From positions 655,095-719,094 of the forward strand of contig CBDANK010000002.1 of the NCBI GenBank assembly GCA_965197565.1: a stretch of 64,000 bases of DNA. The letters are read 5' to 3'. The position numbers and the translations under genes were made by a program. Under the pieces are notes generated by a model. That model searched no databases, had not been told where the DNA came from, and saw nothing but the letters and a program-made list of their open reading frames with translations. The first letter of the stretch is position 1, and each line of letters opens with the position of its first letter. This document shows positions 1 to 64,000 of the stretch, one piece after another. The stretch is from Dehalococcoidia bacterium (GTDB taxonomy: Bacteria > Chloroflexota > Dehalococcoidia > Lucifugimonadales > UBA3495).

Positions 1-256
1 AGAGCATTCACTACCGTCTCGCACGGCCTGATTATACGTTTGCCGAGACGCTTCTGTCAGAGTTCAGGTCGAAGGGCGTCACTGTCCTTCAAGTGTTCGG
101 GGATATGCAGCAGTGGATTGTTTCGCTCAAGTCAAACTGACACACTGTACCCATAGCAGGGCTAAAATCCGATATTATTCCCATTTATAAGGACCACCTA
201 CCCCTATGTCAACCTTGGCGGTTGGAACGCGCACTTAGCAGGTTCAAGACCGCCTA

Positions 257-649
257 ATGGAGGCGCAGATGCCCACCTATACCTATGACCACATTCACCT
301 GCGAAGCCGCAACCCTGTGGAAACCGCTCGATACTTCAATAAGATGTTCGACGCCGAAATCCTTGAGTCGGTCCAGTCCGACGGCCAGCCGAGGGTGGAT
401 GTGGACATCAACGGCCTCACCATCTATATCGCCCGCGCCGATGAGAATGCGCCTCCCGGACCGGTCGATCCCCATTTGGGATTGGACCACTTCGGGCTAA
501 AGGTGGACAACATGGATGCGGCGGTCGCCCAGCTAAAGGAGCGGGGGGCGGAGTTCTCCTCCGAGCCTCGCGACCTGCGCCCCGGGCTGAGGATCGCATT
601 CGTTCGCACCCCGGACGATGTCCGCATCGAGTTGCTGGAATGGACCTGA
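257..649 (+). CDS. VOC (glyoxalase/bleomycin-resistance/dioxygenase) family protein
   Basis: 130-aa ORF. 'YDHIHLRSRNP' and 'LDHFGLKVDN' are typical paired beta-alpha-beta-beta-beta metal-ligand modules of the VOC fold. Confidence 0.7.
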   Translation: MEAQMPTYTYDHIHLRSRNPVETARYFNKMFDAEILESVQSDGQPRVDVDINGLTIYIARADENAPPGPVDPHLGLDHFGLKVDNMDAAVAQLKERGAEFSSEPRDLRPGLRIAFVRTPDDVRIELLEWT

Positions 650-681
650 CCCCCGGAAATCGCGTTCCTTGTTAGTTCCCC

Positions 682-873
682 CAGGGTCTTTTAGTTTTCA
701 TATTGGAGTGGTGCAGTAACCCCCTGTAACGTCATTCTGAGGAGCCCTTCGACTTCGCTCAGGATAAACTCTGCGACGAAGAATCTAAAAGTCTTGATTG
801 GAGAATCGGCCTTGACTTGCAAGGGAGATTTTAGACCCTTCACTCCGTTCAGGGTGACAATTAAAAGACCCTG
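682..873. mobile_element. MITE-like element, D-type termini (CAGGGTCTTTTA...TTAAAAGACCCTG)
   Basis: Terminal inverted repeats, flanked by a perfect 10-bp direct duplication TTAGTTCCCC (672..681 and 874..883). The interior shares the 'gtcattctgag...gaagaatct' and 'agggtgacaatt' blocks with copies at 43.7, 57.1 and 59.3 kb. Confidence 0.7.
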
Positions 874-913
874 TTAGTTCCCCTAACTCGACTTGACACG
901 GTTATGCCGGTCT

Positions 914-1747
914 CTATGCAGTGCTCAAGCTGTAACTAGCTGAATCTTCGCTGACTCGCCGCTCATCTACCAGCTTTGCCAAGTGGGTGCCCACGTTCCT
1001 GGCTGCCGCCTTTCTGAGGTTCTTGCGCAGGTTGCGAGGGTAAACAACTCCCACGATCTCCTCCACCGTCCGGGCCCCTGCCTCCAGCGCCGCCACCACT
1101 TGGTCCTCTCGCCGCTGCCTGTGTTCGATATACCACTTGACCCGGTTTGTCGCATTGTGGACCACTTGACCGTGGCCGGGACAAATGAGGGCCGGGCGTT
1201 GACGGGCCAGCAGTTCCAGGGAGGTCATGTACTGCTTGAGATTGCGGACACTGGAAGATGAGTTCCCCAATATGGTGTCTCCACTGAAAACGACCCGGCC
1301 CGCCGCCAGATAGTAGGCTACGTGATCGTCTTCGTGGCCGGGGGTGAACAGTGCTCGAAGGGAGATTCCTCCTCCGGCGGGGACCGTCTCACGGGAGCGC
1401 AGCTTCACCACGGATCCCGGACCTAAACGCTGAGTTAGGAGCGGCGCCAGCTTGGGGTGGCAGAGAACCGGGCAGCCCATAACGTCCTGCAACCGGTCCA
1501 AGCCGCCTATGTGGTCGCCGTGGCCATGAGTTATCAGTATCGCCGAAATCCGCGGGCGGCCCAGCTCGGCGTGGTAATCCAGGATTTGCCGGGTCCAAGA
1601 GCGGTAGGGCTCTCCGGTATCGACCAGCACCATGTGATCATCGGGATCGCCCACAAAGTATATTTGGGTGCCTCCCGGGTGCATCGCCCCGAAAGTGCTC
1701 TGGTCTTCCTGGATGTGAGTGCTGTATATGTGCTGGGTTATCTTCAT
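914..1747 (-). CDS. MBL-fold metallo-hydrolase
   Basis: HGHGDH metal motif (ILITHGHGDHIGG) and later PGHEDDH. Start placed at MKITQHIY (cat at 1745..1747); the Arg-rich 27-aa upstream extension in the ORF track is unlikely to be translated. Confidence 0.8.
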   Translation of the reverse strand: MKITQHIYSTHIQEDQSTFGAMHPGGTQIYFVGDPDDHMVLVDTGEPYRSWTRQILDYHAELGRPRISAILITHGHGDHIGGLDRLQDVMGCPVLCHPKLAPLLTQRLGPGSVVKLRSRETVPAGGGISLRALFTPGHEDDHVAYYLAAGRVVFSGDTILGNSSSSVRNLKQYMTSLELLARQRPALICPGHGQVVHNATNRVKWYIEHRQRREDQVVAALEAGARTVEEIVGVVYPRNLRKNLRKAAARNVGTHLAKLVDERRVSEDSASYSLSTA

Positions 1748-1830
1748 ATCGGACCTCGGGCCGGCGTTTCTCCGGCCTGCGGGCACGGCTCCACCGCTTG
1801 TTTCCCGGCTTGAACGGCGTTCTACCACTT

Positions 1831-2061
1831 CGGTTAATGTAATTGTTCAGACTTAGGGGGGCATTCCGGCACTCCGAGCCTGTCACTCCGGCGAAGGCCG
1901 GAGTCCAGAAAGTCCTTGCTAGAGACTTTGCTGCGGATTCAAGGCCCTCAGCAACTAGGTTTTCCTGGGTCCCGGCCCCGTATCGGGGTACGGGGCAGGC
2001 TCTGCGCCGAGACGACGGGAACGAATTCACCTCATCAAGTCTGAACAGTTTCCGGTTAATG
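1831..2061. repeat. TIR-bounded intergenic element (cggttaatgtaattgttcagac ... gtctgaacagtttccggttaatg)
   Basis: ~20-bp inverted termini. The internal hairpin gtcactccggcgaaggccggagt recurs at 38975..39003 and in related form at 9480..9500. Confidence 0.45.
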
Positions 2062-2181
2062 CGATGGTAGATGCGGGTGGAATATCCGTCAATCCCCGGA
2101 GTCAGGCTGTGGTATGATGCGAAAATCCTGAAGGCGGCGCGTCGGCCCCGGCGGCGGAGGGCTGCGCGCTTGGTGCGGATT

Positions 2182-4506
2182 ATGATTAACCATCAAGACT
2201 TGAAACAAGCGTTGCCCAAAGTTGACGGCGCAGTCCAGGTTAACGGCTTGGAGGGCCCGGTCGAGGTCTACCGCGACAACCTCGGTATTCCTCACATACG
2301 CGCGTCCGGTGAGAGAGACGCTTTTTTCGCCCAAGGCTTCGTTACCGCCCAGGACCGCTTCTGGCACATGGAGTACGACCGGATGCGGGGCGCAGGCCGC
2401 TGGGCCGAGGTTGTGGGTGTGCCGGCCTTGGAGCAGGATAAACTGATGCGGCGTTTTCGCTTGGAGGCTTCGGCGCGGGCGGACTACCAGGCGGTCGAAG
2501 ACCATACCCGGATGATGCTGGACGCTTACGCCGCCGGTGTGAATGCCTTCGTCGACAGTACCTCAAGCCTTCCCGTGGAGTACCGTATCACCGGGCTGCA
2601 ACCGGAGCCCTGGCAACCCTGGGACGGGCTGCTGGTTTACAAGGTCCGCCACATTTTTATGGGAGTGTTCGAGTCCAAGCTATGGCGGGCCCGTATGGTC
2701 AGCAAGCTGGGGCCGGAACAGGCGGCCAAGCTGTTTCCGGGGTACCAACCGGGACAGTTGCTGATCTTGCCTCCGGGAGAGATATATTCCGGGCCTTTGG
2801 AAGATGGGTTGGAGGAGCTTAGCCGGGGCGCCGCCGCCCTGAACTATTTGAACGAAAATGACAGCGGCAGCAATAGCTGGACCATTTCCGGTCGGCGGAC
2901 GGCCTCCGGGAAACCGCTCTTAGCCGGGGACTCTCACCGGGGCTTGGACACCCCCAACGTGTACTACCAGAACCACCTGGCCTGCCCCGAGTTCGACGTG
3001 ACCGGCTTGTCCTTCCCCGGCTTGCCGGGGTTTCCTCATTTTGGCCACAACGACTGGGTCGCTTGGTGCGTCACGCATACGGCCGCCGACTATCAGGACC
3101 TGTACATCGAGCGGTTCAAGGCCGAAGACCCTAAGTATTACCTCTACCAGGGGCAGTGGCGCAGGGCCGAAGCGCACCATGAAACCATCAAAGTAAAGGA
3201 CAGCGAAGACGTCGATATAGATGTCTGGGTCACTCATCACGGCCCCTTGATTTCAGGCAGCCCCCAGGAGGGGAGCGGTGTGGCTTTCAAGTACACCGCT
3301 ACCGAAGGCCCTTCAAGTTGGCCCGACATCCTTTGGCAGATGCTCAGGGCCAAAGACGCTGACGAACTGGCCGAGTCCATGCGAGATTGGGTGGACCCTT
3401 GCAATAACTTCTTGATAGCCGATGTGCACGGCAATAGCGGTTATTTGTGCCGGGGGCGGATTCCCATAAGGTCGATGGCCAATGCTTGGCTGCCGGTCCC
3501 AGGTTGGACTGGAGAGCACGAGTGGCAGGGGCAGATTCCTTTCGACGAGTTGCCGCGTTCACTGAACCCCGAGGCGGGCTATTTGGCTACTGCCAACAAC
3601 CGGCCGGTGGGAGACGACTACCCCTATTACATCGCCGTCGATTTCACCCCTGAGTTCCGGGCCAAATCAGTAACCGAGGGCCTGCTGTCTCTGGACCGGC
3701 CCCAGGCTTCCGACATGGCCAAGGTCCACGCCCAGAGGGTGTCCATCCCGGCTTTGACCTACATCGAGTTGCTCCGGAGGGTTGATCCGTTGGACGACGT
3801 GTCGGCCCAAGCCAGGGAAAAGATGCTGGGCTGGTCAGGGTCGATGGACGCAGGACGGGTGGAGCCCGCCATTTACAGCGTGTGCCGGGATGCGCTGCTC
3901 AAAGACGTTATGCAACACAACCTGGGGACTGAGTTGGTCCAGGAAGCATGGAACCCTGCCGACCGAGCCCTGGGGTCTTTCGGAAACCGCCTCAAAGCCC
4001 GGATAGTTGCTATGATTTCCGAAGACGACCGCAGCCTACTCCCCCAAGGAGAGGACTGGCCTTCCATGCTGGCCCGCGCCCTGAGTAAAGGCGCGGCCGA
4101 CTTGCGAAGCCGCTTGGGAGACGACCTGGAAGACTGGCGTTGGGAGCGAATACACCAAGCCCGTCCTCGCCACACCCTGTCCTTGGCCTACCCTGAACTG
4201 TCGGGAATATTGGACCCGCCGGCCATACCGACCAGCGGCGACGGCGACACACCCTTGGCCGGCGGTTACTCCCCGGCGGACCCGGCGACCACCACCAGCC
4301 AGTCGGTGGTCCGCTATGTTTACGACCTTGCTGATTGGGACAACTCGTTATGGGTCGTCCCCTTGGGCAGTTCCGGCCATCCGGGGAGCAAACACTATCA
4401 CGACCAGTCGGAGACTTGGCGGCAGGTGAAGATGCTCCCGATGTTCTACTCCTGGGACCGGATCATCGACGAAAGCTCCGCCCGGCAACGGCTGGAACCG
4501 GCTTGA
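2182..4506 (+). CDS. penicillin acylase family protein (Ntn hydrolase)
   Basis: Long ORF with the self-processing nucleophile context DSGSNSWTISG, plus GIPHIRA and FAQGFVTAQDRFWHMEY, all typical of penicillin/AHL acylases. ATG at 2182 chosen over the Arg-rich upstream extension. Confidence 0.85.
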   Translation: MINHQDLKQALPKVDGAVQVNGLEGPVEVYRDNLGIPHIRASGERDAFFAQGFVTAQDRFWHMEYDRMRGAGRWAEVVGVPALEQDKLMRRFRLEASARADYQAVEDHTRMMLDAYAAGVNAFVDSTSSLPVEYRITGLQPEPWQPWDGLLVYKVRHIFMGVFESKLWRARMVSKLGPEQAAKLFPGYQPGQLLILPPGEIYSGPLEDGLEELSRGAAALNYLNENDSGSNSWTISGRRTASGKPLLAGDSHRGLDTPNVYYQNHLACPEFDVTGLSFPGLPGFPHFGHNDWVAWCVTHTAADYQDLYIERFKAEDPKYYLYQGQWRRAEAHHETIKVKDSEDVDIDVWVTHHGPLISGSPQEGSGVAFKYTATEGPSSWPDILWQMLRAKDADELAESMRDWVDPCNNFLIADVHGNSGYLCRGRIPIRSMANAWLPVPGWTGEHEWQGQIPFDELPRSLNPEAGYLATANNRPVGDDYPYYIAVDFTPEFRAKSVTEGLLSLDRPQASDMAKVHAQRVSIPALTYIELLRRVDPLDDVSAQAREKMLGWSGSMDAGRVEPAIYSVCRDALLKDVMQHNLGTELVQEAWNPADRALGSFGNRLKARIVAMISEDDRSLLPQGEDWPSMLARALSKGAADLRSRLGDDLEDWRWERIHQARPRHTLSLAYPELSGILDPPAIPTSGDGDTPLAGGYSPADPATTTSQSVVRYVYDLADWDNSLWVVPLGSSGHPGSKHYHDQSETWRQVKMLPMFYSWDRIIDESSARQRLEPA

Positions 4507-4608
4507 TCCCATACTGACCCTAGCACCAATCCCGAGCCCAACTTCTCACGGCGGGTGCTTCGATTGGGCTCGGGACAGGCTCCGTACATCAGGCCCGTGG
4601 GCGGTCAT

Positions 4609-4869
4609 TCATGGGACCGCCAGGGTTTCTTGCCGCGACCGCCGCACGAAGCGTTGCAGGGCGATGGCAGACCACAAGGCCTCAATTACGGTGATGGGAT
4701 AGACTTCCTCCAGTGCGCTATAGGCTGCGGTCAGGGCGCACCCCCCGGCGAAGGCCAACACCATCCATTTGGACCGGGCCTCCAACCAGTAGGAGAGCAG
4801 CATTATGGCCACCGCAACGGAGCCGAATAGAGTGAGCATAACGACCTCCCGGTCCCAAGCGGCTGCCAT
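4609..4869 (-). CDS. small membrane protein, function unknown
   Basis: 86-aa ORF with 2-3 hydrophobic helices. The start could also be MLTLFG at 4839. Confidence 0.4.
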   Translation of the reverse strand: MAAAWDREVVMLTLFGSVAVAIMLLSYWLEARSKWMVLAFAGGCALTAAYSALEEVYPITVIEALWSAIALQRFVRRSRQETLAVP

Positions 4870-4895
4870 CGAGCCGGGTGAAGTTCATTCTCTTA

Positions 4896-5369
4896 TCAAG
4901 CACCGGTCAAGTACCGGCCCAGCAGGTCCAATGCCTCTTGAGCCGCAACCCGCTTGGTGGCGTCCCGGTCGCCGTCGGCATGGACCTCGATTGCTTGGTC
5001 ATTTCCGTCCTTCACCGACAGGCCGATGAAAAAGGTGCCGATGGGGGCGGGGCCGCTACCCGGAGCGGGACCGGTTACTCCGGTGACGGAGACGGCGAAG
5101 TCGGTGTCAGTCAGCTCGCGGACCCCTTTGGCCATAGCGATGGCCATCTCCTCACTGACGCTGCCATAGGTTCCGTACAGCTCATCCGGCACGCCGAGTA
5201 TGCTCTCCTTCAGGCCACCGGCGTAAGCAATTACTCCACCGGGGAAATACCGGGAGGCTCCGGGCACCGTGCCCAGGAGATAACCCACCAGTCCGCAAGT
5301 ATCGGCCTCGGCCACCGAAACCGTCTTTCCCTGTGCCACCAGTATTTCAGCCAACTCAGTTACTTCCAT
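4896..5369 (-). CDS. CinA-family protein (nicotinamide-nucleotide amidohydrolase PncC-like domain)
   Basis: 157 aa; VAEADTCGLVGYLL...GGVIAYAGGLKESILGV...GSVSEEMAIAMAKG...SVTGVTGP matches the CinA C-terminal domain pattern. Confidence 0.8.
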   Translation of the reverse strand: MEVTELAEILVAQGKTVSVAEADTCGLVGYLLGTVPGASRYFPGGVIAYAGGLKESILGVPDELYGTYGSVSEEMAIAMAKGVRELTDTDFAVSVTGVTGPAPGSGPAPIGTFFIGLSVKDGNDQAIEVHADGDRDATKRVAAQEALDLLGRYLTGA

Positions 5370-5387
5370 AGCTTACCTCCTTCTCGT

Positions 5388-5501
5388 CCGTCTGAACTGT
5401 GATTTCTTTGATTCCGGGATTTACCGGATAGGGAAATCAGGCGAATCCCTTAATCCTACGGATCCCGGTTCAGACAATTGCGTCAAGAACCGGAAGACCC
5501 C
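5388..5501. repeat. intergenic repeat family E, copy 1
   Basis: ~85-90% identical by eye to 38822..38935 (tctgaact.tgatttct.tgattccgggatttac...atcccggttcagacaattgcg.caagaaccg). Has an internal inverted repeat tctgaac/gttcaga. Confidence 0.6.
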
Positions 5502-5528
5502 ACCTTTTGGCGGGTGGGAATAGGAAAA

Positions 5529-6314
5529 TCACGGCTTCTCCAAGAGTAGGAAAAACTCCCGGTTTCCGGCATCTCCCAAGATTGGCGAGGCGCAAAGATC
5601 ACGCAACCGCAGCCCGTGGCCGACGACCCAAGCGATGCTCCGGCCTAGGACCCGGGCGTGAACTTGAGGGTCTTTGATTACTCCGCCCCGGCCCACTTCT
5701 TCTTTCCGGGCTTCGAACTGGGGTTTCACCAAGGCTACCAAGCAACGTCCGCTTTTCAAGTGCTCCAGCGCCGAGGGTATGACCATGCTTAGCGAAATGA
5801 AAGAAACATCCAGGGTAACTAGGTCTACGGTTTCCTCCAGCCCAAAGGGGTAACGAGCGTTGCGCTTCTCCATGACCACTACCCGCTGGTCCCGGCGCAG
5901 ACGGTAGTCCAACTGTCCGTGCCCCACATCCAGAGCGTAGACCCGCCGGGCGCCTCGCTGCAACAAGCAATCAGTAAATCCGCCGGTGGAAGCGCCGACA
6001 TCCAGGACCGTCAACTCCCGCACCGGCAGACCGAAACGGTCCAGGGCATGGGCCAACTTCAGACCGCCCCGGCCGACATAGGCCAAGCCTCCCCGCACCT
6101 CCAAGGGCGTGGTTTCGGGAAGTTGGGAACCGGGCTTATCGACGCGGCCCGACGGAGCGAAAACCAGCCCCTCCATGATCAGCAGCGAGGCCCGCTCCCG
6201 AGTTTCGGCCAAGCCCTTATCCAGCAAAAGAAGATCGGCCCGTTTCTTCCCAACCCGCCGGGACGACGCGGTCTTGGCGGCCCTCGGCCCTCGTTGTGAA
6301 TGCTCAGAACGCAT
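5529..6314 (-). CDS. tlyA: TlyA-family rRNA (cytidine-2'-O)-methyltransferase
   Basis: S4-like N-terminus (RADLLLLDKGLAETRERA), YVGRGGLKL, and the SAM motif LDVGASTGGFTDCLLQRGA. Confidence 0.85.
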   Translation of the reverse strand: MRSEHSQRGPRAAKTASSRRVGKKRADLLLLDKGLAETRERASLLIMEGLVFAPSGRVDKPGSQLPETTPLEVRGGLAYVGRGGLKLAHALDRFGLPVRELTVLDVGASTGGFTDCLLQRGARRVYALDVGHGQLDYRLRRDQRVVVMEKRNARYPFGLEETVDLVTLDVSFISLSMVIPSALEHLKSGRCLVALVKPQFEARKEEVGRGGVIKDPQVHARVLGRSIAWVVGHGLRLRDLCASPILGDAGNREFFLLLEKP

Positions 6315-6369
6315 TTAAGGCGGATGCATCTTTGGTTGGGTTCACGCCGTGGTCAGCCCAGGGCCGGAG

Positions 6370-7158
6370 CTACTCGCCGATGAAACGGGGCCGGCGTTTT
6401 TCGAGGAAGGCGGTGTATCCTTCCTGGTAGTCCCTTGTATCAAACTGGGCCAGAGGAAGAGCGGCCTCCTCTGGAGTGAGGTCTCCAAGAGAGGGCTTGT
6501 CCAAGACCTGGTTGAGTGTGATTTTATTGACCGAATGGGAGAGAGGGGCCAGCGAGCCTATCTCTTCGGCCAGACGGTAGGTGTAAGTCTCAAGCTCTTC
6601 CTTGGGGACTAGCTGGTTGATCAAGCCCATGCGCAGGGCTTCTTGGTCTTCTATCAATCGTCCGGAGAGCAGAATATACAAAGCGTTGCCTTTTCCCACC
6701 AGATTGACCAAGTCACGCATTTCCAAGTGGCCGGCGCTTATCCCCAGCCGCGCCACCGGAATTCCGAAGCGGCTGCCCTCGGCAGCGATGCGCAGGTCGG
6801 TGGCTAAGGCCAATTCGCAGCCTCCGCCCACCGCGTAGCCATGGATCATGGATATAGTGGGCGTACCCATGCCGTGCAGCGTGGCCAGCAGCCCGTTGAT
6901 CCCCTCGTTGTACACACTCCCCTCTTCGACACCGAACCTGTGGTCTTGGAAATCCCGAATGTCCGCACCGGCAGAGAATGCTTTATCTCCTGCTCCGGTA
7001 ATTATTACAGCGCGTATATCGCGGTCCGCTTCCAGCTCGGCCAGCATCAGGTCCAGCTCTCTCCACATGTCGAAGCTAATCACATTGCGACGGTCCGGCT
7101 GATTGATGGTAACCGTAGCCAGGGGTAGCTGGCGATTGAGTAGGACCCGATCAGACAT
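6370..7158 (-). CDS. enoyl-CoA hydratase/isomerase (crotonase) family protein
   Basis: 262 aa; oxyanion-hole segments ITGAGDKAFSAGADI and GYAVGGGCELALATD. Confidence 0.85.
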   Translation of the reverse strand: MSDRVLLNRQLPLATVTINQPDRRNVISFDMWRELDLMLAELEADRDIRAVIITGAGDKAFSAGADIRDFQDHRFGVEEGSVYNEGINGLLATLHGMGTPTISMIHGYAVGGGCELALATDLRIAAEGSRFGIPVARLGISAGHLEMRDLVNLVGKGNALYILLSGRLIEDQEALRMGLINQLVPKEELETYTYRLAEEIGSLAPLSHSVNKITLNQVLDKPSLGDLTPEEAALPLAQFDTRDYQEGYTAFLEKRRPRFIGE

Positions 7159-7252
7159 AGCTCTAACCCATCAAGTCAGGTTTAGGGAGGAGGTTGGAGA
7201 CCAAGGCAGTATACCGTGGAAGCAACGGCGCGTCATCAGCCATTGTTTAATG

Positions 7253-7611
7253 AGACCTTTGCATAACCCCCAACCATGTCATTCCGAACGCAGCGAAGCC
7301 CTTCGGCTGCACTCAGGATAAACTCCGTGAGGAATCTCAAACCTATGTCAGCAAGCACTGGGTCTGTAGCTGGACCGACGCGACGACTCTGGCCCAACGT
7401 CTTAGGGGCTGTTGACACTACCAATTTTCTATATAGGGATTGGTAGTCCAGCCTCCCACAAAGGGCGCCTCTACAACCGGCGTGCTACGGGATTTCGTAG
7501 GGGCAACCCTTGTGGTTGCCCGGTCCTCAGCTATTAGTGTCAACAGGCCTTAGATTCCTCCCTTCGGTCGGAATGACAAGTTGAGCGACCAGTTACGCAA
7601 AGGTCTCTTTA
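7253..7611. repeat. MITE-like element family A, copy 1 (carries a nested B element)
   Basis: Termini gagacctttgcataac / gttacgcaaaggtctc. The body is collinear with 23321..23600 and with the reverse complement of 35241..35451. Flanked by tttaa(t) / tttaa(c). Confidence 0.65.
7405..7550. mobile_element. 146-bp MITE family B, copy 1, inserted at a TA inside element A
   Basis: TIR ggggctgttgacacta / tagtgtcaacaggcct, with TA on both sides (7403..7404, 7551..7552). The uninterrupted site cgtctTAgattcc is seen in copy A2 at ~23528..23540. Confidence 0.75.
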
Positions 7612-7754
7612 ACGGCTGGGTCTTTGGGTTGTCACCCCCTGTTCAAGTCAGAGAATGAAAAGGCCCTGTTGTGTGCCCCTTCGACCGTTTACAGTTGTGG
7701 GCCCATGTGATAGTTTTGCCAAGGTCTCCAATCCCGAACACAGGAGAAGGCGCC

Positions 7755-8708
7755 GTGGCAACCATAGAGGCAATTCGTTGCGAGAACCTGACCAAGCGGT
7801 TCGGCGGGGTCACTGCGGTGGAAGGCCTCAGCCTGGCGGTGGAAGAGGGCGCCTCCTTCGGCTTCCTGGGCCCCAACGGGGCGGGAAAGAGCACCACCCT
7901 TCGGCTGTTCACCGGCCTGACCAACCCCTCAGAGGGGCGCATGTGGGTGGGCGGCGAAGACGTATCGGGCCTCTCCCTAGAGTTGCGGGCACAGATAGGC
8001 TATCTGCCTCAGACCCCCGCCTTCTACGGCTGGATGACGGGCCGGGAGTTCCTCCGGTTCACCGGCGACTTGTACGGCATGACAAGACAAGAGTGCCGCG
8101 CCCGCGCCGATGAGTTGCTGCGGGATGTGAACCTGCTGGATGCCGGCGACCGTAAGGTGGGGGGGTACTCGGGGGGGATGAAGCAACGGCTGGGGCTGGC
8201 TCAAGCACTGGTGCATCACCCCAGGGTATTGTTCCTGGACGAGCCGGCCTCAGCACTGGACCCAATAGGGCGGCGCGACATGCTGGAGACCATCAACGCA
8301 CTGCGTGGCCGCACTACGGTGTTCATGTCCAGCCACATCCTGGGCGACATCGAGCGGGTTTGCGACAGAGTGGCCATAATAAACCGGGGCAAGCTGGTAA
8401 TCTCCGGCGCCATCGACGACCTGCGGGTGAGACAGGGTCACTCCGTGTTCTTGGTGCAGGTGGAGGAGGAGCCGCAGGAACTGGTCAGCCGTCTATCGGG
8501 CCTGCCATGGATAGAATCGGTGAAATCCGAGGCGGGAGAAGGCTGGCATGTTCTGCGTGTTGAGGCGGCCCAGTTCGACGCGGCCAAGAGAGAACTGCCC
8601 AAGCTGGTCTATGAGAGCGGTCTTACCATGCTGAAGTATGAGCTGATGTCGGCCAGCTTGGAAGACGTCTTTATAGACTTGGTGGGGCCGGGGAGTTCAG
8701 CCCAATGA
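7755..8708 (+). CDS. ABC transporter ATP-binding protein
   Basis: Walker A GPNGAGKST, signature YSGGMKQRL, Walker B VLFLDEP. GTG start at 7755 sits behind AGGAGAAGG. Confidence 0.85.
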   Translation: MATIEAIRCENLTKRFGGVTAVEGLSLAVEEGASFGFLGPNGAGKSTTLRLFTGLTNPSEGRMWVGGEDVSGLSLELRAQIGYLPQTPAFYGWMTGREFLRFTGDLYGMTRQECRARADELLRDVNLLDAGDRKVGGYSGGMKQRLGLAQALVHHPRVLFLDEPASALDPIGRRDMLETINALRGRTTVFMSSHILGDIERVCDRVAIINRGKLVISGAIDDLRVRQGHSVFLVQVEEEPQELVSRLSGLPWIESVKSEAGEGWHVLRVEAAQFDAAKRELPKLVYESGLTMLKYELMSASLEDVFIDLVGPGSSAQ

Positions 8709-9454
8709 GAGGATTCGCCGCCCTGGCTCGCAAGGAGTTTCTGGAGCAACGCCGCACCTGGAAGTTCGTGGGCACTACGGGAGTGCTCACCGCCGTAGCG
8801 TTGATGGCTGTCCTTATCCCCTCGATCATCAGTTTGGCAAAGGGGGACGAGCGCACGGCTGAATATGCTAGGGACTTGCTTCAAGCCTATGGCGCCACCG
8901 TCGTCACGTTGGGTGGTCTGATAGCCATCATAGTGTCGATGGGTCTGCTAGCCAACGAGAGACGCAGCGGCACCGCCGGCATGACCCTGACCAAGCCGGT
9001 GACCCGGGCTTCCTTTGTTGCAACGAAGCATGTCGGCCTAGTGCTTATGCTGGTTGCATCGGTGTTCCTGGCTTCTTTGGTAGCTTACCTGCTGGCGTTA
9101 ATCTTCTTAGGCGACGTTGGTTTCCTGAGATACCTAATCACCATGATGACACTGGGAATCTGGTTGGCCTTGACCGGTTCCATCAGCCTGTTCTGTAGCG
9201 GGTTGTTCGGCCGGCAAATGGCGGCGGCTGGCGTAGCCCTGCTCCTTTTTATTGCCCTGATATCCATGAGCTTAATCCCGCACGTCCAACCGTATTGGCC
9301 CTCCAACCTGGTTTCCTGGGGCGAGTCCTTCTTTGTTTCCGATGGCGCAGCTAGCGGCGCCAGAGATTGGTGGCCAACCCTGCCGATCAGCCTGGCGGCC
9401 ATAGCGGCGCTGGGCGTCGGCGCTTGGGCAGTGTTCCAAAGGAAAGAGCTCTAA
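8705..9454 (+). CDS. ABC-2 type transporter permease
   Basis: 249 aa with ~6 hydrophobic helices. ATGA start/stop overlap with the upstream ATPase gene. Confidence 0.6.
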   Translation: MRGFAALARKEFLEQRRTWKFVGTTGVLTAVALMAVLIPSIISLAKGDERTAEYARDLLQAYGATVVTLGGLIAIIVSMGLLANERRSGTAGMTLTKPVTRASFVATKHVGLVLMLVASVFLASLVAYLLALIFLGDVGFLRYLITMMTLGIWLALTGSISLFCSGLFGRQMAAAGVALLLFIALISMSLIPHVQPYWPSNLVSWGESFFVSDGAASGARDWWPTLPISLAAIAALGVGAWAVFQRKEL

Positions 9455-9518
9455 GCGGCGGACTCCTACCGCCATCACCCCGGCGAAAGCGGGGGAGTCA
9501 AACAGAGGACGGCGGAAG

Positions 9519-10340
9519 CTAGACCGCCGGTTTACGGAAGGGTTCCAGCAATAACCGCACATCCGTATCGATGTCGGCGTCCACGAAGAAGGGCTCAAAG
9601 TCGGCGGCCCTAGTCCAAATGCGGGAAGTCTGGATCAGGGCCGCCCGCTCAACGGAGGCCGGCCACCGCAGGATATAAACGTCGGTGTTGTCGGCGTGAG
9701 CAGCCCCGGTGGTGCCGTTGACGGCTCTGCTTACAGCCAGGTTGTTGCCGGAAATATTGGTGATGAGCATTTGCTCGTCGCCGATCAGTACGGTCTGGGC
9801 GATGGCGAATTGGGTTCCGTCGACGACGGCCACAGTGGTCTTGGCGGCGGTCATAGACGCGTCGTTCAGGTCGGCGCCGCTGTCCTCTTTGAACTGTCGA
9901 TAGCCCCAGACGCCGGCAACCTGAAAGCGCTGTTCGCCGGTGCTGAAAGCGTCCTTGGTCCCGTGGTGACGCACTCTGATGCTGGAGTATGGTTGGCCCC
10001 AATGCCGGGTTGGCTCAGCGTTGTAAGGTTCCAACCAATAATCGTTGGCTGCCCATGTATCGTCAAAGGTCTTATCGTCGCTGGCATCCTCTTTTAACGA
10101 CGTAAGAGAAATCAGGTCCGGAATGAGCAACCTGGAGGAGCCGCTGCCGTCGAACCGCAGGGTCTGAGTCCTGGGGTAGAAGTGGCGACTACAGTAGTGA
10201 TCGACCCAATCGGAAACAGCCAATAGCAACTGAAACATCTCGTCGTCGTCACCGGCCCCGGCGGCCGGGTCCTTGAGCAGGCTGTCGTCTTTTAGCTTGG
10301 TCAGGTCCCCGTAAAGGGACCGATAGGCTTCACGGGCCAT
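9519..10340 (-). CDS. phage head-tail connector-like protein (gp6-like N-terminal region plus extension)
   Basis: Last gene of the head-gene string. The N-terminal ~100 aa (LLLAVSDWVDHYCSRHFYPRT) resemble gp6-like connector/DNA-packaging proteins. The C-terminal 170 aa are unassigned. Confidence 0.45.
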   Translation of the reverse strand: MAREAYRSLYGDLTKLKDDSLLKDPAAGAGDDDEMFQLLLAVSDWVDHYCSRHFYPRTQTLRFDGSGSSRLLIPDLISLTSLKEDASDDKTFDDTWAANDYWLEPYNAEPTRHWGQPYSSIRVRHHGTKDAFSTGEQRFQVAGVWGYRQFKEDSGADLNDASMTAAKTTVAVVDGTQFAIAQTVLIGDEQMLITNISGNNLAVSRAVNGTTGAAHADNTDVYILRWPASVERAALIQTSRIWTRAADFEPFFVDADIDTDVRLLLEPFRKPAV

Positions 10341-10379
10341 TTACACCATCCTAGCCTTCCCCTCCGAAATGGGAAGGGA

Positions 10380-10802
10380 TTAGCTTTCTTCGATGTACTC
10401 GATAAGGATCTTGTGGGCAACAGTGGGCGCGGTCCCCCGCCACCGGCCGCTAAGCACTTCATCCCGTTTGCCCCTGGGGCCTTCCCGTCTCGGGAATACC
10501 CTCGTGGCGGCGCTGCCGGCATCGGGAACCGCCAGGATATCGATGGCCCGGTTGGGCGCGGTGATAATGTTGCCGGCGTCTCCGAAAAACAACTCCCAGA
10601 GGCGGCGGCCGTCCTTCGACTCTTGGAGCACCTTGGCCCTCACGAACCGAAGACGGCGTCCCGGAGACGGCGCCAGCAGCTCTTGACGGTCGACGGTGGC
10701 GCCAGCCTGGATAACTTTGGTCCGAAGGTTATAGGGACGGCGGCGCAGCCGGGCGCGGTAAGCGCGCCGGACCCGGTCGCCAAGCTTCAGGCTGGCCGGC
10801 AC
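10380..10802 (-). CDS. head-module protein of unknown function, tandem paralog 1
   Basis: 140 aa with a GTG start directly after the TAA of the upstream paralog. The C-terminal 100 aa are ~55-60% identical to 10803..11225 (DGRRLWEL.FG, EGPRG.RDEVLSGRW, AHKI..EY.EES). Confidence 0.6.
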   Translation of the reverse strand: MPASLKLGDRVRRAYRARLRRRPYNLRTKVIQAGATVDRQELLAPSPGRRLRFVRAKVLQESKDGRRLWELFFGDAGNIITAPNRAIDILAVPDAGSAATRVFPRREGPRGKRDEVLSGRWRGTAPTVAHKILIEYIEES

Positions 10803-11225
10803 TTACGACTCCTCGACGTATTCGACGATGATTTTATGTGCCGTCCTTGGCGCCGCGCCCAGCCACCGCCCGCTTAACACCTCGTCCCGGAGGCCCCGGG
10901 GCCCCTCGTCTTTGAGGAAAGTCCTAGTGCTGGTTTCGCCCAGGTTTGGCACGTCAAGGATGTCCACGGCCTTATCGGGGTTGACCGTAATGTCCGAGCC
11001 GGTGCCGAAGTACAACTCCCACAAGCGGCGGCCGTCGGACTGTTCTTGGATCAACCGCGTTTTGAGCAAGCGGACCCGCCTACCCTTGGACGGCGTTACC
11101 AGCGTTTCCCTGGCCCCGGAAGTATTGGAGTCATGGGCGTTGACCAGGGCCGCGTAGAGCCTGGGCTGTACGCTCGCTTTGTGATTCCTGGAGGCTCTAT
11201 CGGAAGCTCCACGGCTGCTGGTCAT
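10803..11225 (-). CDS. head-module protein of unknown function, tandem paralog 2
   Basis: 140 aa; see paralog 1. Its start overlaps the stop of the upstream 61-aa ORF by 4 nt. Confidence 0.6.
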   Translation of the reverse strand: MTSSRGASDRASRNHKASVQPRLYAALVNAHDSNTSGARETLVTPSKGRRVRLLKTRLIQEQSDGRRLWELYFGTGSDITVNPDKAVDILDVPNLGETSTRTFLKDEGPRGLRDEVLSGRWLGAAPRTAHKIIVEYVEES

Positions 11226-11407
11226 TTGAGCAGCCTGCCGACGCTGGCGCCGCCGAGGCCGGCGATGGCGGCCAGAGACACCGTGAGAGCGGTGCCGTTA
11301 ACTCCCTGGCTTAAGGCATAGCCTTCCAAGCCGGCAATGACGATTATGGTAAGGCCGGCGACGGCGGCGTATGCCCTGGTCATCCTGTATCCGCTGAATG
11401 AGGTCAT
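11222..11407 (-). CDS. small hydrophobic protein (2 predicted TM helices)
   Basis: 61-aa ORF that fits exactly between neighbours (4-nt overlap downstream). Gly/Ala-rich helices AAVAGLTIIVIAGL and SLAAIAGLGGASVG. Confidence 0.4.
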   Translation of the reverse strand: MTSFSGYRMTRAYAAVAGLTIIVIAGLEGYALSQGVNGTALTVSLAAIAGLGGASVGRLLK

Positions 11408-11426
11408 GCGGCGATCTCCTGGGCCG

Positions 11427-11699
11427 TTAAAGGCTCCCTATAAAGTCCACTTGGTCGTTGTTGTTGGCCGCGTCAGCCCAGAACTGGGAAGTGGAGACTC
11501 CATCGGCCAACTGGAGCTGGATGGATTCGCCGGGGATTAGAGTCATGCCGTCGGCGGACGACACGTCGTCACCACCCAAGTACAGGTCCCCGGTATTATC
11601 GGCGCGGGCCTTGAAGACGGCTGTCTTGAAGTTTCCCTTGTGAGCGGCTTGGACGCGGGTCCCGGCCGCAGCGATCTTTATGGTTGCAGAGATAATCAA
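11427..11699 (-). CDS. small head-module protein, function unknown
   Basis: TTG start at 11699 preceded by AAGGAG (minus strand ggagcgaAGGAGacttaggTTG); 90 aa. The 171-aa version in the ORF track overlaps the capsid gene and is rejected. Confidence 0.45.
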   Translation of the reverse strand: MIISATIKIAAAGTRVQAAHKGNFKTAVFKARADNTGDLYLGGDDVSSADGMTLIPGESIQLQLADGVSTSQFWADAANNNDQVDFIGSL

Positions 11700-11773
11700 C
11701 CTAAGTCTCCTTCGCTCCCCCTTGAGCAGGGTGAGTTTCTTCCGGGGTATTGCCCTTTTCGGTGCGCCGATTT

Positions 11774-13108
11774 CTAGGCCGCGCCGGTGATGTTGTATTG
11801 GAGCGCGGTGTGTGTGGCGGTAGACCGGGTCCCGCTGCGCCCTTGGAGAGCGATGCGGAAACTGACGACCATGATGTTCTGCCTCTTTTGCGGGTCCCTC
11901 ACCGTCTCTATGCTGAGCTCCCGCTTGTAGCCAACCCGCCACTGGCCGCGGTTGACGATGAGAAGACGCCCGGTGTTGGTCCCGTTGCCCGCATCGGTGA
12001 CCTTTCCGTCGATGTCGGCCAGCTTCATTTGCTCGGAGACGATAACGGGTATCCCTTCCACCGCGCCAAGCTGGCCGGTCAGGAGCGTTGCTTGGGGTCC
12101 GAACTTGTCCAGAGTCCTAAAGTTGCCGACGCCGAGGGAGCGGATGAAGGTGTTGACGTCGGTTATGTAAACTACTTCCGAAGGCCGGACGCCGTATTTC
12201 CCCAGCTTGGACCGGACCTCGTTGAACATATCGTCGGACACCGCCCCGGCGTGATTGTTGGCCTGGCTGGTGTTATCCACTAAGGGTAGGTGGAGAAGGC
12301 CGTCGAACCCCAGCAGCCATTGGCCTTTGCCCGCGTCGGTGGCGGCGATGGTGGCGCCGTCGGCGTTGATGTTGTTGGTGGCCGTGGTATCGCCGTTTAG
12401 AATTACGTCATCGATAACCTCTCGGGCATTGCGCAAGAGGCTCCTGCGCAGTTCCTCCATCATGGCGATGACCGCGTCTTCATCCAGGTCGTAGGACCAG
12501 AGAACCTCGGCCACCAGTTCGTAGGCCGTAAGGGTCTGGCGGGCGGTGCTGAGGGCGGTGCTTTTGGCGGCCACGTTCTCGGTGCCGGGATACCAGTTCA
12601 CGTCGCCCAATTGAAGCGGGATTTGAAACGGGTTGCTGGGCATCTGGACCGTGTTGAACAAAGGGGCCACAGCAGTCTCCAGGTTGACATCGTCCCACAG
12701 GGCCCTAGCCTCCTGTGTGCCCACTAGCTCGTCGCCGGTGCCGGCCGTCGTTGAGTCCATAGCGGCTTTGAGGTTAACCCGCCAGTCTTCCAACATCCTG
12801 GGGTTGAGACCGGACGGATCGCGGAGTTGGGCGGTTAGCAGGCTTCGAACGCAAGCCAGGTCCAGCAAGTCCAAGCCGGTGTATTTGCCGTATGCGACCC
12901 GAGGGCGTTCTCCGACTCCAAACCGGGCCAACATGGACTGTTTCTCGCCCTCCCGCCATAAGTCTTGAATTGTTCCCAGCTGGGCTGCTATTCGTCCTAT
13001 TTCATCCTTCAGCGGCGGGAGCTCGGCGTCCAGCCGCGATTGGTAATATTCCCGAATGCCGGCCATCTCCCGCTTGATTAGCTCCAGGTCCTGTGTTGCG
13101 AGTGTCAT
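11774..13108 (-). CDS. phage major capsid protein, HK97 family
   Basis: 444 aa. N-terminal coiled-coil delta-like region follows a protease gene. The C-terminal part has a typical HK97-fold sequence pattern (LIVNRGQWRVGYKRELSIE). Confidence 0.85.
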   Translation of the reverse strand: MTLATQDLELIKREMAGIREYYQSRLDAELPPLKDEIGRIAAQLGTIQDLWREGEKQSMLARFGVGERPRVAYGKYTGLDLLDLACVRSLLTAQLRDPSGLNPRMLEDWRVNLKAAMDSTTAGTGDELVGTQEARALWDDVNLETAVAPLFNTVQMPSNPFQIPLQLGDVNWYPGTENVAAKSTALSTARQTLTAYELVAEVLWSYDLDEDAVIAMMEELRRSLLRNAREVIDDVILNGDTTATNNINADGATIAATDAGKGQWLLGFDGLLHLPLVDNTSQANNHAGAVSDDMFNEVRSKLGKYGVRPSEVVYITDVNTFIRSLGVGNFRTLDKFGPQATLLTGQLGAVEGIPVIVSEQMKLADIDGKVTDAGNGTNTGRLLIVNRGQWRVGYKRELSIETVRDPQKRQNIMVVSFRIALQGRSGTRSTATHTALQYNITGAA

Positions 13109-13270
13109 TCGTTCCTCCTTGAAAGTGCTGCCGGGATAATTTCGCTGCTATGTTGGTCAGCCTCCAGCCAAACCTCCGCTCCTTGAGGAAGTCGCCCATC
13201 CCGGAGCAGAGGTTGGAAGGTATGCCGGGGGGGGGGGCGGGAACCCGTCTGTTGGTCAAGATCCGCGGCG

Positions 13271-14038
13271 TTAGGAGCGGGCCTCCTTTAGGATTGAGAG
13301 CAATTCGCTGAAATTGGACGGCTGAGGTTGAGTGTCGCCGCCAGTTTCCAGAGAAGCCAAGGTCTGGGCTATCTCCTCGCTCAGCTTGCTCAACTCGTCA
13401 ACTTGGGCCAGCAAAGCCGGCCAAGCCGCCTCGAGAGCCGGACCCGCCGGATTAGCGCGGCGAAGGTACTCTCCGACGCGGGGGGCTTCACTCAAGGCCC
13501 TGCGCAGGGCGTTCCGATTGGCTGGCACCGGGACCGCACTGGCCTCCAGCAATTCTTGTTCCAAGAACCGGATGCCCAGGACTGCTCCGGTCTTCTCACT
13601 CCTTCGCTCCTCGTAGCGCAGGGGTTTGAATCCCACCGACACCCCCCGTTGATAGCCGGCCCCATACAGCATCGCCACCTCCTGGGCGAAGGGAGTGGGA
13701 GCGAATTCGACCCGGGCCAGCAGCCGGTGGCCGTCCGTCCAAGTTTCCTGAGCGCGGCCGATTACCGGCCGGGCGTAGTCGTGGGCCCACAAGAACACCG
13801 GATTATTGCGGTAAGCTTCCAAGTTCCAACCGTCGGCCGCGATCACGTCGCCATGCCGGTCCACCTCATCGGTGGAAAACACGAAGGAAATCCTTTGCGC
13901 CGGACCGGGTTCCTCCGGGCTGGGTCCTGCCTCGTTCCATTTCCGCAGTAGCGGCGCGTCGCCCACTCCCCGGCGGTAAGCATCCAAAGCTTCCAGCAGT
14001 CTTTCTCTGTCCCAAGAAACACCCACTTGGTCTTCCAA
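13271..14038 (-). CDS. HK97-family phage prohead protease
   Basis: FVFSTDEVDRHGDVI...NNPVFLWAHDYARPVIGRA matches the S78/U35 prohead protease pattern. TTG start behind GGAGGTGAGGA. Confidence 0.85.
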   Translation of the reverse strand: MEDQVGVSWDRERLLEALDAYRRGVGDAPLLRKWNEAGPSPEEPGPAQRISFVFSTDEVDRHGDVIAADGWNLEAYRNNPVFLWAHDYARPVIGRAQETWTDGHRLLARVEFAPTPFAQEVAMLYGAGYQRGVSVGFKPLRYEERRSEKTGAVLGIRFLEQELLEASAVPVPANRNALRRALSEAPRVGEYLRRANPAGPALEAAWPALLAQVDELSKLSEEIAQTLASLETGGDTQPQPSNFSELLSILKEARS

Positions 14039-14343
14039 TTCCTCACCTCCGGGTTTGCTGAGACCGGCCTTGGGGTCAAAATCAAAGGGACCGGCCCATG
14101 TCGGGGTCGGTCCCTTCCGGACTCCGGCTTCTGCCGGGTCTCCAAGACTTATTTAGCTTCTGGATATTGAGGTTAGACAAATGTTTCCCAGGGTGTCAAT
14201 GGCGTTTTGACACAGGGCCTAAAATCGGACATATCGGCTAAAGGCAACATTGACCTTTAATTTCTCATGTGATAGCCTAAACTATCGCGAAACCAGCGAA
14301 CAATACTTGTTTGGCCAATCAGCGAGGAGCGTGACGATATAAC

Positions 14344-14781
14344 ATGGAAATTACGGCCCTAGCCATTGAGAGACTCAAGGAAGTCCTGGACGAACAAGGT
14401 GAAACCGACGGCTCCCTGCGCGTGATAGCGATGCCGGCCGAATCCGGCGGACTTCAATATATGCTGACCATGGAAAAGGAAAGTCAGCCCGACGACACCG
14501 TGATGAACGTAGGCGGCGTCAATTTCCTGATGGACTCCGACAGTGCGCCCTTCTTGGAAGAGGCCACCATAGACTACGTGGAAAACTTTGGAGGCCGTGT
14601 CGGCTTTGTAGTGAACAACCCCATGTTTGCCACCGCCGGCGGTTGTGGTTGCGGAGGCGGCGGTTGCGGCTGTGGGGGTGGGGGCGGCGGCTGTGGTTGC
14701 GGCAGCGGAGGCGGCGGTTGCGGCTGTGGGGGTGGGGGCGGCGGCTGTGGTTGCGGCAGCGGAGGTTGCGGCGGTCACTGA
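14344..14781 (+). CDS. IscA/HesB-like domain protein with C-terminal Gly/Cys repeat tail
   Basis: Residues 1-99 have the A-type carrier layout (ITALAIERLKEVL...LRVIA...GGLQYMLTM...VNFLMDSDSAPFLEEATIDYVE) but lack the first ligand Cys. The tail is GG-CGCG-GGG-CGCG-GGGGG-CGCG-S-GGGG-CGCG-GGGGG-CGCG-SGG-C-GGH (11 Cys). Confidence 0.8.
   Translation: MEITALAIERLKEVLDEQGETDGSLRVIAMPAESGGLQYMLTMEKESQPDDTVMNVGGVNFLMDSDSAPFLEEATIDYVENFGGRVGFVVNNPMFATAGGCGCGGGGCGCGGGGGGCGCGSGGGGCGCGGGGGGCGCGSGGCGGH
14653..14760 (+). repeat. perfect 54-bp tandem duplication inside the Gly/Cys tail coding region
   Basis: 14653..14706 and 14707..14760 are identical (ggaggcggcggttgcggctgtgggggtgggggcggcggctgtggttgcggcagc). 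Confidence 0.95.
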
Positions 14782-14816
14782 AGCCCTATCGCCTTAGGCC
14801 AACAACGACTATCCGT

Positions 14817-14849
14817 AAGGCCCCAGAACATTGGGGCCTTACTCTTTTC
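14817..14849 (+). terminator. rho-independent terminator candidate
   Basis: 9-bp stem aaggcccca / tggggcctt with a 6-nt loop, followed by actcttttcc, 36 nt after the stop codon. Confidence 0.55.
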
Positions 14850-15085
14850 CCGCCCCGGACCACGCCCCATGCCCCATCCTATCTGAGGAGCCCGCCCACC
14901 GGGTTTCCCTTGACTGCTGTTGGGCGTCACACCGATAATGCAACCCGGATGGCGTCGGGGCATTCCAACGGTAAAGAGCGTAATCCCGGTCCTGCGGTGT
15001 AGTCAAGAGGCGCAGTTGCGGCTTCGGCCCGCGGGCGGGCCGTGGCGCAAAAGGGCAGTCGCAAGCGGACCCACTGGGAGAGAAT

Positions 15086-16762
15086 ATGACTCGAGTGACT
15101 GGAAGTCATTTGATCGCCAAGGCCTTGAAGCTGGAAGGCGTGTCCAACATATTCACCTTGGCCGGCGATCACATCCTGCCGGTGCTGAACGTCATGTCGG
15201 ACATGGACTTTCGCTTCATTGACACCAGGCATGAGCAAGCGGCGGTCCACATGGCCGACGCTTGGGGCCGGATCACGGGGCAACTGGGTGTTTGCATGTA
15301 CACCAGTCCCGGCTTCGCCAACGCCATTCCAGGGCTGGTCAACGCCCTGCACACCGAGGCTCCCCTTCTTTCCATTGCCGGCAGCGCCGAGCTGGCCGAG
15401 TTGGGCCGCGGCGCTATGCAGGAAACAGACCAAGTGGGTATGGCCGGACCGGTGGCCAAAGGGTCGTTCATGGTCCACGACGCCCGTCGGATACCCGACT
15501 ACATCGCCCGGGCCGTGCGCCTCGCCTTCAGCGGACGACGCGGCCCCGTCCACTTGACCATTCCTATAGATGTTCAAGAACAAGAGGTCGATGAGGACCA
15601 AGCGGTCTTTTACAACCCCAATGAATACCGGCCCTCCGAGGCGGCGCTGGCCCAACCGGAACTGGTGCGCCAAGCCATAGAGTTGTTGCGCCAGGCCAAG
15701 CGGCCCATGGCCATCGCCGGGGACGCGGCGGGATACGGGCTGTCCGGCGATGCCTTGCAGCGATTTGTGGAGACCACCCGCGTGCCTGTTTTGACCGAAG
15801 GCCAAGCCCGGGGATTGATTTCAGACGAGCATCCCCAGTCCTTCGGGTTCTTCGAAACCGGCCTTAACCGGGTCGCTAAAAAACTTCCGGATGCCGACCT
15901 GGTGCTCCTCCTGGGGCGGAAGCAAGACTACACCATCGGCTTCTGCCGGCCGCCCAACGTGGCTATAGACGCCAGGATCATTCAAGTCGACCCTTCCGCT
16001 GCCGAAATCGGCCGCAACCGGGGTGTCGCAGTGGGGATGCTTGGCGACGTCACTGCCGTGCTTCAGCAGTTGACCCAGGAGGCGGCCGCTCATTCCTGGA
16101 TCGAACAACCGTGGCTGGACGAGCTACGGGCGGTGCAAGCGGCTCAGGGCGAATGGTCTGAAGCTTTGGCGACGCCGGAGACCCCAATGCACGCGATGTT
16201 CGTCCACAAGACCATCGAGCCGTTGCTGCGCCCCGATGATTGCTTGGTGTTCGACGGCGGGGATTTTTGCCACTTCGGACGCTCCTTTCTCCCCGCCCGC
16301 TTGCCCGCCCGGTGGCACTACGTCTCGACGCTGGGTATGCTAGGCTCGGCGTTGCCCACGGCCATGGCCGCAAAATTAGCCCACCCGGACTCCCGGGTGA
16401 TTGTGTTCAGCGGCGACGGAGCATTCGGTTTCAACGGCATGGAGTTTGACACTGCGGTGCGGCACAATCTGGACATAGTAACAGTCTTGGGCAATGACGC
16501 CGCTTGGGGAATCGACCGGCAAATACAATTGGGTCTATACGGCCGTCCGGTAGCCACGGACCTCCTGCCCAGCCGCTACGACTTGGTGGCCCAGGGTCTG
16601 GGCGGTCACGGCGAGTTGGTGGAAAGGCCGGAAGACCTGAAACCCGCTTTAGAGAGGGCCTTCAGTTCTGGCCGGCCCGCCTTGTTGAACGTGGCGGTTC
16701 AGCGGGCCATAAGCCCCCGGGCCGAAGCCCTCATCGCCCGGCGTAAGGCGGCCCAAGGGTAG
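15086..16762 (+). CDS. thiamine diphosphate-dependent enzyme (acetolactate synthase / oxalyl-CoA decarboxylase-like)
   Basis: 558 aa; N-terminal PYR domain (HEQAAVHMADAWGR) and C-terminal ThDP motif GDGAFGFNGMEFDTAVRHNL. Confidence 0.85.
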   Translation: MTRVTGSHLIAKALKLEGVSNIFTLAGDHILPVLNVMSDMDFRFIDTRHEQAAVHMADAWGRITGQLGVCMYTSPGFANAIPGLVNALHTEAPLLSIAGSAELAELGRGAMQETDQVGMAGPVAKGSFMVHDARRIPDYIARAVRLAFSGRRGPVHLTIPIDVQEQEVDEDQAVFYNPNEYRPSEAALAQPELVRQAIELLRQAKRPMAIAGDAAGYGLSGDALQRFVETTRVPVLTEGQARGLISDEHPQSFGFFETGLNRVAKKLPDADLVLLLGRKQDYTIGFCRPPNVAIDARIIQVDPSAAEIGRNRGVAVGMLGDVTAVLQQLTQEAAAHSWIEQPWLDELRAVQAAQGEWSEALATPETPMHAMFVHKTIEPLLRPDDCLVFDGGDFCHFGRSFLPARLPARWHYVSTLGMLGSALPTAMAAKLAHPDSRVIVFSGDGAFGFNGMEFDTAVRHNLDIVTVLGNDAAWGIDRQIQLGLYGRPVATDLLPSRYDLVAQGLGGHGELVERPEDLKPALERAFSSGRPALLNVAVQRAISPRAEALIARRKAAQG

Positions 16763-16779
16763 GCGGTTCTTGCCGCAAA

Positions 16780-17019
16780 TTGCTTATGGACATGAAATGC
16801 GTCGTCTGCAAGCACGGAGAAACTCGGATAGGAGCAGCCACGGTGACTCTAAGCCGGGAACAACTGACCCTGGTGGTCAAGGACGTGCCAGCCCAGATAT
16901 GCGGAAACTGCAGTGAGGAATACGTGGACGCCAATACCACAGCTTGGCTTCTGCAAACCGGGGAGGCAGCCGCACAATCCGGCAGTCAGGTGGACGTGCG
17001 GCAATACATAGCCGCTTAA
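16780..17019 (+). CDS. YgiT-type zinc-finger protein (MqsA N-terminal-like)
   Basis: CVVC...36 aa...CGNC pattern with 'YVDA' following, as in YgiT-type zinc fingers. The true start is probably ATG 16786 or 16792. Confidence 0.55.
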   Translation: MLMDMKCVVCKHGETRIGAATVTLSREQLTLVVKDVPAQICGNCSEEYVDANTTAWLLQTGEAAAQSGSQVDVRQYIAA

Positions 17020-17037
17020 GAACCGAAGGAGGCTCCG

Positions 17038-18783
17038 ATGGCTCAATCGCCCCACGGCATCAATTTTGAAGCGCACCGCCCGGTGGTCATGGGCCGAAAG
17101 GGCATGGTCTGCGCCGGCCATCCCTTGGCGGCCCAAGCAGGGACTGCTATGCTGCAAAAGGGCGGCAACGCCGTGGATGCCGCCATAGCCACCGCCGCTG
17201 CTCTAAACGTGGTTGAGCCTTTGATGTCAGGAATAGGCGGTGACGGTTTCATCATGGTCTACCAAAAAGAGAGCGACCGGCTGGAGGTCTGCAACGGGAC
17301 CGGCGCCGCCCCCTATGCCGCTACCCCCGAGCGTTATCTGCCCCAGGGCATTCCCATGAAAGGCATTCTCTCGGTGTCGGTGCCCGGCCTGTTGGACGGG
17401 TGGCTGGCCGCCCATGAAAAATACGGCAGCCTATCCCTTGCCGAAGCCATGTCTCCAGCGATAGACCTGGCCCAAAACGGCTTTCCGGTCAGCCACGTTT
17501 TGGCCAAAGCCATCTCATCCGACCCGCTGCTCGGCCAGTTTCCAACCTCCCGGGCAATCTTCTGCCGAGAAGGACGTCCCCTGCGGGCCGGGGAACCCCT
17601 TTATCAAAAAGACCTGGCCAGGACTTTCCAAGCCATCGTCAGCGGCGGCCGGGAAGTTTTCTACGGCGGCGACCTGGGCCACGCCATAGTGAAGTTCGCT
17701 CAGGAGCAAGGAGGCTTGCTAACCCTGCAAGACTTGGCTGACTGCCGCGCCCAGTGGCAGGAACCGATCTCTACCGGATACCACGGTTACACTGTTTACG
17801 AAGCGCCCCCCAACTCCAGCGGCCATGTGCTGCTCCAAGAGTTGAGCTTGGTGGAGCAGTTCGACCTCAAGTCCCTGGGTTGCAATACCGCCGAAAGCAT
17901 CCATCTCATGGTGGAAGCCAAGAAGCTGGCATTTATCGACAGAGAAGCCTATGTGGCCGATCCCAGCTTCGTGGACGTTCCCATCCAGGGCCTGGTATCC
18001 AAGGAATATGCGCGGGAGAGAGCCGGGCTCATCGACCTCAGGCAGGCGGCCTCCCGGGTCTCCGCCGGCGAACCCTGGGGCCACCAATCCGGGCCGCAGA
18101 AACGCCTAGACGCTCCTGCCGCCAGTGTCGGCAGGCCAGAAGAGGACACAACCTGTTTCGTAGTAGTGGACCGATGGGGCAACGCCGTTTCCCAGCTCCA
18201 AAGCATCCAGAGTCCCTGGGGCTCCAGCTTGGTCGCGGGCGACACAGGAATTTTACTTAACAATCGCATGACCTACTGGCACTTGGACCCCGGCCACGTG
18301 AACTTCTTGCAACCAGGGAAACGGGTCCGTCACACTATGAATCCTGTGATGGTCTTCAAAGACGAAGATACACCGCACCAACGGGGGGTCTCCGGGGAAG
18401 CGGAGAAAGGGAAAGGCAAGCAACTGGCCCTCGTCTGCGGCACCCCGGGAGCCGACACCCAGGTCCAGACCAACCTCCAGGTCATTACCCACGTACTCGA
18501 CTTCGGGATGACGGTCGCCGAAGCAGTGGAGGCGCCCCGCTGGCGCAATACCCACAGTCCCACCGAGTCCACGGTCCCCCACGAGTGCGATGACCTACTC
18601 TACCTGGAAAACCGTTTTCACGACCGAGTCCGCGCCGGGCTATCCGCCAAGGGACACCAACTCAGCATCATCGGACCATGGGATGCCAGCGGCAGCGAAA
18701 TGATGATCCAGGTAGACCCGGAAACGGGCGCGCTGGGCGGCGCGGCCGACCCCCGGCGGGACGGCTACGCCATAGGCTGGTAA
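17038..18783 (+). CDS. ggt: gamma-glutamyltransferase
   Basis: 581 aa; autoprocessing threonine context EEDTTCFVVVDRWGNAVS and GILLNNRM. Confidence 0.9.
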   Translation: MAQSPHGINFEAHRPVVMGRKGMVCAGHPLAAQAGTAMLQKGGNAVDAAIATAAALNVVEPLMSGIGGDGFIMVYQKESDRLEVCNGTGAAPYAATPERYLPQGIPMKGILSVSVPGLLDGWLAAHEKYGSLSLAEAMSPAIDLAQNGFPVSHVLAKAISSDPLLGQFPTSRAIFCREGRPLRAGEPLYQKDLARTFQAIVSGGREVFYGGDLGHAIVKFAQEQGGLLTLQDLADCRAQWQEPISTGYHGYTVYEAPPNSSGHVLLQELSLVEQFDLKSLGCNTAESIHLMVEAKKLAFIDREAYVADPSFVDVPIQGLVSKEYARERAGLIDLRQAASRVSAGEPWGHQSGPQKRLDAPAASVGRPEEDTTCFVVVDRWGNAVSQLQSIQSPWGSSLVAGDTGILLNNRMTYWHLDPGHVNFLQPGKRVRHTMNPVMVFKDEDTPHQRGVSGEAEKGKGKQLALVCGTPGADTQVQTNLQVITHVLDFGMTVAEAVEAPRWRNTHSPTESTVPHECDDLLYLENRFHDRVRAGLSAKGHQLSIIGPWDASGSEMMIQVDPETGALGGAADPRRDGYAIGW

Positions 18784-18800
18784 AGCAGGCCGGCGGTTAA

Positions 18801-19283
18801 ATGAAAATTCCCGGAGATAAAAGAAGCCAATACCCCGACGATTGCGGCCACCGGGCCGGTGTCTTCGCCGAGGCCATTCGCGACGGCGACATGGACTTGG
18901 CCTGGGCCATGCTCTCCAAAGAAACCAGGGGTATGCGAATGGGAGTGTGGGCCACCCGGAACAAAATCGACATGCAAATCGCTTATCGCGCCGGGTACGA
19001 CACGGCTCATCCCATGCGGGCTTCAATGATGGAAGACTTCCGCAACACCGTGCTGCGGCTCTGGCCCTTGGAGGACCTGACCGATTTGGGCGTCTCCCCG
19101 ACCAGCTACATAGACGACGAGCACGCTTTCGCTTTTCTCCCCTTCGGCGTGTCCCACGTCCCGGTCAGCACTGCGCAACGCAGGCTGATGAACGGGTTGA
19201 TCCTGCCCATGTTGTTGGAAGACGCGGAGTGGCGGGTAGACCTTCCCGGCTGGCGTTTCTTTAACCCGGAAAGCCGGGAGTAG
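18801..19283 (+). CDS. hypothetical protein
   Basis: 160-aa ORF with normal composition, 2 nt upstream of the HNH gene. No family recognised. Confidence 0.45.
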   Translation: MKIPGDKRSQYPDDCGHRAGVFAEAIRDGDMDLAWAMLSKETRGMRMGVWATRNKIDMQIAYRAGYDTAHPMRASMMEDFRNTVLRLWPLEDLTDLGVSPTSYIDDEHAFAFLPFGVSHVPVSTAQRRLMNGLILPMLLEDAEWRVDLPGWRFFNPESRE

Positions 19284-19285
19284 TC

Positions 19286-19624
19286 TTGGCGCGAAACCAA
19301 ACCACTAGGGGCTCTACGGAAGGGACCGGACTCTCTCCCAACGGCCACGCCAGGTGCGAGCTTTGCTTGCGCCAGTCAAACAGCTACACCGTACATCACT
19401 TGATCCCTCGTTCCAGGGGAGGCAGGTTTGGCCCGAAAGCAAAGTTGTGCCCAACCTGCCACCGGCAGTTGCACGCCCTGTTCTCCGAGGCGACGCTGGC
19501 CCGGGAACTCAACTCCATAGAGTCGATCCGCGTCAATCCTGAGATGGCCGGCTATCTGAACTGGGTCCGCAAACAAAAGGGCCCAACCAGCTTCCGGGTG
19601 CGCCGTTCCAACCAGCGTCGTTAA
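19286..19624 (+). CDS. HNH endonuclease domain protein
   Basis: CELC...HHLIPRSRGG...CPTCHRQLH is a Cys4 + HNH core. Confidence 0.7.
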   Translation: MARNQTTRGSTEGTGLSPNGHARCELCLRQSNSYTVHHLIPRSRGGRFGPKAKLCPTCHRQLHALFSEATLARELNSIESIRVNPEMAGYLNWVRKQKGPTSFRVRRSNQRR

Positions 19625-19673
19625 AATTCCCGTCTTGTGCAACCCAGACCGACCCACTATACTGCCTGGTACC

Positions 19674-20345
19674 ATGGCAGAACCGTACGAAACACCTGCT
19701 GGCGATCCGGTCTCCCTGCCCCTGTTCCCGCTAAACGTGGTGCTGTTTCCCGGCATGACCTTGCCGCTTCACATCTTTGAGGAAAGATACAAGGCTATGA
19801 TCGGAGACTGCATCGATAGGGAACAACCCTTCGGTATTGTACTGATCAAGGAAGGCCGTGAGGCGGGGGAACCGGCGCGGCCTTTTTCAATAGGCACCAC
19901 AGCCCGGATTGGTCGCGTGGAGCGTTTGGCCGAGGGCCGCATGAACATCCTCACCACCGGGGAACGGCGCTTCGAGACCACCGAGATCAACCAACAACGG
20001 CCTCATCTGATCGGTCAAGTCAGATACTTGGAGGAGCCGGAGGGGGAGATTCCTTCCGCCTTGGTCTCTGAAATAAGTGAGGAGTACTCCACATTCTTGC
20101 AAAACTTGTCCGCCCTAGCGGGCGGATGGACGGGCCGGGTGGAAGCCCCCGACGACCCGGTCCGCTTGTCCTACAGCATCGCCACCAACCTGGACCTACC
20201 GGGACGGGTACGCCAAGAGTTGTTGGAATCGCTCACCGCTGACCAGCGATTGCAGCGACTGCTGCCCCTCATCAAAAGAGGCAACCAGGCTCTACAGGAA
20301 GAAGTGGTCAAGCGCAACCCCTTTCAGGGTCCCCGCCTCAACTAG
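19674..20345 (+). CDS. LON substrate-binding (LonN-like) domain protein
   Basis: LPLFPLNVVLFPGMTLPLHIFEERYKAM is the canonical Lon N-terminal domain opening. ATG at 19674. Confidence 0.75.
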   Translation: MAEPYETPAGDPVSLPLFPLNVVLFPGMTLPLHIFEERYKAMIGDCIDREQPFGIVLIKEGREAGEPARPFSIGTTARIGRVERLAEGRMNILTTGERRFETTEINQQRPHLIGQVRYLEEPEGEIPSALVSEISEEYSTFLQNLSALAGGWTGRVEAPDDPVRLSYSIATNLDLPGRVRQELLESLTADQRLQRLLPLIKRGNQALQEEVVKRNPFQGPRLN

Positions 20346-20479
20346 CTGCTCCGTTTCCCAAACCCTACAAAGATTCGCGGTATCCTGCCGTTACCCTGAA
20401 GGTCCTGAGAGGGTTTCCAATTCCCCCAATTGCTATGCAAGCCCTTGATAAACTATATGCAATAGTATATACGTTAGGC

Positions 20480-20665
20480 ATGGAAACGAACCGGGAGGCG
20501 ATTCGGCGGCGATTGGAACGAGAGGGTTGGGTGATAGTACGCCGCGGCAAGCATGATATTTACCGGCATGAGAACTCGGCTGAGACTATACCGTTGCCTA
20601 GACATCGTACGGTCTCCTTAGGAGTTGCCCGACTGATATACAGAAAGGCAGGATGGGTAAAATGA
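20480..20665 (+). CDS. hicA: HicA-family type II toxin
   Basis: 61 aa; LEREGWVIVRRGKHDIYRH...IPLPRHRTVSLGVARLIYRKAGW follows the HicA/YcfA pattern. Confidence 0.7.
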   Translation: METNREAIRRRLEREGWVIVRRGKHDIYRHENSAETIPLPRHRTVSLGVARLIYRKAGWVK

Positions 20666-20919
20666 GCGTGACGACTATGACCAAGTATCCGGCAATCATC
20701 GACGGAGAGCGGGGCGCCTATGGGGTTGTTATACCCGATCTGGGGGCCTGTGGCATGGGAGCAACGGTCGATGAGGCTCTGGCCGACGCCACTCAGGCGC
20801 TGCCGGAGTATCTAGCGGTATTGCGCGAGCATGGCGAGGACATTCCTTCGCCCAGCGCGTTGGAGGACATTGCACTCGCCCATGGCGAGATGCTCGCCTA
20901 CGTAATTCTGGAGGAGTAG
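20662..20919 (+). CDS. hicB: HicB-family antitoxin (N-terminal domain only)
   Basis: ATGA overlap with hicA. YPAIIDGERGAYGVVIPDLGACGMGATVDEAL... is HicB-like. Confidence 0.7.
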   Translation: MSVTTMTKYPAIIDGERGAYGVVIPDLGACGMGATVDEALADATQALPEYLAVLREHGEDIPSPSALEDIALAHGEMLAYVILEE

Positions 20920-20927
20920 GCAGAGCA

Positions 20928-21137
20928 ATGACGGAAAATCTCATATCCAGCCGACAGGCTGCCGAGCAACTCGGCGTATCACAGATTCGAGTCCAGCAAT
21001 TGCTTGCAGCAGGCCGTGTTGTTGGGGCTAAGCGCGTAGGGCGTTCTTGGATAATACCAACGCCTGTGCGGTTGATTCCTGGCTCCCGTGGCCCTTGCGG
21101 AGTGTCGGATACTCAAGTATTTAGTTCCGCTCTGTAA
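20928..21137 (+). CDS. helix-turn-helix DNA-binding protein
   Basis: 69 aa; SSRQAAEQLGVSQIRVQQLLAAGRV is an excisionase/MerR-type HTH. Sits 8 nt after hicB. Confidence 0.55.
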   Translation: MTENLISSRQAAEQLGVSQIRVQQLLAAGRVVGAKRVGRSWIIPTPVRLIPGSRGPCGVSDTQVFSSAL

Positions 21138-21274
21138 ACCCATATATGACATACCGTAAACTAGGGAATTCCGCTCTGAAAATACCCACCCCGCAATTCC
21201 CGCGCAGGCGGGAATGACCGGGTTGATTTCATTCAAATGCGCTTGCCCTGCTCTTGCTGCGGCGTTCCCCGTAG

Positions 21275-21658
21275 TCAGCGGCCCGGCGCAAGAAGAGCCT
21301 GCCCCGTTACCCGGCGGACGAACTCGGCCACTATGGCGCGGTCCTGAGCAATGGTGAATTCCTCCATAAAGTTGTGATAGAAGTTGGCATGAAACTTCTC
21401 GGCCACGGAAAACCCCGCCGCCAAGGATGGGTCGGAGCTTTCGTCGGCCAAAGCAGCGACGGCTCTACCCAAGGCGTAGTGTTGGCCGAACTCCCAGCCC
21501 CGCTCTTTGGCTGCGGCCATGACGGCATGAGATGCGGCCCCCCATAACTTTTCCGAGGCTTGCAGGACACCCCCGGCATCGAATTCCCGGCCAGATTCCT
21601 CCAGGAACTCCAAAGCGGTCCGGACATGTTCCTCGACAGACATCTCTCGCGTAGTCAT
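21275..21658 (-). CDS. PaREP1-like / HEPN-like helical protein
   Basis: 127 aa from ATG 21658; ALEFLEESGREFDAGGVLQASEKLWGAASHAVMAAAKERGW resembles the PaREP1 family. The 237-aa version has an Arg/Gly-rich N-terminus and is rejected. Confidence 0.45.
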   Translation of the reverse strand: MTTREMSVEEHVRTALEFLEESGREFDAGGVLQASEKLWGAASHAVMAAAKERGWEFGQHYALGRAVAALADESSDPSLAAGFSVAEKFHANFYHNFMEEFTIAQDRAIVAEFVRRVTGQALLAPGR

Positions 21659-21687
21659 AGCTGGCTCTCCAAGAACCCTGTGCGCAG

Positions 21688-22623
21688 CTAGGTCCTGACC
21701 AGGTTGCCGTAGATACGCAGCCCGCCGGACTCGGGGATCATTCCCGAAAACAGCCCCGGATGGATCATCTCCGCCAATATCTCCAGGCCAACCACCAACC
21801 TGGGGCCGGCCCGGCTGGTGTAGGAACTGGCGTCGATTACGTACACTCGTTCGTTGCGGACCGCCGGCAGGTCGGCCCATTCCTCTCTTTCGGCCAACAG
21901 AGGAACGTCTTGAAGCCCTCTCTTTACGCCGTATCCGCAGGGCATGAAGATGATAACCTCGGGCTGGCTCTCCACGATTTTGTCCCACTCCAGTGGGAAG
22001 GAGCCCGTCTCCTTATCTCCAAAGCAGTTGGCCCCTCCGGCCATCTCCACCATTTCCGGGACCCAATGGCCGCTGCACATCAGAGGCTCCACCCACTCCA
22101 AGGTCAGCACCCTGGGCCGGTCCGCCGCCAGGGAGGCCCGCTCCGCCACTGCGTCGATTCGGGCCTGCATCCGCGATACCACAGACTCAGCCTTCTTTTC
22201 TGCGCCCGTCACTTGCCCCACCCTACGGATGTCCTCCAGCACATCTCCAACATACTGGGGGTCCAAGGACAATACCTCCGGTTGTTTGGGTAGTCCGACG
22301 CTGGCCTCGGCTACCTGCCGAGTGGAGATGGCTCAAACCTCGCAGATCGCTTGAGTCAGCAGCAGGTCGGGTTCAGCCGCCTCGAGGACGTCTTGGTCGA
22401 TCTCGTAAATGCCCAGCCCTTGCTGAAGCCTTTCCGAAATGATCCGGTTGACCTCGGCGCTGCTGGGCTGCTCCCCCTCTTTGAAGACGCTGCGCACCAC
22501 GTGGGAACGGTTGCGAGCTGCGGGAGGGTAATCGCATTCGTGGGTCACTCCGAACAGATTATCATCCAAGCCCAGAGTATATACGATTTCGGTTGCGCTG
22601 GGAAGGAAGGAACAGATTCTCAT
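21688..22623 (-). CDS. BtuF/TroA-like (class III periplasmic-binding-protein fold, no signal peptide) protein; candidate selenoprotein with in-frame TGA at 22333..22335
   Basis: Two same-frame ORFs are joined by one TGA plus 20 sense codons. The full-length family match exists only when read through. C-E-V-[TGA] gives CxxU, and a hairpin CUCGGC-AGGUA-GCCGAG starts 11 nt downstream. Confidence 0.6.
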
Positions 22624-22680
22624 AGACCCTCCGCAAGTATGGCTGTATCAAAGCAATTGAGGAAATGAACGCCGCCTACC

Positions 22681-22783
22681 GTAACCCTTCAGATTTGATG
22701 GGAGTCGGTCCTTCGACTCCGCTGCGCTGCGCTCAGGATGAGCGGTTTCTTGTGAGTGCGCTCGCCAACTCTGAACAGTTACC
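22681..22783. repeat. intergenic repeat family F, copy 1
   Basis: Related to the reverse complement of 39175..39300 (cgtaac..ttcagattt...tccttcgactccgctgcgctcaggatgagcgg...ctctgaacagttac). Confidence 0.5.
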
Positions 22784-22863
22784 TCCTACCGCCTCTTTTC
22801 AGCATGGGCCACCAGCTCCACAGTGGTGTCCGCGGTCGCCACGGCGACCGAACCGTACAATGG

Positions 22864-23223
22864 TCAACGCCGCTTCCAGGTTTCCACCAACTGGTGGGCC
22901 TGATCGTCGTCCACTCCCCACATCTCGAAGTTGACTCGTATGGCTTCGTAAACGGTGCGTTCTCCCAGGGCTTTGTCCGGGTCCCGCCATGCTTCGGCGC
23001 CAACGTCCATCCAGTCCAGATCAATCTGGCCCTCGTTGGCTAAACGCTCCACCATGTTGACGGCGCAAGCCGTGATTCCGGATAGGAAAAGTTCACCCGC
23101 GCCCACTTCCTCTCCGCCGGCGTCATCGGCCACGAAGTGGTGAGTCCTTGCGTTGCAGATGGCGCGGCCTAAAGTCCCGGTGCTGTAGCTTCGTACTTTG
23201 TAGGCCAAGGTAAGTTCGTTCAT
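22864..23223 (-). CDS. OsmC-family protein
   Basis: 119 aa; Cys-containing segments GRAICNAR and GITACAVNMV in OsmC/Ohr-like spacing. Confidence 0.7.
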   Translation of the reverse strand: MNELTLAYKVRSYSTGTLGRAICNARTHHFVADDAGGEEVGAGELFLSGITACAVNMVERLANEGQIDLDWMDVGAEAWRDPDKALGERTVYEAIRVNFEMWGVDDDQAHQLVETWKRR

Positions 23224-23320
23224 TGCTTCCTCGCTTTTGCTCTCTGTAATTCTCAGCAGCCCAGGTCAACCACCAAGAGCCTGTCTAGCAATCTCGCCGG
23301 TGACTCTCTTCTCCCGCGAA

Positions 23321-23600
23321 GAGAGACCTTTGCATAACCCCCACCCCTGTCATTGTTATGAAAATAGCTTATTTTCATCGCCCTTGTATGGCCTCCGTAA
23401 GGCCATGTCATTCCGAACGCAGCGAAGCCCTTCGGCTGCTCTCAGGATAAGCTCCGTGAGGAATCTCAAACCTATGTCAGCAAGCACTGGGTCTGTAGCT
23501 GGACCGACGCGGCGACTCTGGCCCAACGTCTTAGATTCCTCCCTCCGGTCGGAATGACAGGGTTGAGCCGGGCGGAATGACAAATTGAGCGGCCAGGTCA
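23321..23600. repeat. MITE-like element family A, copy 2 (empty B site, nested C unit at 23349..23406)
   Basis: Collinear with A1. It contains the uninterrupted cgtcttagattcc site and carries a 58-bp two-hairpin unit before gtcattccgaacgc. The right terminus is degenerate. Confidence 0.6.
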
Positions 23601-23834
23601 ATTCCAAGGGCTGCCCCTACATTTCGGCATCGCGGCCATCGTAGGGGCGCCCCTTGTGGGCGTCCAGTCGCCGTGCCTAGTCAAAATGTGATTCCCCTAC
23701 CTTTCAGCCCCGTCGGCTAGTATTCTACCTTTGCCCGTTCCCAGCCACAAGCGCGGACCAACTTTGACACCAACCCAACTAGATGCCTATCATAGTGTCA
23801 AGCCCCTGGTTCCGGGTCTCGGGAGGTACACTCG

Positions 23835-24284
23835 ATGGCTACTATACCAGAACTAAAAGAGCAGTACGAAGACCTTGACCTTAGGCTGACCCTCAAGGAT
23901 GAGTCGGCCATAGACACCCGGTGCTTGCTCACTTTCCCATACGATTACCCTGAGCAAGAGTCGCAAATCGACATGGACACCGACGAATTTACCGCCCTCT
24001 GCCCTTGGACCGGGTTGCCGGACTATGGGACCCTGAAAATCTCCTACGCGCCGGGGGGAAGCTGTATTGAGCTGAAATCGCTGAAATACTACCTTCTGTC
24101 CTTCCGTGACGTGGGAATCGTCCAAGAACATGCTGTCAATCGAATTCTCAAGGACTTGGTGGAGGTATGTCTTCCCAGGCACATGACCGTGACCTTGGAT
24201 TACAAAGTGCGGGGCGGCATCCATACATCCGTTTCGGTGCAATACCCGAATGGCGGCGCAAGACATGCATCTGATAAGAATTGA
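23835..24284 (+). CDS. queF: NADPH-dependent 7-cyano-7-deazaguanine reductase
   Basis: TALCPWTGLPDYGTLKISY and IELKSLKYYLLSFR are QueF signature segments. Confidence 0.85.
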   Translation: MATIPELKEQYEDLDLRLTLKDESAIDTRCLLTFPYDYPEQESQIDMDTDEFTALCPWTGLPDYGTLKISYAPGGSCIELKSLKYYLLSFRDVGIVQEHAVNRILKDLVEVCLPRHMTVTLDYKVRGGIHTSVSVQYPNGGARHASDKN

Positions 24285-24684
24285 GATTAGCTTCGACAGC
24301 GGCCATCGCTTGCTGGACTACCAGGGTAAGTGCGCTTTTCCTCACGGCCACACTTATCGCGCCGAGGTCTTCCTCGAAGCTTCCTCTTTGGACTCTTTGG
24401 GACTGGTGTTCGACTTCACCGAGCTTAGAGGCCGCGTCAAGTCTTGGATCGACGCTAACTGGGACCATGCGTTTCTGGTCAATGCCAGGGACACCGAGTT
24501 GATCGCGGGCCTGGAACCGGTGGCCCAAGGCAAGCTATACCGGTTCGACGGTGACAATCCTACGGCCGAAGTGATGAGCAGAGAGCTTTACAAGACGGTA
24601 AGGGACCTTTGCGGGGTGAAGCCGGCCAAAGTGAGACTCTGGGAATCGGACAACCAATACGCCGAGTTCCACGAGGGAGAGTGA
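24265..24684 (+). CDS. queD: 6-carboxy-5,6,7,8-tetrahydropterin synthase
   Basis: FDSGHRLLDYQGKCAFPHGHTY is the PTPS/QueD zinc-ligand motif. Overlaps the end of queF. Confidence 0.85.
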   Translation: MHLIRIEISFDSGHRLLDYQGKCAFPHGHTYRAEVFLEASSLDSLGLVFDFTELRGRVKSWIDANWDHAFLVNARDTELIAGLEPVAQGKLYRFDGDNPTAEVMSRELYKTVRDLCGVKPAKVRLWESDNQYAEFHEGE

Positions 24685-24685
24685 T

Positions 24686-25435
24686 ATGCCCACCCGTTAC
24701 GGCGTGAGCCTACTCTCCGGAGGGTTGGACTCCACCACCGTCACCGCATACGCCCTCAGAGTGACCGACGACCTGACTGCTGTCACTTTCCAATACGGCC
24801 AAAGCCATAGCAAGGAAGTGGACTGCGCCATAGAGGTAGCCGATGCCCTGGGCATCCGGTGTCATCTTTTGGACATCTCCTTTTTTCGTCAAGTGGCCTG
24901 GTACTCGGCTCTTACCAATCCGGACCGTTTCCCCATTCCACAAGACCGGGCCGCCGCGGAAATGGGCGCCAGCATCCCCATTACCTATGTCCCGCTGCGG
25001 AACACCTTTTTCCTGGCCTTGGCCGCCGCTTTCTTGGAAAGCAATATTCTTCACGCCATTGAGGTAGAGGGGGCCGACCCTGGCTCGGTTGAAGCGTACC
25101 TTTTCATGGCGCCCAACGCCATAGACTACAGCGGCTACCCGGACTGCCGCCCGGAGTATTTCCACCGGATGTCGCAAGCCCTTGGCTACGGCAGTAAGGT
25201 CTGGACGGAATACAACATCCCATTACGGGTGGAAACACCCATAATTGACAAGTCCAAGGCCGACATCGTGAGGATGGGTGTCGAGTTGAAGGCTCCTCTG
25301 GAACTTACTTGGAGCTGCTACCAGGGAGGCCAAACCCCGTGCCGCTCCTGCGATAGCTGCATCCTGCGGGCCAAGGGATTTCAGGAAGCGGGGGCGCCGG
25401 ACCCTCTGCTGCAACGGTTGGGAGTGATTCCTTAA
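24686..25435 (+). CDS. queC: 7-cyano-7-deazaguanine synthase
   Basis: SLLSGGLDSTTV PP-loop and C-terminal WSCY...C..C.SC zinc cluster. Confidence 0.9.
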   Translation: MPTRYGVSLLSGGLDSTTVTAYALRVTDDLTAVTFQYGQSHSKEVDCAIEVADALGIRCHLLDISFFRQVAWYSALTNPDRFPIPQDRAAAEMGASIPITYVPLRNTFFLALAAAFLESNILHAIEVEGADPGSVEAYLFMAPNAIDYSGYPDCRPEYFHRMSQALGYGSKVWTEYNIPLRVETPIIDKSKADIVRMGVELKAPLELTWSCYQGGQTPCRSCDSCILRAKGFQEAGAPDPLLQRLGVIP

Positions 25436-26143
25436 ATGCTGCGAGTAAGCAAGCAGCCCAACGGGCAGCCGGAAATCTTTTACTCCCTCCAGGGTGAAGG
25501 GGCCAACACGGGCGCCGCCTCGGTCTTCCTCCGGCTGTCTACTTGCAACCTGGCCTGCAGTTGGTGTGACACCAAGTACACCTGGGACTGGGAGCATTAC
25601 GACTACGGCTTGGAAGTGGCGTCCTTGGAGCCCAGCCAAGTCGAAGCCCGCGTCCTGAGCTTTGGGTGCCGCCGGTTGATCATCACCGGCGGCGAGCCGT
25701 TGCTGCAACAACGACAACTGGCGCCCCTGGTAGCCTCCCTCAAGGACCAAGACTTCCAGTTCGAGGTGGAGACCAACGGCACCATTGTTCCCCAGCCTGA
25801 GTTGGTGCGGGACATAGACCAGTGGAATGTATCGCCCAAGTTAGCCACCTCGGGCAACACCGGGGAACGGCGGGACCAGAGGCGGGCAATGTATGCTTTC
25901 TGCCGGTTGCCCAACGCCTACTTCAAATTCGTAGTGACTGAACCCAGTGACGTTGACGAGGTCTGCCGCCTCCGCGACAAGTATGGCTTGGTCAATCAAC
26001 GAATTATCCTGATGCCCGAGGGCACCACGGTTCAGAATATCCAGCGGCGAAGCCCGTGGGTCTCCGAAGCCTGCGTCAAAGAGGGCTTCCGTTTCTCCAC
26101 CAGGCTGCATATCCTGCTCTGGGGCGACAAGCGGGGCCAGTGA
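25436..26143 (+). CDS. queE: 7-carboxy-7-deazaguanine synthase (radical SAM)
   Basis: FYSLQGEG...FLRLSTCNLACSWCDTKYTW is the QueE CX14CX2C-type cluster region. Confidence 0.85.
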   Translation: MLRVSKQPNGQPEIFYSLQGEGANTGAASVFLRLSTCNLACSWCDTKYTWDWEHYDYGLEVASLEPSQVEARVLSFGCRRLIITGGEPLLQQRQLAPLVASLKDQDFQFEVETNGTIVPQPELVRDIDQWNVSPKLATSGNTGERRDQRRAMYAFCRLPNAYFKFVVTEPSDVDEVCRLRDKYGLVNQRIILMPEGTTVQNIQRRSPWVSEACVKEGFRFSTRLHILLWGDKRGQ

Positions 26144-26195
26144 TTCGATGGGTCTCTGGGACCGTCATTGGTCCGTAGAGCTTTGTTGGACCGCC

Positions 26196-27551
26196 TCAAC
26201 CTTCACCCAAAAGCCCGGTCAACTCCTTAAGGTCCTTGAGGGTGTCAAGGCCGCCCACCGCCGCAATCACCTGCCGGGTTCTTTCCTCGCCCAGGACCTC
26301 CTGAGCCAGGAAAGTGAACTTGCCGGTCAATTCTTCAGTAGAAGCCGGATTTCGGCTATCGCCGTACTGAACCGTGACGCTCTCCTTGATGATACGTCCG
26401 TCATTCAGTGACACGGTCACCCGGGAAACCGGATAATCATAGCTCCGCAGGTCCATCTTGGGGTCTGCTTCCAACTCCACTTTTTGGGCCAAGGCTTTGA
26501 CCCGTGGGTCTGCCACCCGGTCGGGGTAGAAAGCGGTAATGTCGGTGCTGCCGTGAACCAGCGACGCAGCTACGGCATAGGGGATGGAGAACTTGGCCGA
26601 CAGCATGTTCTTTGGCTCGGGGTCGGCCAGAATCGCGGCTATAGGCGGCGCTTCCACTTGGACGTGGGCGACGTCGCCGGCCTGAAATGCCTCCCGCCGC
26701 GCCATTGCCTGCACCGCGTCCAAGGCGGGGTGATTATAAAGGCAACATGCGTGCAGCTTGAAGTAGTTGCGTTGTATACGGTATCCGCCCGGTTCGCCCA
26801 AGCCGTCTAGCACCGCTTCCGCATCGAATCCATTGCCCAGGATGGCAGTGTAAAGGTCTCTTGGCCCGTCGGTGATTCCGGTAAAACCGCAGCGCACCAG
26901 ATGGGCTGCCAATATACCCTGAAACCCGGAGCGGCCAGGGTACAGGTTCCGTACCGTGGCCCCCTCTAGACAAGGGGTCCAAGAGTTGGCCGGGCTCATC
27001 GACATCGCCATATTCATAGCTTGGCGGGTCTCGCTAGCGTCAAACCCCAAAAGCTTGGCCGTTGCCGCCGCAGTGCCGATGGTGCCCCAAGTGCCGTGGG
27101 AGTGGATATCGGGCCGGGGAGTGGTGCCGCTGCCAATGCGAGATGTCACTTCATAACCGACAACCAGGCTTTCCAACAACTCCTTGCCGCCGGCCCCTTG
27201 TCCTTCGGCCACGGCGATGGCCCCCGGCGCCACATGAATCGACGGGTGCCCTCCACCCAGCCGGCTGCCTTCGTCCATTTCCAAAGCCACGCCGGCGGTG
27301 GCGTTGACCAGAGCAGCGAAGGGGGGCTGGACCTTGCCCCGGTGCCCGAATAGGGTGGCCGGACCGGCGTTGCTCATGCCCTGGGCTAGTTCAGCGAAAT
27401 TTGCGTTCTCCGGTAGCCGGCAGCCGGCCAAGACAGCGCCGATAGTGTCCAGCACCACCGTCTTGGCGGCGGACACTGTCGAACCATCCAAGTCTTCCAA
27501 GCTGGTCTCAGTAACGAATCGGGATAGCCGGTCCAAGTAGTCTTCTGCCAT
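26196..27551 (-). CDS. MmgE/PrpD family protein
   Basis: 451 aa from ATG 27551 (GGAGG 6 nt upstream). Typical PrpD-family length and segments (LDTIGAVLAGC, HPSIHVAPGA, HSHGTWGTIG). Confidence 0.85.
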   Translation of the reverse strand: MAEDYLDRLSRFVTETSLEDLDGSTVSAAKTVVLDTIGAVLAGCRLPENANFAELAQGMSNAGPATLFGHRGKVQPPFAALVNATAGVALEMDEGSRLGGGHPSIHVAPGAIAVAEGQGAGGKELLESLVVGYEVTSRIGSGTTPRPDIHSHGTWGTIGTAAATAKLLGFDASETRQAMNMAMSMSPANSWTPCLEGATVRNLYPGRSGFQGILAAHLVRCGFTGITDGPRDLYTAILGNGFDAEAVLDGLGEPGGYRIQRNYFKLHACCLYNHPALDAVQAMARREAFQAGDVAHVQVEAPPIAAILADPEPKNMLSAKFSIPYAVAASLVHGSTDITAFYPDRVADPRVKALAQKVELEADPKMDLRSYDYPVSRVTVSLNDGRIIKESVTVQYGDSRNPASTEELTGKFTFLAQEVLGEERTRQVIAAVGGLDTLKDLKELTGLLGEG

Positions 27552-27831
27552 GAGACCTCCAGATGCGGATGTTTTTAGCGGTCTGCTTATAGAGTGCTGC
27601 TTTGTTCTGGACTCTACGTTCTTAGGGGATTCTTGTCGAATATGGCCCATTGCTCCATACTTGAAACATCATGTGTCGGAAAGAAAGTCTCCCTTTCATC
27701 TTCCTAGCCAATTTGGGGAGGTCCATGCCGCTGGGCCGCAAGCTGGCGTTGCTTGTATCCAACAACCTTACCAAACTCCGGAGATGGCAGGGCTGCTGCG
27801 GCAATTACGGCCAGCCCGGTTGTTGAAGGAG

Positions 27832-28716
27832 TCACTCAACGCCGTCGGGGTCCGACGGCTGAGCGCCTTCGCCTCCAGAAAGCACTAGTCCCCGCCACCA
27901 GTGCCGGCCGCGCCCCCTTCGCTTTCGAACGAAGCCCAGCTTGGTTAGCTGAATACCAAAGTTTCGCTGGACCAGAGGCTCCTGCTCCGTAGCCAGGCAC
28001 CATTGCACGTAGTGGTCATACAGTTCCTTGGCCATGGCGTGGCCGTCCGGGTCCCTTACGCATTTATCCTGGATAAACGTCGCTACCGGTCCATCGCTGG
28101 CTGGGGGCATCGATAGCTGATTTTCCTGTATTGGCCCGGCCGGCGCGACGACGCCAACAGTGGGTCCAACATTTCTGGGAGCTTCCTTCAACCAGCCAAT
28201 GCAATATTCCAGTAGGTCCAGATACTTGACCAAGCCGCCGAAATCTTGCCAGGCCACTTCCTTCCCATCCAGGTATGAAGCATCTAAGACGAAAGATATG
28301 GGGCGAACTTCAAAACGTTGACGATAAGCCGGGGGACAACTCCATACCGGCGCCAGCATTCCTTGACTCAAGGTGTTGTAGAGAAGGAACAAGACACTTC
28401 GGGCGGCGCGCAAGTCTGGATCGGCTTCTTTTAGCGGCGGTCTCCGGAAGACCTGCTCCATTGTACCGTAGGTCTGCATCGCCGAAAAAGTAACCGCGCC
28501 GCGTACCTGGTTACTGATGCACCTGGCCAGGTCCTGATTGCCCCTCAGTTCTAGGGGATTGAATACCTCTACGATCATGCCGTTGTCAGTGGGCACGGCA
28601 ACCCGTCCCGTGGGCGCCTGAGCCGTGGTAATCAAGCCCTTCTTCGTCCCGGTCCATAGGGCCATAGCCAGTGCCAGGTTCTCCCACACCATCTTGACTT
28701 CACGCACAGGGTCCAC
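27832..28716 (-). CDS. hypothetical protein with C-terminal phage/plasmid primase-C-terminal-like winged-helix segment
   Basis: The last ~70 aa (FIQDKCVRDPDGHAMAKELYDHYVQWCLATEQEPLVQRNFGIQLTKLGFVRKRR) follow the pattern of P4/D5-type primase C-terminal regions. The N-terminal 220 aa are unassigned. Confidence 0.45.
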   Translation of the reverse strand: MDPVREVKMVWENLALAMALWTGTKKGLITTAQAPTGRVAVPTDNGMIVEVFNPLELRGNQDLARCISNQVRGAVTFSAMQTYGTMEQVFRRPPLKEADPDLRAARSVLFLLYNTLSQGMLAPVWSCPPAYRQRFEVRPISFVLDASYLDGKEVAWQDFGGLVKYLDLLEYCIGWLKEAPRNVGPTVGVVAPAGPIQENQLSMPPASDGPVATFIQDKCVRDPDGHAMAKELYDHYVQWCLATEQEPLVQRNFGIQLTKLGFVRKRRGRGRHWWRGLVLSGGEGAQPSDPDGVE

Positions 28717-28753
28717 AATCCACCCCTCCCGGTTGACTTTGTCATGGCCCGGT

Positions 28754-29722
28754 TTATTCGTTTAAGTTCATGACCACCTTGATGACATTGTCCTGCCGTT
28801 GCTCGTACATATCGTAGGCCGTCTGTACCTGGGAAAACCCGACCCGGTGGGTGATCAACGCCGCCGGGTCGCACCATCCCCGCTGACGCAACCCGACGAT
28901 CTCCTTGATATGGGACGTAGGATCGCCGCTGCGCGCCCCGGTAGTTGGAATGATCCGGGGCTGTTTCTCCATCAACAAATTGTGCTGAAGAGAAACGAAA
29001 TCATCGGTTTGCACCCCAAAGATGATGACGGTGCCGAACTGGCGCACCAACCGGAAGGACATGGCGAAAGTATCGGGGTAACCGGCCGCTTCAACCACAA
29101 TATCCGGGCCCAAGCCGCCGGTGATTTCATCCACCGCTTGGTCGATGTCGTCTTGATCGGGGTTTACTGTGTGGGTCGCTCCGAACTCCTTGGCTTTGGT
29201 CAGGCGGTAGTCCAAAAGGTCGGCGCCGATGACGTTTCGAGCCCCGGAGCGAGAGGTTATCATGGTGAAGCTTAGGCCAATGCTGCCTTGGCCCAACACC
29301 AGCACGTTCTTGCCCAACAGGTTGGGCATTTGTTGGCAGGAGTAAAGGACCGTACCGGAAGGCTGGCACATCACCCATTCGTCCAAGGGTCCTTCATCGG
29401 GCAGCGGAATCATCCTGTCCGGGCTGGACACGATGTACTCCACCAGTCCGCCGCTGCCTCTGGTGGGAATGACGATGGCCCGCTGGCCCTCTCTGAAGTC
29501 GTCGGTGCGGCTCTCCACCACCACTCCGGCCAACTCGTGGCAGGGCAACCCGGCCGTCATTGGATACTCCTCTTCAGGATGGACTTGGTATCCGTGGCGG
29601 ATGTCGCTTCCGCAAACCGATACCCGCTCCAGTTTAACCAGGCACTGGCCCTCGGATGCAGTGGGCATCTCCATATCCACAAACTCGAAGTGCTTTGGTC
29701 CTGCCAGCCTCGCTGCTTTCAT
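28754..29722 (-). CDS. zinc-dependent alcohol/polyol dehydrogenase (MDR family)
   Basis: VCGSDIRH, GHELAGVV and the Rossmann motif VLGQGSIGL. Confidence 0.85.
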   Translation of the reverse strand: MKAARLAGPKHFEFVDMEMPTASEGQCLVKLERVSVCGSDIRHGYQVHPEEEYPMTAGLPCHELAGVVVESRTDDFREGQRAIVIPTRGSGGLVEYIVSSPDRMIPLPDEGPLDEWVMCQPSGTVLYSCQQMPNLLGKNVLVLGQGSIGLSFTMITSRSGARNVIGADLLDYRLTKAKEFGATHTVNPDQDDIDQAVDEITGGLGPDIVVEAAGYPDTFAMSFRLVRQFGTVIIFGVQTDDFVSLQHNLLMEKQPRIIPTTGARSGDPTSHIKEIVGLRQRGWCDPAALITHRVGFSQVQTAYDMYEQRQDNVIKVVMNLNE

Positions 29723-29830
29723 CCGATAATTCGACTCCCAAGTTAGGATTCTCGGACCATCTTAATATGCGGCTGGACCTTCGGCAAGTGCGCTTCTTAT
29801 TCCAAGCAGGGTCTTTCTATTCTCGGAAGA

Positions 29831-29947
29831 GTCATTGCTATGAAAATAGGCGGCTTTCATCCTCTCATGTGGCCTTCGCAAGGCCATAGTCATTGTTATG
29901 AAAATCGCCTATTTTCATCCGCATACGTGGCCTTCACAAGGCCATCA
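29831..29947. repeat. two tandem C units (two-hairpin ~58-bp module)
   Basis: gtcattgYtatgaaaat..g....ttttcat......gtggccttc.caaggccat occurs twice, followed by gtcattctgagcc. The same module is at 23349..23406, with a partial reversed copy at 60470..60510. Confidence 0.6.
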
Positions 29948-29976
29948 GTCATTCTGAGCCGCAGGCGAAGAATCTA

Positions 29977-31386
29977 GTACTACAGTCGCAGATGTAGGGC
30001 AGGTAGAATAGGGGCATTCAACGAGTGGTGAGGTGAGGTGGTGATTGTTGTGAAAGATGAGGTGGCGGAGGTCGCCCGGTGGGCCGAGGGCATCGACCAA
30101 GTGCACCGGTGCATAGTGGGAAGATTCCGGCGACCGGAGCCGCGCCGCCGGGTTCTGGACTACCTGCGTGGTCTGCTCAGTGCAGTGGAGCGCAAGAACG
30201 GTTGGCAACTGGCGGAGCAAGCTGGCGACGCAACTCCCGACGGTGTGCGGCGCCTGTTGTACAACTACCGTTGGGACCCGGACCTGGTTCGCGATGACTT
30301 GAAAAACTACCTGATGGAGCATCTGGGCGACGCCGCTGGGGTTCTGGTGGTGGACGAGACCGGATTCCTCAAGAAAGGGGAGAAGTCGGTTGGGGTGCAG
30401 CGGCAGTACAGCGGGACGGCGGGACGGATCGAGAACTGTCAAATTGGCGTTTTCCTGGCCTATGCCAGTGCCAAGGGCAGAACCCTGCTGGACCGGGAAC
30501 TGTACCTGCCCCAGGTATGGGCGGAGGACTGGGAGCGGCGGCGGGAGGCCGGGGTGCCGGAGAGTGTCGGCTTTCGGACCAAGCCGCAACTGGCCCAGCT
30601 AATGCTGGAGCGGGCGCTGGCATCAGGAGTCCCCTTCGGCTGGGTTGCCGGAGCTGAGGTTTATGGCAAGGACCGCAACCTGCGGCTGTGGCTGGAGCGA
30701 GAGGGAATTCCCCAGGTGCTGGCCATCAGGAGCAACGAGAAGCTGTGGGCTTTGACCGACAAGGGTCCCCGTCAGGTGCGGGCTGACCGGCTAACGTCAC
30801 AGGTTGACGAGTTGGCTTGGACCAGGTGCAGCGCCGGCAACGGGGCCAAGGGTCCCCGGGTCTAGACTGGGCCTTGGTGGAGGTCCGGCCCCTGAGAGAG
30901 CCGGGGAAGGGCTACTGGCTGCTGGCCCGGCGCAGCATTGCCAAGCCCGGGGAGCTGGCTTACTACCTATGCTTCGGCCCGGCGGGAACGGCCTTGGAGG
31001 AACTGGTGAGGGTGGCTGGGACCCGGTGGGCCATCTGAGGAGTGTTTCGAGGAGGCCAAGGGACAGGTGGGACTGGACCAGTACGAGGTGCGGCGGTGGG
31101 ACGGCTGGTACCGGCACATCACCTTGGCGATGCTGGCGCAGGCGTATCTGTCCGTAATCAAGCATCAGGCCATGGAAGGGGTAGAAAAGGGGGCTATTAC
31201 GGTCCGGATGACGCACTGATTCCCATGACGGTCCCGGAGGTGCGCCGGCTGCTGACCCGCCTTGTATGGACCGAGAACCAACTGCCTGATTTCATCCTGT
31301 CCTGGTCCTGGTGGAGACGGCGCCGCCAAGCCAGAGCCCGGCAATGCCACTACAAACGCCGCTTGTCAAATCTGCGACTGTAGTAT
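29977..31386 (+). mobile_element. IS701-family insertion sequence, decayed
   Basis: 17-bp TIR gtactacagtcgcagat / atctgcgactgtagtat (16/17), with TA on both sides (29975..29976, 31387..31388). The transposase reading frame is broken three times. Confidence 0.75.
30038..31383 (+). pseudogene. IS701-family DDE transposase, three frameshifts
   Basis: Conserved IS701 blocks (VDETGFLKKGEKSVGVQRQYSGTAGRIENCQIGVFLAY; GPRV*(Y)DWA; [38 protein letters not shown]; IPMTVPEVRRLL...SWSWWRRRRQARARQCHYKRR) lie in three different frames. Breaks are at ~30863, ~31036 and ~31170-31200. Confidence 0.8.
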
Positions 31387-31388
31387 TA

Positions 31389-31534
31389 GGGCCTGTTGAC
31401 ACTACCAATTTCCTATATAGGGATTGGTAGCCCAGCCTCCCACAAAGGGCGCCTCTACAACCGGCGTGCTACGGGATTTCGTAGGGGCAACCCTTGTGGT
31501 TGCCCGGTCCTCAGCTATTAGTGTCAACAGGCCC
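31389..31534. mobile_element. 146-bp MITE family B, copy 2
   Basis: Perfect 16-bp TIR gggcctgttgacacta / tagtgtcaacaggccc, with TA on both sides. ~95% identical by eye to 7405..7550 and to the reverse complement of 43869..44014. Confidence 0.75.
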
Positions 31535-31768
31535 TAAAGCCCTTCAGCAAGAACCACAGTCCGAGTATCTAAGAAAGGAAATGCAGTCAAGGACTTTAGA
31601 CCCCTCGCGGAGTTTATCTTGAGTCTAGCCGAAAGGCTCGGGGTGACAATCGAAAGCCCCTGCTTATCCCAACCACAGCGCTTTCCTTGTGACCGGCTGC
31701 CTAACCGGTTATGATAAAGATCGTCGGCTCGTTGGAGCTTCCCTCCAGCCAAAGAGCGGAGAAATTCA

Positions 31769-33262
31769 TTGCCGCGAAAGTATGACGTAGTGGTGGTAGG
31801 CGCCGGAAATGCGGCCCTTAGCGCCGCCCTAGCCGCTAAAGAAATCTGCGGCTCTGTGCTGGTGGTGGAGAAAGCGCCTGAATACTTTCGGGGCGGCAAC
31901 ACCTACTTCACCGGCGGCATTATCCGCTTCGCTTTTGACGGCATCGAGGACATCAAGACCCTGATTCCGGATATGTCCGCAACGGAAGAAGCCTCTGTCG
32001 ATGTCGGCAGCTACACCCAGGACCAATTTTACGGCGACCTGATGCGGGTTACCCAAGGCTTATCGGACCCTGGGTTAGCCCAAACACTGGTCAGTCAGTC
32101 GCTTCCCACGATGCAATGGCTCAGGAGCAAGGGCGTCCGCTTTGTCCTCTCCTACGGGAGGCAGGCTTTCAAAGACGGCGGTAAGTACCGTTTCTGGGGC
32201 GGGCTGCTGGTGGAAGCGGTGGGAGCCGGAAAGGGGCTGTCCGACCAGCAGTTTCAAGCGGCGGATCAAGATGGAATCGAAGTCCGCTACTCGACCCAAG
32301 GAATGCGCCTGCTCCAAGACGATAACGGATCTATAAACGGTCTGCGAGTGTTGGGTCCCCAAGGGTTTGAGGACATCCCGGCTGGCTCGGTAGTCCTGGC
32401 CAGCGGCGGCTTCGAGGCCAATGCTGAAATGCGCTGCCGCTACCTGGGGCCCGGTTGGGAGCTGGTTAAGGTCAGGGGGATTCCTTACAACACCGGCGAC
32501 GGCATTCGCATGGCCTTGGAGGTGGGGGCTCAGGCCCACGGCCACTGGAGCGGCTGCCACGCCGTTGCTTGGGACATGAACGCTCCCCCCTTCGGCGACC
32601 GGACCATCACCGAGTTGTTCCAAAAACATTCCTATCCATTGGGCATAATCGTGAATCTGGACGGCAATCGGTTCTTGGATGAAGGGGCCGACTTCCGAAA
32701 TTACACCTACGTGACCTACGGGCGGGCTTTGCTAACCCAACCCCAAGGGCTTGGTTTCCAGATTTTCGACGAAAAAGTCAGGACCATGCTGCGGGACGAA
32801 TACCGCATCGACCAAGTGACCATGGCCCAAGCGGACACTATCGAAGAGCTGGCCGCCCGCCTGGATATAAACCCCGAGGGTCTCAGCCGAACGGCCAAAG
32901 AATACAATGCCGCTGTGCGAAGCGACGTCCCCTATAATCCGGCAGTGAAGGACGGTCTGGGCGCCCTGGGCATCGATCCGCCCAAGAGCAATTGGGCCCT
33001 GCCCATCGACAAGCCGCCTTACCTGGGCTACGCCGTCACCTGCGGAATCACCTTTACTTTCGGCGGGATCAAGATAAACAACCGTGGTCAAGTGGTGACC
33101 AACAGCCAGGAGCCTATCGCCGGTCTGTACGCCGCCGGCGAGATGGTGGGCGGTCTGTTTTACCACAACTATCCCGGCGGGTCCGGACTATCCGCCGGCA
33201 TGGTCTTTGGCCGCTTGGCCGGCAGCAGCGCCGCCTATGACGCCGCGGCTTTACAAGGCTGA
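31769..33262 (+). CDS. FAD-dependent oxidoreductase (TcuA / fumarate-reductase flavoprotein-like)
   Basis: YDVVVVGAGNAALSAALAAKE dinucleotide fold, C-terminal AAGEMVGG. TTG start. Confidence 0.8.
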   Translation: MPRKYDVVVVGAGNAALSAALAAKEICGSVLVVEKAPEYFRGGNTYFTGGIIRFAFDGIEDIKTLIPDMSATEEASVDVGSYTQDQFYGDLMRVTQGLSDPGLAQTLVSQSLPTMQWLRSKGVRFVLSYGRQAFKDGGKYRFWGGLLVEAVGAGKGLSDQQFQAADQDGIEVRYSTQGMRLLQDDNGSINGLRVLGPQGFEDIPAGSVVLASGGFEANAEMRCRYLGPGWELVKVRGIPYNTGDGIRMALEVGAQAHGHWSGCHAVAWDMNAPPFGDRTITELFQKHSYPLGIIVNLDGNRFLDEGADFRNYTYVTYGRALLTQPQGLGFQIFDEKVRTMLRDEYRIDQVTMAQADTIEELAARLDINPEGLSRTAKEYNAAVRSDVPYNPAVKDGLGALGIDPPKSNWALPIDKPPYLGYAVTCGITFTFGGIKINNRGQVVTNSQEPIAGLYAAGEMVGGLFYHNYPGGSGLSAGMVFGRLAGSSAAYDAAALQG

Positions 33263-33270
33263 CCCGAGCT

Positions 33271-34596
33271 TTGGAGCCGCCCACTAAAACCGCCGGCCCG
33301 GGCATTTATTACGGCTGGTACATCGTCGCCACCTGCTTATTCATTGCTTTCGCTACTGTGGGAGCCCGCAATGCCATGGGAATCTTCGTTATTCCCATGA
33401 GCGAGGAGTTCGGTTGGAGCCGGGGGACCATCTCCTTGGCCGGTGCTCTCGGGTTCCTAGTGAACGGTCTTGCCCAGCCCTTTTACGGCAGATGGTTCGA
33501 CCAGCGGGGCTCCAGCGTAATCGTTAGCAACCTGGTCATCGCGGCGGTTGCGACGATGCTCCTCAGCCTTACCTTTCACTTTCTGTTTCTTATTTTCCTG
33601 TTCGGGATAGTCAGTTCGATGGCGCTGAGCGGCGCGTCACTGAACAACACATCGGCCTTGCTGGCTAGGTGGTTCCGCCGCAAGCGGGCCACGGTCATCG
33701 GCCTAAATTCCGCCGGCGTGTCCATAGGCTCGTTGGTGCTGGTGCCCTTCGGAATTTACTTGATGCAAGCCACCAACTGGAGGATCACTTGGGCCGCATT
33801 GGGTCTAATTATCTTTACTGCGGTCCCTTTGGCCGTAATGTTCCTCCAAGACAGCCCGGCCAAGCGGGGGCTCCTTCCCGATGGAGACTCTGATCGCCCC
33901 GGGGAAGCGGGAGGAAACGCGGCCCGTCAGGCATTGCCGGCCCTGGATACGGAGAGGTGGAGCCAGTCCTACCGGTCTCTGCCAATATGGCAGGTGTCAA
34001 TGGGCTTATTCATTTGCGGCGCCACCACCTTCATCCTAAGCTTCCACTTCGTCGCTTTCGCTCAGGAAGATCGGGGTATCTCGCCGGGAATGGCTGGCGC
34101 CATGTTCGCTGTCATGGGAGGCATGAACGCCTTGGGCAGCATCGGCGCCGGGATGCTCTCCGACCGGTTTAGCCGGAAAAACCTGCTGGCCTTGGTGTAC
34201 TTCGCCAGAGGCACTGCTTACATGATATTGTTGGTCCCGCCTTTGTTGGGAATCCCCATTCTTTCCGGCGATACCGGGGTCTGGCTCTTCGCTTTTATCG
34301 CCGGTATTTCCTGGATCGCCACCAACCCCTTGAGCGTGTCCCTTACTGCGGATGTTTACGGCCTGCGGGCCTTGGGCACCATCACCGGCGTTACCTACGT
34401 TTTTCACCAAGTCGGAGGGGCCACTTCGGCCCTGCTGGCAGGCTACCTCAACGACTGGACCGGCAGCTACACCATACCCTTCTTGGCCGCCGGTTCAATG
34501 CTGTTCATTGCCTCCTTCACCGCTTTCACCATCAACGAGCGCAAATATTCCGTGCGCTACCAATCCCAGCCCGCCGCTGCTGCCGCCGGAAACTGA
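33271..34596 (+). CDS. MFS transporter
   Basis: 441 aa with ~12 hydrophobic helices and a central loop with a charged segment. Confidence 0.8.
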   Translation: MEPPTKTAGPGIYYGWYIVATCLFIAFATVGARNAMGIFVIPMSEEFGWSRGTISLAGALGFLVNGLAQPFYGRWFDQRGSSVIVSNLVIAAVATMLLSLTFHFLFLIFLFGIVSSMALSGASLNNTSALLARWFRRKRATVIGLNSAGVSIGSLVLVPFGIYLMQATNWRITWAALGLIIFTAVPLAVMFLQDSPAKRGLLPDGDSDRPGEAGGNAARQALPALDTERWSQSYRSLPIWQVSMGLFICGATTFILSFHFVAFAQEDRGISPGMAGAMFAVMGGMNALGSIGAGMLSDRFSRKNLLALVYFARGTAYMILLVPPLLGIPILSGDTGVWLFAFIAGISWIATNPLSVSLTADVYGLRALGTITGVTYVFHQVGGATSALLAGYLNDWTGSYTIPFLAAGSMLFIASFTAFTINERKYSVRYQSQPAAAAAGN

Positions 34597-34599
34597 CCC

Positions 34600-34842
34600 G
34601 TGAGCCCGTGGGCGGTCTTGTGGTCAGTAGCCCGGCACCACAGCGAGCCGGCCGACCCGGACTTGTTGGAATGGATCAAGGGCTTCCTTGACCATTTATT
34701 CCACTTGGGGCCGTGGACCATTGTGACGGTGCTGGCCCTCCTCATCCTGTTGATGCCTATTGCTATAATCACCGTCTATCTGGTGCAACAACGCCGCCGG
34801 TCGGGGGCAACCGCGACAAGGCCAAAACGGAAAGATGTCTGA
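34600..34842 (+). CDS. small membrane protein
   Basis: 80 aa with one strong TM helix (WTIVTVLALLILLMPIAIITVYLV), 3 nt after the MFS gene. GTG start. Confidence 0.4.
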   Translation: MSPWAVLWSVARHHSEPADPDLLEWIKGFLDHLFHLGPWTIVTVLALLILLMPIAIITVYLVQQRRRSGATATRPKRKDV

Positions 34843-35006
34843 GCTTCGGAACTTGCCCCTATGCCCAAGCGGGAGTAAAATTTGGTAGTTCTATCTATTC
34901 TCCAGCCTTGGGGCATGGGCCATAGCAGCAGCGGGTAGCCTTCGATGGGTCTTAACCCAATGCTGCGAGGCTAAATCTCACGAGGAAGGACACAGCGAGA
35001 GCAAAG

Positions 35007-35192
35007 ATGTTTGATAAACAGTCATTGGACAGTCTTTTCGATGAGCTACGGGACCAGTATGAGTTGGAGCCCGAGTGGGAGGACATCCAGAGGGATGCCC
35101 ATCTAGGCGTGGCCCGGTCCGATGCGGGAGTTTCTCTGGGCGACATCGATAGCAGGGTCATTACCGTTATCGAGAAACACCGACCAGATTAG
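35007..35192 (+). CDS. small acidic hypothetical protein
   Basis: 61-aa ORF behind GAGGAAGGA. No family recognised. Confidence 0.3.
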   Translation: MFDKQSLDSLFDELRDQYELEPEWEDIQRDAHLGVARSDAGVSLGDIDSRVITVIEKHRPD

Positions 35193-35240
35193 CTTTCCGG
35201 CCAAGCCCTTTCCCTAAACCTTTACCTCCTCCCGCTTTCT

Positions 35241-35451
35241 AAAGACCTTTGCGTAACTGGTCGTTCAACTTGTCATTCCGACCGGAGGGAGGAATCTAAG
35301 GCGTTGGGCCAGAGTCGTCGCGTCGGTCCAGCTACAGACCTAGTGCTTGCTGACATAGGTTTGAGATTCCTCACGGAGTTTATCCTGAGCGCAGCCGAAG
35401 GGCTTCGCTGCGTTCGGAATGACAGGGGTGGGGGGTTATGCAAAGGTCTCT
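35241..35451. repeat. MITE-like element family A, copy 3 (reverse orientation, no nested elements)
   Basis: Termini aagacctttgcgtaac / gttatgcaaaggtctct, flanked by tttcta on both sides. This is the most compact copy (~211 bp). Confidence 0.65.
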
Positions 35452-35678
35452 TTTCTACGGGACTGTTTACTGCTGCCTCGGGGCGGTGCATAGAAACTAT
35501 CCCATAGACAATCGCCGCTGAGAATCAAGGCAAGGCGGGCTGTGCCAACGGCCCTAACCCTGTCTGGTGACGTGTGACCGCTTGACAGCCCCGATCACCG
35601 AAGCATAGCTTGGATGCAACAGGGACGACCCGACCCGCTGTTGGGCCGTCCCTTCACTATTTCAGGAGGTGATGGGGT

Positions 35679-35882
35679 TTGCGTTGCCGACGCTGCTTTT
35701 CCACGCGGTTGCTCAAGTTGGACAAGAAGTTGTCCAGAGATAATGATGTGTTCCGCTGCCAGGAATGCGGTTTCTTGTTTAGTCCCGCTGCTACCGACGC
35801 GATTGATTCAACCGGCCCCGGCGCAAAGGGTGAACGTTCCCGGACGGTCGCGGTCCGTTCCGACCACCAAGACCGGGATTAA
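35679..35882 (+). CDS. small zinc-ribbon protein in the position of a terminase small subunit
   Basis: TTG start 9 nt after AGGAGG. CRRC...18 aa...CQEC, then a basic/acidic tail. Ends 6 nt before terL. Confidence 0.45.
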   Translation: MRCRRCFSTRLLKLDKKLSRDNDVFRCQECGFLFSPAATDAIDSTGPGAKGERSRTVAVRSDHQDRD

Positions 35883-35888
35883 CCAGCG

Positions 35889-37241
35889 ATGCCCGAATCC
35901 TCGGATGCCGAGTACATTCCCCCTCTCGTTTTCGCCAGCGATGTGCTGGGGGTCAAGCTGTGGGATAAACAGCAAGAGGTATTGGCCGCATTGCCGGACC
36001 ACCGGCGGGTCGCGGTCAAATCCGGGAACGGCTTGGGCAAAGGCTTCTCCGCCGCAGTGGCCGTTCTATGGTTCCTCCACTGCCACAACCCGGCCATAGT
36101 GCTTAGTACCGCTCCCACCTTCCGCCAAGTCCGGCACATCCTTTGGCGGCAAATCCGCCGGCTCTACCGGCCCGCCAAAGAAAAACTGGACGGCAAGATG
36201 CTGGACACCCGCTGGGAGTTGGCCGAGGACCGCTATGCGATGGGCCTATCCGCCGACTCGGCGGACGAATTCCAGGGGTTTCACAGCCCCAACATGTTTA
36301 TCGTCGTGGACGAAGCCGAGGGTGTGAGCGATGAGATATACGAAGCCATTGACGCTGTAATGACCTCCGCCGAAACTCGCTTGTTGCTTATCGGCAACCC
36401 CACCACCACCTCCGGGGCCTTCCGCCGGGCATTCTACGAGGAGCGGCGGCTCTACCACACCATAACCATCTCGGCCTTGGACAGCCCCAATGTGCAAGCG
36501 GGCAAGGTAAAGATCCACGGCCTTACCACCCCCCGGTGGGTCCAAGAAAGAAAAGACGCTTGGGGCGAAGAAAACCCCATTTACCGGGCGCGGGTCTTGG
36601 GAGAGTTTCCCGACCAAGCCGAAGATACTCTGATCAAGCTCTCCGACGTGGAGACGGCCGCACAACGGGCGTCCACCGGCAACGGCCCGAATGGCCCCGG
36701 CAAGGCTTATGACCAAGTGGTGTTGGCCGTGGACGTAGCTCGCTTCGGTTCCGACCGCAGCGTTATCCTGCGCCGCCGCGGAAACATCGTAGAAGATATT
36801 CAGATTTTCCACCAAATGGACACCATGCAGTTGGTGGGTTGGGTTAACGCAGCAATCAGGGAGTGCAGCCCGGCCGACGTATGCGTGGATGAGATCGGAG
36901 TTGGCGCGGGGGTTGTGGACCGCTTGCGTGAGGAGGGTCATCGCGTCAGGGGCATCAACGTCGCCAGAAGCGCTCATCAGAGCGGCCTGTTCACCAATCT
37001 CCGGGCCGAAGGCTATTGGCGGTTGCGCGACCTCTTTTCCACAGGGGAGATCAGCATTCCCCGCGACAACCAATTGATGGGCGAACTGGCCGCTATGCGT
37101 TACAGCTACGATAGCCAGGGCAGGGTCCAGATAGAGAGCAAAGACTCCATGCGGAAACGGGGCCTTCCCTCGCCGGACAAGGCTGACGCGTTGATGTTGG
37201 CTTTCTTGGAGTCGCCCGGTAGGACCAGATTATGGACCTGA
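35889..37241 (+). CDS. phage terminase large subunit
   Basis: Walker A-like KSGNGLGKG, Walker B MFIVVDEAEG, and a C-terminal RNaseH-like nuclease part (VLAVDVARFGSD...VCVDEIGVG...). Confidence 0.85.
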   Translation: MPESSDAEYIPPLVFASDVLGVKLWDKQQEVLAALPDHRRVAVKSGNGLGKGFSAAVAVLWFLHCHNPAIVLSTAPTFRQVRHILWRQIRRLYRPAKEKLDGKMLDTRWELAEDRYAMGLSADSADEFQGFHSPNMFIVVDEAEGVSDEIYEAIDAVMTSAETRLLLIGNPTTTSGAFRRAFYEERRLYHTITISALDSPNVQAGKVKIHGLTTPRWVQERKDAWGEENPIYRARVLGEFPDQAEDTLIKLSDVETAAQRASTGNGPNGPGKAYDQVVLAVDVARFGSDRSVILRRRGNIVEDIQIFHQMDTMQLVGWVNAAIRECSPADVCVDEIGVGAGVVDRLREEGHRVRGINVARSAHQSGLFTNLRAEGYWRLRDLFSTGEISIPRDNQLMGELAAMRYSYDSQGRVQIESKDSMRKRGLPSPDKADALMLAFLESPGRTRLWT

Positions 37242-37374
37242 GCCGCCGCCCGGACTCCAAGCTCCACTCTCCTACTTTTTGCGCCAGCCAAGAGACCGGA
37301 CAGTAAAGTCACTGCCCGGCGGGCAGTGACGCCGGTTAACGAGGATTGATTGAGGATTAAACGAGGATTAAACA

Positions 37375-38739
37375 ATGAGAGTTAAACCTGTATTCTCCCA
37401 AGGGCTTCGGCCATCGCTGCTCAAAGCCTTGGAGACGTTGAAAACACCGCCGACCGCCATGTTTGACTCGGCCAAGTCTCTGAAGGACCGGCTGAGCCTC
37501 GCCCGGGCTGGACCTGCGGCGGTCCAACAACGGGCCAACCGGGCCTCCGGTGTGGACGTGGACTGGTTGCAAGAGGCCGCCGGCCCCGGCGCTGGCTGGA
37601 GCAGGACCGAATACGGTGAATACTACGCCGCATCGGTTTCGGTTTACGCGGCAATCAAGCTCCGGTCGGAAGCCCTCAGCCGCCCCAAGCTCCTCATCCG
37701 CCGCCGGGCGGCCGATGGAACTCTGCTCCCCGTGGACCCGGACCATCCGGCCCAACTGTTGCTGGACCGGGTAAACCCTTGGTATACCCGGGGAGATTTG
37801 TGGCGGGCCACCGAGACTTATCTCAACTTATGGGGCTCGTCATTCTGGGCCCTGGAAAGGGATGAAAAGGGACAAAGGGAGATCTGGCCGCTCCGGCCGG
37901 ACCGGGTTAGCGTGTTGCCCGACCGCCGGCAGTACATCCGGGGGTTTGTCTACCAGGGGCGCAACGGTCCGGTGGCCTACACCCCCGACGAGGTATTGTG
38001 GATGCGCTATTTCAATCCCTTGGAGGAGTACGCCGGTCTGTCTCCCATAGCTCCGGTGCGCCTTGCCGCCGACATGGGCAAGGACGGCCTGCGGTTTAAC
38101 CGCAACTTCTTCCGCAATTCGGCCCAGCCCGATTTCGTCCTGCTGACAAATGAGAGCATGACCGATAGTGAGGTTCAAGACTTTTACAACCGTTGGGAGG
38201 ACCGTTACCGGGGGCCGGCCAAGGCCCACCGTCCGGCCATCGCCAGCTTCGTCCGTGACATCAAGACCCTGGGCTTCAGCCAGCGGGAGATGGAGTTCAT
38301 CCAAGGGTTGCGCTGGAGCTTGGAGGAGGTGAGCCGGACCTATGGCGTGCCCAAGCCCTTGCTGTCCGACCTGGAACGAGCCACTTTCTCCAATGTCAAC
38401 GCCGCCGAGCGCATGTTTTGGCGCAACACCATACTCCCCGAGTTGCAGTTTTTTGAAGAGCGGTTGAACCGTATGCTCTTGCCGCGCTTGGGCTACCCGG
38501 ACTTGGTGGTCGAGTTCGATGTAAGTCTCATCGAGGCCCTGCGCGAGGATGAAAACAGCCGGGTGAGCCGGGAAGCCCAACTGTTGGACCGGGGCGTCCT
38601 AACCATCAACGAGGTGCGCCGCACCCGCAACCTGCCGGACGTGCCTTGGGGCGACACTTGGGCCAAAGCGCCTGGGTCTGCGCCAAAGCCTCCGGCGGCC
38701 AGCGCGCCGGCTTCCAACCGGCGAACGGCCAAGAACTGA
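37375..38739 (+). CDS. phage portal protein, HK97 family
   Basis: 454 aa; typical HK97-type portal blocks (LNLWGSSFWALERDEKGQ..IWPLRPDRV, FNPLEEYAGLSPI, NFFRNSAQPDFVL). Confidence 0.85.
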   Translation: MRVKPVFSQGLRPSLLKALETLKTPPTAMFDSAKSLKDRLSLARAGPAAVQQRANRASGVDVDWLQEAAGPGAGWSRTEYGEYYAASVSVYAAIKLRSEALSRPKLLIRRRAADGTLLPVDPDHPAQLLLDRVNPWYTRGDLWRATETYLNLWGSSFWALERDEKGQREIWPLRPDRVSVLPDRRQYIRGFVYQGRNGPVAYTPDEVLWMRYFNPLEEYAGLSPIAPVRLAADMGKDGLRFNRNFFRNSAQPDFVLLTNESMTDSEVQDFYNRWEDRYRGPAKAHRPAIASFVRDIKTLGFSQREMEFIQGLRWSLEEVSRTYGVPKPLLSDLERATFSNVNAAERMFWRNTILPELQFFEERLNRMLLPRLGYPDLVVEFDVSLIEALREDENSRVSREAQLLDRGVLTINEVRRTRNLPDVPWGDTWAKAPGSAPKPPAASAPASNRRTAKN

Positions 38740-38821
38740 CGGGACCCGGAAGGTCTCTTGCGCTCCTGATGCCTGTTCAATCCGCGTAGATGAGAGGGGA
38801 TGTGGCAGGGTCTTCGGTTGT

Positions 38822-38935
38822 TCGTCTGAACTATGATTTCTCTGATTCCGGGATTTACATGATTGGAAAGTCCTGCGAATCCTTTAATCCGATGAATCCC
38901 GGTTCAGACAATTGCGCCAAGAACCGAAAAACCCC
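38822..38935. repeat. intergenic repeat family E, copy 2
   Basis: See 5388..5501. Confidence 0.6.
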
Positions 38936-38946
38936 GGGATATGTGG

Positions 38947-39034
38947 CAGGGCTATCGCACTAGAAACAACCCATCCGTCACTCCGGCTTTCGCCGGAGTG
39001 ACGAGAGCGATTCAGTCCAAATGCGATAGCCCTG
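38947..39034. mobile_element. 88-bp hairpin MITE with D-type ends (cagggctatcgca...tgcgatagccctg)
   Basis: 13-bp TIR, inner hairpin cgtcactccggctttcgccggagtgacg, and a perfect 10-bp direct duplication ggatatgtgg at 38937..38946 and 39035..39044. Confidence 0.7.
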
Positions 39035-39174
39035 GGATATGTGGGCCATGAAGTTGACGAAGGGAACAGCGGATGATTCAATGAGACTAGGAACAATGGC
39101 CTACAAGAAGCTTGTCGGCGTAGACGCCCCCAGCCCCGCTCAGTTATGGGCCTGGTCAACCCAATAGCTCAAGA

Positions 39175-39300
39175 GTAACTGTTCAGAGTTGGTAAGCGCA
39201 CTGACCGGGAACCGCGTTGATAAGCGCACTGACAGGGAACCGCTCATCCTGAGCGCAGCGGAGTCGAAGGACCGGTTCCCCTCAAATCTGAACAGTTACG
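39175..39300. repeat. intergenic repeat family F, copy 2
   Basis: TIR gtaactgttcaga / tctgaacagttac. Has an internal direct repeat aagcgcactgac.gggaaccgc. Confidence 0.5.
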
Positions 39301-39336
39301 CCCAAGACTGTTTCGGTTCTTTCAGGCTAAAGCCAG

Positions 39337-39413
39337 GGGCGGTTAGCTCAGTTGGTTAGAGCGCCTGCTTTACACGCAGGAGGCCGCAGGTTCGAGTCCT
39401 GCACTGCCCACCA
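39337..39413 (+). tRNA. tRNA-Val (anticodon TAC)
   Basis: Cloverleaf by hand: acceptor GGGCGGT/ACTGCCC, D-arm AGCTCAGTTGGTTAGAGC, anticodon stem CCTGC/GCAGG with loop TTTACAC, T-arm GCAGGTTCGAGTCCTGC, encoded CCA. Confidence 0.9.
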
Positions 39414-39465
39414 AACTACACAAAATCAAGAACCTTCGCGTTGAGGTTCAGGCTGGGCTGTAGAT
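39393..39465 (+). repeat. direct repeat, left copy (tRNA-Val 3' end plus 52 nt downstream)
   Basis: Matches 42683..42755. The core ccaa.ctacacaaaatcaaga.ccttcgcg.tgaggttc has 3 mismatches in 39 nt, and the similarity fades on both sides. Confidence 0.65.
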
Positions 39466-39611
39466 AGAATGAGACCAAGCGGTGAGAATGGGGGAAGACA
39501 TCGTTGGAGACGTATAGATAAGGGGATAACTTTTGACTAAGGTCGGGGTTGAATGACAGTGTCCAAGGCCCACCAGTGTGTATTTCGCTCCCCCGACTTG
39601 AGAGGTATGAC

Positions 39612-41525
39612 ATGGGCATCGACGCGCTGACGCACCGAGACGACGGTTCCAAAGTCACGGTCCCCATTTCCCACGACGACTGGCGGCAGTGGGTAAGCGC
39701 AGGACGGACCCGGAACTGGATGCTGGACGACCCGCTCATAGACTGGCTCCAACTGTACGGTAAAAACCGGGACTATATACCAAAGCAGGAACTGGCCGAC
39801 TACGACAAGGACCTTGACTTCCTTCCATTTATTTTCGATCGGGGCAGAGAATTTGAGGCTGGCATACTCCGGCTGTTTAGAGAACAGTATGAGGTAACCA
39901 CAGTCGCCTATGACTATCGGGAAATTAGCAGGCTGGATAAGGCTGAAGAGACCTTTGACACGATGATGCGGGGTGAACCCATCATCTAGCAAGCTGTGCT
40001 ATGGGACGCCCATAATATGAACTACGGCTCGCCCGATTTCCTAGTGCGAAGCGATGTCCTGCACTATCTGTTCCCGGAGTCCATTTCGGAGCAAGAAGCG
40101 GCAACATCCGCGCCCGACTTGGGAGGCAATGGCTGGCACTACCGTGTGGTGGACACCAAGTTTACGACGCTGCACCTGAACGCCAGCGGCACCGAGCTTG
40201 CCAACGATGGCAGCGGGCCAGCTTATAAAGCACAGTTGTATATCTACAATCGGATGTTGGGTCGTCTGCAGGGTTTCGAGCCATCCAAATCGTATCTGTT
40301 GGGGCGTGGCTGGCAGAGGAAGCAAAAGGGAGACACTTATCGTGGCACCAACGCTTTGGACCAATTGGGGCCAGTTCCGCAGAATGGAACTGTCAGCAAC
40401 AAAGTCCCCATAGCAGCCACCGTGGAGGAGGCCCTTCACTGGGTGCGACGGGTTCGCACCCAGGGCAAAGACTGGCAGCTTCTGCCGAAGCCGTCAGTGG
40501 CTGAGCTTTATCCCAATATGAGCAATGCCGACGACGGCGATATGATGTTAGAAAGCAGACCCGTCGAACTGGAACCCGGCGTCGAGGAAGATGAGCCGAC
40601 TAGCCAGTGGGTCGGCGTTAAGAAGTGGTTGGCTTACGAGTTGAAAGAGTTGACTCAGCTATGGTATGTCGGAGTCGGTAGGCGTGAACAAGCGCACCAG
40701 GCTGGAATCTTCCGCTGGGACCACCCCGGCCTGACGACGGATGTAGTAGGCGTTCGTGGGCCTAAGATAGCGCCTACTCTCGGTCGGCTGTTGGCAGTCA
40801 ACACCGATGACGGCCCACCGGTTCGCCCTCTGCGAATTGAGAAGACTAGGGACGAATGGCACGCGACGCCCGATGTCGAATTCTACGTGGACTTCGAGTT
40901 TTGCAGCGACCTGAACGATGACTTCTCCAAACTGCCGGAGAAGGGCGGACAGCCACTTATCTTTATGATTGGCTGCGGCTACGTGGAACAAGCGGAGTGG
41001 CAGTTCAAGTCGCTGGTCACTAATAACCTGTCGGAAGAGGAAGAAATCCGAATAATCCGAGAATGGGTTGATTATATGTCTGCCGTTCGCAACCGGCTTG
41101 ACCCGACTAATGACAAGCCTCGGATTTTTCACTGGTCCCACGCTGAACAAACCGCACTAGAAAAGGCTTACAATTCGGCTAGGCAAAGACACAAAGATTA
41201 CGCCGACTGGCCCGAACTGAGCTGGTACGATTTCCTTCAGAACGTGATGCAGGAGGAGCCGGTGGTGGTGAGAGGAGCGCTTAGTTTCGGATTGAAGGCG
41301 GTTGCCAACGCTATGCACTCGCACGGACTGATTGAAACCCACTGGGCCGATAGTCCCATTGACGGTCTAGGGGCAATGGTGGGCGCATGGCGCTGCGACG
41401 AAGAGGCGCGGAAGCAAGGTGTGCCGATGACCAGGTTACCGCTAATGGATGAGATCGTCCGTTACAACGAAGTTGATTGCAAGGTGATGATGGAAATTGT
41501 TCGCTATCTGCGGGGGAACCATTAG
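39612..41525 (+). pseudogene. RecB-like (PD-(D/E)XK) nuclease with C-terminal RNaseH-like exonuclease domain, TM0106-like; in-frame TAG at 39987..39989
   Basis: ORFs 39549..39989 and 39996..41525 share one frame. The junction reads GEPII*QAVLWDA...GSPDFLVRSD...YRVVDTKF...AQLYIYNRML. The C-terminus RIFHWSHAEQ...RYNEVDCKVMMEIVRYL is YprB/RNaseH-like. Confidence 0.6.
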
Positions 41526-41726
41526 CGGCAATCTCAGGCTCCCAGGGGCCGCCGGCTGATGAGTGCATCCTCGAACCCGACGTTCCGGCTCACTGACCGC
41601 ATCCGAACCCGGCAGAACGCGGTGGTCCTGTCGGGTCCGGCTGCGAGTCTATAGGCTGACCTCCCACCGGAAGGTTCACAGTACAGTCTCCGTAGGCCCA
41701 CCTTTTCCAGCCTGCGTGTACTGTAG

Positions 41727-41782
41727 GCAGCAACAGGGCGGGGGAGGCCGGTTTCCCCGGCCGCCTCCGAAACCCTGTTGCC
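41727..41782. terminator. long GC-rich hairpin between convergent genes
   Basis: ggcagcaacagggcgggggaggccgg tttc cccggccgcctccgaaaccctgttgcc: imperfect ~22-bp arms between the nuclease gene (+) and the amidohydrolase gene (-). Confidence 0.4.
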
Positions 41783-41785
41783 AAT

Positions 41786-42643
41786 CTACTCGCCCATGCC
41801 AGAGGACCAGTTGTAAATCTTCGCCAGCGTCCCGCCCATGAGCGCGGAACGCTCTGAATCGGAAAGCCGGTCGGTAACCCGGAATGCCTCAACGCCTTGC
41901 TCGTAGGTCAACAGCTTCACTGCCCGGGTCCAGTCGGTGCCCCACATGCATCGATCAAAGCCGAACGCGTCGAATACCTTGCTCAGAGGCTCCCAGATGT
42001 CCGGGTACGGGAATGGCTGATGGGAAAGGGTGCAGGCCCCGGAAATCTTGATGGCTACGTTGTCATATTCTGCCAGCGAAAGTACGTTGTCCAGATCGGC
42101 AAAGGGTTCCGGCGGCGCCGGCGGCTCGAAAGGCTGGACCAGACCCACATGATCGATTACCACCTGGGTGTCCGGATGGCGGCGGGCTAACTCGCGCAAA
42201 AGGGGCAGCTTGCCCGAAGACATAACATTCACCGGAACGCCGGCTTGGGCGCCGGCAGCGAGTATGCGATTGAGACCCGGGTCGTCCGCTTCGAAGGGTT
42301 GGGCCGTAAGCATGACGCGGGCTCCGACCACGCCCGGCGTCCCGGTCCACTCAGCCATCTCGTCAGCGACCGTTTCCGACTGCGGATCGAACGGCCTGAT
42401 CAAGCCGAACCGGCCCGGATGTTTCGCGTATACCTCAAGCGCGTAGCTGGCGTCGTAGCGATACAGAGAGAACGGCGAAATCAGCAAAGCCCCGTCGACG
42501 CCGACTGCGTCCATCGCCGCCACCATATCGTCGCCAGTGACCTCGTCAGGGCCGGTCAAGAATCCGCTCCAAGGACGTTCCGGACGGTTTCGCTCGTAGG
42601 CGTGTACTTGACAGTCAATAGTGGGAGTTCGAGTCGCCATCAT
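41786..42643 (-). CDS. amidohydrolase family protein (amidohydrolase_2 / ACMSD-like)
   Basis: 285 aa; N-terminal IDCQVHAY metal-ligand motif and VVIDHVGL later in the sequence. Confidence 0.8.
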   Translation of the reverse strand: MMATRTPTIDCQVHAYERNRPERPWSGFLTGPDEVTGDDMVAAMDAVGVDGALLISPFSLYRYDASYALEVYAKHPGRFGLIRPFDPQSETVADEMAEWTGTPGVVGARVMLTAQPFEADDPGLNRILAAGAQAGVPVNVMSSGKLPLLRELARRHPDTQVVIDHVGLVQPFEPPAPPEPFADLDNVLSLAEYDNVAIKISGACTLSHQPFPYPDIWEPLSKVFDAFGFDRCMWGTDWTRAVKLLTYEQGVEAFRVTDRLSDSERSALMGGTLAKIYNWSSGMGE

Positions 42644-42682
42644 CTTTCTCCTTGTTATTCATAGATGCCGGGTTGGCGTGTG

Positions 42683-42755
42683 AGGTCCCGCTTGGCCCTC
42701 CAAGCTACACAAAATCAAGAGCCTTCGCGCTGAGGTTCGTTCTAGTGCTGTAGAC
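42683..42755 (+). repeat. direct repeat, right copy (degenerate tRNA-Val 3' end plus downstream sequence)
   Basis: gaggtcccgcttggccctccaagctacacaaaatcaagagccttcgcgctgaggttc..., compared with cgagtcctgcactgcccaccaaactacacaaaatcaagaaccttcgcgttgaggttc.... Confidence 0.65.
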
Positions 42756-42794
42756 CAAGGGCTCCACCCGTCAACGTTGGCCCGCCCTAGCCGT

Positions 42795-43484
42795 TTATCG
42801 CAAACTCTTCCACTCTTCCCGTGAGGCTTCGACCTTATCGAACCCGCCGTGTTGCCTCACGTCTTCATAGGTCGAGGTCTTGGTGCTTTCCCCGATGGTC
42901 ACGGTGGAGAGCACATACCTTGCCGGTGACTGAAAGTCGGTTTGGTGAGCAAACTCATGCTGCATGGAAATGATCTTATCGCTGGGTATATGGCGCACCT
43001 GACTAAACGTAACGATTTCATCCCCGAGCGTATCCTGGGTCCCATAGCAGGAGTAGGTCAGAACCAACGGCGTACCTGCCCCGCCAAGCCGCTTGTCCTC
43101 GCACTCAAACTCCAGGTAAGGATGCACGTCCTTATCCTCATACCACCACTTGATTACCCGCACCATTACATCCGGCTCAACCGGTTCGCTCCAATCAATG
43201 GCAAGCGGCGAGTTAGCGTACTCCCAATCGTACAACTTGAGCGCCCGAATGAGCTCCGCCGCTACTTCTTCTTCGGTCTCCGGATAGGTTTGCAACATTG
43301 GCGTTGCTTCGGGCTCAGGCACAGCGGGCTTACTGCTAACGGTCTCCTCCTGCGGCGACAGAGTTGCTTTGGACTCCGGCGTGACCGTCGCACCGGCGCA
43401 CCCCATAGCAACCAATCCCACAATGACCAACGCAATGACAATCAACTTATCCTTCCTCAACCTATAGTCCCGAATACCGCCCAT
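42795..43484 (-). CDS. lipoprotein, function unknown
   Basis: Signal peptide with lipobox LVAMGC, then a Pro/Glu/Thr-rich linker. Visibly lower GC than its neighbours. Confidence 0.5.
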   Translation of the reverse strand: MGGIRDYRLRKDKLIVIALVIVGLVAMGCAGATVTPESKATLSPQEETVSSKPAVPEPEATPMLQTYPETEEEVAAELIRALKLYDWEYANSPLAIDWSEPVEPDVMVRVIKWWYEDKDVHPYLEFECEDKRLGGAGTPLVLTYSCYGTQDTLGDEIVTFSQVRHIPSDKIISMQHEFAHQTDFQSPARYVLSTVTIGESTKTSTYEDVRQHGGFDKVEASREEWKSLR

Positions 43485-43565
43485 GTTTCTTACTCCCTCC
43501 TGGGATCTATCATACTCCTGTCCGGCGGCGCGTGGTGAGGACGAGCGTTCCGCGAGGGTTCCGGA

Positions 43566-43734
43566 CAGGGCACTTTAATTCTCCCTCTAAGAGAGTTGGG
43601 GTGAGGGGGAGGTTCTTCGCATTAGTAAAGGTTTCCTGCGCGAGTACGGACGCCCTCACTCCCTGCCTTCGCAGGCGCAGGCTCCAACCCTCTCCCCAGA
43701 GGGAGAGGGAATTTTTCGACAATTAAAGGCCCTG
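43566..43734. repeat. D-type-terminus element with different interior
   Basis: cagggcactttaattctc ... gacaattaaaggccctg. The interior has ctccctctaagagag / ctctccccagagggagag hairpin blocks. Confidence 0.5.
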
Positions 43735-43743
43735 CAGTTTGGG

Positions 43744-44067
43744 CAGGGTCTTTAATTGTCACACTGCGCCACTCTTCAATGTCACCCCGAGCAGAGCGAG
43801 GGGTCTAAAATCCTTGACTGCATTCTCTTTCTTCGGTACTCGGACCAAGTTCTTGCCGAAGCTTCTTAGGGCCTGTTGAGACTAATAGCTGAGGACCGGG
43901 CAACCACAAGGGTTGCCCCTACGAAATCCCGTAGCACGCCGGTTGTGGAGGCGCTCTTTGCGGGAGGCTGGACTACCAATCCCTATCTAGGAAATTGGTA
44001 GTGTCAACAGGCCCTAGATTCTTCGCCTACGGCTCAGAATGACATTTACGAGAATGAAAAGGCCCTG
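43744..44067. mobile_element. D-type MITE carrying a nested B element
   Basis: TIR cagggtctttaattgtcac / ...gaatgaaaaggccctg. 10-bp duplication gcagtttggg at 43734..43743 and 44068..44077. Confidence 0.7.
43869..44014. mobile_element. 146-bp MITE family B, copy 3 (reverse orientation)
   Basis: Flanked by TA / TA inside the D element. The empty site ggcttTTAGattcttcgcc is seen in the D copy at ~59412..59430. Confidence 0.75.
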
Positions 44068-44164
44068 GCAGTTTGGGGTCAGGTCCTTGACACGCTGGCT
44101 GAGAGGCCATGTTAAAGTCGGTTTGCCGGGCTGACGCTGCGGCGGCGGTGGATTAATCGGGTAT

Positions 44165-45187
44165 TTGGGCATTTCTCAGCCTAACGTGAGCTTGGAAGGT
44201 TGGACCGGATTGAATATCCTGGTTACTGGATGTGCGGGCTTCATCGGCTCCAAGGTAGCCTCGCTGCTGCTGGATATGGGCCATACGGTCTGGGGGGTCG
44301 ATAATCTTACCCAACCACATCATAGCTGCCTGCAAAGATGGCGGCTGAACACTCTCCGGCAACGTCCTGGTTTCACTTTCCATCGACTCGACATCTCCGA
44401 CCCTGAGCCGTTGAAGCCCATATTCCAGGGCGGCAGCCAGAGAGGCCAAGTGTCGCGGGTTATCAATCTTGGCGCTTTGGCCGGAGTCAGGGGCAGCGTC
44501 GCCAATCCCCGGGCCTACTATGAAACCAACGTTCTGGGCACCCTCAATCTGTTGGAGTTGTGCCGGGAGTTTGGGGTCGGCAAGTTTGTTCTCGCCTCAA
44601 CATCCAGCGTCTACGGGGGCGGGGTCACAGGCCCAATCGCAGAGGACGCCCCCTCGAGCCAGCCGCTGTCGCCCTACGCGGCCTCCAAGAAGGCTGCCGA
44701 GACCCTGCTTCATTCTTACCACCATCTTTACGGCATCGACGCCATGGTGTTGCGCTATTTCACCGTCTATGGTCCGGCCGGCCGCCCCGACATGAGCATC
44801 TTCAAGTTCATCCGCAGCGTAACCGAGGATGAGCCGATTACGATTTACGGGGACGGGACGCAACAAAGAGATTTTACCTACGTGAACGACGTTGCCCGAG
44901 GAACCGCGGCGGCCCTGGCTTTATCCGGTTATGAGGCGATCAATCTTGGCAACGGCAGACCGGTGGCGCTCAATGACATCATCCGCATGATTGAAGATGC
45001 CGTCGGCCAATCGGCGCAAATCCAATACCAGGAGCGGCACCCGGCCGACCCGATGATGACTTGGGCCAACATCAGCCGCGCTCGAAATCTCTTGGGATGG
45101 GTCCCTGTCGTGGGCATCGAGGAAGGGATTCGCCGTACCGTTGAGTGGTACATGGTCCACCGTCATTGGGCCAAAACGTTAAGCTAA
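44165..45187 (+). CDS. NAD-dependent epimerase/dehydratase (UDP-glucuronate 4-epimerase-like)
   Basis: VTGCAGFIGSKV Rossmann motif and catalytic YAASKKAAE. The exact start (TTG 44165 or a later TTG/GTG) is uncertain. Confidence 0.8.
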   Translation: MGISQPNVSLEGWTGLNILVTGCAGFIGSKVASLLLDMGHTVWGVDNLTQPHHSCLQRWRLNTLRQRPGFTFHRLDISDPEPLKPIFQGGSQRGQVSRVINLGALAGVRGSVANPRAYYETNVLGTLNLLELCREFGVGKFVLASTSSVYGGGVTGPIAEDAPSSQPLSPYAASKKAAETLLHSYHHLYGIDAMVLRYFTVYGPAGRPDMSIFKFIRSVTEDEPITIYGDGTQQRDFTYVNDVARGTAAALALSGYEAINLGNGRPVALNDIIRMIEDAVGQSAQIQYQERHPADPMMTWANISRARNLLGWVPVVGIEEGIRRTVEWYMVHRHWAKTLS

Positions 45188-46681
45188 GCCTTTTATTGCG
45201 TCTAATTCTTCCTCTTTGCGCTCACTGGCTCGGGGTCTTTTAATTATCTCAAGGCCCTGCCCATTGGCGGCCCCAGGTTGACTGCCGGCCCTAGCCGGGG
45301 AGCTTTTGGCCCAACTCCACGCCGTTATGGCGACTGTAATCCCGGCTGCCGCCAACCAAAGAATCGTTAACATCCACGTTTCCCAAGTCCAGGAAGTGTA
45401 TTGGGGAAAAGCGTGGGCCACAAAGTGGAATGGGGGGAACCCCATGTCGAAGGGGTCTACCGCAATCGTCACCTCACGCGAATGACCGGCCTGGGCCAGC
45501 CCTGCGGTGATAGCCGCGCTGTAGAGCCCCAAAACCAACATCGCCGCCCGCACCGGCAGCCTCGCCTGCCCCGCCACCAAGGTCAGGGGGATAATCAACA
45601 GCGGCAACACCACTAACAGCGTCCTCCCTGGAAACCACCACCCCATCATAGTTATCATCAGGAAGGTGGCAATGAGCAACTGGATGCCGATTAGCCCCAA
45701 GACCAGCCGGTGCAGCCTATCCCCCAAAACCAACGCGACCAGTCCGGGCACAGCCACCAAAAGAATCGGGGCCCAGTGCCCTATCCCGAATCGGCGGTCC
45801 ACGAACAGACCCCAAAGCCGGTGGGCCCGGTCGCCGAACTCCCAGTGCGCGTCGGCCAACTGCACGGAAGAAATCCCAGCGTAGACTAAGTTTACGTTAT
45901 ACGGCGTAAGACTGTCGAAGGTCGCCAGATGGAACCAAACGAAGAAGGCCGCGGAACCTCCGCCCAAGCCCAGCAAGACCACCCTGCCCGGAGGGTCGGC
46001 CCGGTAGAGGAAGTAACCGGCAATCAACAAAGCGAGGGGCGCGTACTTTACGCCGAGCCAGCAGACCGCCGACAATCCGATTGCCAAGAACAGCCCATGC
46101 AACGGCGACGGCCGCTTCCTTCCGGTTGCCGCCAGCAAGCAGACCAAAATCGCCAAGGCCGCGGGAAATTCAGGGTAAATCTCGGTAGAGTAGATGAAGA
46201 CAGTGGCGGACAGACCAACCGCCAGCGTCATGGCCCAACTGATGACTCGCCTGCCGGTGAGGCGGTCTGCCAGCAAGTACGCGAGGACCATTGCCGCGGC
46301 GGCGGTCAGCAGCAACTGTGCCTGCGTGCCGACGAGCCCGCCCAGGGCGAATCCGGGTATCAAAAACACGGAGAGCCCCGGGTTGTGGGGACTTAGCAGC
46401 CTGCCGTCCTCAGCAGGGACCGACTGTTTCCACAACCCGTCCGGGTGATCGAAGAAGCTCTCGTAGGACTTCTCCTCGTATTGGTTGGTCAGGTCCAGGT
46501 CCCGGTCCTGGATGAGGCTCCGGGTGGTCAGGAGATAAAAGGGTTCGTCGCCCGTTATCGACGCGCCTCGGCTGGCCCGAATGTCTATGGAGAAGAAGTA
46601 GGCCGCCGACAACAAGAGAAAAAGGGCTGCCGCACTGAGCAGCAGCCCTCTGTCACGGACAAGGCGGGATGCGCCGGTCAC
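45179..46681 (-). CDS. GT-C-type integral membrane glycosyltransferase-like protein
   Basis: 500 aa with ~12 TM helices. First extracytoplasmic loop has GDEPFYLL (the DExxY-like motif of PMT/ArnT-type GT-C enzymes). GTGA overlap with the upstream SBP gene. Confidence 0.5.
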   Translation of the reverse strand: MTGASRLVRDRGLLLSAAALFLLLSAAYFFSIDIRASRGASITGDEPFYLLTTRSLIQDRDLDLTNQYEEKSYESFFDHPDGLWKQSVPAEDGRLLSPHNPGLSVFLIPGFALGGLVGTQAQLLLTAAAAMVLAYLLADRLTGRRVISWAMTLAVGLSATVFIYSTEIYPEFPAALAILVCLLAATGRKRPSPLHGLFLAIGLSAVCWLGVKYAPLALLIAGYFLYRADPPGRVVLLGLGGGSAAFFVWFHLATFDSLTPYNVNLVYAGISSVQLADAHWEFGDRAHRLWGLFVDRRFGIGHWAPILLVAVPGLVALVLGDRLHRLVLGLIGIQLLIATFLMITMMGWWFPGRTLLVVLPLLIIPLTLVAGQARLPVRAAMLVLGLYSAAITAGLAQAGHSREVTIAVDPFDMGFPPFHFVAHAFPQYTSWTWETWMLTILWLAAAGITVAITAWSWAKSSPARAGSQPGAANGQGLEIIKRPRASERKEEELDAIKGLA

Positions 46682-47706
46682 GGTATGATGCCAACCTCGC
46701 GCAGCAGCGAAAGCGTGCCCTGCAAATTGGTTAGAGCCCCCAAATCAATGTCCGGGCTTTCCAACGAAGAGAGGGACGGCAAGTCTCCTTCCGGTTCCAC
46801 GCCGGCGATCAAAGGGTATTCCTTGGTAGTCTCGGAAAAGTAGGTCTGGGCCGCGTCGGAAAGCAAGTACTCCAGGAACTGTTCGGCGGCCTCGCGGTCC
46901 TCGGTATCCTTGATGATTCCGGCACCGGCCACCAGCACCAGAGCTCCGGGGTCGCCGCCGCCCAAGAAATGGTTCCGGGCCCCAAACTCTTCTCCTTCCT
47001 CCTCCAGGAACCGCTGCAAATAATAGTGATTTACGAACCCCACGTCTACTTCGCCACGAGCCACTGCGGCCACTGTGGTTATGTTGTTGGGGTAAGACTT
47101 GGGTTGATTGGCGTTAATGCCTTCGAGCCAGGCCCTTGCTGCTTCTTCACCCCACTTCACCCGGAATGCTGTAACAAAGGCCTGGAAGGACGCGTTGCGT
47201 GGGGCCCAGCCGACCCGGCCCCGCCATTCCGGGCTGGTGAAGCCCCGAATCGATTCGGGCAGGTCCGTCTCCGGGTCGATAGCCGAAGTGTTGTAGACCA
47301 CGGTGCGGGCCCGGCCGGAGGTGCCTACCCACTGGCCGGACGGAGACCTGAAAGCCGGGGACACCTTTGAGAGGATCTCCTCGGGGAGTTCCGAAAGGAG
47401 CCCGGCGTGGGAAAGACTGCCCAAAGAGCCGGGGTCTTGCAGAAACACCACGTCCGCCGGCGTGTTTTCCCCCTCTTCGAGGATGATAGACGCTATGGCA
47501 GTGCTGCCGGCGTACTTGATGCTAACGTCGATTCCGCTCTCTTCAACGAATGACTCCAACAGCGGATGCACCAGGCTTTGGGAACGCCCGGAGTAGATGG
47601 TCAGGCTATCGTCGCCGCCCCCGCCACAGGCCAAAGGAGCGGTCAACACCACCGTCAGCAAGGCTGCGGCCAAGAGCAGAGACTGCCGGAAATGTAACCT
47701 TGTCAT
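46678..47706 (-). CDS. Fe(3+)-type ABC transporter substrate-binding protein (FbpA/AfuA-like)
   Basis: Signal peptide/lipobox LACGGG; LTIYSGRSQSLVHPLLESF and VVFLQDPGSLG are typical of FbpA-like SBPs. No permease or ATPase gene is adjacent. Confidence 0.7.
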   Translation of the reverse strand: MTRLHFRQSLLLAAALLTVVLTAPLACGGGGDDSLTIYSGRSQSLVHPLLESFVEESGIDVSIKYAGSTAIASIILEEGENTPADVVFLQDPGSLGSLSHAGLLSELPEEILSKVSPAFRSPSGQWVGTSGRARTVVYNTSAIDPETDLPESIRGFTSPEWRGRVGWAPRNASFQAFVTAFRVKWGEEAARAWLEGINANQPKSYPNNITTVAAVARGEVDVGFVNHYYLQRFLEEEGEEFGARNHFLGGGDPGALVLVAGAGIIKDTEDREAAEQFLEYLLSDAAQTYFSETTKEYPLIAGVEPEGDLPSLSSLESPDIDLGALTNLQGTLSLLREVGIIP

Positions 47707-47737
47707 GCCCGTTCACCTAATCTTCTGCTGGAATTGG

Positions 47738-49411
47738 TCACTCGAAGCTGGTTACGAGGTCATCCTGCGTCAGGAAGAGCGCCGAGGCCGTTCCGTTGAG
47801 CGCGTCAAGGGCTGAGTCGCGTTGCGCTGCCGTCAGCTCGGCCGGCGGCGACTCAAAGTATGCGACTATCGCCTCGTCCGCCGTGGCGTTCGCCTTGGCA
47901 ACGTCAGGCTGGATCGACATATAGAACGAGAGGCCCTCAACCAAAGCAACACCGGCATCGTCATAGTTGCCGGCCTCTGCACGCTGCAGCGCTTGGCCCA
48001 TGTAGCGCACCGAAGCAAGGTAAAAGATGGTGTTGAACCGAGAGTAAACGTCGCGCGCTGCAGCGTCGTATGCGGCTTGGTCTTGGTCATCCGCCGCCTG
48101 CTGCGCCCGCACCATCGCCTCGCGCAGTGGGATGTCGATTGTGCCCTCGCGTCCGAAGTTGGCTTCTCGGCTGCGTGCGGTTGCGGCCAGCGAGTTGGGG
48201 TACTCCCCGTTCACTTCCTCACCAACGTAAACCGCCCATGCCTCATCCACGAGGCGCGAACTGAGCCTGTCACCGCCGAGAATCATATACCGCTTCGCCC
48301 AGTGGTAGATGATCCTCTGAATGCCTTTCAGAATTGCCTGACGTTGCTGTGCCGGAGTGTACTCCTCGGCTGAGCCCCGCTTCCGGATCGCGTTGCTCAC
48401 GGGTGTATCTAGGAACGTGTCGGAGTCATAGTAGGCTGCCGAGTCCGGGAACTCGACGCTGCGACCAGGGTCGCGCGCAAACCCGCGCAGCGTCCGGCTC
48501 GTGGCGTCAATGCGGGTGTGCATACCCGCCTCGTACAGCAACATGATCTCGGGCGCCGGCAATGGCTGGCCTTGCTTCACCACGTTAGTCAGCGCGACGA
48601 TCTCTTGATAGTCCGTGGAAATCTTCTGGTAAATCTCTCGGTTCGTGGTCGGCGTATAGATGCCGTCCGACTTGGTGGGGCCGCTCGTCTCTGCTGTAAG
48701 GCCAGCCGGGATAAACAAGCCGCCCGCGGCGACTGAGCCGCCATCGCCCTGTGACGAGGCTCCGGTGACCGTGAAGGAGACGCGCATCCCAAGTTCGTAG
48801 TGGCTCTCCAGTTCTCCTTCCTCTATCTCGGCGATATTACAGATGAGCAAATAGTCGCCGGGTTGTAGATTGAAAACCCCCGATGCCTCCGTGCCGGGTA
48901 AGAAAGGCTCGATCTCCCCAATCATATTGACTTGGTCTTCCGGCACCATCCCCTCCACCACGGGAAGCTCGCCGGGAGCCGTATCGGTCTTGATGATCAC
49001 CAACTCGTGGGGGTCGTCGGGACCTGCGTTGTTCACTAAGAAGTAGACCGGGCCTGCTTCCACCTGGGCCTGTTCCGGCAAGATCGCCCACTCCTTGAGG
49101 GTCACGGCGACCTGCCTCGCCGCCGACGGCCGCGGCTGTACTACACCGGCCTCCGCCACACCCGTGACCGTCGCCACTCCGGTGGCGCCGCTCACGGAAA
49201 CCACGCCAGTCCCGCTGACCGAGCCAGTCCCCGTGGCGCTTACCGAGACGCTTACAGACCCGGTCTCACTTTCGATGACCTGGATTCCGGGCCGGTCTTC
49301 GCCGTCGCCGCCGTTGCAGGCCGCGACCAGCAGGAGCAGGAGGACCGCCACCCCGGTGATCCATAAATAGACCTTGTTGCCCACCAGCTTTTTATCGTTA
49401 CACATCGCCAT
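47738..49411 (-). CDS. lipoprotein with Ser/Thr/Gly/Val-rich linker, cupredoxin-like (EfeO-N-like) domain and helical C-terminal domain
   Basis: Lipobox LLVAAC; linker SVSVSVSATGTGSVSGTGVVSVSGATGVATVTG. VTLKEWAILP...YFLVNNAGPDDPHELVI...GDYLLICNI...HYELGM fits a cupredoxin-like fold. Confidence 0.5.
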   Translation of the reverse strand: MAMCNDKKLVGNKVYLWITGVAVLLLLLVAACNGGDGEDRPGIQVIESETGSVSVSVSATGTGSVSGTGVVSVSGATGVATVTGVAEAGVVQPRPSAARQVAVTLKEWAILPEQAQVEAGPVYFLVNNAGPDDPHELVIIKTDTAPGELPVVEGMVPEDQVNMIGEIEPFLPGTEASGVFNLQPGDYLLICNIAEIEEGELESHYELGMRVSFTVTGASSQGDGGSVAAGGLFIPAGLTAETSGPTKSDGIYTPTTNREIYQKISTDYQEIVALTNVVKQGQPLPAPEIMLLYEAGMHTRIDATSRTLRGFARDPGRSVEFPDSAAYYDSDTFLDTPVSNAIRKRGSAEEYTPAQQRQAILKGIQRIIYHWAKRYMILGGDRLSSRLVDEAWAVYVGEEVNGEYPNSLAATARSREANFGREGTIDIPLREAMVRAQQAADDQDQAAYDAAARDVYSRFNTIFYLASVRYMGQALQRAEAGNYDDAGVALVEGLSFYMSIQPDVAKANATADEAIVAYFESPPAELTAAQRDSALDALNGTASALFLTQDDLVTSFE

Positions 49412-49481
49412 ATCTCTCCTATATATGTTAGCTCTATTTGCCCTGCCCCGCGAAATCCAGTGCATTCGGCTGCTTACCGGG

Positions 49482-52400
49482 TCACGCGTTCAACAGTTGC
49501 CTTACCATCGCCGCCGGCACTCGCCACAAATACTTCACGCTGATAAACGATTCCCCCTTGGTCCGGTAGCTGTACGAGATCGGAACTTCGCGCATACGCA
49601 TTCCTTTCTTGAGAAGGTCCAAGGTCAACACTTGGGCGTAGTTGTAGTCGTGAATGATCTCGGCGCACTCCAGGGCGCGGCGAGAAAAGGCCCGGAATCC
49701 CGTCTGCCCGTCGCTGATCCGGCGCCCGGCCGCGATGCATAACAGCACGGTGAAGACGAAGTTGGCAATGCGGCGGTGGAAGGGTTGACCTTGGCGCGCG
49801 CCCAGGTAACGCGAACCCAGAACATAGTCCGCTTCTCCGGCGTCGATAGGATTCAGCAGGTCCGGAATCTGGGAGGGCGGGTACTCGCCGTCGGCGTCGA
49901 TGTACACCGCGGCCCGGGCGTCCATATCCCTTGCCGCCGCCAAGCCCGTTCTGAGAGCGGCTCCCAGCCCCCGGTTGCCGGAATGACTGACCACCAGGTC
50001 CGCGCCATGCCGCCGGGCCGCCTCCGCCGTCTCATCTGTCGATCCGTCGTCGACGACGATGATGCGCATACCGGCCACTTGCCCGGAGGGCATCCGCGCC
50101 AAGGTGCCGGGGAGGTTCTCGGCTTCGTTATGGGCCGGGACGATTACGGCCAACGGCTTGGATTCTTCGATGTCTTCGGCAACACCCAACACTTGCCCCA
50201 CCGACTGCGCCGGCGGCCTAGCCCCCAGGAAGTAGGCTATGGTGGGCGCTATGTCCATGACGGAACGGGGTCCGTCGAACACCCCGGTCTTTTCCACGCC
50301 CGCGCCCCACATAATGCAAGGAACATAGGTTTCGCTGGGGCTCATGTGCCCATGCCCGCCGATGCCGATACCCTGGCCGTGGTCCGACGTAACCAGCACC
50401 GTAGCGTCGTCGAGGTAGCCGCGTTGCCGGCACCAACCGAGAAACTGCTCGATGATCCGGTCCGCCGCCTCGATTTTTGAAAGGTACTCGGCGTTATAGC
50501 TGCCTCGGGCGTGCCCGGTCTGGTCAACGCTCAACAACTGGACAACCAACAGGTCCGGCTCGTCGCGCTCCATAACCGCGCGGGCCCTGGCAATCAAGGC
50601 GTTGTCAATGTCGTCGTTGTGGGTGACTGCCGTCACCGTCTCCACGTTTTCGCCAAAGGCGTCCACCAGATGGGCGATACCCACCAGCTTGCCCGTCATG
50701 CCCGAGTCCCGGAGGGAGTCGAAAATGGACTCGCACTTCACCCCCAAATTGGGGACGAAATTGCTGCGCATACCGTGCATTTTGGGCGGCGCGCCAGTGA
50801 ACATGGAGCTGAAGCCGGTCACGGTCCGGGCGGGGTAAACGGTCGCTGTGTTTCGGTAATCGGCCCCTTCCCGGCGCAGGCGGTCTAGGCAGGGGGTGTT
50901 CGCTTCCAGCAGCCGGTCCGCCCGGCAGCCGTCGATGACGATAGCAATGAACCGCCTGCACCGGCGATAGCCGCCATCGGCGACGAGGCGCGTGGGGGCC
51001 AGGGACGGAGCGGGCGGCCAAGTGAAGAACCATTGGTGGACCAGCACGGCGGCGACGCCCAACCCCGCGACAAACCCCTCCACGGCAATCACGGTGTCCA
51101 GACTGGGGCGTTGCACCATTACTTGAAAGGCCAAGACCAGCAGCAGGGCCTTCGGCATCTGTTCCAGGAAGTTGCCGCTGGTGGGGTCCGGGTTTTCCAG
51201 CACCAGCCGCCAAAATCTGGTGAAATTGGTCCAAGGAGTCCCGATACGCAGGTGGTAGTAGACCGTGCCCCACAGGAAAATGGTGAAAGTCAAATAAATC
51301 CCCACGACCCAAGCCACCGCCGCCAGGTCTATGAAACGAAAAGCGGCTAGGAACAGCCCCAAGAAGAGCCACAATACGGTCCGCAACTTGAGAGGGAAAT
51401 CGAACCGGTAGAACAGCAGGAAGAGCGGGGCCAGGGCGGCCAGGGCTATTCCCGCTTTGGGCCAGTAACCGGCGTCGGTCAAGTGAGGCAGGCTTAACAG
51501 CATCAGAATGCCAATAACGAACACCGGAGTGAAGGGTTTGCCTTCATTGAATACGTTCCAGAGACGGGCCGCCGCTACTTCAAAGCGCGAGGCTCCCTTA
51601 ACGCCGTCCGCCGATCCGCGAAAGCCTCTCAGCGGGTTCAATTCCGGCAGTTTTCCGATGGCGGTGGATGTGAAGGCTAGGGCCACCGTGTAGGAGTAAG
51701 CAAATTTCAGGCCGTGGGTTGCCACTGCCAAAGCCAGACCTTCCTGCCACGGCACTCCGTGGGCGTACAGAGCCCCGGTCATTACGGCCTCATACACGCC
51801 GATTCCTCCGGGAGTCATGTGGAACACCTGGAACAGGATGGTGAAAGCGGTGACCGCCACGGCAGCGGCAATCGAAATATCGATCCCAAGGGCCTTTGCC
51901 GCAACGATTATTACCGCGGCCTCCAGTACCCAACTGGGAAGCGTCCACAGGGCGGCGTGGGCAACCCGCTTGCCTGACACCTGTCTAAGCTGGGCCTGCA
52001 ACACGTCGAACCGGGACTGCAGGAACCCCGGCAACCAACTACTGTGGATGCGGTTCCGGCGTATGAAGGCCAGAAATGTCCCAACTCCAAGGACCACCGC
52101 CGCCGGCAATGCCAGTCCTTGCAACCACAGACTCTCTCCGGTGGAAAGGGAAACCACGGGGCCGATGATTGCGGCGATGGCTATCAGTACCGCAAAGTCC
52201 AGGATTCGTGCGACGGCCGTTGTGGTTGCCGCTTCCGCCAGCGGGACCCCGAATCTTCCCGCCAGCAGGGGCCGGACAAACTCGCCCAGCTTAAACGGCG
52301 CAAGATGGTTCACCAACAGTCCGGCCTGCATAGCAACGAACAATTGGAACATGCTGGTGCGATGCACGATCAACGCCTGCCAGGCCATCGTCCTCAACCA

Positions 52401-52634
52401 GAATGCGCCCATGTAGGCGAACACCATCAGGGCCAACAGCCAGGGTTGCCCGCCAAATTCCCACAACGCGGCTTTCAACTGGGCCCAATCAGCCAGAAAG
52501 GCTACAAGAAGAGCGGCCGCCGCAAGAAAGGTCAGTGACAGAATGCCGCGGTAAACCGAGACGGTGGGACGGTTGATCGCAGGAAACTCTGGGGCAACCA
52601 ATTTTTGATATGGCGACACTGTATTATTATTCAC
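49482..52634 (-). CDS. three-part fusion: flippase-like (LPG-synthase-TM/UPF0104) membrane domain + alkaline-phosphatase-superfamily phosphodiesterase + family-2 glycosyltransferase
   Basis: 1050 aa. ~14 TM helices in the first 530 aa; IAIVIDGCRADRL...TVYPARTVTGFSSMFTG...VTSDHGQG (AlkP/type I phosphodiesterase); LAVIVPAHNEAENL...IIVVDDGSTDET...SGNRGLGAALRTG (GT2, DPM1-like). Confidence 0.75.
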   Translation of the reverse strand: MNNNTVSPYQKLVAPEFPAINRPTVSVYRGILSLTFLAAAALLVAFLADWAQLKAALWEFGGQPWLLALMVFAYMGAFWLRTMAWQALIVHRTSMFQLFVAMQAGLLVNHLAPFKLGEFVRPLLAGRFGVPLAEAATTTAVARILDFAVLIAIAAIIGPVVSLSTGESLWLQGLALPAAVVLGVGTFLAFIRRNRIHSSWLPGFLQSRFDVLQAQLRQVSGKRVAHAALWTLPSWVLEAAVIIVAAKALGIDISIAAAVAVTAFTILFQVFHMTPGGIGVYEAVMTGALYAHGVPWQEGLALAVATHGLKFAYSYTVALAFTSTAIGKLPELNPLRGFRGSADGVKGASRFEVAAARLWNVFNEGKPFTPVFVIGILMLLSLPHLTDAGYWPKAGIALAALAPLFLLFYRFDFPLKLRTVLWLFLGLFLAAFRFIDLAAVAWVVGIYLTFTIFLWGTVYYHLRIGTPWTNFTRFWRLVLENPDPTSGNFLEQMPKALLLVLAFQVMVQRPSLDTVIAVEGFVAGLGVAAVLVHQWFFTWPPAPSLAPTRLVADGGYRRCRRFIAIVIDGCRADRLLEANTPCLDRLRREGADYRNTATVYPARTVTGFSSMFTGAPPKMHGMRSNFVPNLGVKCESIFDSLRDSGMTGKLVGIAHLVDAFGENVETVTAVTHNDDIDNALIARARAVMERDEPDLLVVQLLSVDQTGHARGSYNAEYLSKIEAADRIIEQFLGWCRQRGYLDDATVLVTSDHGQGIGIGGHGHMSPSETYVPCIMWGAGVEKTGVFDGPRSVMDIAPTIAYFLGARPPAQSVGQVLGVAEDIEESKPLAVIVPAHNEAENLPGTLARMPSGQVAGMRIIVVDDGSTDETAEAARRHGADLVVSHSGNRGLGAALRTGLAAARDMDARAAVYIDADGEYPPSQIPDLLNPIDAGEADYVLGSRYLGARQGQPFHRRIANFVFTVLLCIAAGRRISDGQTGFRAFSRRALECAEIIHDYNYAQVLTLDLLKKGMRMREVPISYSYRTKGESFISVKYLWRVPAAMVRQLLNA

Positions 52635-52861
52635 GTGTGGTAAGGATATAGTAAGTTGTCTTGAAGTTGCTTTTAGAGTCGTATATATATACTATAAGAA
52701 ACAGTGCAAACGTATAGCATGGATATAAGTACATGTCAAGAGGCAATACATCTCAACGTTAGGACTGTAATGTTCAGACACTACAAGCATTGCAATCAAC
52801 CCAGCATTGCGATTCAGGCGCTGTAAGATGCAACACCAAAACGACATGGAGGAGGCCGCAA

Positions 52862-54247
52862 TTGAAAATCACCGTGGTGGGACTCGGTCACTTGGGGGTG
52901 GTGGCTGCCGGCGGCCTGGCTATGGCAGGCCACGAGGTGACCGGAGTAGACATCGATGACCGAAGTATCCGGAAACTGAGATCGGGTGAAGCGCCCTTTT
53001 ACGAGCCGGGGCTTGAGGAGTGGGTGGCGGCCGGTATTGACCGGGGTAATCTACGCTTCTTTCATCTGGACGAATTTTCCGGGCCCTTGGGGGATGCCGC
53101 ACTGGTTACCACGGGTACGCCGGCGGCCGGGAACGGAGAGGCGGACCTGGGCCAGGTACAGTCCGTATTGACCTGGATCAAAAGGCTGAAACCTCGGAAT
53201 CTTGTCCTGGTGATGAAGAGTACTGTTCCCCCCGGCACCGGCCGGGCGATTCTGCGGCAAGAACTGAGGGGAATGGATGTCGACTATATTGCCAACCCTG
53301 AGTTCCTTCAGGAAGGGCGGGCGTTGCAGGACTGGAAATCCCCTGGGCGTATCGTTGTCGGGGCCAACACCGATTCCAAGCGGGCCGTTGCCGTCGTGAA
53401 AAAGATGTACTCTGGGATCACGGCCCCCTACCTGATAACGGACATTACCAGTGCTGAGATGGTCAAGTATGCAAGCAATGCTTTTCTGGCGGCTCGAATT
53501 TCCTTTATCAACGAAATCGCCTCCCTCTGCGACCGAGTTGGAGCCTCCATTGACGCGGTGAGCGACGGTCTGGCAATGGACGCCAGGACAGGGGTCAAAA
53601 TCCACGCCGGCGTTGGATACGGGGGGTCGTGTTTCCCAAAAGACCTTCGGGCCCTCGATCATTTGGCGTTGACGTGCGGGCTGGAGCTAGACCTGCTGAG
53701 GTCGGTAATCACCATTAACAACCGGCAGCGCCTGCTGCCGTTGGATAAGCTTCGAGCCCGGTTCGGCGGCGCGATGGCCGGATTGAAGGTTGGCGTGTTG
53801 GGGTTGGCTTTCAAGCCTGGCACCAACGATGTTCGAGAGGCCGCATCATTGGACCTGATCGACGCCTTGGTCAAAGATGGGGCAATGGTCAGGGCCTTCG
53901 ACCCTCAAGCTATCCAGCCGGCCCGCCGGTTGCTGCCGCCAAGCGTCGACTTCGTGGGCAGCCCGGAGGAAACCGCCCGCGGGGCTCAGGTGTTGATACT
54001 CCTGACTGAGTGGACCGAGATAGTCGGAGCGGACTGGGGTACTATAGCCAATGATATGCGCTCCCCCAAGTTCGTGTTCGACGGTAGAAACGCTCTCGAT
54101 CCTGATCTTATGGCGCGTCTTGGGTTCGAGTACACCGGCGTGGGCAGAGGGTGTGACGGCGCCCCGAGAACACCGGGGCCGGGTACATTAGAATTCCCGC
54201 GCTACGTCAACGGTCAATCGCTGACAGCGGTCGAGGTTGGGCCATAG
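52862..54247 (+). CDS. ugd: UDP-glucose 6-dehydrogenase
   Basis: TTG start behind GGAGGAGG. KITVVGLGHLGVVAAG, catalytic GGSCFPKD. Has a ~45-aa C-terminal extension. Confidence 0.85.
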   Translation: MKITVVGLGHLGVVAAGGLAMAGHEVTGVDIDDRSIRKLRSGEAPFYEPGLEEWVAAGIDRGNLRFFHLDEFSGPLGDAALVTTGTPAAGNGEADLGQVQSVLTWIKRLKPRNLVLVMKSTVPPGTGRAILRQELRGMDVDYIANPEFLQEGRALQDWKSPGRIVVGANTDSKRAVAVVKKMYSGITAPYLITDITSAEMVKYASNAFLAARISFINEIASLCDRVGASIDAVSDGLAMDARTGVKIHAGVGYGGSCFPKDLRALDHLALTCGLELDLLRSVITINNRQRLLPLDKLRARFGGAMAGLKVGVLGLAFKPGTNDVREAASLDLIDALVKDGAMVRAFDPQAIQPARRLLPPSVDFVGSPEETARGAQVLILLTEWTEIVGADWGTIANDMRSPKFVFDGRNALDPDLMARLGFEYTGVGRGCDGAPRTPGPGTLEFPRYVNGQSLTAVEVGP

Positions 54248-54249
54248 GA

Positions 54250-54957
54250 GTGACTGGTCAATCGCCGGACCGCGCCGCCCGCGCCGGTGGAATCCTTCTT
54301 CTGCTCACGGCGGCCGCTACGGCGGTGATGGTTTTCGCCCGCGTGTCGGCGGACGCCGACCAAGCGACTTTGTTGGAGTCGCTGCTGGCGGTTGCAGACA
54401 ACCGGGTGATGTACAGCGTCGCCGGGATAGCCAGATTCCTGTCGGGCATAACACTCCTAGCCGCCGCCTGGTTCCTGTGGCGGACCTGGATTATCCGGGA
54501 GCGGTTTGCCGCGCCTCTGGTGCCCTACTTGTTTGCTTTGTCCGGCGTCTGCACTGCCGTGTCGGGGGCATGTGCTGTCCTGATTGCCGTCTATCCAAGG
54601 CCCGAAGTGACCTTCGCCAATGGGATCCCCACCGGCGAAATTGCTCCCATAGTCGAGGTAGTGTCCGATCTACGGTGGATTATAGGCAAGGTTGGATTCA
54701 CTGCCGCCGGCGTTGCTCTCATCATTGCGGCCCGGTATCAGTGGCAGGTGGGCGGGACGCTTAGACGGGTAGCGCCGGTGTCGGCGTTCATAGGTGTTGC
54801 GATGCAGTTCATCTGGGTCGACGCTGCGGCCGTCATGCACCAAGTGGCGGGTCCGGCCTTCTTCCTCTGGCTCCTGGCCATCGGCGCGATGCTTGCCGCG
54901 GGCCGTGTCGAACGACACTTTATCACGCACTACTTCGGCGGCCGGAGCTCAAGTTAG
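54250..54957 (+). CDS. integral membrane protein (DUF4386-like)
   Basis: 235 aa with 6 hydrophobic helices. Starts 2 nt after the ugd stop. Confidence 0.5.
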   Translation: MTGQSPDRAARAGGILLLLTAAATAVMVFARVSADADQATLLESLLAVADNRVMYSVAGIARFLSGITLLAAAWFLWRTWIIRERFAAPLVPYLFALSGVCTAVSGACAVLIAVYPRPEVTFANGIPTGEIAPIVEVVSDLRWIIGKVGFTAAGVALIIAARYQWQVGGTLRRVAPVSAFIGVAMQFIWVDAAAVMHQVAGPAFFLWLLAIGAMLAAGRVERHFITHYFGGRSSS

Positions 54958-55027
54958 AAGTTTCGGGATAGTCGCATTCTGGAGCCTTATGTCATAAACC
55001 AGATAGCAGATTGTATTAAATTAACTA

Positions 55028-55055
55028 TTGACATCTTTAATTAAATGTCTATACT
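55028..55055 (+). promoter_or_regulatory. sigma-70-like promoter candidate
   Basis: TTGACA (55028..55033), 16-nt spacer, TATACT (55050..55055), located in a ~290-bp AT-rich gap. Confidence 0.4.
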
Positions 55056-55248
55056 TACTGATTATTGTCGTCCGAGAGTCTTTTTCTAGTATATCTTCAA
55101 ACTTTCATTTGCATAGACTGTGCAAAGAGCCAATACTCATGCGTACCGGTCCGGTCGTGAGAGACCATCGAGCGTCCCGTGCTGAGGCCCGGCGGGTCTG
55201 CGGCGCGTGTTGCGCCAGCCGAATTATTGACCTAGTCAGGAGGCGGCT

Positions 55249-55758
55249 ATGACACCGGTGTTTCCATACTTGATCCGCAGGTCGGATGACGGTTGGAGCG
55301 GCGAGTTGCTCTTGCGGCTCAAGAACGGCCGCTCCGTCTACGTGGTGCACCTTTCCTTGGAGCAGGCCCGGGTTCTTGCCGTGGAGATGCGGGGGTTGGC
55401 CACCGACCACTGCCCGCAGCACCACCTGACCCTGCGCGTCGCCCAGGCCCTGGGGGCCATCGTCAGTCACGTGATAATCCGGAGCACCGGACAGTCCGAC
55501 GAGGTGCTGGGGTCGATGTGCATGATTACCGACAACGGGCTGCAGCACGTGACCGTCGACGCGGCGGCGGCCTTGGCGATGGCCGTCCACCTGGGCCTGC
55601 CCATCTTCATGGACGGCGAGTTCTCACTGGCCGACGGCCCCCTGAGGGCGTCCCAGGTGCTGAACGACCTGCCAGCCTTAACCCCAATCCCCAAGGTCTT
55701 TCGCGACGTTGTAGAGGGGTTGGAGTTTCCCGGAGCGGAGGGGGAGTCCAGGGCCTGA
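55249..55758 (+). CDS. bifunctional nuclease (DUF151/BFN) family protein
   Basis: 169 aa; VHLSLEQARVLAVEMRGL...HHLTLRVAQALGA...VTVDAAAALAMAVHLGLPIFM follows the BFN-domain pattern. Confidence 0.55.
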   Translation: MTPVFPYLIRRSDDGWSGELLLRLKNGRSVYVVHLSLEQARVLAVEMRGLATDHCPQHHLTLRVAQALGAIVSHVIIRSTGQSDEVLGSMCMITDNGLQHVTVDAAAALAMAVHLGLPIFMDGEFSLADGPLRASQVLNDLPALTPIPKVFRDVVEGLEFPGAEGESRA

Positions 55759-55794
55759 GCCTCCGGCCCAAATCGAATACTGGGAGTTGACGAA

Positions 55795-56376
55795 GTGGCG
55801 ATCGATAAGGCTGAAACCCTGAGCGTGTACCATGCTATCTACCTGCGGCGGATGGCGTGGGCTTTCAAACCGGCCGCGGTGCCCCGTTCGGCGATAGAGC
55901 GGATGCTGGACGCCGCCGTCTGGGCCCCCAACCACCGGATGACCGAACCGTGGCGATTTTTCGTCCTCGAAAAGGACAGCCCGGCCCGCCGGCAAGCCAG
56001 CGACCTCGCCTACGCCTCGGTCCTGCAACTCACGGACAACACACGGTACGCCGTGGCGGCCCGGGAGAAAGTCCTCGCCCCTCCCTATGTCATCTGCGCC
56101 TACTCGGCGCCGGGGCCCGACGAAGAGACCACCAAGGAGAACTACGCGGCGGTGTGCTGCGCTGTCCAGAACATCGCGCTGGCCGGGGCGGCCGAAGGGC
56201 TGGCCGTCACCTGGGATACCGGCGGCGTCACCAGGCACCCGGAACTCAAAGGGCTGCTTGGCGCCGAAGCCGAGTGGGAACTGGCGGCGATGCTGCTGAT
56301 AGGATTTCCCAGCGAGTCCCCCAGTTCCCGCCGGACTCCGGTCTCCCGGTTCGTCCGGTGGCACGGCAGCGAGTAG
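55795..56376 (+). CDS. nitroreductase family protein
   Basis: 193 aa; APNHRMTEPWRFFVL and AAVCCAVQNIALAGAAEGL are typical nitroreductase blocks. GTG start. Confidence 0.8.
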   Translation: MAIDKAETLSVYHAIYLRRMAWAFKPAAVPRSAIERMLDAAVWAPNHRMTEPWRFFVLEKDSPARRQASDLAYASVLQLTDNTRYAVAAREKVLAPPYVICAYSAPGPDEETTKENYAAVCCAVQNIALAGAAEGLAVTWDTGGVTRHPELKGLLGAEAEWELAAMLLIGFPSESPSSRRTPVSRFVRWHGSE

Positions 56377-56519
56377 CCCGGACCGTAAGCACACGGCCTC
56401 CGCCAAGGGAGCCGGCACCGGTTACCCCTTGACTGGTCATCTCGACAATTCAAGAGTTATAGACTAGGACGTGTATCTAGTCGTCATTGGCGTTATTAGG
56501 GGAACGGGCAACATAAGGA

Positions 56520-56790
56520 ATGTTGGAGACACTAACCACGCTGGATGTCCGGAAGCTGAAAGCCTGGCAACTTGATGAGACGCAAGCAATCTGGCGCGAC
56601 TTCAGAGATCGAAAGTCCTGTCCTTCCATCAGTGCGCCATAGACCCCGTGCGTATAGGGCTGGATGAACGCGTCGTCCGAGACTGCTGGGCCTTGGCGAA
56701 AACGCTGTGGCCGCCGTGGCCCGGCTGCGGACGCTGCTGGCCAGCGATCCGTCCATCCACGGCTCCAAGAAGCCGGAGTTGCATGGTTGA
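56520..56790 (+). pseudogene. remnant of an unidentified gene (protein-like segments in three frames)
   Basis: MLETLTTLDVRKLKAWQLDETQAIWRDFRDRK / VLSFHQCAIDPVRIGLDERVVRDCWALAKT / AVAAVARLRTLLASDPSIHGSKKPELHG* read consecutively only if two frameshifts are allowed. Confidence 0.25.
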
Positions 56791-57109
56791 GATGCTGAGA
56801 CAGTAGAGACGAAGCGCCATCGGCAACAGGACCACCGGAGTCCAAATGCCGATTGAAGTGGGCGAAGCCTGGCCGGGAATGCCAGTCAAACAGATTCAGG
56901 TTCCCCTGGACCGCCGCAGGTTTATTGTCTGGCGGACCGTCACAGGGAAATGGCTTCGAAGGCCAGGATGACGATGGACAAGGTGGTCAGGTGGCCCCAC
57001 AACCCGGCAGTCGCTTCATGGCCGGGGGCTATCTTGTCGGCGTACTGCATAAGGAAGGGGACAGAAAACTACCCTAGCCGTAACGTCAACGCCGCCCTGA
57101 GCGGTCCGC

Positions 57110-57310
57110 CAGGGTCTTTTCATTGCCACCCCCTGTTCAAGCCAGGGGCAGGCTCTGAGCCACTCTCCAATGTAACCCCGAGCAGAGCGAGGGGTCTAAA
57201 GCCCTTAACTGGGTTCTCTTTCTTCGGTACTCGGACCAGGGTTCTTGCTGAGGGTTTTTTGATTCTTCGCTTACGGCTCAGAATCACATTTCCGAGAATG
57301 AAAAGGCCAC
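57110..57310. repeat. D-type MITE copy (empty B site)
   Basis: cagggtcttttcattgcc ... gagaatgaaaaggccac. Interior collinear with 43744..44067 and 59318..59470. Confidence 0.6.
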
Positions 57311-57343
57311 GGCAGGCCGCGCCCGGAGAAGATCACAGGACGC

Positions 57344-59101
57344 TTAACGGCGCCACTCGGCAATATTCCACAGCTCGCTGTCCCAGCCATTGATTCGGAC
57401 TCCTCGCAGAGTGTTCAGATGCGCCGAAACGGTGCCCCGGTTCACCAGGGGAATCTCGTAGTAGTTCTGCACGAGGATGTCGTTTAGCTGCTTGGCCAGC
57501 GCAGCGCGCTCCGGTCCCATTCGGGTCTGGGCCAGTTGAGCGAAGAGCTTATCGTACTCCGGGTTGCAAGAGCGGGGGTTGTTCCCGTCGGACCAGTTGT
57601 TGTCCCGGGTCTGGATTTGACTGCAAAGTTGACCGGATAAGAACTCTTGCGGATCGATGCCGGAACCGCCGGCATACATCTGTACGTCGGCGAAGAACCT
57701 GCGATACGACGCTTCTTGGTCAACTACGGGGTCTCCGCCGAAAAAGACGCTGGCGTCGTGCTGCACCAGTTCGGTCTCGATGCCTATCTGACGCCACCAA
57801 TCGCGAATGAGGGCCTGGGTATCTTGCCGGATAGAATTGGCCGAGGTCTGGTATGTAATCCGCAGAGGTACGGAGTTGTATTCGCGGATGCCGTCGCCGT
57901 CGGTGTCTATGACGCCATTGTCGTCCAGCAGCCGTTTGGCGCCCTCAATGTCCTGGGATAGGCACCCGTCGTTGGCGGTCGAAGCGTAGTTCGGAGGGCC
58001 GGCGACCAGATTGCAGGCGGGCTCGCCGGCAAAGCCGTAGAGCTGCTCCGAGATGAGACTGCGGTCTATAGCCATCGACATGGCTTGTGGAATGGGCGTG
58101 AAGGTCAGGAATGGGTGGGGATTTTGTCCATCCAGATATTCGGAGCGATTGTCGCCCAAGGCAGGGTTCGGATTCGTCTGATTTATCACGACACGTTCCA
58201 CCAGGCTGGTGAATGCGGACACTACTTTGCCCAGTCCGGCTGCTTCCAACTGGGCAAGAGCCTCCGGCTCCACTTGCAGGTTCCAGGCGTAATCGGCTTG
58301 GCCCGTTTCCATAACGGCGCGGGCTGCCGAAATAGCGTCGCCTCCGCCCTTGAGCACTACCCGGTCGAAGTAGGGCGCCGGCCCCCGGTAGAAGGGATTG
58401 CGTTCATAAATCGCCTCATCGTTGGTCTTGAACCCGGTGATGCGATAGGTGCCGGTGCCCAGGGGGGCCGTGTTTTGAGCTTCGCAGGCCGTGGCAGCTG
58501 CGCCAATACAGTCGGCAAACTGGGCCCGGCTGATGATGGGCGTCCCCGAACCAACGAAGGCGTTGTAGGGGTAGGGCGTGGGTGCCTCGAAGGTGATTTT
58601 GACCGTGAGAGCATCAAGAGCTTGCACCGAGGAGATGCCGGTAAATGCGCTGCTGGCGGTGCAGCCCGTATCTTCATCTACACAATAGAGCCAGGTGAAG
58701 ACCACATCATCGGCGGTCATGTCACTGCCGTCCGACCACTTGAGGCCCTCTTTCAGCTTCCAGGTGATTGACCCCAGGTCCTGAGAAAAGCCGCCGTTCT
58801 CAAGGGTTGGAATCTGGACAGCCAGTGCTGGCAGAAGCTCGCCGTCCGGGTCGTATTTGGCCAGGGGTTCCAGTGTGACCGCCCCGGCGTCCACGTCTTT
58901 AGTGCCGGCCGACAGATACGAGCCAGGCAGGGTTGGGGCCTGCCAATACAGTATCGTCAGGACTTCCTCTTCATCCGGGGTTGTGGTTTGGTCCGGCGAA
59001 GCTCCGGACCCTGCTGTGGGCGACGCCGTCCCGGAGTCATCGCAAGCAACAAGCAAGAGCAAGGAAACCAGGCCGAGAGCGAATTTTAGAAAAGTCTTCA
59101 A
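57344..59101 (-). CDS. ABC transporter substrate-binding lipoprotein, family 5 (peptide/nickel type)
   Basis: Lipobox LLLVAC; length and blocks (WSDGSDMTADDVVFTW, YRITGFKTNDEAIYERNPFY) are typical of family-5 SBPs. Confidence 0.85.
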   Translation of the reverse strand: MKTFLKFALGLVSLLLLVACDDSGTASPTAGSGASPDQTTTPDEEEVLTILYWQAPTLPGSYLSAGTKDVDAGAVTLEPLAKYDPDGELLPALAVQIPTLENGGFSQDLGSITWKLKEGLKWSDGSDMTADDVVFTWLYCVDEDTGCTASSAFTGISSVQALDALTVKITFEAPTPYPYNAFVGSGTPIISRAQFADCIGAAATACEAQNTAPLGTGTYRITGFKTNDEAIYERNPFYRGPAPYFDRVVLKGGGDAISAARAVMETGQADYAWNLQVEPEALAQLEAAGLGKVVSAFTSLVERVVINQTNPNPALGDNRSEYLDGQNPHPFLTFTPIPQAMSMAIDRSLISEQLYGFAGEPACNLVAGPPNYASTANDGCLSQDIEGAKRLLDDNGVIDTDGDGIREYNSVPLRITYQTSANSIRQDTQALIRDWWRQIGIETELVQHDASVFFGGDPVVDQEASYRRFFADVQMYAGGSGIDPQEFLSGQLCSQIQTRDNNWSDGNNPRSCNPEYDKLFAQLAQTRMGPERAALAKQLNDILVQNYYEIPLVNRGTVSAHLNTLRGVRINGWDSELWNIAEWRR

Positions 59102-59133
59102 AGCTTAACGTCAAGTAATCTTTTCGTATAGTT

Positions 59134-59210
59134 TGGTAGGCCGTGTGGGAATCGAACCCACGACACCCGGATTAAAAGTCCGGTGCTCTGCCTAACTGAG
59201 CTAACGGCCC
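59134..59210 (-). tRNA. tRNA-Lys (anticodon TTT)
   Basis: Reverse complement GGGCCGTTAGCTCAGTTAGGCAGAGCACCGGACTTTTAATCCGGGTGTCGTGGGTTCGATTCCCACACGGCCTACCA. Anticodon loop CTTTTAA; encoded CCA. Confidence 0.9.
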
Positions 59211-59317
59211 GTAGGCTTCCTGGAGATTGGTCCCAACTTGGGCCAGCCCGCGCTGGCTGACCGACCAGTATTGTATCACCTGACCGGCAGAGTAAAAACG
59301 CCGTGGCCGCTCATTGG

Positions 59318-59470
59318 CAGGGCCTTTTAATTGTCACCCTGAGCAAAGCGAAGGGTCTAAAGACCTTGACTGCATTCCCTTTCTTCGATACTCGGACCAG
59401 GTTCCTGCTGAAGGCTTTTAGATTCTTCGCCTACGGCTCAGAATGACATTTTCGAGAATGAAAAGGCCCT
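59318..59470. repeat. D-type MITE copy (compact, empty B site)
   Basis: cagggccttttaattgtcac ... gagaatgaaaaggccct. Contains the uninterrupted ggcttttagattcttcgcc site. Confidence 0.65.
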
Positions 59471-59556
59471 AGTTATAGCCGAGGCTAGCTTGCTTAGGCC
59501 AGTTTAATGTGATAGCGTGCCAAAGGTAAGCCTAGACGAGGAATAGGAGAAGCGCC

Positions 59557-60066
59557 ATGACTTACAAACCAAAATTTCTAGGCCACGTCAACATTTACGT
59601 GCGAAACGCGGAACGTTCACGGGACTGGTATGAGGACCTGCTGGGCCTGCACACCTACGATCTCATACCCGGACGCGTTGCTTTCATGTCGGCGGACCGG
59701 GAAATCTCCCATGAAATCGCCCTGGTTGAAGTGGGAGAAGAGGCCCCTTTGCAACAGAAGGGACAAGTTGGCTTGAACCATATGGCATGGTACATGGAAA
59801 GCCTCGATGACCTGAAGGAACTCTACCACCGGGTCAAAGAGAGAAACATAAACGTCGAAAACGTTTCCGACCACGGCCTCTCCATCGGCATCTACATCCG
59901 CGACCCTGACGGAAACGGCATCGAGCTTTCATACGAGTTGCCCCGCAGCCAGTGGGGGCGCGAGGAAAATATCTTCATGGGCGGCGGGTTCACCCAGATG
60001 GGCCGGTTTCCTGGGCCTTGGGACGAGTGGACGGCCGAGCAAAAGCAGAAGGCCGCCGCCAGGTAG
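59557..60066 (+). CDS. VOC family protein (extradiol dioxygenase/glyoxalase-like)
   Basis: LGHVNIYVRN, GLNHMAWYM and GLSIGIYIRDPDGNGIEL are VOC modules. Confidence 0.75.
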   Translation: MTYKPKFLGHVNIYVRNAERSRDWYEDLLGLHTYDLIPGRVAFMSADREISHEIALVEVGEEAPLQQKGQVGLNHMAWYMESLDDLKELYHRVKERNINVENVSDHGLSIGIYIRDPDGNGIELSYELPRSQWGREENIFMGGGFTQMGRFPGPWDEWTAEQKQKAAAR

Positions 60067-60586
60067 ATTTCACCAAATCTCAAGTGGAGCAATCCGGGGG
60101 CTCCGGACTGGACCCAGTCCGGAGCCCCCGGAGCATTTTGCTCTAGCGCCACTTCCACACAACGTCCGTAGGCCAAGCGTTGTGGCTGACTACAACCGCT
60201 GTTTGAGAACCTCCCTTCCGTTGGATGAGCACCGTTCCTCTCCTGGCTGCCCTGCTCCGACGCCCGCATAGCCCAACCTTTGCACTCTTGGAACGATGGC
60301 CCTAACCAGGTTGCGGCGGCAGACCGGCCAGCTTTACCCTCTCCACGGCTGCCCTATTCTGCGGTCGAGCTATGCGTGATAGTATGGCTGGACTGGAACG
60401 GAAACCTTAACCAAGACGGGAAGGCAAGAGAAGCCGCTATGCCAGCGAGAACAAACCGAGAGTACATAGCGGGCCTCGATGAAAATAGCCTATTTTCATG
60501 CCAATGACAGCGGGGATTGCGCAAAGGTCTCCGAAAGCGGGTATGACGAAGGGTATTTTCAGAGGAGTAGCATCAAAGGAGGAAAG

Positions 60587-61363
60587 ATGATCGAGAAGCT
60601 ATTCGATATTACAGGCCGGGTGGCGATAGTTACCGGGGCATCGTCGGGGTTTGGCGTAACTTTCGCTCACGGACTGGCCGAGGCCGGAGCCGACGTGGTG
60701 GTGGCCGCCCGGCGGCTGGAGAGGCTGGAAAAGACCGCTGAAGGGGTCCGGGAGCGGGGTCGCAGATGCCTGGTCGTGCAAACCGATCTCACCCAACCGG
60801 ACCAGATAGAGAACCTGGTGTCTAGGACCTTGGCTGAGTTTGGCCGGGTGGATATCTTGGTGAACAACGCCGCCCGGGGCGCGACGGCCATGTGGACGGA
60901 AACGGCCACGTTGGAGGAGTATCGGCTAATCATGGATACCAACCTGACCAGCGTTTTCCTGCTGACTCAGCTAACCGGCAGGGATATGCTGTCCCGAGGT
61001 TGGGGGCGGATCATTAACATATCGTCGGTGGAGGGGATACAAGCGGCGCCGGAGATAGACCCCAGTTTCGGTTATTGCACGGCGAAACACGGGATGGCGG
61101 GCCTAACCCATGAGACGGCCAAGCAGTGGGCTAAACGAGGGGTGACGGTGAACCAGATAGGCCCCGCCTTCTTCCACACCGAGCTAGTGGACCGGTTTCT
61201 TAGCGACCCGAAAATAAATGCCCAAATCTCGGCCTTGTCGCCTATGGGCCGGGTGGGCCAGCCCGAAGAACTCTTGGGCCTGCTGTTGCTCCTGGCGTCT
61301 GACGCCTCCAGCTATATAACCGGCCAGACCATCATGGTGGACGGGGGCTATAGCATCTGGTAG
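60587..61363 (+). CDS. SDR family oxidoreductase
   Basis: VTGASSGFG, NNAA, and catalytic YCTAKHG. ATG at 60587 behind AAGGAGGAAAG; the upstream part of the track ORF runs through a repeat. Confidence 0.85.
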   Translation: MIEKLFDITGRVAIVTGASSGFGVTFAHGLAEAGADVVVAARRLERLEKTAEGVRERGRRCLVVQTDLTQPDQIENLVSRTLAEFGRVDILVNNAARGATAMWTETATLEEYRLIMDTNLTSVFLLTQLTGRDMLSRGWGRIINISSVEGIQAAPEIDPSFGYCTAKHGMAGLTHETAKQWAKRGVTVNQIGPAFFHTELVDRFLSDPKINAQISALSPMGRVGQPEELLGLLLLLASDASSYITGQTIMVDGGYSIW

Positions 61364-61415
61364 GAGACGGCTAAGGCAACCGGAGAGATTCCTGAGAAAG
61401 CAAAGGAGAGGGAAA

Positions 61416-62264
61416 ATGGGACCGGAATTGATAGATTATCTCCTGTACGAACCCGAGTCTACGGGGATCCTTTGGATTAAGTTCAATCGCCCGGAACGTA
61501 TGAACGCGCTGATTGGGTCTTCTGAAGAGAAGGGCACCGTGGCCAAAGTCGGCGAGTATATGCGGGCCGGCGATGACGACCCCGATATTAGAGTCATCGT
61601 CCTCACCGGAGAAGGCCGCGGGTTTTGCTCGGGCGCAGACATGAGGGGCGATATTCCCGACTCGATAAAAGGGGAGAACTTTCGGGGAGACCGGGGCATG
61701 GAGAAGGGGCCCGACGCAGCGCGGCAACGCTTTTATCACGGCTTCACCAAGCTCCACAAAGACATCTCGCAAATAAGGAAACCCACCATCGCCATGATCA
61801 ACGGGCCCGCTGTTGGCTCGGGTATGGACATGGCCCTGCATTGCGACATCCGTCTGGGATGCGAGAACACCCGTTTCATCGGATACCAGCAATTGGGCCA
61901 GATCATGGAAAACGGCGGTAGTTACTACTTGCCCAAGATGGTCGGCTTGGGCAGGGCGCTGGAGTTTGCTTACACCGGGCACCTGGACGCCCAAAGGGCC
62001 TATGAGTGGGGCTTGCTGAACTATCTGGTCCCGTCCGAGAAATTGGAGGAGACGACCAGAGAGCTTTGTGACCGGATCATGAGAACGCCCCCAATGGTGC
62101 AGTGGATAAGCAAGCGGATCATGCGCGCCGCCTTGGACAGCACTCTGGAAACCACGATGGTGTTGACCTCCAATGCCGGGGGTATTCTTCAAGGTTCGGA
62201 AGATGCCGAGGAGGCGCGACAGGCTTTTCTGGAGAAACGCTCCCCAACGTTTAAGGGACGCTGA
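61416..62264 (+). CDS. enoyl-CoA hydratase/isomerase family protein
   Basis: LTGEGRGFCSGADM and NGPAVGSGMDMALHCD oxyanion-hole segments. Confidence 0.85.
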   Translation: MGPELIDYLLYEPESTGILWIKFNRPERMNALIGSSEEKGTVAKVGEYMRAGDDDPDIRVIVLTGEGRGFCSGADMRGDIPDSIKGENFRGDRGMEKGPDAARQRFYHGFTKLHKDISQIRKPTIAMINGPAVGSGMDMALHCDIRLGCENTRFIGYQQLGQIMENGGSYYLPKMVGLGRALEFAYTGHLDAQRAYEWGLLNYLVPSEKLEETTRELCDRIMRTPPMVQWISKRIMRAALDSTLETTMVLTSNAGGILQGSEDAEEARQAFLEKRSPTFKGR

Positions 62265-62271
62265 TACAGGC

Positions 62272-63828
62272 TCAATCGCCCGTGGGAGCGGCGGGCTCCG
62301 CCTCGGTGGCCCTTTCCCCTTGGAAAAAGGACATGGTCATGCCGATCAACAGCAGGACCAACATAACGGTGTATGCGTTTCGAAGGCCCACCGTGAAGGC
62401 GTGGCCCACCGCGGCCCCGGCGGTCTCCCGTACCGCGTTCAGACTAGGCTCGAACCCCATAGACCCCATGGTCGCGGTTATGATGGCCGTAGCCGTCGCC
62501 AAGCTGATGATGCCAGCCCCGTTGCGCGTCAGGTTGAGCAACCCGGAAACAATGCCGTAACTCGCCGGCCCCACCGAACCCAGCACAGAGCTGGCGTTGG
62601 GCGAATAAAATGTTCCGCTGCCGATGTTGGTCAAGAACAAGGCTGCTATTACCAACACCAAGGGAGATTGGTCTGTCAACCGAGAGAACAGGAGCACACC
62701 GGTGGCGCAAACCGCCATCCCGCCTACGGTAAACAATCTCCAACCGTAACGGTCTGAGAGCACTCCGCTGATCAGCCCGCCGAGGGTCAAGCTGACGGCG
62801 CTGGATATCATAGCAAGACCCGATGTTGCGGCACTGAACCCGAGGACGCCCTGAAGGTAAAAGGGCGTCAGCACGAACATCGCCGAAGTGCCCAAGAAAC
62901 TCAAGAACGCCGCCGAAACACCAAAGGAGAAGGTCCTGCGGCCAAAGAACCTGAGGTCCAGCATCGGATTGGAAGTCCGTAACTCCCACCAAACAAATGA
63001 GCCCAGCAAAGCAAAAAAGCTGAGCATAGCCAATATAATGACAGGAGAGTCCCAACCGAATTTGTGGCCGTTGGTCATGGTGACCAGCAGCATTATCAGG
63101 GTCAACGCCGACAGCCCCGCGCCCAGCCAATCAAATGCGGTAATTGAATCTTGCGGCCTGAGCGGAGACCGGTTCTCTTCCGGAATTGCCGTGGCGCTAA
63201 TCATCCCCAGCAGCACCAATGGGATAGAGAGAAAGAACACATAGCGCCAGCCGACGGCGTCCACCACAACGCCCCCAATACTGGGTCCGGTTGAGGAGGA
63301 CAAGCCCACGATCACCATCATCAAGCCGATGGCCCTGCCGCGCTCGTTGGGCGGGAAAACGGAAGCAATGATGGCCATGCCGGGAGTCTCGGTCATGGCG
63401 GCGCCGGCGCCCTGTAGGATTCTGGACGGGAGCAGCAGCATCAGGCTGGTGGCCCGGCTCGCTAGAAACGCGCCCAGAACGAATACTACGCCCCCGGCAA
63501 TGTACACCCTCTTGCGCCCCACCAAGTCAGCCAACCTGCCCATGGGCATCAGCAGGGCGCTGATGGTGAGGACATAGCCGATATGCATCCACTGGATGGT
63601 CGGGAGGTCGGTGTTGAAGTGACTCGCTATACTGGGTAGAGCGACAATCAAGCTCGTTTGGCCCGACCAAGTCCCGAAGAGACCGAGGGCCATGAAAGCG
63701 AAAGCCCAGTATTTGTAGCCGGGGCTGCTTGCCTCCAACCCCTTGATCCGGCGGCTAAACGCCGGGAAGCCGGCAAGAGCAATTAGCAACAAGCCGGAGG
63801 CAAGGACCAGCAGGCCGGTCAAGGTCAT
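62272..63828 (-). CDS. MFS transporter, 14-TMS drug:H+ antiporter (DHA2/EmrB-like)
   Basis: 518 aa with ~14 helices; GRLADLVGRKRVY motif A. Confidence 0.8.
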   Translation of the reverse strand: MTLTGLLVLASGLLLIALAGFPAFSRRIKGLEASSPGYKYWAFAFMALGLFGTWSGQTSLIVALPSIASHFNTDLPTIQWMHIGYVLTISALLMPMGRLADLVGRKRVYIAGGVVFVLGAFLASRATSLMLLLPSRILQGAGAAMTETPGMAIIASVFPPNERGRAIGLMMVIVGLSSSTGPSIGGVVVDAVGWRYVFFLSIPLVLLGMISATAIPEENRSPLRPQDSITAFDWLGAGLSALTLIMLLVTMTNGHKFGWDSPVIILAMLSFFALLGSFVWWELRTSNPMLDLRFFGRRTFSFGVSAAFLSFLGTSAMFVLTPFYLQGVLGFSAATSGLAMISSAVSLTLGGLISGVLSDRYGWRLFTVGGMAVCATGVLLFSRLTDQSPLVLVIAALFLTNIGSGTFYSPNASSVLGSVGPASYGIVSGLLNLTRNGAGIISLATATAIITATMGSMGFEPSLNAVRETAGAAVGHAFTVGLRNAYTVMLVLLLIGMTMSFFQGERATEAEPAAPTGD

Positions 63829-63854
63829 GATGCGAGCGCGTCTTTAACCAAGGG

Positions 63855-64000
63855 TCAATCGCCGGTGGGCGCTACTGGACCAATCTCTGTGAGCTCTTCA
63901 CCCTTAACGGCGGACGCGGCCATTGCCATCAAGACCAAGGCGATCATCACAAGATAGGCGTTGCGGAGACCCACGGTAAAGGCGTGACCCACTCCGGCCC
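63855..64000 (-). CDS. MFS transporter, C-terminal end of a tandem paralog (partial, runs off the window)
   Basis: The reverse-strand end ...GHAFTVGLRNAYLVMIALVLMAMAASAVKGEELTEIGPVAPTGD* parallels the C-terminus of 62272..63828. Confidence 0.6.
   Translation of the reverse strand, partial: AGVGHAFTVGLRNAYLVMIALVLMAMAASAVKGEELTEIGPVAPTGD

Follow-up and report, generated by a model that had tools for sequence, protein, structure and literature searches.

A 64-kb stretch of a Dehalococcoidia (SAR202-type) chromosome, the window analysed here, carries a capsid and packaging gene set divided between two opposed strands, and it raises the question of whether these genes are the remains of a prophage or a particle-making system retained by its host. 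The minus-strand set (9519-14038) encodes a prohead protease, an HK97 capsid protein, four small proteins and an adaptor, and the plus-strand set (35679-38739) encodes a Zn-ribbon protein, a large terminase (TerL) and a portal protein. All the head genes listed on both strands by the first-pass annotation are present with intact open reading frames, although that list omitted the leader hairpins at 14087-14114 and 35622-35652. The 21.6 kb between the halves, earlier described as ordinary chromosome, is so by its gene identities: HesB/IscA-like, ThDP enzyme, GGT, Lon-N, QueF and the remaining que operon, PrpD, ADH, DDE transposase, FAD oxidoreductase and MFS. As also noted before, no tail, lysis, integrase or replication genes are found among the larger ORFs of the whole window, and the module has no recognisable TerS in the window unless the Zn-ribbon protein takes that role. 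The features of the two halves are:

9519..10340, minus strand: gp6-like head-tail adaptor, 273 aa, last gene of its operon (phrog_442, structural model)
10380..10802, minus strand: p140b, 140 aa, paralog of p140a (47% identity)
10803..11225, minus strand: p140a, 140 aa, paralog of p140b, a conserved protein
11222..11407, minus strand: tm61, conserved 61-aa protein with two predicted membrane helices (two hydrophobic stretches)
11427..11699, minus strand: p90, 90-aa protein, TTG start and good RBS, homologues in relatives
11774..13108, minus strand: HK97-fold major capsid protein (MCP), 444 aa (PF05065, TIGR01554, phrog_617)
13271..14038, minus strand: prohead (maturation) serine protease, 255 aa, first gene of its operon (Peptidase_S78, phrog_80, TIGR01543)
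14087..14114, minus strand: leader stem-loop GGGACCGACCC-loop-GGGCCGGTCCC, then a T-rich run (covariance model, 46.7 bits)
35007..35192, plus strand: 61-aa acidic protein, upstream of the TerL-portal operon on the same strand
35622..35652, plus strand: leader stem-loop GGGACGACCC-loop-GGGCCGTCCC, same type (covariance model, 36.3 bits)
35679..35882, plus strand: Zn-ribbon protein (Zn67), 67 aa, CxxC-X20-CxxC, 6 nt upstream of TerL
35889..37241, plus strand: TerL, large terminase (ATPase and nuclease), 450 aa (phrog_2, Sf6 gp2 similarity)
37375..38739, plus strand: portal protein, 454 aa (PF04860, TIGR01537, phrog_2662)

The genes form two operons, protease-capsid-p90-tm61-p140a-p140b-adaptor and Zn-ribbon-TerL-portal. 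In the first operon, the protease, present in 79 related loci, matches Pfam Peptidase_S78 (4.2e-8), phrog_80 (1.6e-21) and TIGR01543. The capsid protein, encoded by an intact gene in 78 of 80 species loci, matches PF05065 (4e-7), TIGR01554 (1e-12) and phrog_617, and the coiled-coil stretch near its N-terminus probably represents a delta (scaffolding) domain. Homologues of p90 with 51-80% identity are found in L010, L012, L018, L020 and L026, along with a weak match to DUF7172; in relatives the position of p90 is taken by a longer related gene, x284, or by a stretch matching part of it, and a search of x284 against the window did not match p90. Homologues of tm61 occupy the same position in about 30 loci (55-84% identity), and a holin-like or assembly role for this protein is a speculation. 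The p140 paralogs are adjacent in 44 of the 72 species loci with enough downstream sequence. Searches of p140a against Pfam, PHROG, NCBIfam and PDB gave no match, and its AlphaFold model (pLDDT 47) is too low in confidence to use; its alignment (A3) contains invariant residues, and EYxEES is conserved at the C-terminus. The adaptor matches phrog_442 (9e-13), and a Foldseek search with its AlphaFold model (pLDDT 74, core ~90) retrieves Gp6-domain proteins, podovirus adaptors and head-to-tail interface chains. Its residues 150-270 match tail-fibre PHROGs, and the protein carries an inserted beta domain of a type also known in tail-fibre proteins.

In the second operon, TerL matches phrog_2 (2.8e-40), with a C-terminal nuclease segment that matches Sf6 gp2. 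The portal protein matches PF04860 (4e-67), TIGR01537 (2e-41) and phrog_2662 (9e-78), and its homologues (67-86% identical, in more than 100 clusters) show the same pattern of relatives as the capsid protein. Zn67, for which family searches yield weak Zn-ribbon matches only, also lies directly 5' of TerL in L062, L066, L068-L071, L076, L077, L082 and L083, and is a candidate small terminase or regulator. It is uncertain whether the 61-aa acidic protein belongs to the module. It travels with the operon: in L068-L071, L076 and L082-L084 it precedes the Zn-ribbon gene by 0.5-4.5 kb, and in L035 it adjoins the protease. Its identity in L082 and L083 is 92%, against 74% for TerL there, and family searches returned no matches to it. 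MITE-like repeats are located 5' of the Zn-ribbon gene (35243-35434) and, at 38820-38935 and 39175-39300, close to the junction on the portal side. The portal gene is followed after 600 bp by a tRNA-Val.

The capsid protein is encoded in 217 species-level genomes. The database holds 1527 relatives of it, and the best 120 of these are 76-100% identical, many of them on multi-Mb contigs. Capsid homologues with 73-92% identity fall into more than 100 clusters, and the best 80 loci (73-88%) all belong to Dehalococcoidia/SAR202/Chloroflexota; capsid identity to the nearest real-phage-like contigs is just 38-48%. Among the 69 species loci with at least 7 kb of sequence upstream of the protease, TerL-portal is missing within 7-10 kb in 61, and the same HesB flank stands beside the protease in 37, all of them among these 61. 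The two operons were formerly one co-linear module, and its order, TerL-portal-cargo-protease-capsid-adaptor on one strand, survives in eight related species (8 of 69 loci). The operons came apart through at least one inversion that broke the module between portal and protease, in the variable 'cargo' gap; the earlier proposal that one inversion would restore a co-linear order is consistent with the relatives in which Zn67-TerL-portal-(cargo)-protease-MCP-...-adaptor still lies on one strand. The split also recurs in three single complete chromosomes: 31 kb separate the halves in OY763929.1 and 16 kb in OZ219860.1, both of which share the divergent orientation of the window, and in OZ244707.1 the distance is 1.64 Mb.

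These observations bear directly on a possible assembly artefact, in which the halves are truly adjacent and were parted by mis-joins at the MITE-like repeats near the portal-side junction and 5' of the Zn-ribbon gene. We give this reading almost no weight. The TerL-portal context is reproduced in an independent metagenome contig with 99.8% identity over 8.5 kb, and the protease-HesB junction recurs in 37 species. Mis-assembly, which the first-pass annotation had named as a possible source of the split, is excluded because complete chromosomes of other species, each assembled independently, show the split too.

Since their separation, the two parts have mostly been passed on along with the host chromosome, and purifying selection keeps them intact with the same strength that it shows on nearby housekeeping genes. 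Ratios of dN/dS are 0.07-0.17 for capsid, portal and TerL (MCP, 0.07-0.10; TerL, 0.10-0.17; portal, ~0.15-0.17), ~0.13-0.15 for the protease, 0.07-0.13 for the adaptor, 0.06-0.19 for the p140 proteins (p140a, 0.06-0.17) and ~0.1-0.2 for tm61, a range similar to that of the flanking host genes (0.05-0.16); these values are approximate, since synonymous divergence among the compared genomes (dS 0.9-1.8) is near saturation. Within the same genome pairs, dS is similar for module and flank genes, and MCP distances correlate with those of the host flanks HesB, ThDP and ECH (Mantel r of 0.69, 0.83 and 0.72). The two halves have a single shared evolutionary history and not the different origins that had been considered: MCP distances correlate with those of portal (r=0.965) and TerL (r=0.943), and distances among all three are congruent (r 0.94-0.97). 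The GC, GC3 and RSCU of the module are those of host genes, so that its codon usage is fully host-like.

The first-pass annotation had offered two interpretations, a very recently disrupted prophage and a domesticated capsid and packaging system (GTA-like or satellite-like). A recently disrupted, decaying prophage remnant could explain the rearranged module, the missing tail, lysis, lysogeny and replication genes, and the loss of the adaptor block or the splitting of TerL in some relatives. Nevertheless, we reject this first interpretation, as the genes are intact and under strong, host-like purifying selection in dozens of species at dS of about 1 or more, the split and the flank are shared among many species, composition is host-like, and 12-27% capsid protein divergence among relatives excludes a single clonal lineage. 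The split is old, and relatives from more than 200 species have retained both parts intact under selection, which makes a domesticated particle-making system likelier than a dying prophage. The second interpretation is upheld, as far as sequence can tell, by long retention, co-divergence with the flanks, congruent halves, the lack of integrase, replication and (in about 150 related loci as well) tail genes, and small tail-less circular relatives, one with an integrase. The locus is probably a Dehalococcoidia system for head assembly and DNA packaging that is of phage origin, old and immobilised; the best reading is a satellite-derived or GTA-like, long-maintained system that would yield tail-less capsids.

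The relatives indicate where such a system may have come from. L111 (12.9 kb) and L114 (14.9 kb), both with direct repeats at their termini, are small circular relatives, and each has its own TerS-like and TerL genes; L114 also carries a tyrosine integrase, and tail genes are found in neither. Because these ~13-15 kb circular relatives share the head genes and are tail-less, the ancestor was most likely a small capsid-forming satellite-like mobile element. Tail genes are likewise absent from about 150 related loci, inspected over neighbourhoods of ~20 kb; genes for tails, lysis or regulation may be located farther away on the same chromosomes. Once switched on, the proteins would build a portal-bearing HK97 procapsid, to be matured by the protease, filled with DNA by TerL and closed by the adaptor ring. 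With tail, lysis, integration and replication genes missing here and in the related loci, one would expect a DNA-filled capsid without a tail, for which the particles released by capsid-forming satellites provide a precedent (bioRxiv 10.1101/2025.02.11.637232). Such a capsid would either gain tails from a co-resident or infecting phage, or serve the host in GTA-like DNA transfer. A DNA-free, encapsulin-like compartment with portal and terminase as leftovers would account for the absent tail genes, and HK97-fold shells have been domesticated as encapsulins elsewhere (PMC8346489). This is highly improbable here, however: portal and TerL match the capsid gene in degree of conservation and co-evolve with it, the Walker A-like (GNGLGKG), Walker B (VVDEAEG) and nuclease acidic motifs of TerL are invariant across nine species, the adaptor is conserved too, and no cargo enzyme is linked to the module.

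We further note that the module is not inherited by vertical descent alone. In one genome there are two copies, 92% identical, each nearer to copies in other genomes, and the contiguous locus L066 nests among HesB-adjacent loci by capsid similarity. Parts of the module have also been lost. The adaptor is absent within 4.5-10 kb downstream in 11 of 72 species loci; in the closest three relatives (L002, L004 and L006) the entire p90-to-adaptor block is gone at the site, and their contigs are absent among the top adaptor matches. TerL in OZ219860.1 forms two ORFs, which may reflect a frameshift or an assembly error. The two copies and the interleaving of architectures in the capsid tree, together with the circular relatives (one with an integrase), the tRNA-Val past the portal gene and a gene content equal to the morphogenesis half of capsid-forming satellites (PMC10085698), would fit an active, cf-PICI-like satellite with site-specific integration beside HesB, where the shared flank marks an attachment site and not descent. 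This reading is unlikely, since an element with 16 kb to 1.6 Mb of host DNA between its halves is unable to excise as a unit, and no integrase, regulator or primase-replicase is found at either half, in the window or in related chromosomal loci. It is further opposed by the match of module and flank dS, the correlated distance matrices, the host-like codon usage, a near-identical strain whose divergence begins past the tRNA and not at the module, and leader hairpins confined to the chromosomal lineage.

These hairpins bear on how an immobilised, long-maintained system in two loci might be expressed. The first lies between divergent genes, 48 nt upstream of the protease start codon, and the second 26 nt upstream of the Zn-ribbon gene start, gaps into which a promoter does not fit. 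They are the sole high-scoring sites in the 64 kb (the third-ranked site scores 9.6 bits), and 1.6 Mb of related loci contain ~75 sites upstream of the protease, ~9 upstream of Zn67/TerL and 2 elsewhere. Orthologues of the protease-side hairpin occur in ~75 of 80 species loci; the Zn-ribbon-side position is occupied in L001, L068-L071, L076, L082 and L083, and L084 has a hairpin upstream of TerL. None was found in the circular elements. The stems covary, with 91% of cells paired and 45 double-sided changes observed against 11.7 expected; covariation as high as that observed arose in 0 of 500 shuffles. The bare pattern matches many unrelated metagenome contigs and has a common intrinsic-terminator shape, so its regulatory meaning derives solely from position and conservation. 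The same covarying terminator-like hairpin, directly 5' of the ribosome-binding site of each operon, suggests joint control by read-through. Expression would then probably depend on a common signal for read-through or antitermination, letting physically separate loci act as one unit, as has precedent in GTA loci (PMC11150451; bioRxiv 10.1101/2024.11.20.624540). Such leaders would also tie expression to an antiterminator encoded elsewhere, which is in keeping with a domesticated anti-phage system: the late-gene antiterminator of an infecting phage would induce both operons, and host-encoded capsids would compete for phage tails or DNA and reduce the burst. Several satellite families interfere with helper phages (PMC10085698), and long-term retention implies some host benefit. 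On the other hand, EcCIEDL933, a cfPICI that has been characterised, affects the fitness of its helper only negligibly (PMC10085698), and no candidate helper phage is known; we regard this function as doubtful, and it is a variant of the main explanation that differs solely in the proposed benefit.

Comparison with known systems places the domesticated module between several of them. By gene content, capsid-forming satellites (cf-PICI) likewise have their own large terminase, portal, prohead protease, HK97 capsid protein and head-tail adaptor, without tail or lysis genes, and the ~13-15 kb circular relatives fit this pattern. The tail-less DNA-filled capsids that these satellites make, and that the module may also produce, need foreign tails. 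Unlike cf-PICI, the window module lacks an integrase, AlpA-type regulator, primase-replicase, recognisable TerS and second connector gene, lies in two loci separated by host genes, and holds a conserved host position in many species, co-diverging with its flanks. Its host is a member of the Chloroflexota, whereas the cfPICIs compared here were reported from Proteobacteria and Firmicutes. GTAs (RcGTA-type of Alphaproteobacteria, CcGTA and BaGTA; PMC11841831, PMC11150451, bioRxiv 10.1101/2024.11.20.624540) similarly consist of structural and packaging genes of phage origin and lack functions for replication or integration; they are inherited with the host under purifying selection and occupy more than one locus. 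In CcGTA and BaGTA expression is linked by transcriptional antitermination across leader terminators, as may also hold for the module. Known GTAs, however, encode complete tailed particles and lysis functions, the module has no tail or lysis gene in the window and has lost parts in some species, and neither the module proteins nor their lineage are related to them beyond the common HK97 toolkit. The likeness to an HK97-type Caudoviricetes head module extends from TerL, portal, S78 protease, HK97-fold capsid protein and gp6-like adaptor to the capsid N-terminal coiled-coil region and, in the contiguous relatives, the canonical gene order. Here, by contrast, the module is detached from tail, lysis, replication and lysogeny modules, and its opposed operons are a conserved chromosomal feature.

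The module contains an HK97-type head and packaging set, with a major capsid protein (MCP), a portal, a prohead protease and a terminase (TerL) that has both ATPase and nuclease motifs. Every reading frame recognised in the first-pass annotation was found in place and intact, and families were assigned with Pfam, PHROGs and NCBIfam as follows.

Genes of the head and packaging module
13271-14038, minus: S78 prohead protease (Peptidase_S78 33.9 bits, cut-off 21; phrog_80 1.6e-21)
11774-13108, minus: HK97-family MCP (PF05065 4e-7, above the gathering score; TIGR01554 1e-12)
11427-11699, minus: p90, 90 aa, TTG start with RBS
11222-11407, minus: tm61, 61 aa, two hydrophobic helices
10803-11225 and 10380-10802, minus: p140 paralog pair, 140 aa each
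9519-10340, minus: head-tail adaptor, 273 aa (AlphaFold model and structural matches)
35679-35882, plus: Zn67, 67-aa Zn-ribbon protein, CxxC...CxxC
35889-37241, plus: TerL (phrog_2 2.8e-40; Sf6 gp2 nuclease domain match)
37375-38739, plus: HK97-family portal (PF04860 4e-67; TIGR01537 143 bits, cut-off 112)

The P-loop-like, Walker B and acidic nuclease motifs of TerL are all invariant across nine species, and no Pfam terminase model matched it at threshold. The TerS position holds only Zn67, for which family searches gave no match. The adaptor model (mean pLDDT 74, core about 90) matches Gp6-domain adaptors and head-to-tail interface chains, and it contains an inserted beta domain also seen in tail-fibre proteins; the adaptor profile gave only weak tail-protein domain matches against PDB sequences, and the p140 profile gave none. 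The AlphaFold model of p140a was unusable (pLDDT 47, from an input of the two window paralogs only), and a hybrid p140a-plus-adaptor query aimed at both families returned only adaptors among its best 120 matches. The larger ORFs of the 64-kb window include no tail, lysis, integrase or replication gene, as the first-pass annotation had claimed, and no tail or holin family matched in the window or the inspected loci, where the 61-aa membrane protein is unclassified. The 21.6 kb between the halves is likewise the ordinary chromosome it was said to be, and so is the remaining window, apart from a DDE transposase and MITE-like repeats.

The protein collection contains 1527 relatives of the MCP. Identity is 76-100% for the best 120, many of them on multi-megabase contigs, and portal relatives follow the same pattern at 67-86% identity. 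No called gene on record encodes exactly the window MCP. When one genome per species was scanned, MCP relatives appeared in 217 species. The best 80 of these loci (73-88% capsid identity) all come from Dehalococcoidia, SAR202 or Chloroflexota MAGs and include many complete chromosomes, and the capsid gene is intact in 78 of the 80.

Pairwise Nei-Gojobori comparison of the window with these relatives indicates purifying selection on module and host genes alike, with dS of 0.9-1.8 and thus near saturation, so that the ratios are approximate. The dN/dS values are 0.07-0.10 for the MCP, 0.07-0.13 for the adaptor, 0.06-0.19 for the p140 paralogs, 0.13-0.15 for the protease, 0.10-0.17 for TerL and about 0.15-0.17 for the portal; the flanking host genes give 0.07-0.10 (HesB), 0.05-0.08 (ThDP), 0.13 (ECH) and 0.16 (MFS). 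Module and flank genes have similar dS within the same genome pairs. MCP distances also follow those of the host flank (Mantel r 0.69 with HesB, 0.83 with ThDP, 0.72 with ECH), to the same degree as host genes follow each other (r 0.65). Among the 12 genomes with both halves located, capsid distances correlate with those of the portal at r 0.965 and of TerL at r 0.943, so that the halves, joined or not, share a single origin and history. Neither of two observations that the first-pass annotation had named as refuting its proposal, relaxed selection in orthologs and separate phylogenetic origins of the halves, is seen in these data.

In GC, GC3 and synonymous codon usage, the head genes lie inside the host range. 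Relaxed selection, pseudogenes, strain-specific presence and atypical composition, the marks of a cryptic or defective prophage, do not characterise the module.

The first-pass annotation had also considered a very recently disrupted prophage, or a mis-assembly, as the source of the split. An independent metagenome contig (L001) matches window positions 30900-39437 at 99.8% identity, and begins to diverge only past tRNA-Val. Three other species carry the portal and capsid genes on one chromosome record: the halves are divergent as in the window and 31 kb apart in OY763929.1 and 16 kb apart in OZ219860.1, and they are 1.64 Mb apart in OZ244707.1. The contig match and the splits shared with these species rule out both mis-assembly and recent disruption.

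The gene order of relatives bears on how the split arose. At 69 loci, 7 kb or more of sequence is available ahead of the capsid operon; 37 of these have a HesB/IscA-like gene adjoining the protease divergently, exactly as in the window, often with ThDP beyond HesB, and with ECH beyond the adaptor; 24 have other genes upstream of the protease. Only eight (L062, L066, L068-L071, L076 and L077) have Zn-ribbon, TerL and portal upstream on the same strand. In these contiguous loci the portal and protease are separated by a variable cargo of 1-3.5 kb; L066 has a DNA methyltransferase there, L062 an FMN dehydrogenase and L076 a DUF6941 protein. This cargo gap falls where the window module breaks, and the single-inversion model put forward in the first-pass annotation therefore fits. 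On this comparison of gene orders, the contiguous arrangement is plausibly the ancestral state and the cargo gap the breakpoint. Recombination between the two leader hairpins described below was rejected as the cause, as it would flip only the intervening host segment and leave portal and protease unseparated.

In chromosomal relatives of the L062 and L076 type the block behind the capsid gene is different: it encodes proteins of 150, 284 and 116 aa, the adaptor, a protein of 144 aa that is connector- or terminator-like (phrog_17840) and, at about 540-570 aa, a membrane protein, with no tail tube, tape measure or baseplate gene. The 284-aa protein shares homology with the p140 proteins in its C-terminal part. 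Two families of large, unannotated membrane proteins flank the module in contiguous relatives. One lies upstream, divergent from the Zn-ribbon gene (L062 460-2139, L076 3482-4552, L077 3574-5235), and the second directly after the last connector gene (L062 14624-16240, L068 13316-14920, L076 14465-16168, L077 15418-17034), with a homologue near the TerL-portal half in L084. Both families could belong to the system.

Exceptions to this conservation are found. The adaptor is absent within 4.5-10 kb downstream in 11 of 72 loci. The window's three closest relatives (L002, L004 and L006) have an FtsJ/TlyA gene directly after the capsid gene and have thus lost the block from p90 to the adaptor, the ABC transporter and ECH; no adaptor from their contigs is among the top matches listed. 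TerL of OZ219860.1 consists of two ORFs of 350 and 93 aa (L083 8626-9971), and this and the missing block may reflect partial decay in sublineages or long-read assembly errors. The p90-to-adaptor block is inverted relative to the capsid gene in L094. One Dehalococcoidia genome carries two capsid-operon copies (L052 and L078, both on contig CBDFLW010000004.1) with 92% identical capsids, each nearer to copies in other genomes (98% and 95%), and the capsids of the contiguous L066 and the HesB-adjacent L064 are 94.5% identical. The module is thus subject to rearrangement and partial loss, and occasionally to duplication or transfer.

Both operons are preceded by the same type of hairpin, GGGAC-NNN-CCC / loop / GGG-NNN-GTCCC followed by a T-rich run.

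Leader hairpins
14087-14114, minus sense: 48 nt upstream of the protease start codon
35622-35652: 26 nt upstream of the Zn-ribbon start codon

An alignment of 38 sites has five invariant outer base pairs and three covarying middle pairs (AGA/TCT, GCA/(C or T)GC, TGA/TCA, GGA/TCC, GTA/TAC and CGA/TCG). Paired cells make up 91%; shuffles give 11.7 double-sided changes and a covariation score of 0.094, against 45 and 0.272 observed, a score that none of 500 shuffles reached; slid controls collapse. The two hairpins are the sole matches of a covariance model (R1) in the window, at 46.7 and 36.3 bits, ahead of a next-best score of 9.6. Across 1.6 Mb of related loci R1 finds about 75 sites before the protease, about nine before Zn67 or TerL and two elsewhere, one of them an ordinary terminator after an ABC substrate-binding gene, and it finds none in circular or phage-like relatives. 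Rfam has no family for the hairpins.

The shape itself is that of a common intrinsic terminator. In a metagenome scan for further operons, the bare pattern matched at least 120 contigs, mostly generic terminators of unrelated bacteria and only one of 120 from the present module, so the pattern alone is not diagnostic. Given this generic shape and the conserved position, the hairpins are read as conserved leader terminators whose meaning would lie in their placement before both operons. The protease hairpin lies between divergent genes and thus terminates no upstream gene, and both copies lie too close to the RBS for a promoter to fit in between, so that transcripts must cross the hairpin. [quoted passage not shown] One candidate antiterminator is Zn67; another is a tightly conserved 61-aa protein at 35007-35192, with 92% identity in relatives whose TerL is 74% identical.

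Many short IMG/VR contigs belong to this chromosomal family. More distant IMG/VR contigs (capsid 62-65%, adaptor 58-72% and portal 47-52% identical to the window) have the order adaptor, portal, HTH TerS-like gene, Terminase_6-type TerL, about 5 kb of other genes, protease, capsid, a relative of the longer gene found at the p90 position in other loci (x284), the p140 pair and back to the adaptor. Of these, L114 (IMGVR_UViG_3300044762_000024; 14,913 bp) has a 126-bp terminal repeat, which implies a circular molecule of about 14.8 kb, and it encodes a tyrosine integrase. L111 (IMGVR_UViG_3300018082_000006; 12,943 bp), with a 100% identical 123-bp terminal direct repeat, is consistent with a circular molecule of about 12.8 kb. 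Neither has tail genes; their GC is 0.67 and 0.60, respectively. From their gene content, both are candidate capsid-forming satellites of a GC-rich host. Such satellites encode TerS, TerL, portal, protease, capsid and connectors, with no tails or holins (PMC10085698), and the tail-less DNA-filled capsids they release are later joined to foreign tails (bioRxiv 10.1101/2025.02.11.637232). Contigs resembling real phages have capsids only 38-48% identical to that of the window.

Compared by function class, the window resembles the capsid-forming satellites known as cf-PICIs in having its own TerL, portal, protease, capsid and head-tail adaptor, and in the lack of tail and holin genes in the window and inspected loci. 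It differs in that no integrase, AlpA-type regulator or primase-replicase lies beside either half in the window and related chromosomal loci (the only integrase among relatives is that of L114), and in that the window has neither the second head-tail connector of cf-PICIs nor a recognisable TerS; relatives of the L062 and L076 type have the connector or terminator-like phrog_17840 gene. The likeness to GTAs lies in phage-derived particle genes that are chromosomally fixed without self-replication or integration functions, and that are inherited with the host (Mantel r 0.69-0.83) under purifying selection like that of the flanks, duplicates and transfers excepted. GTAs, however, encode head, tail and lysis functions, whereas no tail or lysis gene was found in the 64-kb window and about 150 related loci. 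GTAs also have coordinated, host-integrated regulation of dispersed loci, of which the covarying terminator-like hairpin before both operons, generic in shape, may or may not be a counterpart here. Other defining features are of behaviour, namely helper-induced excision, replication and transfer as a unit for cf-PICIs, and cell-to-cell transfer of random host DNA in pieces too small for their own genes for GTAs; for the module, excision as a unit is implausible given a split of 16 kb to 1.6 Mb. The module thus fails the tests for both a cf-PICI and a GTA, and yet resembles each in how it may work.

Taken together, the sequence evidence supports an immobilised, long-maintained head-and-packaging system. 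The domesticated GTA-like or satellite-like system of the first-pass annotation is supported at the level of sequence by long maintenance and purifying selection. The module probably originated from a capsid-forming satellite-like element that has become part of the Dehalococcoidia chromosome; at least one old inversion would have divided it into operons, whose functional coupling the shared leader probably maintains. Its particles, if made, could be GTA-like DNA carriers, capsids awaiting phage tails or a phage-interference device. We suggest only tentatively that this is a class-wide, host-maintained Dehalococcoidia system of tail-less DNA-filled capsids, its dispersed operons co-activated by leader-terminator read-through, and as such a new kind of gene-transfer or particle system, with a capsid-forming satellite rather than a whole prophage as its ancestor.

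To our knowledge, domesticated phage particles such as GTAs and tailocins are confined to a few bacterial lineages and almost all are tailed, and literature searches on Chloroflexi, SAR202 and Dehalococcoidia gave no description of either a GTA or a capsid/portal/terminase cluster. Here a set of head and packaging genes only stays functional-looking in relatives from more than 200 species, even once broken into loci. Dehalococcoidia are ecologically important and mostly uncultured, and those studied here include major sponge symbionts and the deep-ocean SAR202 group, which is abundant in the sea; we know of no mechanism of genetic exchange in them. If made, the particles would serve these bacteria either to exchange DNA or to interfere with phages, and a capsid-forming satellite would for the first time be seen to have become a permanent organ of its host. 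A concrete handle on the co-regulation of separated loci is offered by the paired hairpins in the leaders.

Many short 'viral' IMG/VR contigs among L085-L120 are module fragments, including HesB and ThDP host flank, and are probably not viruses. Chromosomal loci called viral in this way inflate virus-host links for Chloroflexota.

A tRNA-Val lies at 39337-39413, 600 bp downstream of the portal gene, and its 3' end with downstream bases (39396-39449) is repeated 3.3 kb further at 42685-42738 (54 nt, 85% identity). The island between the repeats holds an amidohydrolase and two unannotated ORFs of 146 and 509 aa with lower GC3, which fall outside the host range of GC, GC3 and codon usage. L001 departs from the window 24 nt past the tRNA, with a two-component system, an LRR protein and a 1206-aa repeat protein instead. 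The tRNA was rejected as the original integration site of the module, since no tRNA lies near the contiguous relatives and the repeat bounds a separate 3.3-kb island.

Short MITE-like repeats (50-170 nt) of several dispersed families occur between genes in direct and inverted orientation (7267-7606, 23403-23559, 31383-31608, 35243-35434, 43772-44064, 57163-57308 and 59324-59468, with further pairs at 5386-5501/38820-38935 and 22680-22782/39175-39300), with copies shortly before the Zn-ribbon gene and shortly behind the portal gene. A DDE_5 transposase gene (30038-30865) coincides with a local spike in GC and GC skew in the 21.6-kb intervening segment, and a PaREP1-like protein is encoded at 21275-21988. 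The HesB/IscA-like Fe-S assembly protein (14344-14781), of which relatives match only the first two thirds, has a long Cys-Gly repeat tail (GCGCGGGG...) derived from a tandem repeat at 14634-14789.

Follow-up and report, generated by a model that had tools for sequence, protein, structure and literature searches.

Two open reading frames listed for the minus strand of the stretch of DNA analysed here (the 64-kb window), 22333..22623 (96 aa) and 21688..22272 (194 aa), raise the question whether a TGA separates two proteins or specifies selenocysteine (Sec) within one, and what such a protein would do. The two frames are in fact parts of a common frame with 20 sense codons between them, exactly as the original prediction stated. 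It runs from the ATG at 22623-22621 to the TAG at 21690-21688, comprises 311 sense codons followed by the stop, and has the TGA at 22335-22333 (codon 97) as its sole internal stop. The PF01497 domain matches the translation across the TGA (residues 8–265, Pfam E-value 3e-27), and the proposed 311-codon read-through protein with a BtuF/TroA-type fold and a Cys-x-x-Sec motif is borne out. We consider that the locus is one gene for a 311-residue selenoprotein with UGA read as Sec, and we estimate the probability of this reading, taken together with the corrinoid-handling model described below, at roughly 0.8. The features of the gene and its neighbour are collected in Table 1.

Table 1. Positions of the sequence features discussed in the text, in window coordinates
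Feature	Position	Strand	Remarks
Complete selenoprotein gene	21688..22623	minus	311 codons + TAG; PF01497; motif C94-E-V-U97
Shine-Dalgarno-like GGAGGG	22627..22632	minus	3 nt upstream of ATG; read from sequence
Codon GTT (Val96), immediately 5' of UGA	22336..22338	minus	synonymous site invariant, entropy 0
Sec codon UGA, codon 97	22333..22335	minus	aligned with the invariant second Cys of C-x-V-C-A
SECIS element, hairpin CUCGGC-AGGUA-GCCGAG	22306..22322	minus	17 nt; 6-bp stem; 5-nt loop AGGUN
OsmC-like selenoprotein gene, upstream neighbour	22786..23223	minus	ATG 23223; Sec-TGA 22866-22864; TAG 22788-22786
Hairpin GGUCGC-CGUG-GCGACC of the OsmC-like gene	22849..22834	minus	-9.1 kcal/mol

Conservation of the TGA codon

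Orthologues sharing the TGA, a search for which had been suggested with the original prediction, are numerous: TGA occupies codon 97 in 80 of 80 orthologues from genomes of different Dehalococcoidia/SAR202 species, all of them otherwise intact (one TGA each, no other disruption), and in 4 metagenome loci, giving a total of 84 TGA-bearing orthologous loci. Among the carriers of the gene are the complete chromosomes OZ242009.1, OZ253476.1 and OY762444.1. By this comparison, the placement of TGA at one and the same codon across 84 loci is far beyond chance. The alignment with PF01497 homologues is continuous over the junction, with Cys in the TGA column of all Cys-type homologues in sets of 16, 42 and 150 sequences, the last being diverse representatives; the motif C-x-V-C-A, which the original prediction gave for the Cys-type members, is correct. 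The Sec forms fall into a single cluster at 50% identity (P0076), and no second candidate clade was seen in the searches. The pN/pS ratio is 0.23 upstream and 0.28 downstream of the TGA, with pS of about 0.67, values by which both halves of the gene are judged to be under purifying selection.

Were the UGA to terminate translation, two proteins would result, an N-terminal one of 96 residues and one of about 192–194 residues initiated at an internal TTG, unless the locus were a pseudogene or an assembly error. Readings of this kind are consistent with the public gene calls for the clade, which consist only of C-terminal fragments of 192–215 aa, and with a GGAGG ahead of the internal TTG, but neither half is a complete domain, the Cys homologues are continuous, and the frame, the TGA and the hairpin described below are kept in 84 independent assemblies, long-read chromosomes included. 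Moreover, the 20 codons from the TGA to the TTG show conservation of the encoded residues and, in part, of synonymous sites, and selection of the same kind acts on either side of the TGA. We regard a true stop, a pseudogene or an error as very improbable; on the sequence comparisons, the TGA at codon 97 is a genuine selenocysteine codon, neither error nor pseudogene.

TGA serves as the ordinary stop for 16 of the 38 long ORFs in the window, which excludes a reassigned genetic code. Because TGA ends these frames normally, recoding at codon 97 is site-specific.

A SECIS hairpin specific to the TGA forms

Of two RNA folds proposed for the region after the UGA, the first is supported as a SECIS element: its position is as described, it is conserved, and it is specific to the TGA forms. 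The hairpin begins 10 nt past the UGA, with the stem starting at the 11th and the loop at the 17th nucleotide, and its folding energy is -9.4 kcal/mol. The published criterion for bacterial SECIS elements is a small apical loop with a G (PMC1088965), and the window hairpin, located just downstream of the UGA, has such a loop. It is present in 84/84 TGA forms and absent from 82/82 Cys-codon homologues; the 4 metagenome TGA forms all retain 5–6 of the 6 stem pairs, versus 0–4 of 6 in the 82 Cys-codon homologues. RNAalifold identified a compensatory change of a G-C to an A-U pair in two loci (L058, L078), while an extended lower stem below the hairpin is not conserved. The second fold, GGUAGCCGA...UCGGACUACC, has the lowest free energy when the window sequence is folded by itself, but it turned out to be window-specific, its downstream arm not being conserved among the orthologues.

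Constraint on the RNA is also visible at synonymous sites. Zero synonymous entropy was found at only V96, R102 and Q103 among 182 conserved degenerate codons; S101, A105 and E106 are near zero, and the loop codon V104 varies freely. Val96 is encoded by GTT in the 80 genome orthologues, the window and the metagenome loci L100 and L101, and by GTG in L104 and L117. The frozen GTT probably reflects a context requirement for recoding.

The closest known counterpart is the SECIS of E. coli fdhF, which is likewise a 17-nt apical hairpin 10–11 nt past the UGA and carries the same GCAGGU across the stem top and the loop, the spacing being off by one nucleotide; the bulged U of fdhF is missing from the window hairpin, which has a perfect 6-bp stem and a 5-nt loop. 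Rfam produced no match to a SECIS family in the 64-kb window at the gathering threshold, and at E-values up to 10 the segment 22200-22900 gave no SECIS match either, only a chance match to a snoRNA. We propose that the UGA at codon 97 would be read as selenocysteine in translation, and that the hairpin CUCGGC-AGGUN-GCCGAG would act as a bacterial SECIS element that recruits SelB with Sec-tRNA(Sec), like the near-identical apical element of fdhF.

Selenocysteine decoding in the lineage

The gene upstream was described originally as encoding an OsmC-like thiol protein. Such a gene does exist (the listed ORF 22864..23223 matches PF02566), but the ORF ends at profile position 83 of 100, and the gene likewise encodes a selenoprotein, having a conserved TGA and a hairpin of its own. 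The Sec context is ETWKRR-U-PLYGSV, and the TGA, a conserved in-frame extension and an invariant hairpin were found in the window and in 10 further loci. In one locus (L066) a SelD is encoded with TGA at the position of E. coli Cys17, i.e. a Sec-type SelD, and the genome of another (L032) has 46 selenoprotein entries in BSepDB, which counts it among the most selenoprotein-rich bacteria (PMC13326102). The second Sec gene, the Sec-type SelD and the 46 catalogued selenoproteins provide indirect support, at the level of sequence, for Sec decoding in this lineage.

Searches with E. coli protein queries and ARAGORN identified no selA, selB or tRNA-Sec in the 64-kb window or in flanks of about 20 kb, and the E. 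coli SelD query found selD only in L066 among the window and all flanks. Weak 'SelD-like' matches in about 10 loci were recognised as ThiL-type AIRS proteins, and a 90-nt 'tRNA-???' in L069, which lies inside a coding region, was discarded as a false positive.

Relationship to catalogued selenoproteins

The suggestion that this is a candidate new selenoprotein family does not hold, since a family 'BtuF, cd01144, CxxU' is already catalogued. We infer, from the description rather than from an alignment, that the window gene belongs to it. The two agree in domain assignment, in the CxxU motif, in the single Sec and in having representatives derived from MAGs; the window protein has its single Sec in CxxU (C94-E-V-U97) and a PF01497/BtuF-like fold. 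The catalogued representatives are RUA21600.1 and MDE0719563.1, which, by the description, probably correspond to the window protein, and the PGAP label of a Cys form in the family of the window protein is also 'cobalamin-binding protein'. The family occupies one table line in the catalogues, without analysis. BtuF is absent from the text and Table S3 of Peng et al. 2016, which both catalogues cite, and the family is unmentioned in the GOS 2008 paper, the deep-Sep paper and the main text of BSepDB. SaoB/SaoX are also binding-protein-type with predicted Sec (Haft & Gwadz 2023, as reported in PMC13188914), but the listing given there sets them apart as transporter subunits of families NF040727 and NF040735 with the motifs CUxxT and UxP. 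The gene does not enlarge the catalogue of selenoproteins. In dozens of complete genomes, nonetheless, the standard gene callers and the public databases of proteins still break it into fragments.

Predicted fold and the cysteines of the cleft

The search for representatives and the structure prediction were carried out for P0001, the first row of alignment A3. The AlphaFold2 model (pLDDT 91.8), its PDB matches and HHalign all point to a two-lobe architecture of class III in which a backbone helix is present. Every PDB match is a class-III binding protein, and proteins that bind haem or B12 rank highest (TM scores 0.81–0.86). A thioredoxin-fold CxxC/CxxU oxidoreductase was rejected on this ground. 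The top structural matches, ShuT, PhuT, HutB, RhuT and BhuT (Foldseek E-values 1e-14 to 1e-17), form the small, ~255-residue tetrapyrrole-binding subgroup, but they are secreted parts of ABC importers that ligate haem by Tyr, share only 17–23% identity with the family and do not possess its Cys signature.

E. coli BtuF, the periplasmic B12 binder of BtuCD-F, resembles the family in its two-lobe class-III fold (TM ~0.81–0.86), in profile homology (HHalign probability 96%) and in the common motifs P-S/A-x-T-E, D-Y-P and R-x-x-P-R. It differs from the window protein, which has a 4-residue insertion with CxxC/U, four invariant Cys positions, and neither signal peptide nor BtuCD partner genes. In the HHalign alignment C30 is next to Y50 of BtuF, and W85 immediately precedes the CxxC/U loop; both of these BtuF residues line the cavity (PMC5269720). 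BtuF residues Y50, W85, F162, F168 and W196 are aligned with E29/C30, T/Q, E177, M/F183 and S209, respectively, while W66 has no counterpart. The signature of the family (H-E-C-D-[YF]-P, Q-x-x-C-x-V-C/U-A, E-W, G-H-W-x-P-E, P-C-G and [SN]-R-x-G-P-R) is shown by the model and the profile alignment to replace the aromatic ligand-cavity residues of BtuF and to place four invariant Cys, of which one is Sec in the window protein, on cleft-lining loops. These residues, C30, C95, C98 and C230, are invariant in 144–150 of the 150 representatives and come from three separate loops of the cleft, in both lobes; topology and alignment suggest that they may cluster in space.

A site of this kind (three Cys and a Sec) might bind a metal ion or a lobe-bridging Fe-S cluster, like the His/Asp sites of TroA-type relatives, in which case the protein would be a cytoplasmic chaperone or sensor (e.g. 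for Fe-S, Zn, Ni/Co or Mo/W) and corrinoids would play no part. The invariance of the four positions and their distribution over both lobes agree with this, the list of PDB folds also has binders of metals and molybdate from this class, and Sec is a metal ligand in hydrogenases and formate dehydrogenases. Metal-related genes also occur nearby, namely a CDF cation-efflux gene (7 loci), XdhC and a ModE/ModA/ModB-like set, but they are heterogeneous, with few loci each, the nearest folds are the tetrapyrrole binders and not the TroA/ZnuA metal-ion group, and the linkage to riboswitches and CobQ described below is specific to cobalamin. We consider a metal site possible, if rather unlikely.

Cellular location

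Source annotations label these proteins 'iron complex transport system substrate-binding protein' or 'cobalamin-binding protein', and membership of PF01497 and the BtuF-like fold would fit the ordinary substrate-binding subunit, located in the periplasm, of an ABC importer for B12 or iron complexes. However, the ATG at 22623 is the first start codon past the preceding stop, so that the 311-residue product cannot have a signal peptide, and no lipobox is present. In the alignment with the BtuF precursor, residue 3 of the window protein corresponds to residue 24, i.e. the window protein begins at the same point as mature BtuF, and an N-terminal extension is missing from 128 of the 150 representatives. 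Genes for FecCD-type permeases or ABC ATPases were found adjacent in none of 81 Sec-form and 86 Cys/Sec-form loci (~170 in all), the cavity residues of BtuF are not conserved, and the NCBIfam transporter models all score far under their cutoffs. An importer subunit is, in our opinion, hardly credible; the sequence features show a protein that is predicted to be cytoplasmic and not a component of a transporter.

Genomic context and possible function

A functional clue comes from a clade of Cys forms in which a cobalamin riboswitch (67–96 bits) is located directly upstream of the gene, followed by CobQ (L086/L093, L087, L094/L095, L096). In three other loci (L150, L128, L172) the gene lies beside operons for TonB receptors headed by riboswitches. 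This linkage of one Cys clade to the riboswitch and CobQ suggests corrinoid handling by thiol/selenol chemistry. The clade from which the corrinoid link derives is only 53–55% identical, and neither riboswitches nor B12 genes were found near the Sec-form genes themselves in the loci examined. Three of the 150 representatives are fusions, to a DCC1-like thiol-disulfide oxidoreductase, to GGACT (gamma-glutamyl cyclotransferase) and to CoaE (dephospho-CoA kinase), and neighbours elsewhere in the family include PanK/CoaBC, XdhC and a molybdate-type transporter; the corrinoid role is weakened because these fusions and neighbours point elsewhere. In the Sec clade a Na+/H+ exchanger is encoded directly upstream in 68 of 81 loci, and the conserved neighbours as a whole (this exchanger, a Lon N-domain protein, IspD/IspF, CysS and PriA) give no functional clue.

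The same fusions would agree with a thiol/selenol-disulfide oxidoreductase whose substrate, a low-molecular-weight thiol or CoA-related compound, would sit in the cleft, with CxxC/CxxU cycling between the dithiol and the (seleno)disulfide. Redox selenoproteins typically have such a CxxC/CxxU motif (PMC13188914), the gene adjacent in the window encodes the OsmC-like, peroxidase-type selenoprotein, and pantothenate kinase and CoaBC adjoin the Cys forms of Chloroflexota. Yet the fusions are confined to those three representatives, the CoA-related neighbours stand in divergent orientation and may reflect no more than synteny in one phylum, and the control by a cobalamin riboswitch in another clade would be left unexplained. 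We find an oxidoreductase of this type unlikely, while noting that it overlaps with the corrinoid model, in which redox chemistry on the corrinoid is also possible.

Our preferred proposal, corrinoid handling, is that the cytoplasmic product is folded, according to the model and the profile alignment, in two lobes like the small tetrapyrrole binders BtuF, ShuT and PhuT, that its cleft would hold a corrinoid or a related metallo-cofactor, and that thiolate or selenolate chemistry would act on the cofactor, perhaps by axial ligation of cobalt, by reduction or by stripping off an upper ligand. In that case the protein would handle B12 in the cytoplasm, as a chaperone or enzyme, rather than form part of a transporter, and Sec would be the better nucleophile and ligand at the reactive residue. 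We put this functional assignment forward tentatively, at somewhat less than even odds. Precedents for Cys as a cobalt ligand of B12 are BtuM (PMC6072759), MMADHC (PMC12501144) and HgcA (PMC7305189), in which a protein thiolate is an axial ligand of, or a reactant on, the bound corrinoid, as in the chemistry proposed here; their folds are unrelated, no homology is claimed, and none of them has Sec at that ligand position. The more specific idea, of an unrecognised corrinoid-processing chaperone or enzyme on the BtuF scaffold in which the Sec of the forms from SAR202 and sponge symbionts ligates or reduces cobalt directly, we consider doubtful.

Implications

The family is large, with some 1,000 clusters at 50% identity, and its annotation everywhere is that of a periplasmic component of iron or B12 transporters, whereas the protein is predicted to be cytoplasmic. 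The invariant four-Cys cavity, together with the riboswitch-linked clade beside corrin amidases, offers a concrete hypothesis, open to test, on a step of B12 handling that has yet to be characterised. If the more specific idea of direct action by Sec is true, it would reveal a new step of bacterial B12 salvage, for instance the removal of the upper ligand or a reduction ahead of adenosylation or amidation, and direct action of Sec on cobalt would be the first Co-Se chemistry in biology. The B12 hypothesis would also offer a reason for the upgrade from Cys to Sec in the marine and sponge-associated Dehalococcoidia, organisms dependent on many selenoproteins.

Reading frame and conservation of the TGA codon

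The two minus-strand ORFs that the original prediction joined across a TGA codon indeed lie in one frame, interrupted only by that codon (see the table). The ATG is preceded by GGAGGG, and no start codon lies between it and the previous stop; an N-terminal signal peptide is therefore impossible. The Pfam domain Peripla_BP_2 (PF01497) covers residues 8–265 (E-value 3e-27), spanning the TGA; the NCBIfam transporter models, including BtuF, match the protein only far below their cutoffs, and no NCBIfam model dedicated to the family was found.

A search of 5.8 billion proteins retrieved full-length homologues of ~313 aa (50–67% identity) and closer entries (72–97% identity), the latter nearly all annotated as C-terminal fragments of 192–215 aa, as one would expect from gene callers halting at a conserved TGA. 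The anticipated Cys occupies the TGA column in all 16 aligned full-length homologues (motif Q-x-x-C-x-V-C-A). The DNA of relatives, sampled as one genome per species, yielded 80 loci, all from Dehalococcoidia/Chloroflexota MAGs, many of them on complete long-read chromosomes of 2.7–5.1 Mb and several sponge-derived or labelled SAR202. Every one of the 80 uses TGA at exactly codon 97 and none carries a further disruption of the kind a pseudogene would show. Measured against the window sequence, pN/pS amounts to 0.23 over the 96 codons upstream of the TGA and to 0.28 over the 214 downstream of it (synonymous sites being near saturation, pS ~0.67), which argues that both halves are made as protein and kept under selection as such. 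As an ordinary stop, TGA is used in the window more often than any other stop codon, ending 16 of 38 long ORFs (QueF and QueE among them); hence the genetic code is the standard one and the recoding is local.

The predicted SECIS hairpin

The nucleotide consensus following the TGA is GCn nTn TCn (A/T)CT CGG CAG GTn GCC GAG. While the mean synonymous entropy over the gene's 182 conserved degenerate codons is 1.17 bits, it is zero in only three: V96 (GTT, directly preceding the TGA), R102 (CGG throughout, one of six Arg codons) and Q103 (CAG). It is close to zero for S101, A105 and E106, and the loop codon V104 varies freely (1.69 bits). RNAalifold recovered a single consensus hairpin, CUCGGC-AGGUN-GCCGAG, i.e. 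the first of the two folds initially proposed; the second is the minimum free energy fold of the window sequence alone and had to be abandoned, its 3' arm not being conserved in the orthologues. The hairpin is kept in the window and the 80 genome orthologues with at most one broken pair, and in two loci (L058 and L078) a G-C pair is replaced by A-U, one arm having changed from an Arg to a Gln codon and the other synonymously from GCC to GCT. The 82 TGC/TGT homologues used as a control retain 0–4 of the 6 pairs (mostly 0–2; mean folding energy -3.6 kcal/mol), whereas four metagenomic TGA forms, scored in the same way, retain 5–6 pairs (-8 to -11 kcal/mol). This contrast between TGA forms and Cys-codon homologues is decisive, and the comparative evidence strongly supports the interpretation of the gene as encoding a selenoprotein.

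Like the E. coli fdhF element, the window element is a 17-nt hairpin located 10–11 nt after the UGA, with an apical GCAGGU offset by one nucleotide between the two; the published bacterial criterion is a small apical loop with a G (PMC1088965). No Rfam family matches the hairpin, which is unsurprising for an element of 17 nt. The Val codon before the UGA is GTT in the window, the 80 genome orthologues and two of the metagenomic forms (L100 and L101), and GTG in the other two (L104 and L117); the constant GTT may be due to an influence of codon context on recoding.

Probable Sec decoding in this lineage and distribution of the Sec form

No selA, selB or tRNA-Sec gene was found in the window or in any of the flanks, which cover ~0.5% of each genome. 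The neighbor earlier described as an OsmC-like thiol protein is indeed OsmC-like, and its gene is itself a selenoprotein gene, with a TGA, an extension and a hairpin common to the window and all 10 other loci that possess it. OsmC-like proteins are a catalogued selenoprotein family, for which UxxT is listed, while the one encoded here exhibits U-P-L-Y. In one 2.75-Mb Dehalococcoidia chromosome (L066) the BtuF-like gene is preceded, ~9 kb upstream, by selD with TGA at the position of E. coli Cys17, which is the classical Sec form of SelD. Finally, the genome of another orthologue (L032, 'Dehalococcoidia bacterium 10f4566d-...') has been credited with 46 selenoproteins (BSepDB paper). All three observations are indirect support for Sec decoding in this lineage.

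Among the metagenomic TGA forms, L100 and L101 belong to the marine SAR202 type, and L104 and L117 come from other, non-marine metagenomes. L117, the only one compared in this respect, shares 63–66% identity with the SAR202 Sec forms as well as with the nearest Cys forms. In L104 and L117 the SAR202 hairpin lacks one of its pairs (GCCGAA); ...CAVSSRQVAE... is still encoded in the nearest Cys clade. The shared SECIS suggests that the Sec state arose once and that the nearest Cys clade later replaced Sec by Cys.

Coordinates of the gene, its neighbors and related elements (window positions unless a locus is named)
Feature	Position	Strand	Remarks
Sec gene	ATG 22623-22621 to TAG 21690-21688	minus	one frame, 311 sense codons
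Sole interruption, TGA	22335-22333	minus	codon 97, read from sequence
Val96 codon	22336-22338	minus	outside hairpin
PaREP1-family gene	21275-21658	minus	directly downstream of Sec gene
OsmC-like gene (PF02566)	22786-23223	minus	162 nt upstream of Sec gene
OsmC-like Sec-TGA	22866-22864	minus	...ETWKRR-U-PLYGSV..., previous ORF end
OsmC-like true stop TAG	22788-22786	minus	in-frame extension PLYGSVAVAT... after TGA
OsmC-like hairpin GGUCGC-CGUG-GCGACC	22849-22834	minus	invariant
Queuosine-precursor operon (QueF, PTPS/QueD-like, QueC, QueE-like radical SAM)	23835-26143	plus	divergent from OsmC-like gene
SelD	L066:634-1638	plus	46% identical to E. coli SelD, in-frame TGA (SHCAG*AAKIS)
Sec codon, metagenomic form	L104:2658		
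Sec codon, metagenomic form	L117:599		
Cobalamin riboswitch	L086:5665-5918		upstream of four-Cys PF01497 gene preceding CobQ
Cobalamin riboswitch	L094:5562-5866		as above
Cobalamin riboswitch	L096:3119-3476		as above
Cobalamin riboswitch	L087:41-118		as above

Fold and cysteine signature

With the Cys form P0001 as a query, a search of 1.84 billion representatives revealed 1,058 clusters at E < 1e-30. The best 150 of them (33–49% identity) are almost all 300–320 aa long, and 128 lack an N-terminal extension. In P0001 numbering, which runs one above window numbering after ~residue 69, C95, C98 (the Sec column), C230, Q92 and W188 are invariant in these 150 representatives, followed by W178 (149), C30 (144), H28 (129) and H187 (115). 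The confident AlphaFold2 model (pLDDT 91.8, pTM 0.91) has as its top PDB matches the small tetrapyrrole binders ShuT, PhuT, RhuT, BhuT, HutB and BtuF (TM 0.81–0.86 relative to the target); in sequence, the relatives of solved structure are remote, and none has the CxxC motif. HHalign (96% probability) places the start of the family at the start of mature E. coli BtuF, C30 next to BtuF Y50, and the C-x-V-C/U motif in the loop after W85, lengthened by four residues; E177, position 183, S209 and R272 align with F162, F168, W196 and R246. Since the substrate cavity of BtuF is lined by Y50, W66, W85, F162, F168 and W196 (PMC5269720), the Cys/Sec signature would, judging from alignment and topology, re-line the ligand cavity. 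Three representatives carry the family core fused to a DCC1-like thiol-disulfide oxidoreductase (P0231), gamma-glutamyl cyclotransferase (GGACT, P0126) and dephospho-CoA kinase (P0169).

Genomic context and possible function

No adjoining permease or ATPase gene was found in any locus examined. In 68 of 81 Sec-form loci the gene next upstream encodes a Na+/H+ exchanger, whose place is taken in the window by the OsmC-like gene, the exchanger being absent; this membrane protein (657 aa, with a long C-terminal extension) is encoded on the same strand ~60 nt away (e.g. L024:7971-9944). Like it, the other neighbors in the Sec clade, a convergent Lon N-domain gene and, farther off, IspD/F, CysS, PriA and ThiL, give no functional clue.

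The contexts of the diverse Cys forms are mixed, and amid them a strong corrinoid signal comes from the clade of P0114, which shares the signature and has 53–55% identity to the window protein. Downstream of its gene lies a translationally coupled gene for a CobQ-type amidase; a TonB-dependent receptor, another PF01497 protein, of periplasmic-type length, and a CobB-type amidase are encoded alongside. A metagenome scan with the family profile added 80 loci, in which TonB receptors recur in 12 loci, CobB/CobQ in 7, and in 8 the gene just upstream is a PF01902 ATP-pyrophosphatase-like one. Cobalamin riboswitches (Rfam, 67–96 bits) directly precede the family gene in L086, L094/L095 and L096 and head neighboring operons in L119, L150, L128 and L172; an nhmmer survey confirmed them and added L087; in the window and the 80 Sec-form loci it detected no riboswitch linked to the gene. 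No description of a riboswitch-regulated class of cytoplasmic four-Cys PF01497 genes was found in the papers searched. Precedents for Cys coordinating the cobalt of B12 as an axial ligand are BtuM, MMADHC and HgcA.

Our preferred reading, to which we assign a probability of roughly 35–40%, is a cytoplasmic corrinoid-handling protein with thiolate/selenolate chemistry in the cleft. Somewhat less probable, but serious, competitors are a metal or Fe-S site formed by the four cysteines and, slightly behind it, an oxidoreductase of low-molecular-weight thiols; the three readings partly overlap.

Relation to catalogued selenoproteins

The claim of a new selenoprotein family is not supported, as a BtuF CxxU family appears in the tables of two reviews, both of which credit Peng et al. 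2016 (PMC9312934, PMC13188914). Neither the text of that paper nor its Supplementary Table S3 mentions the family, so its primary description is unclear. Matching domain, motif and Sec number make it very probable that the window protein belongs to this family; only one Sec-containing cluster appeared in our searches. PGAP labels a Cys form 'cobalamin-binding protein', and no functional analysis of the family was found. The remaining interest of the gene lies in its function and in the corrinoid lead.
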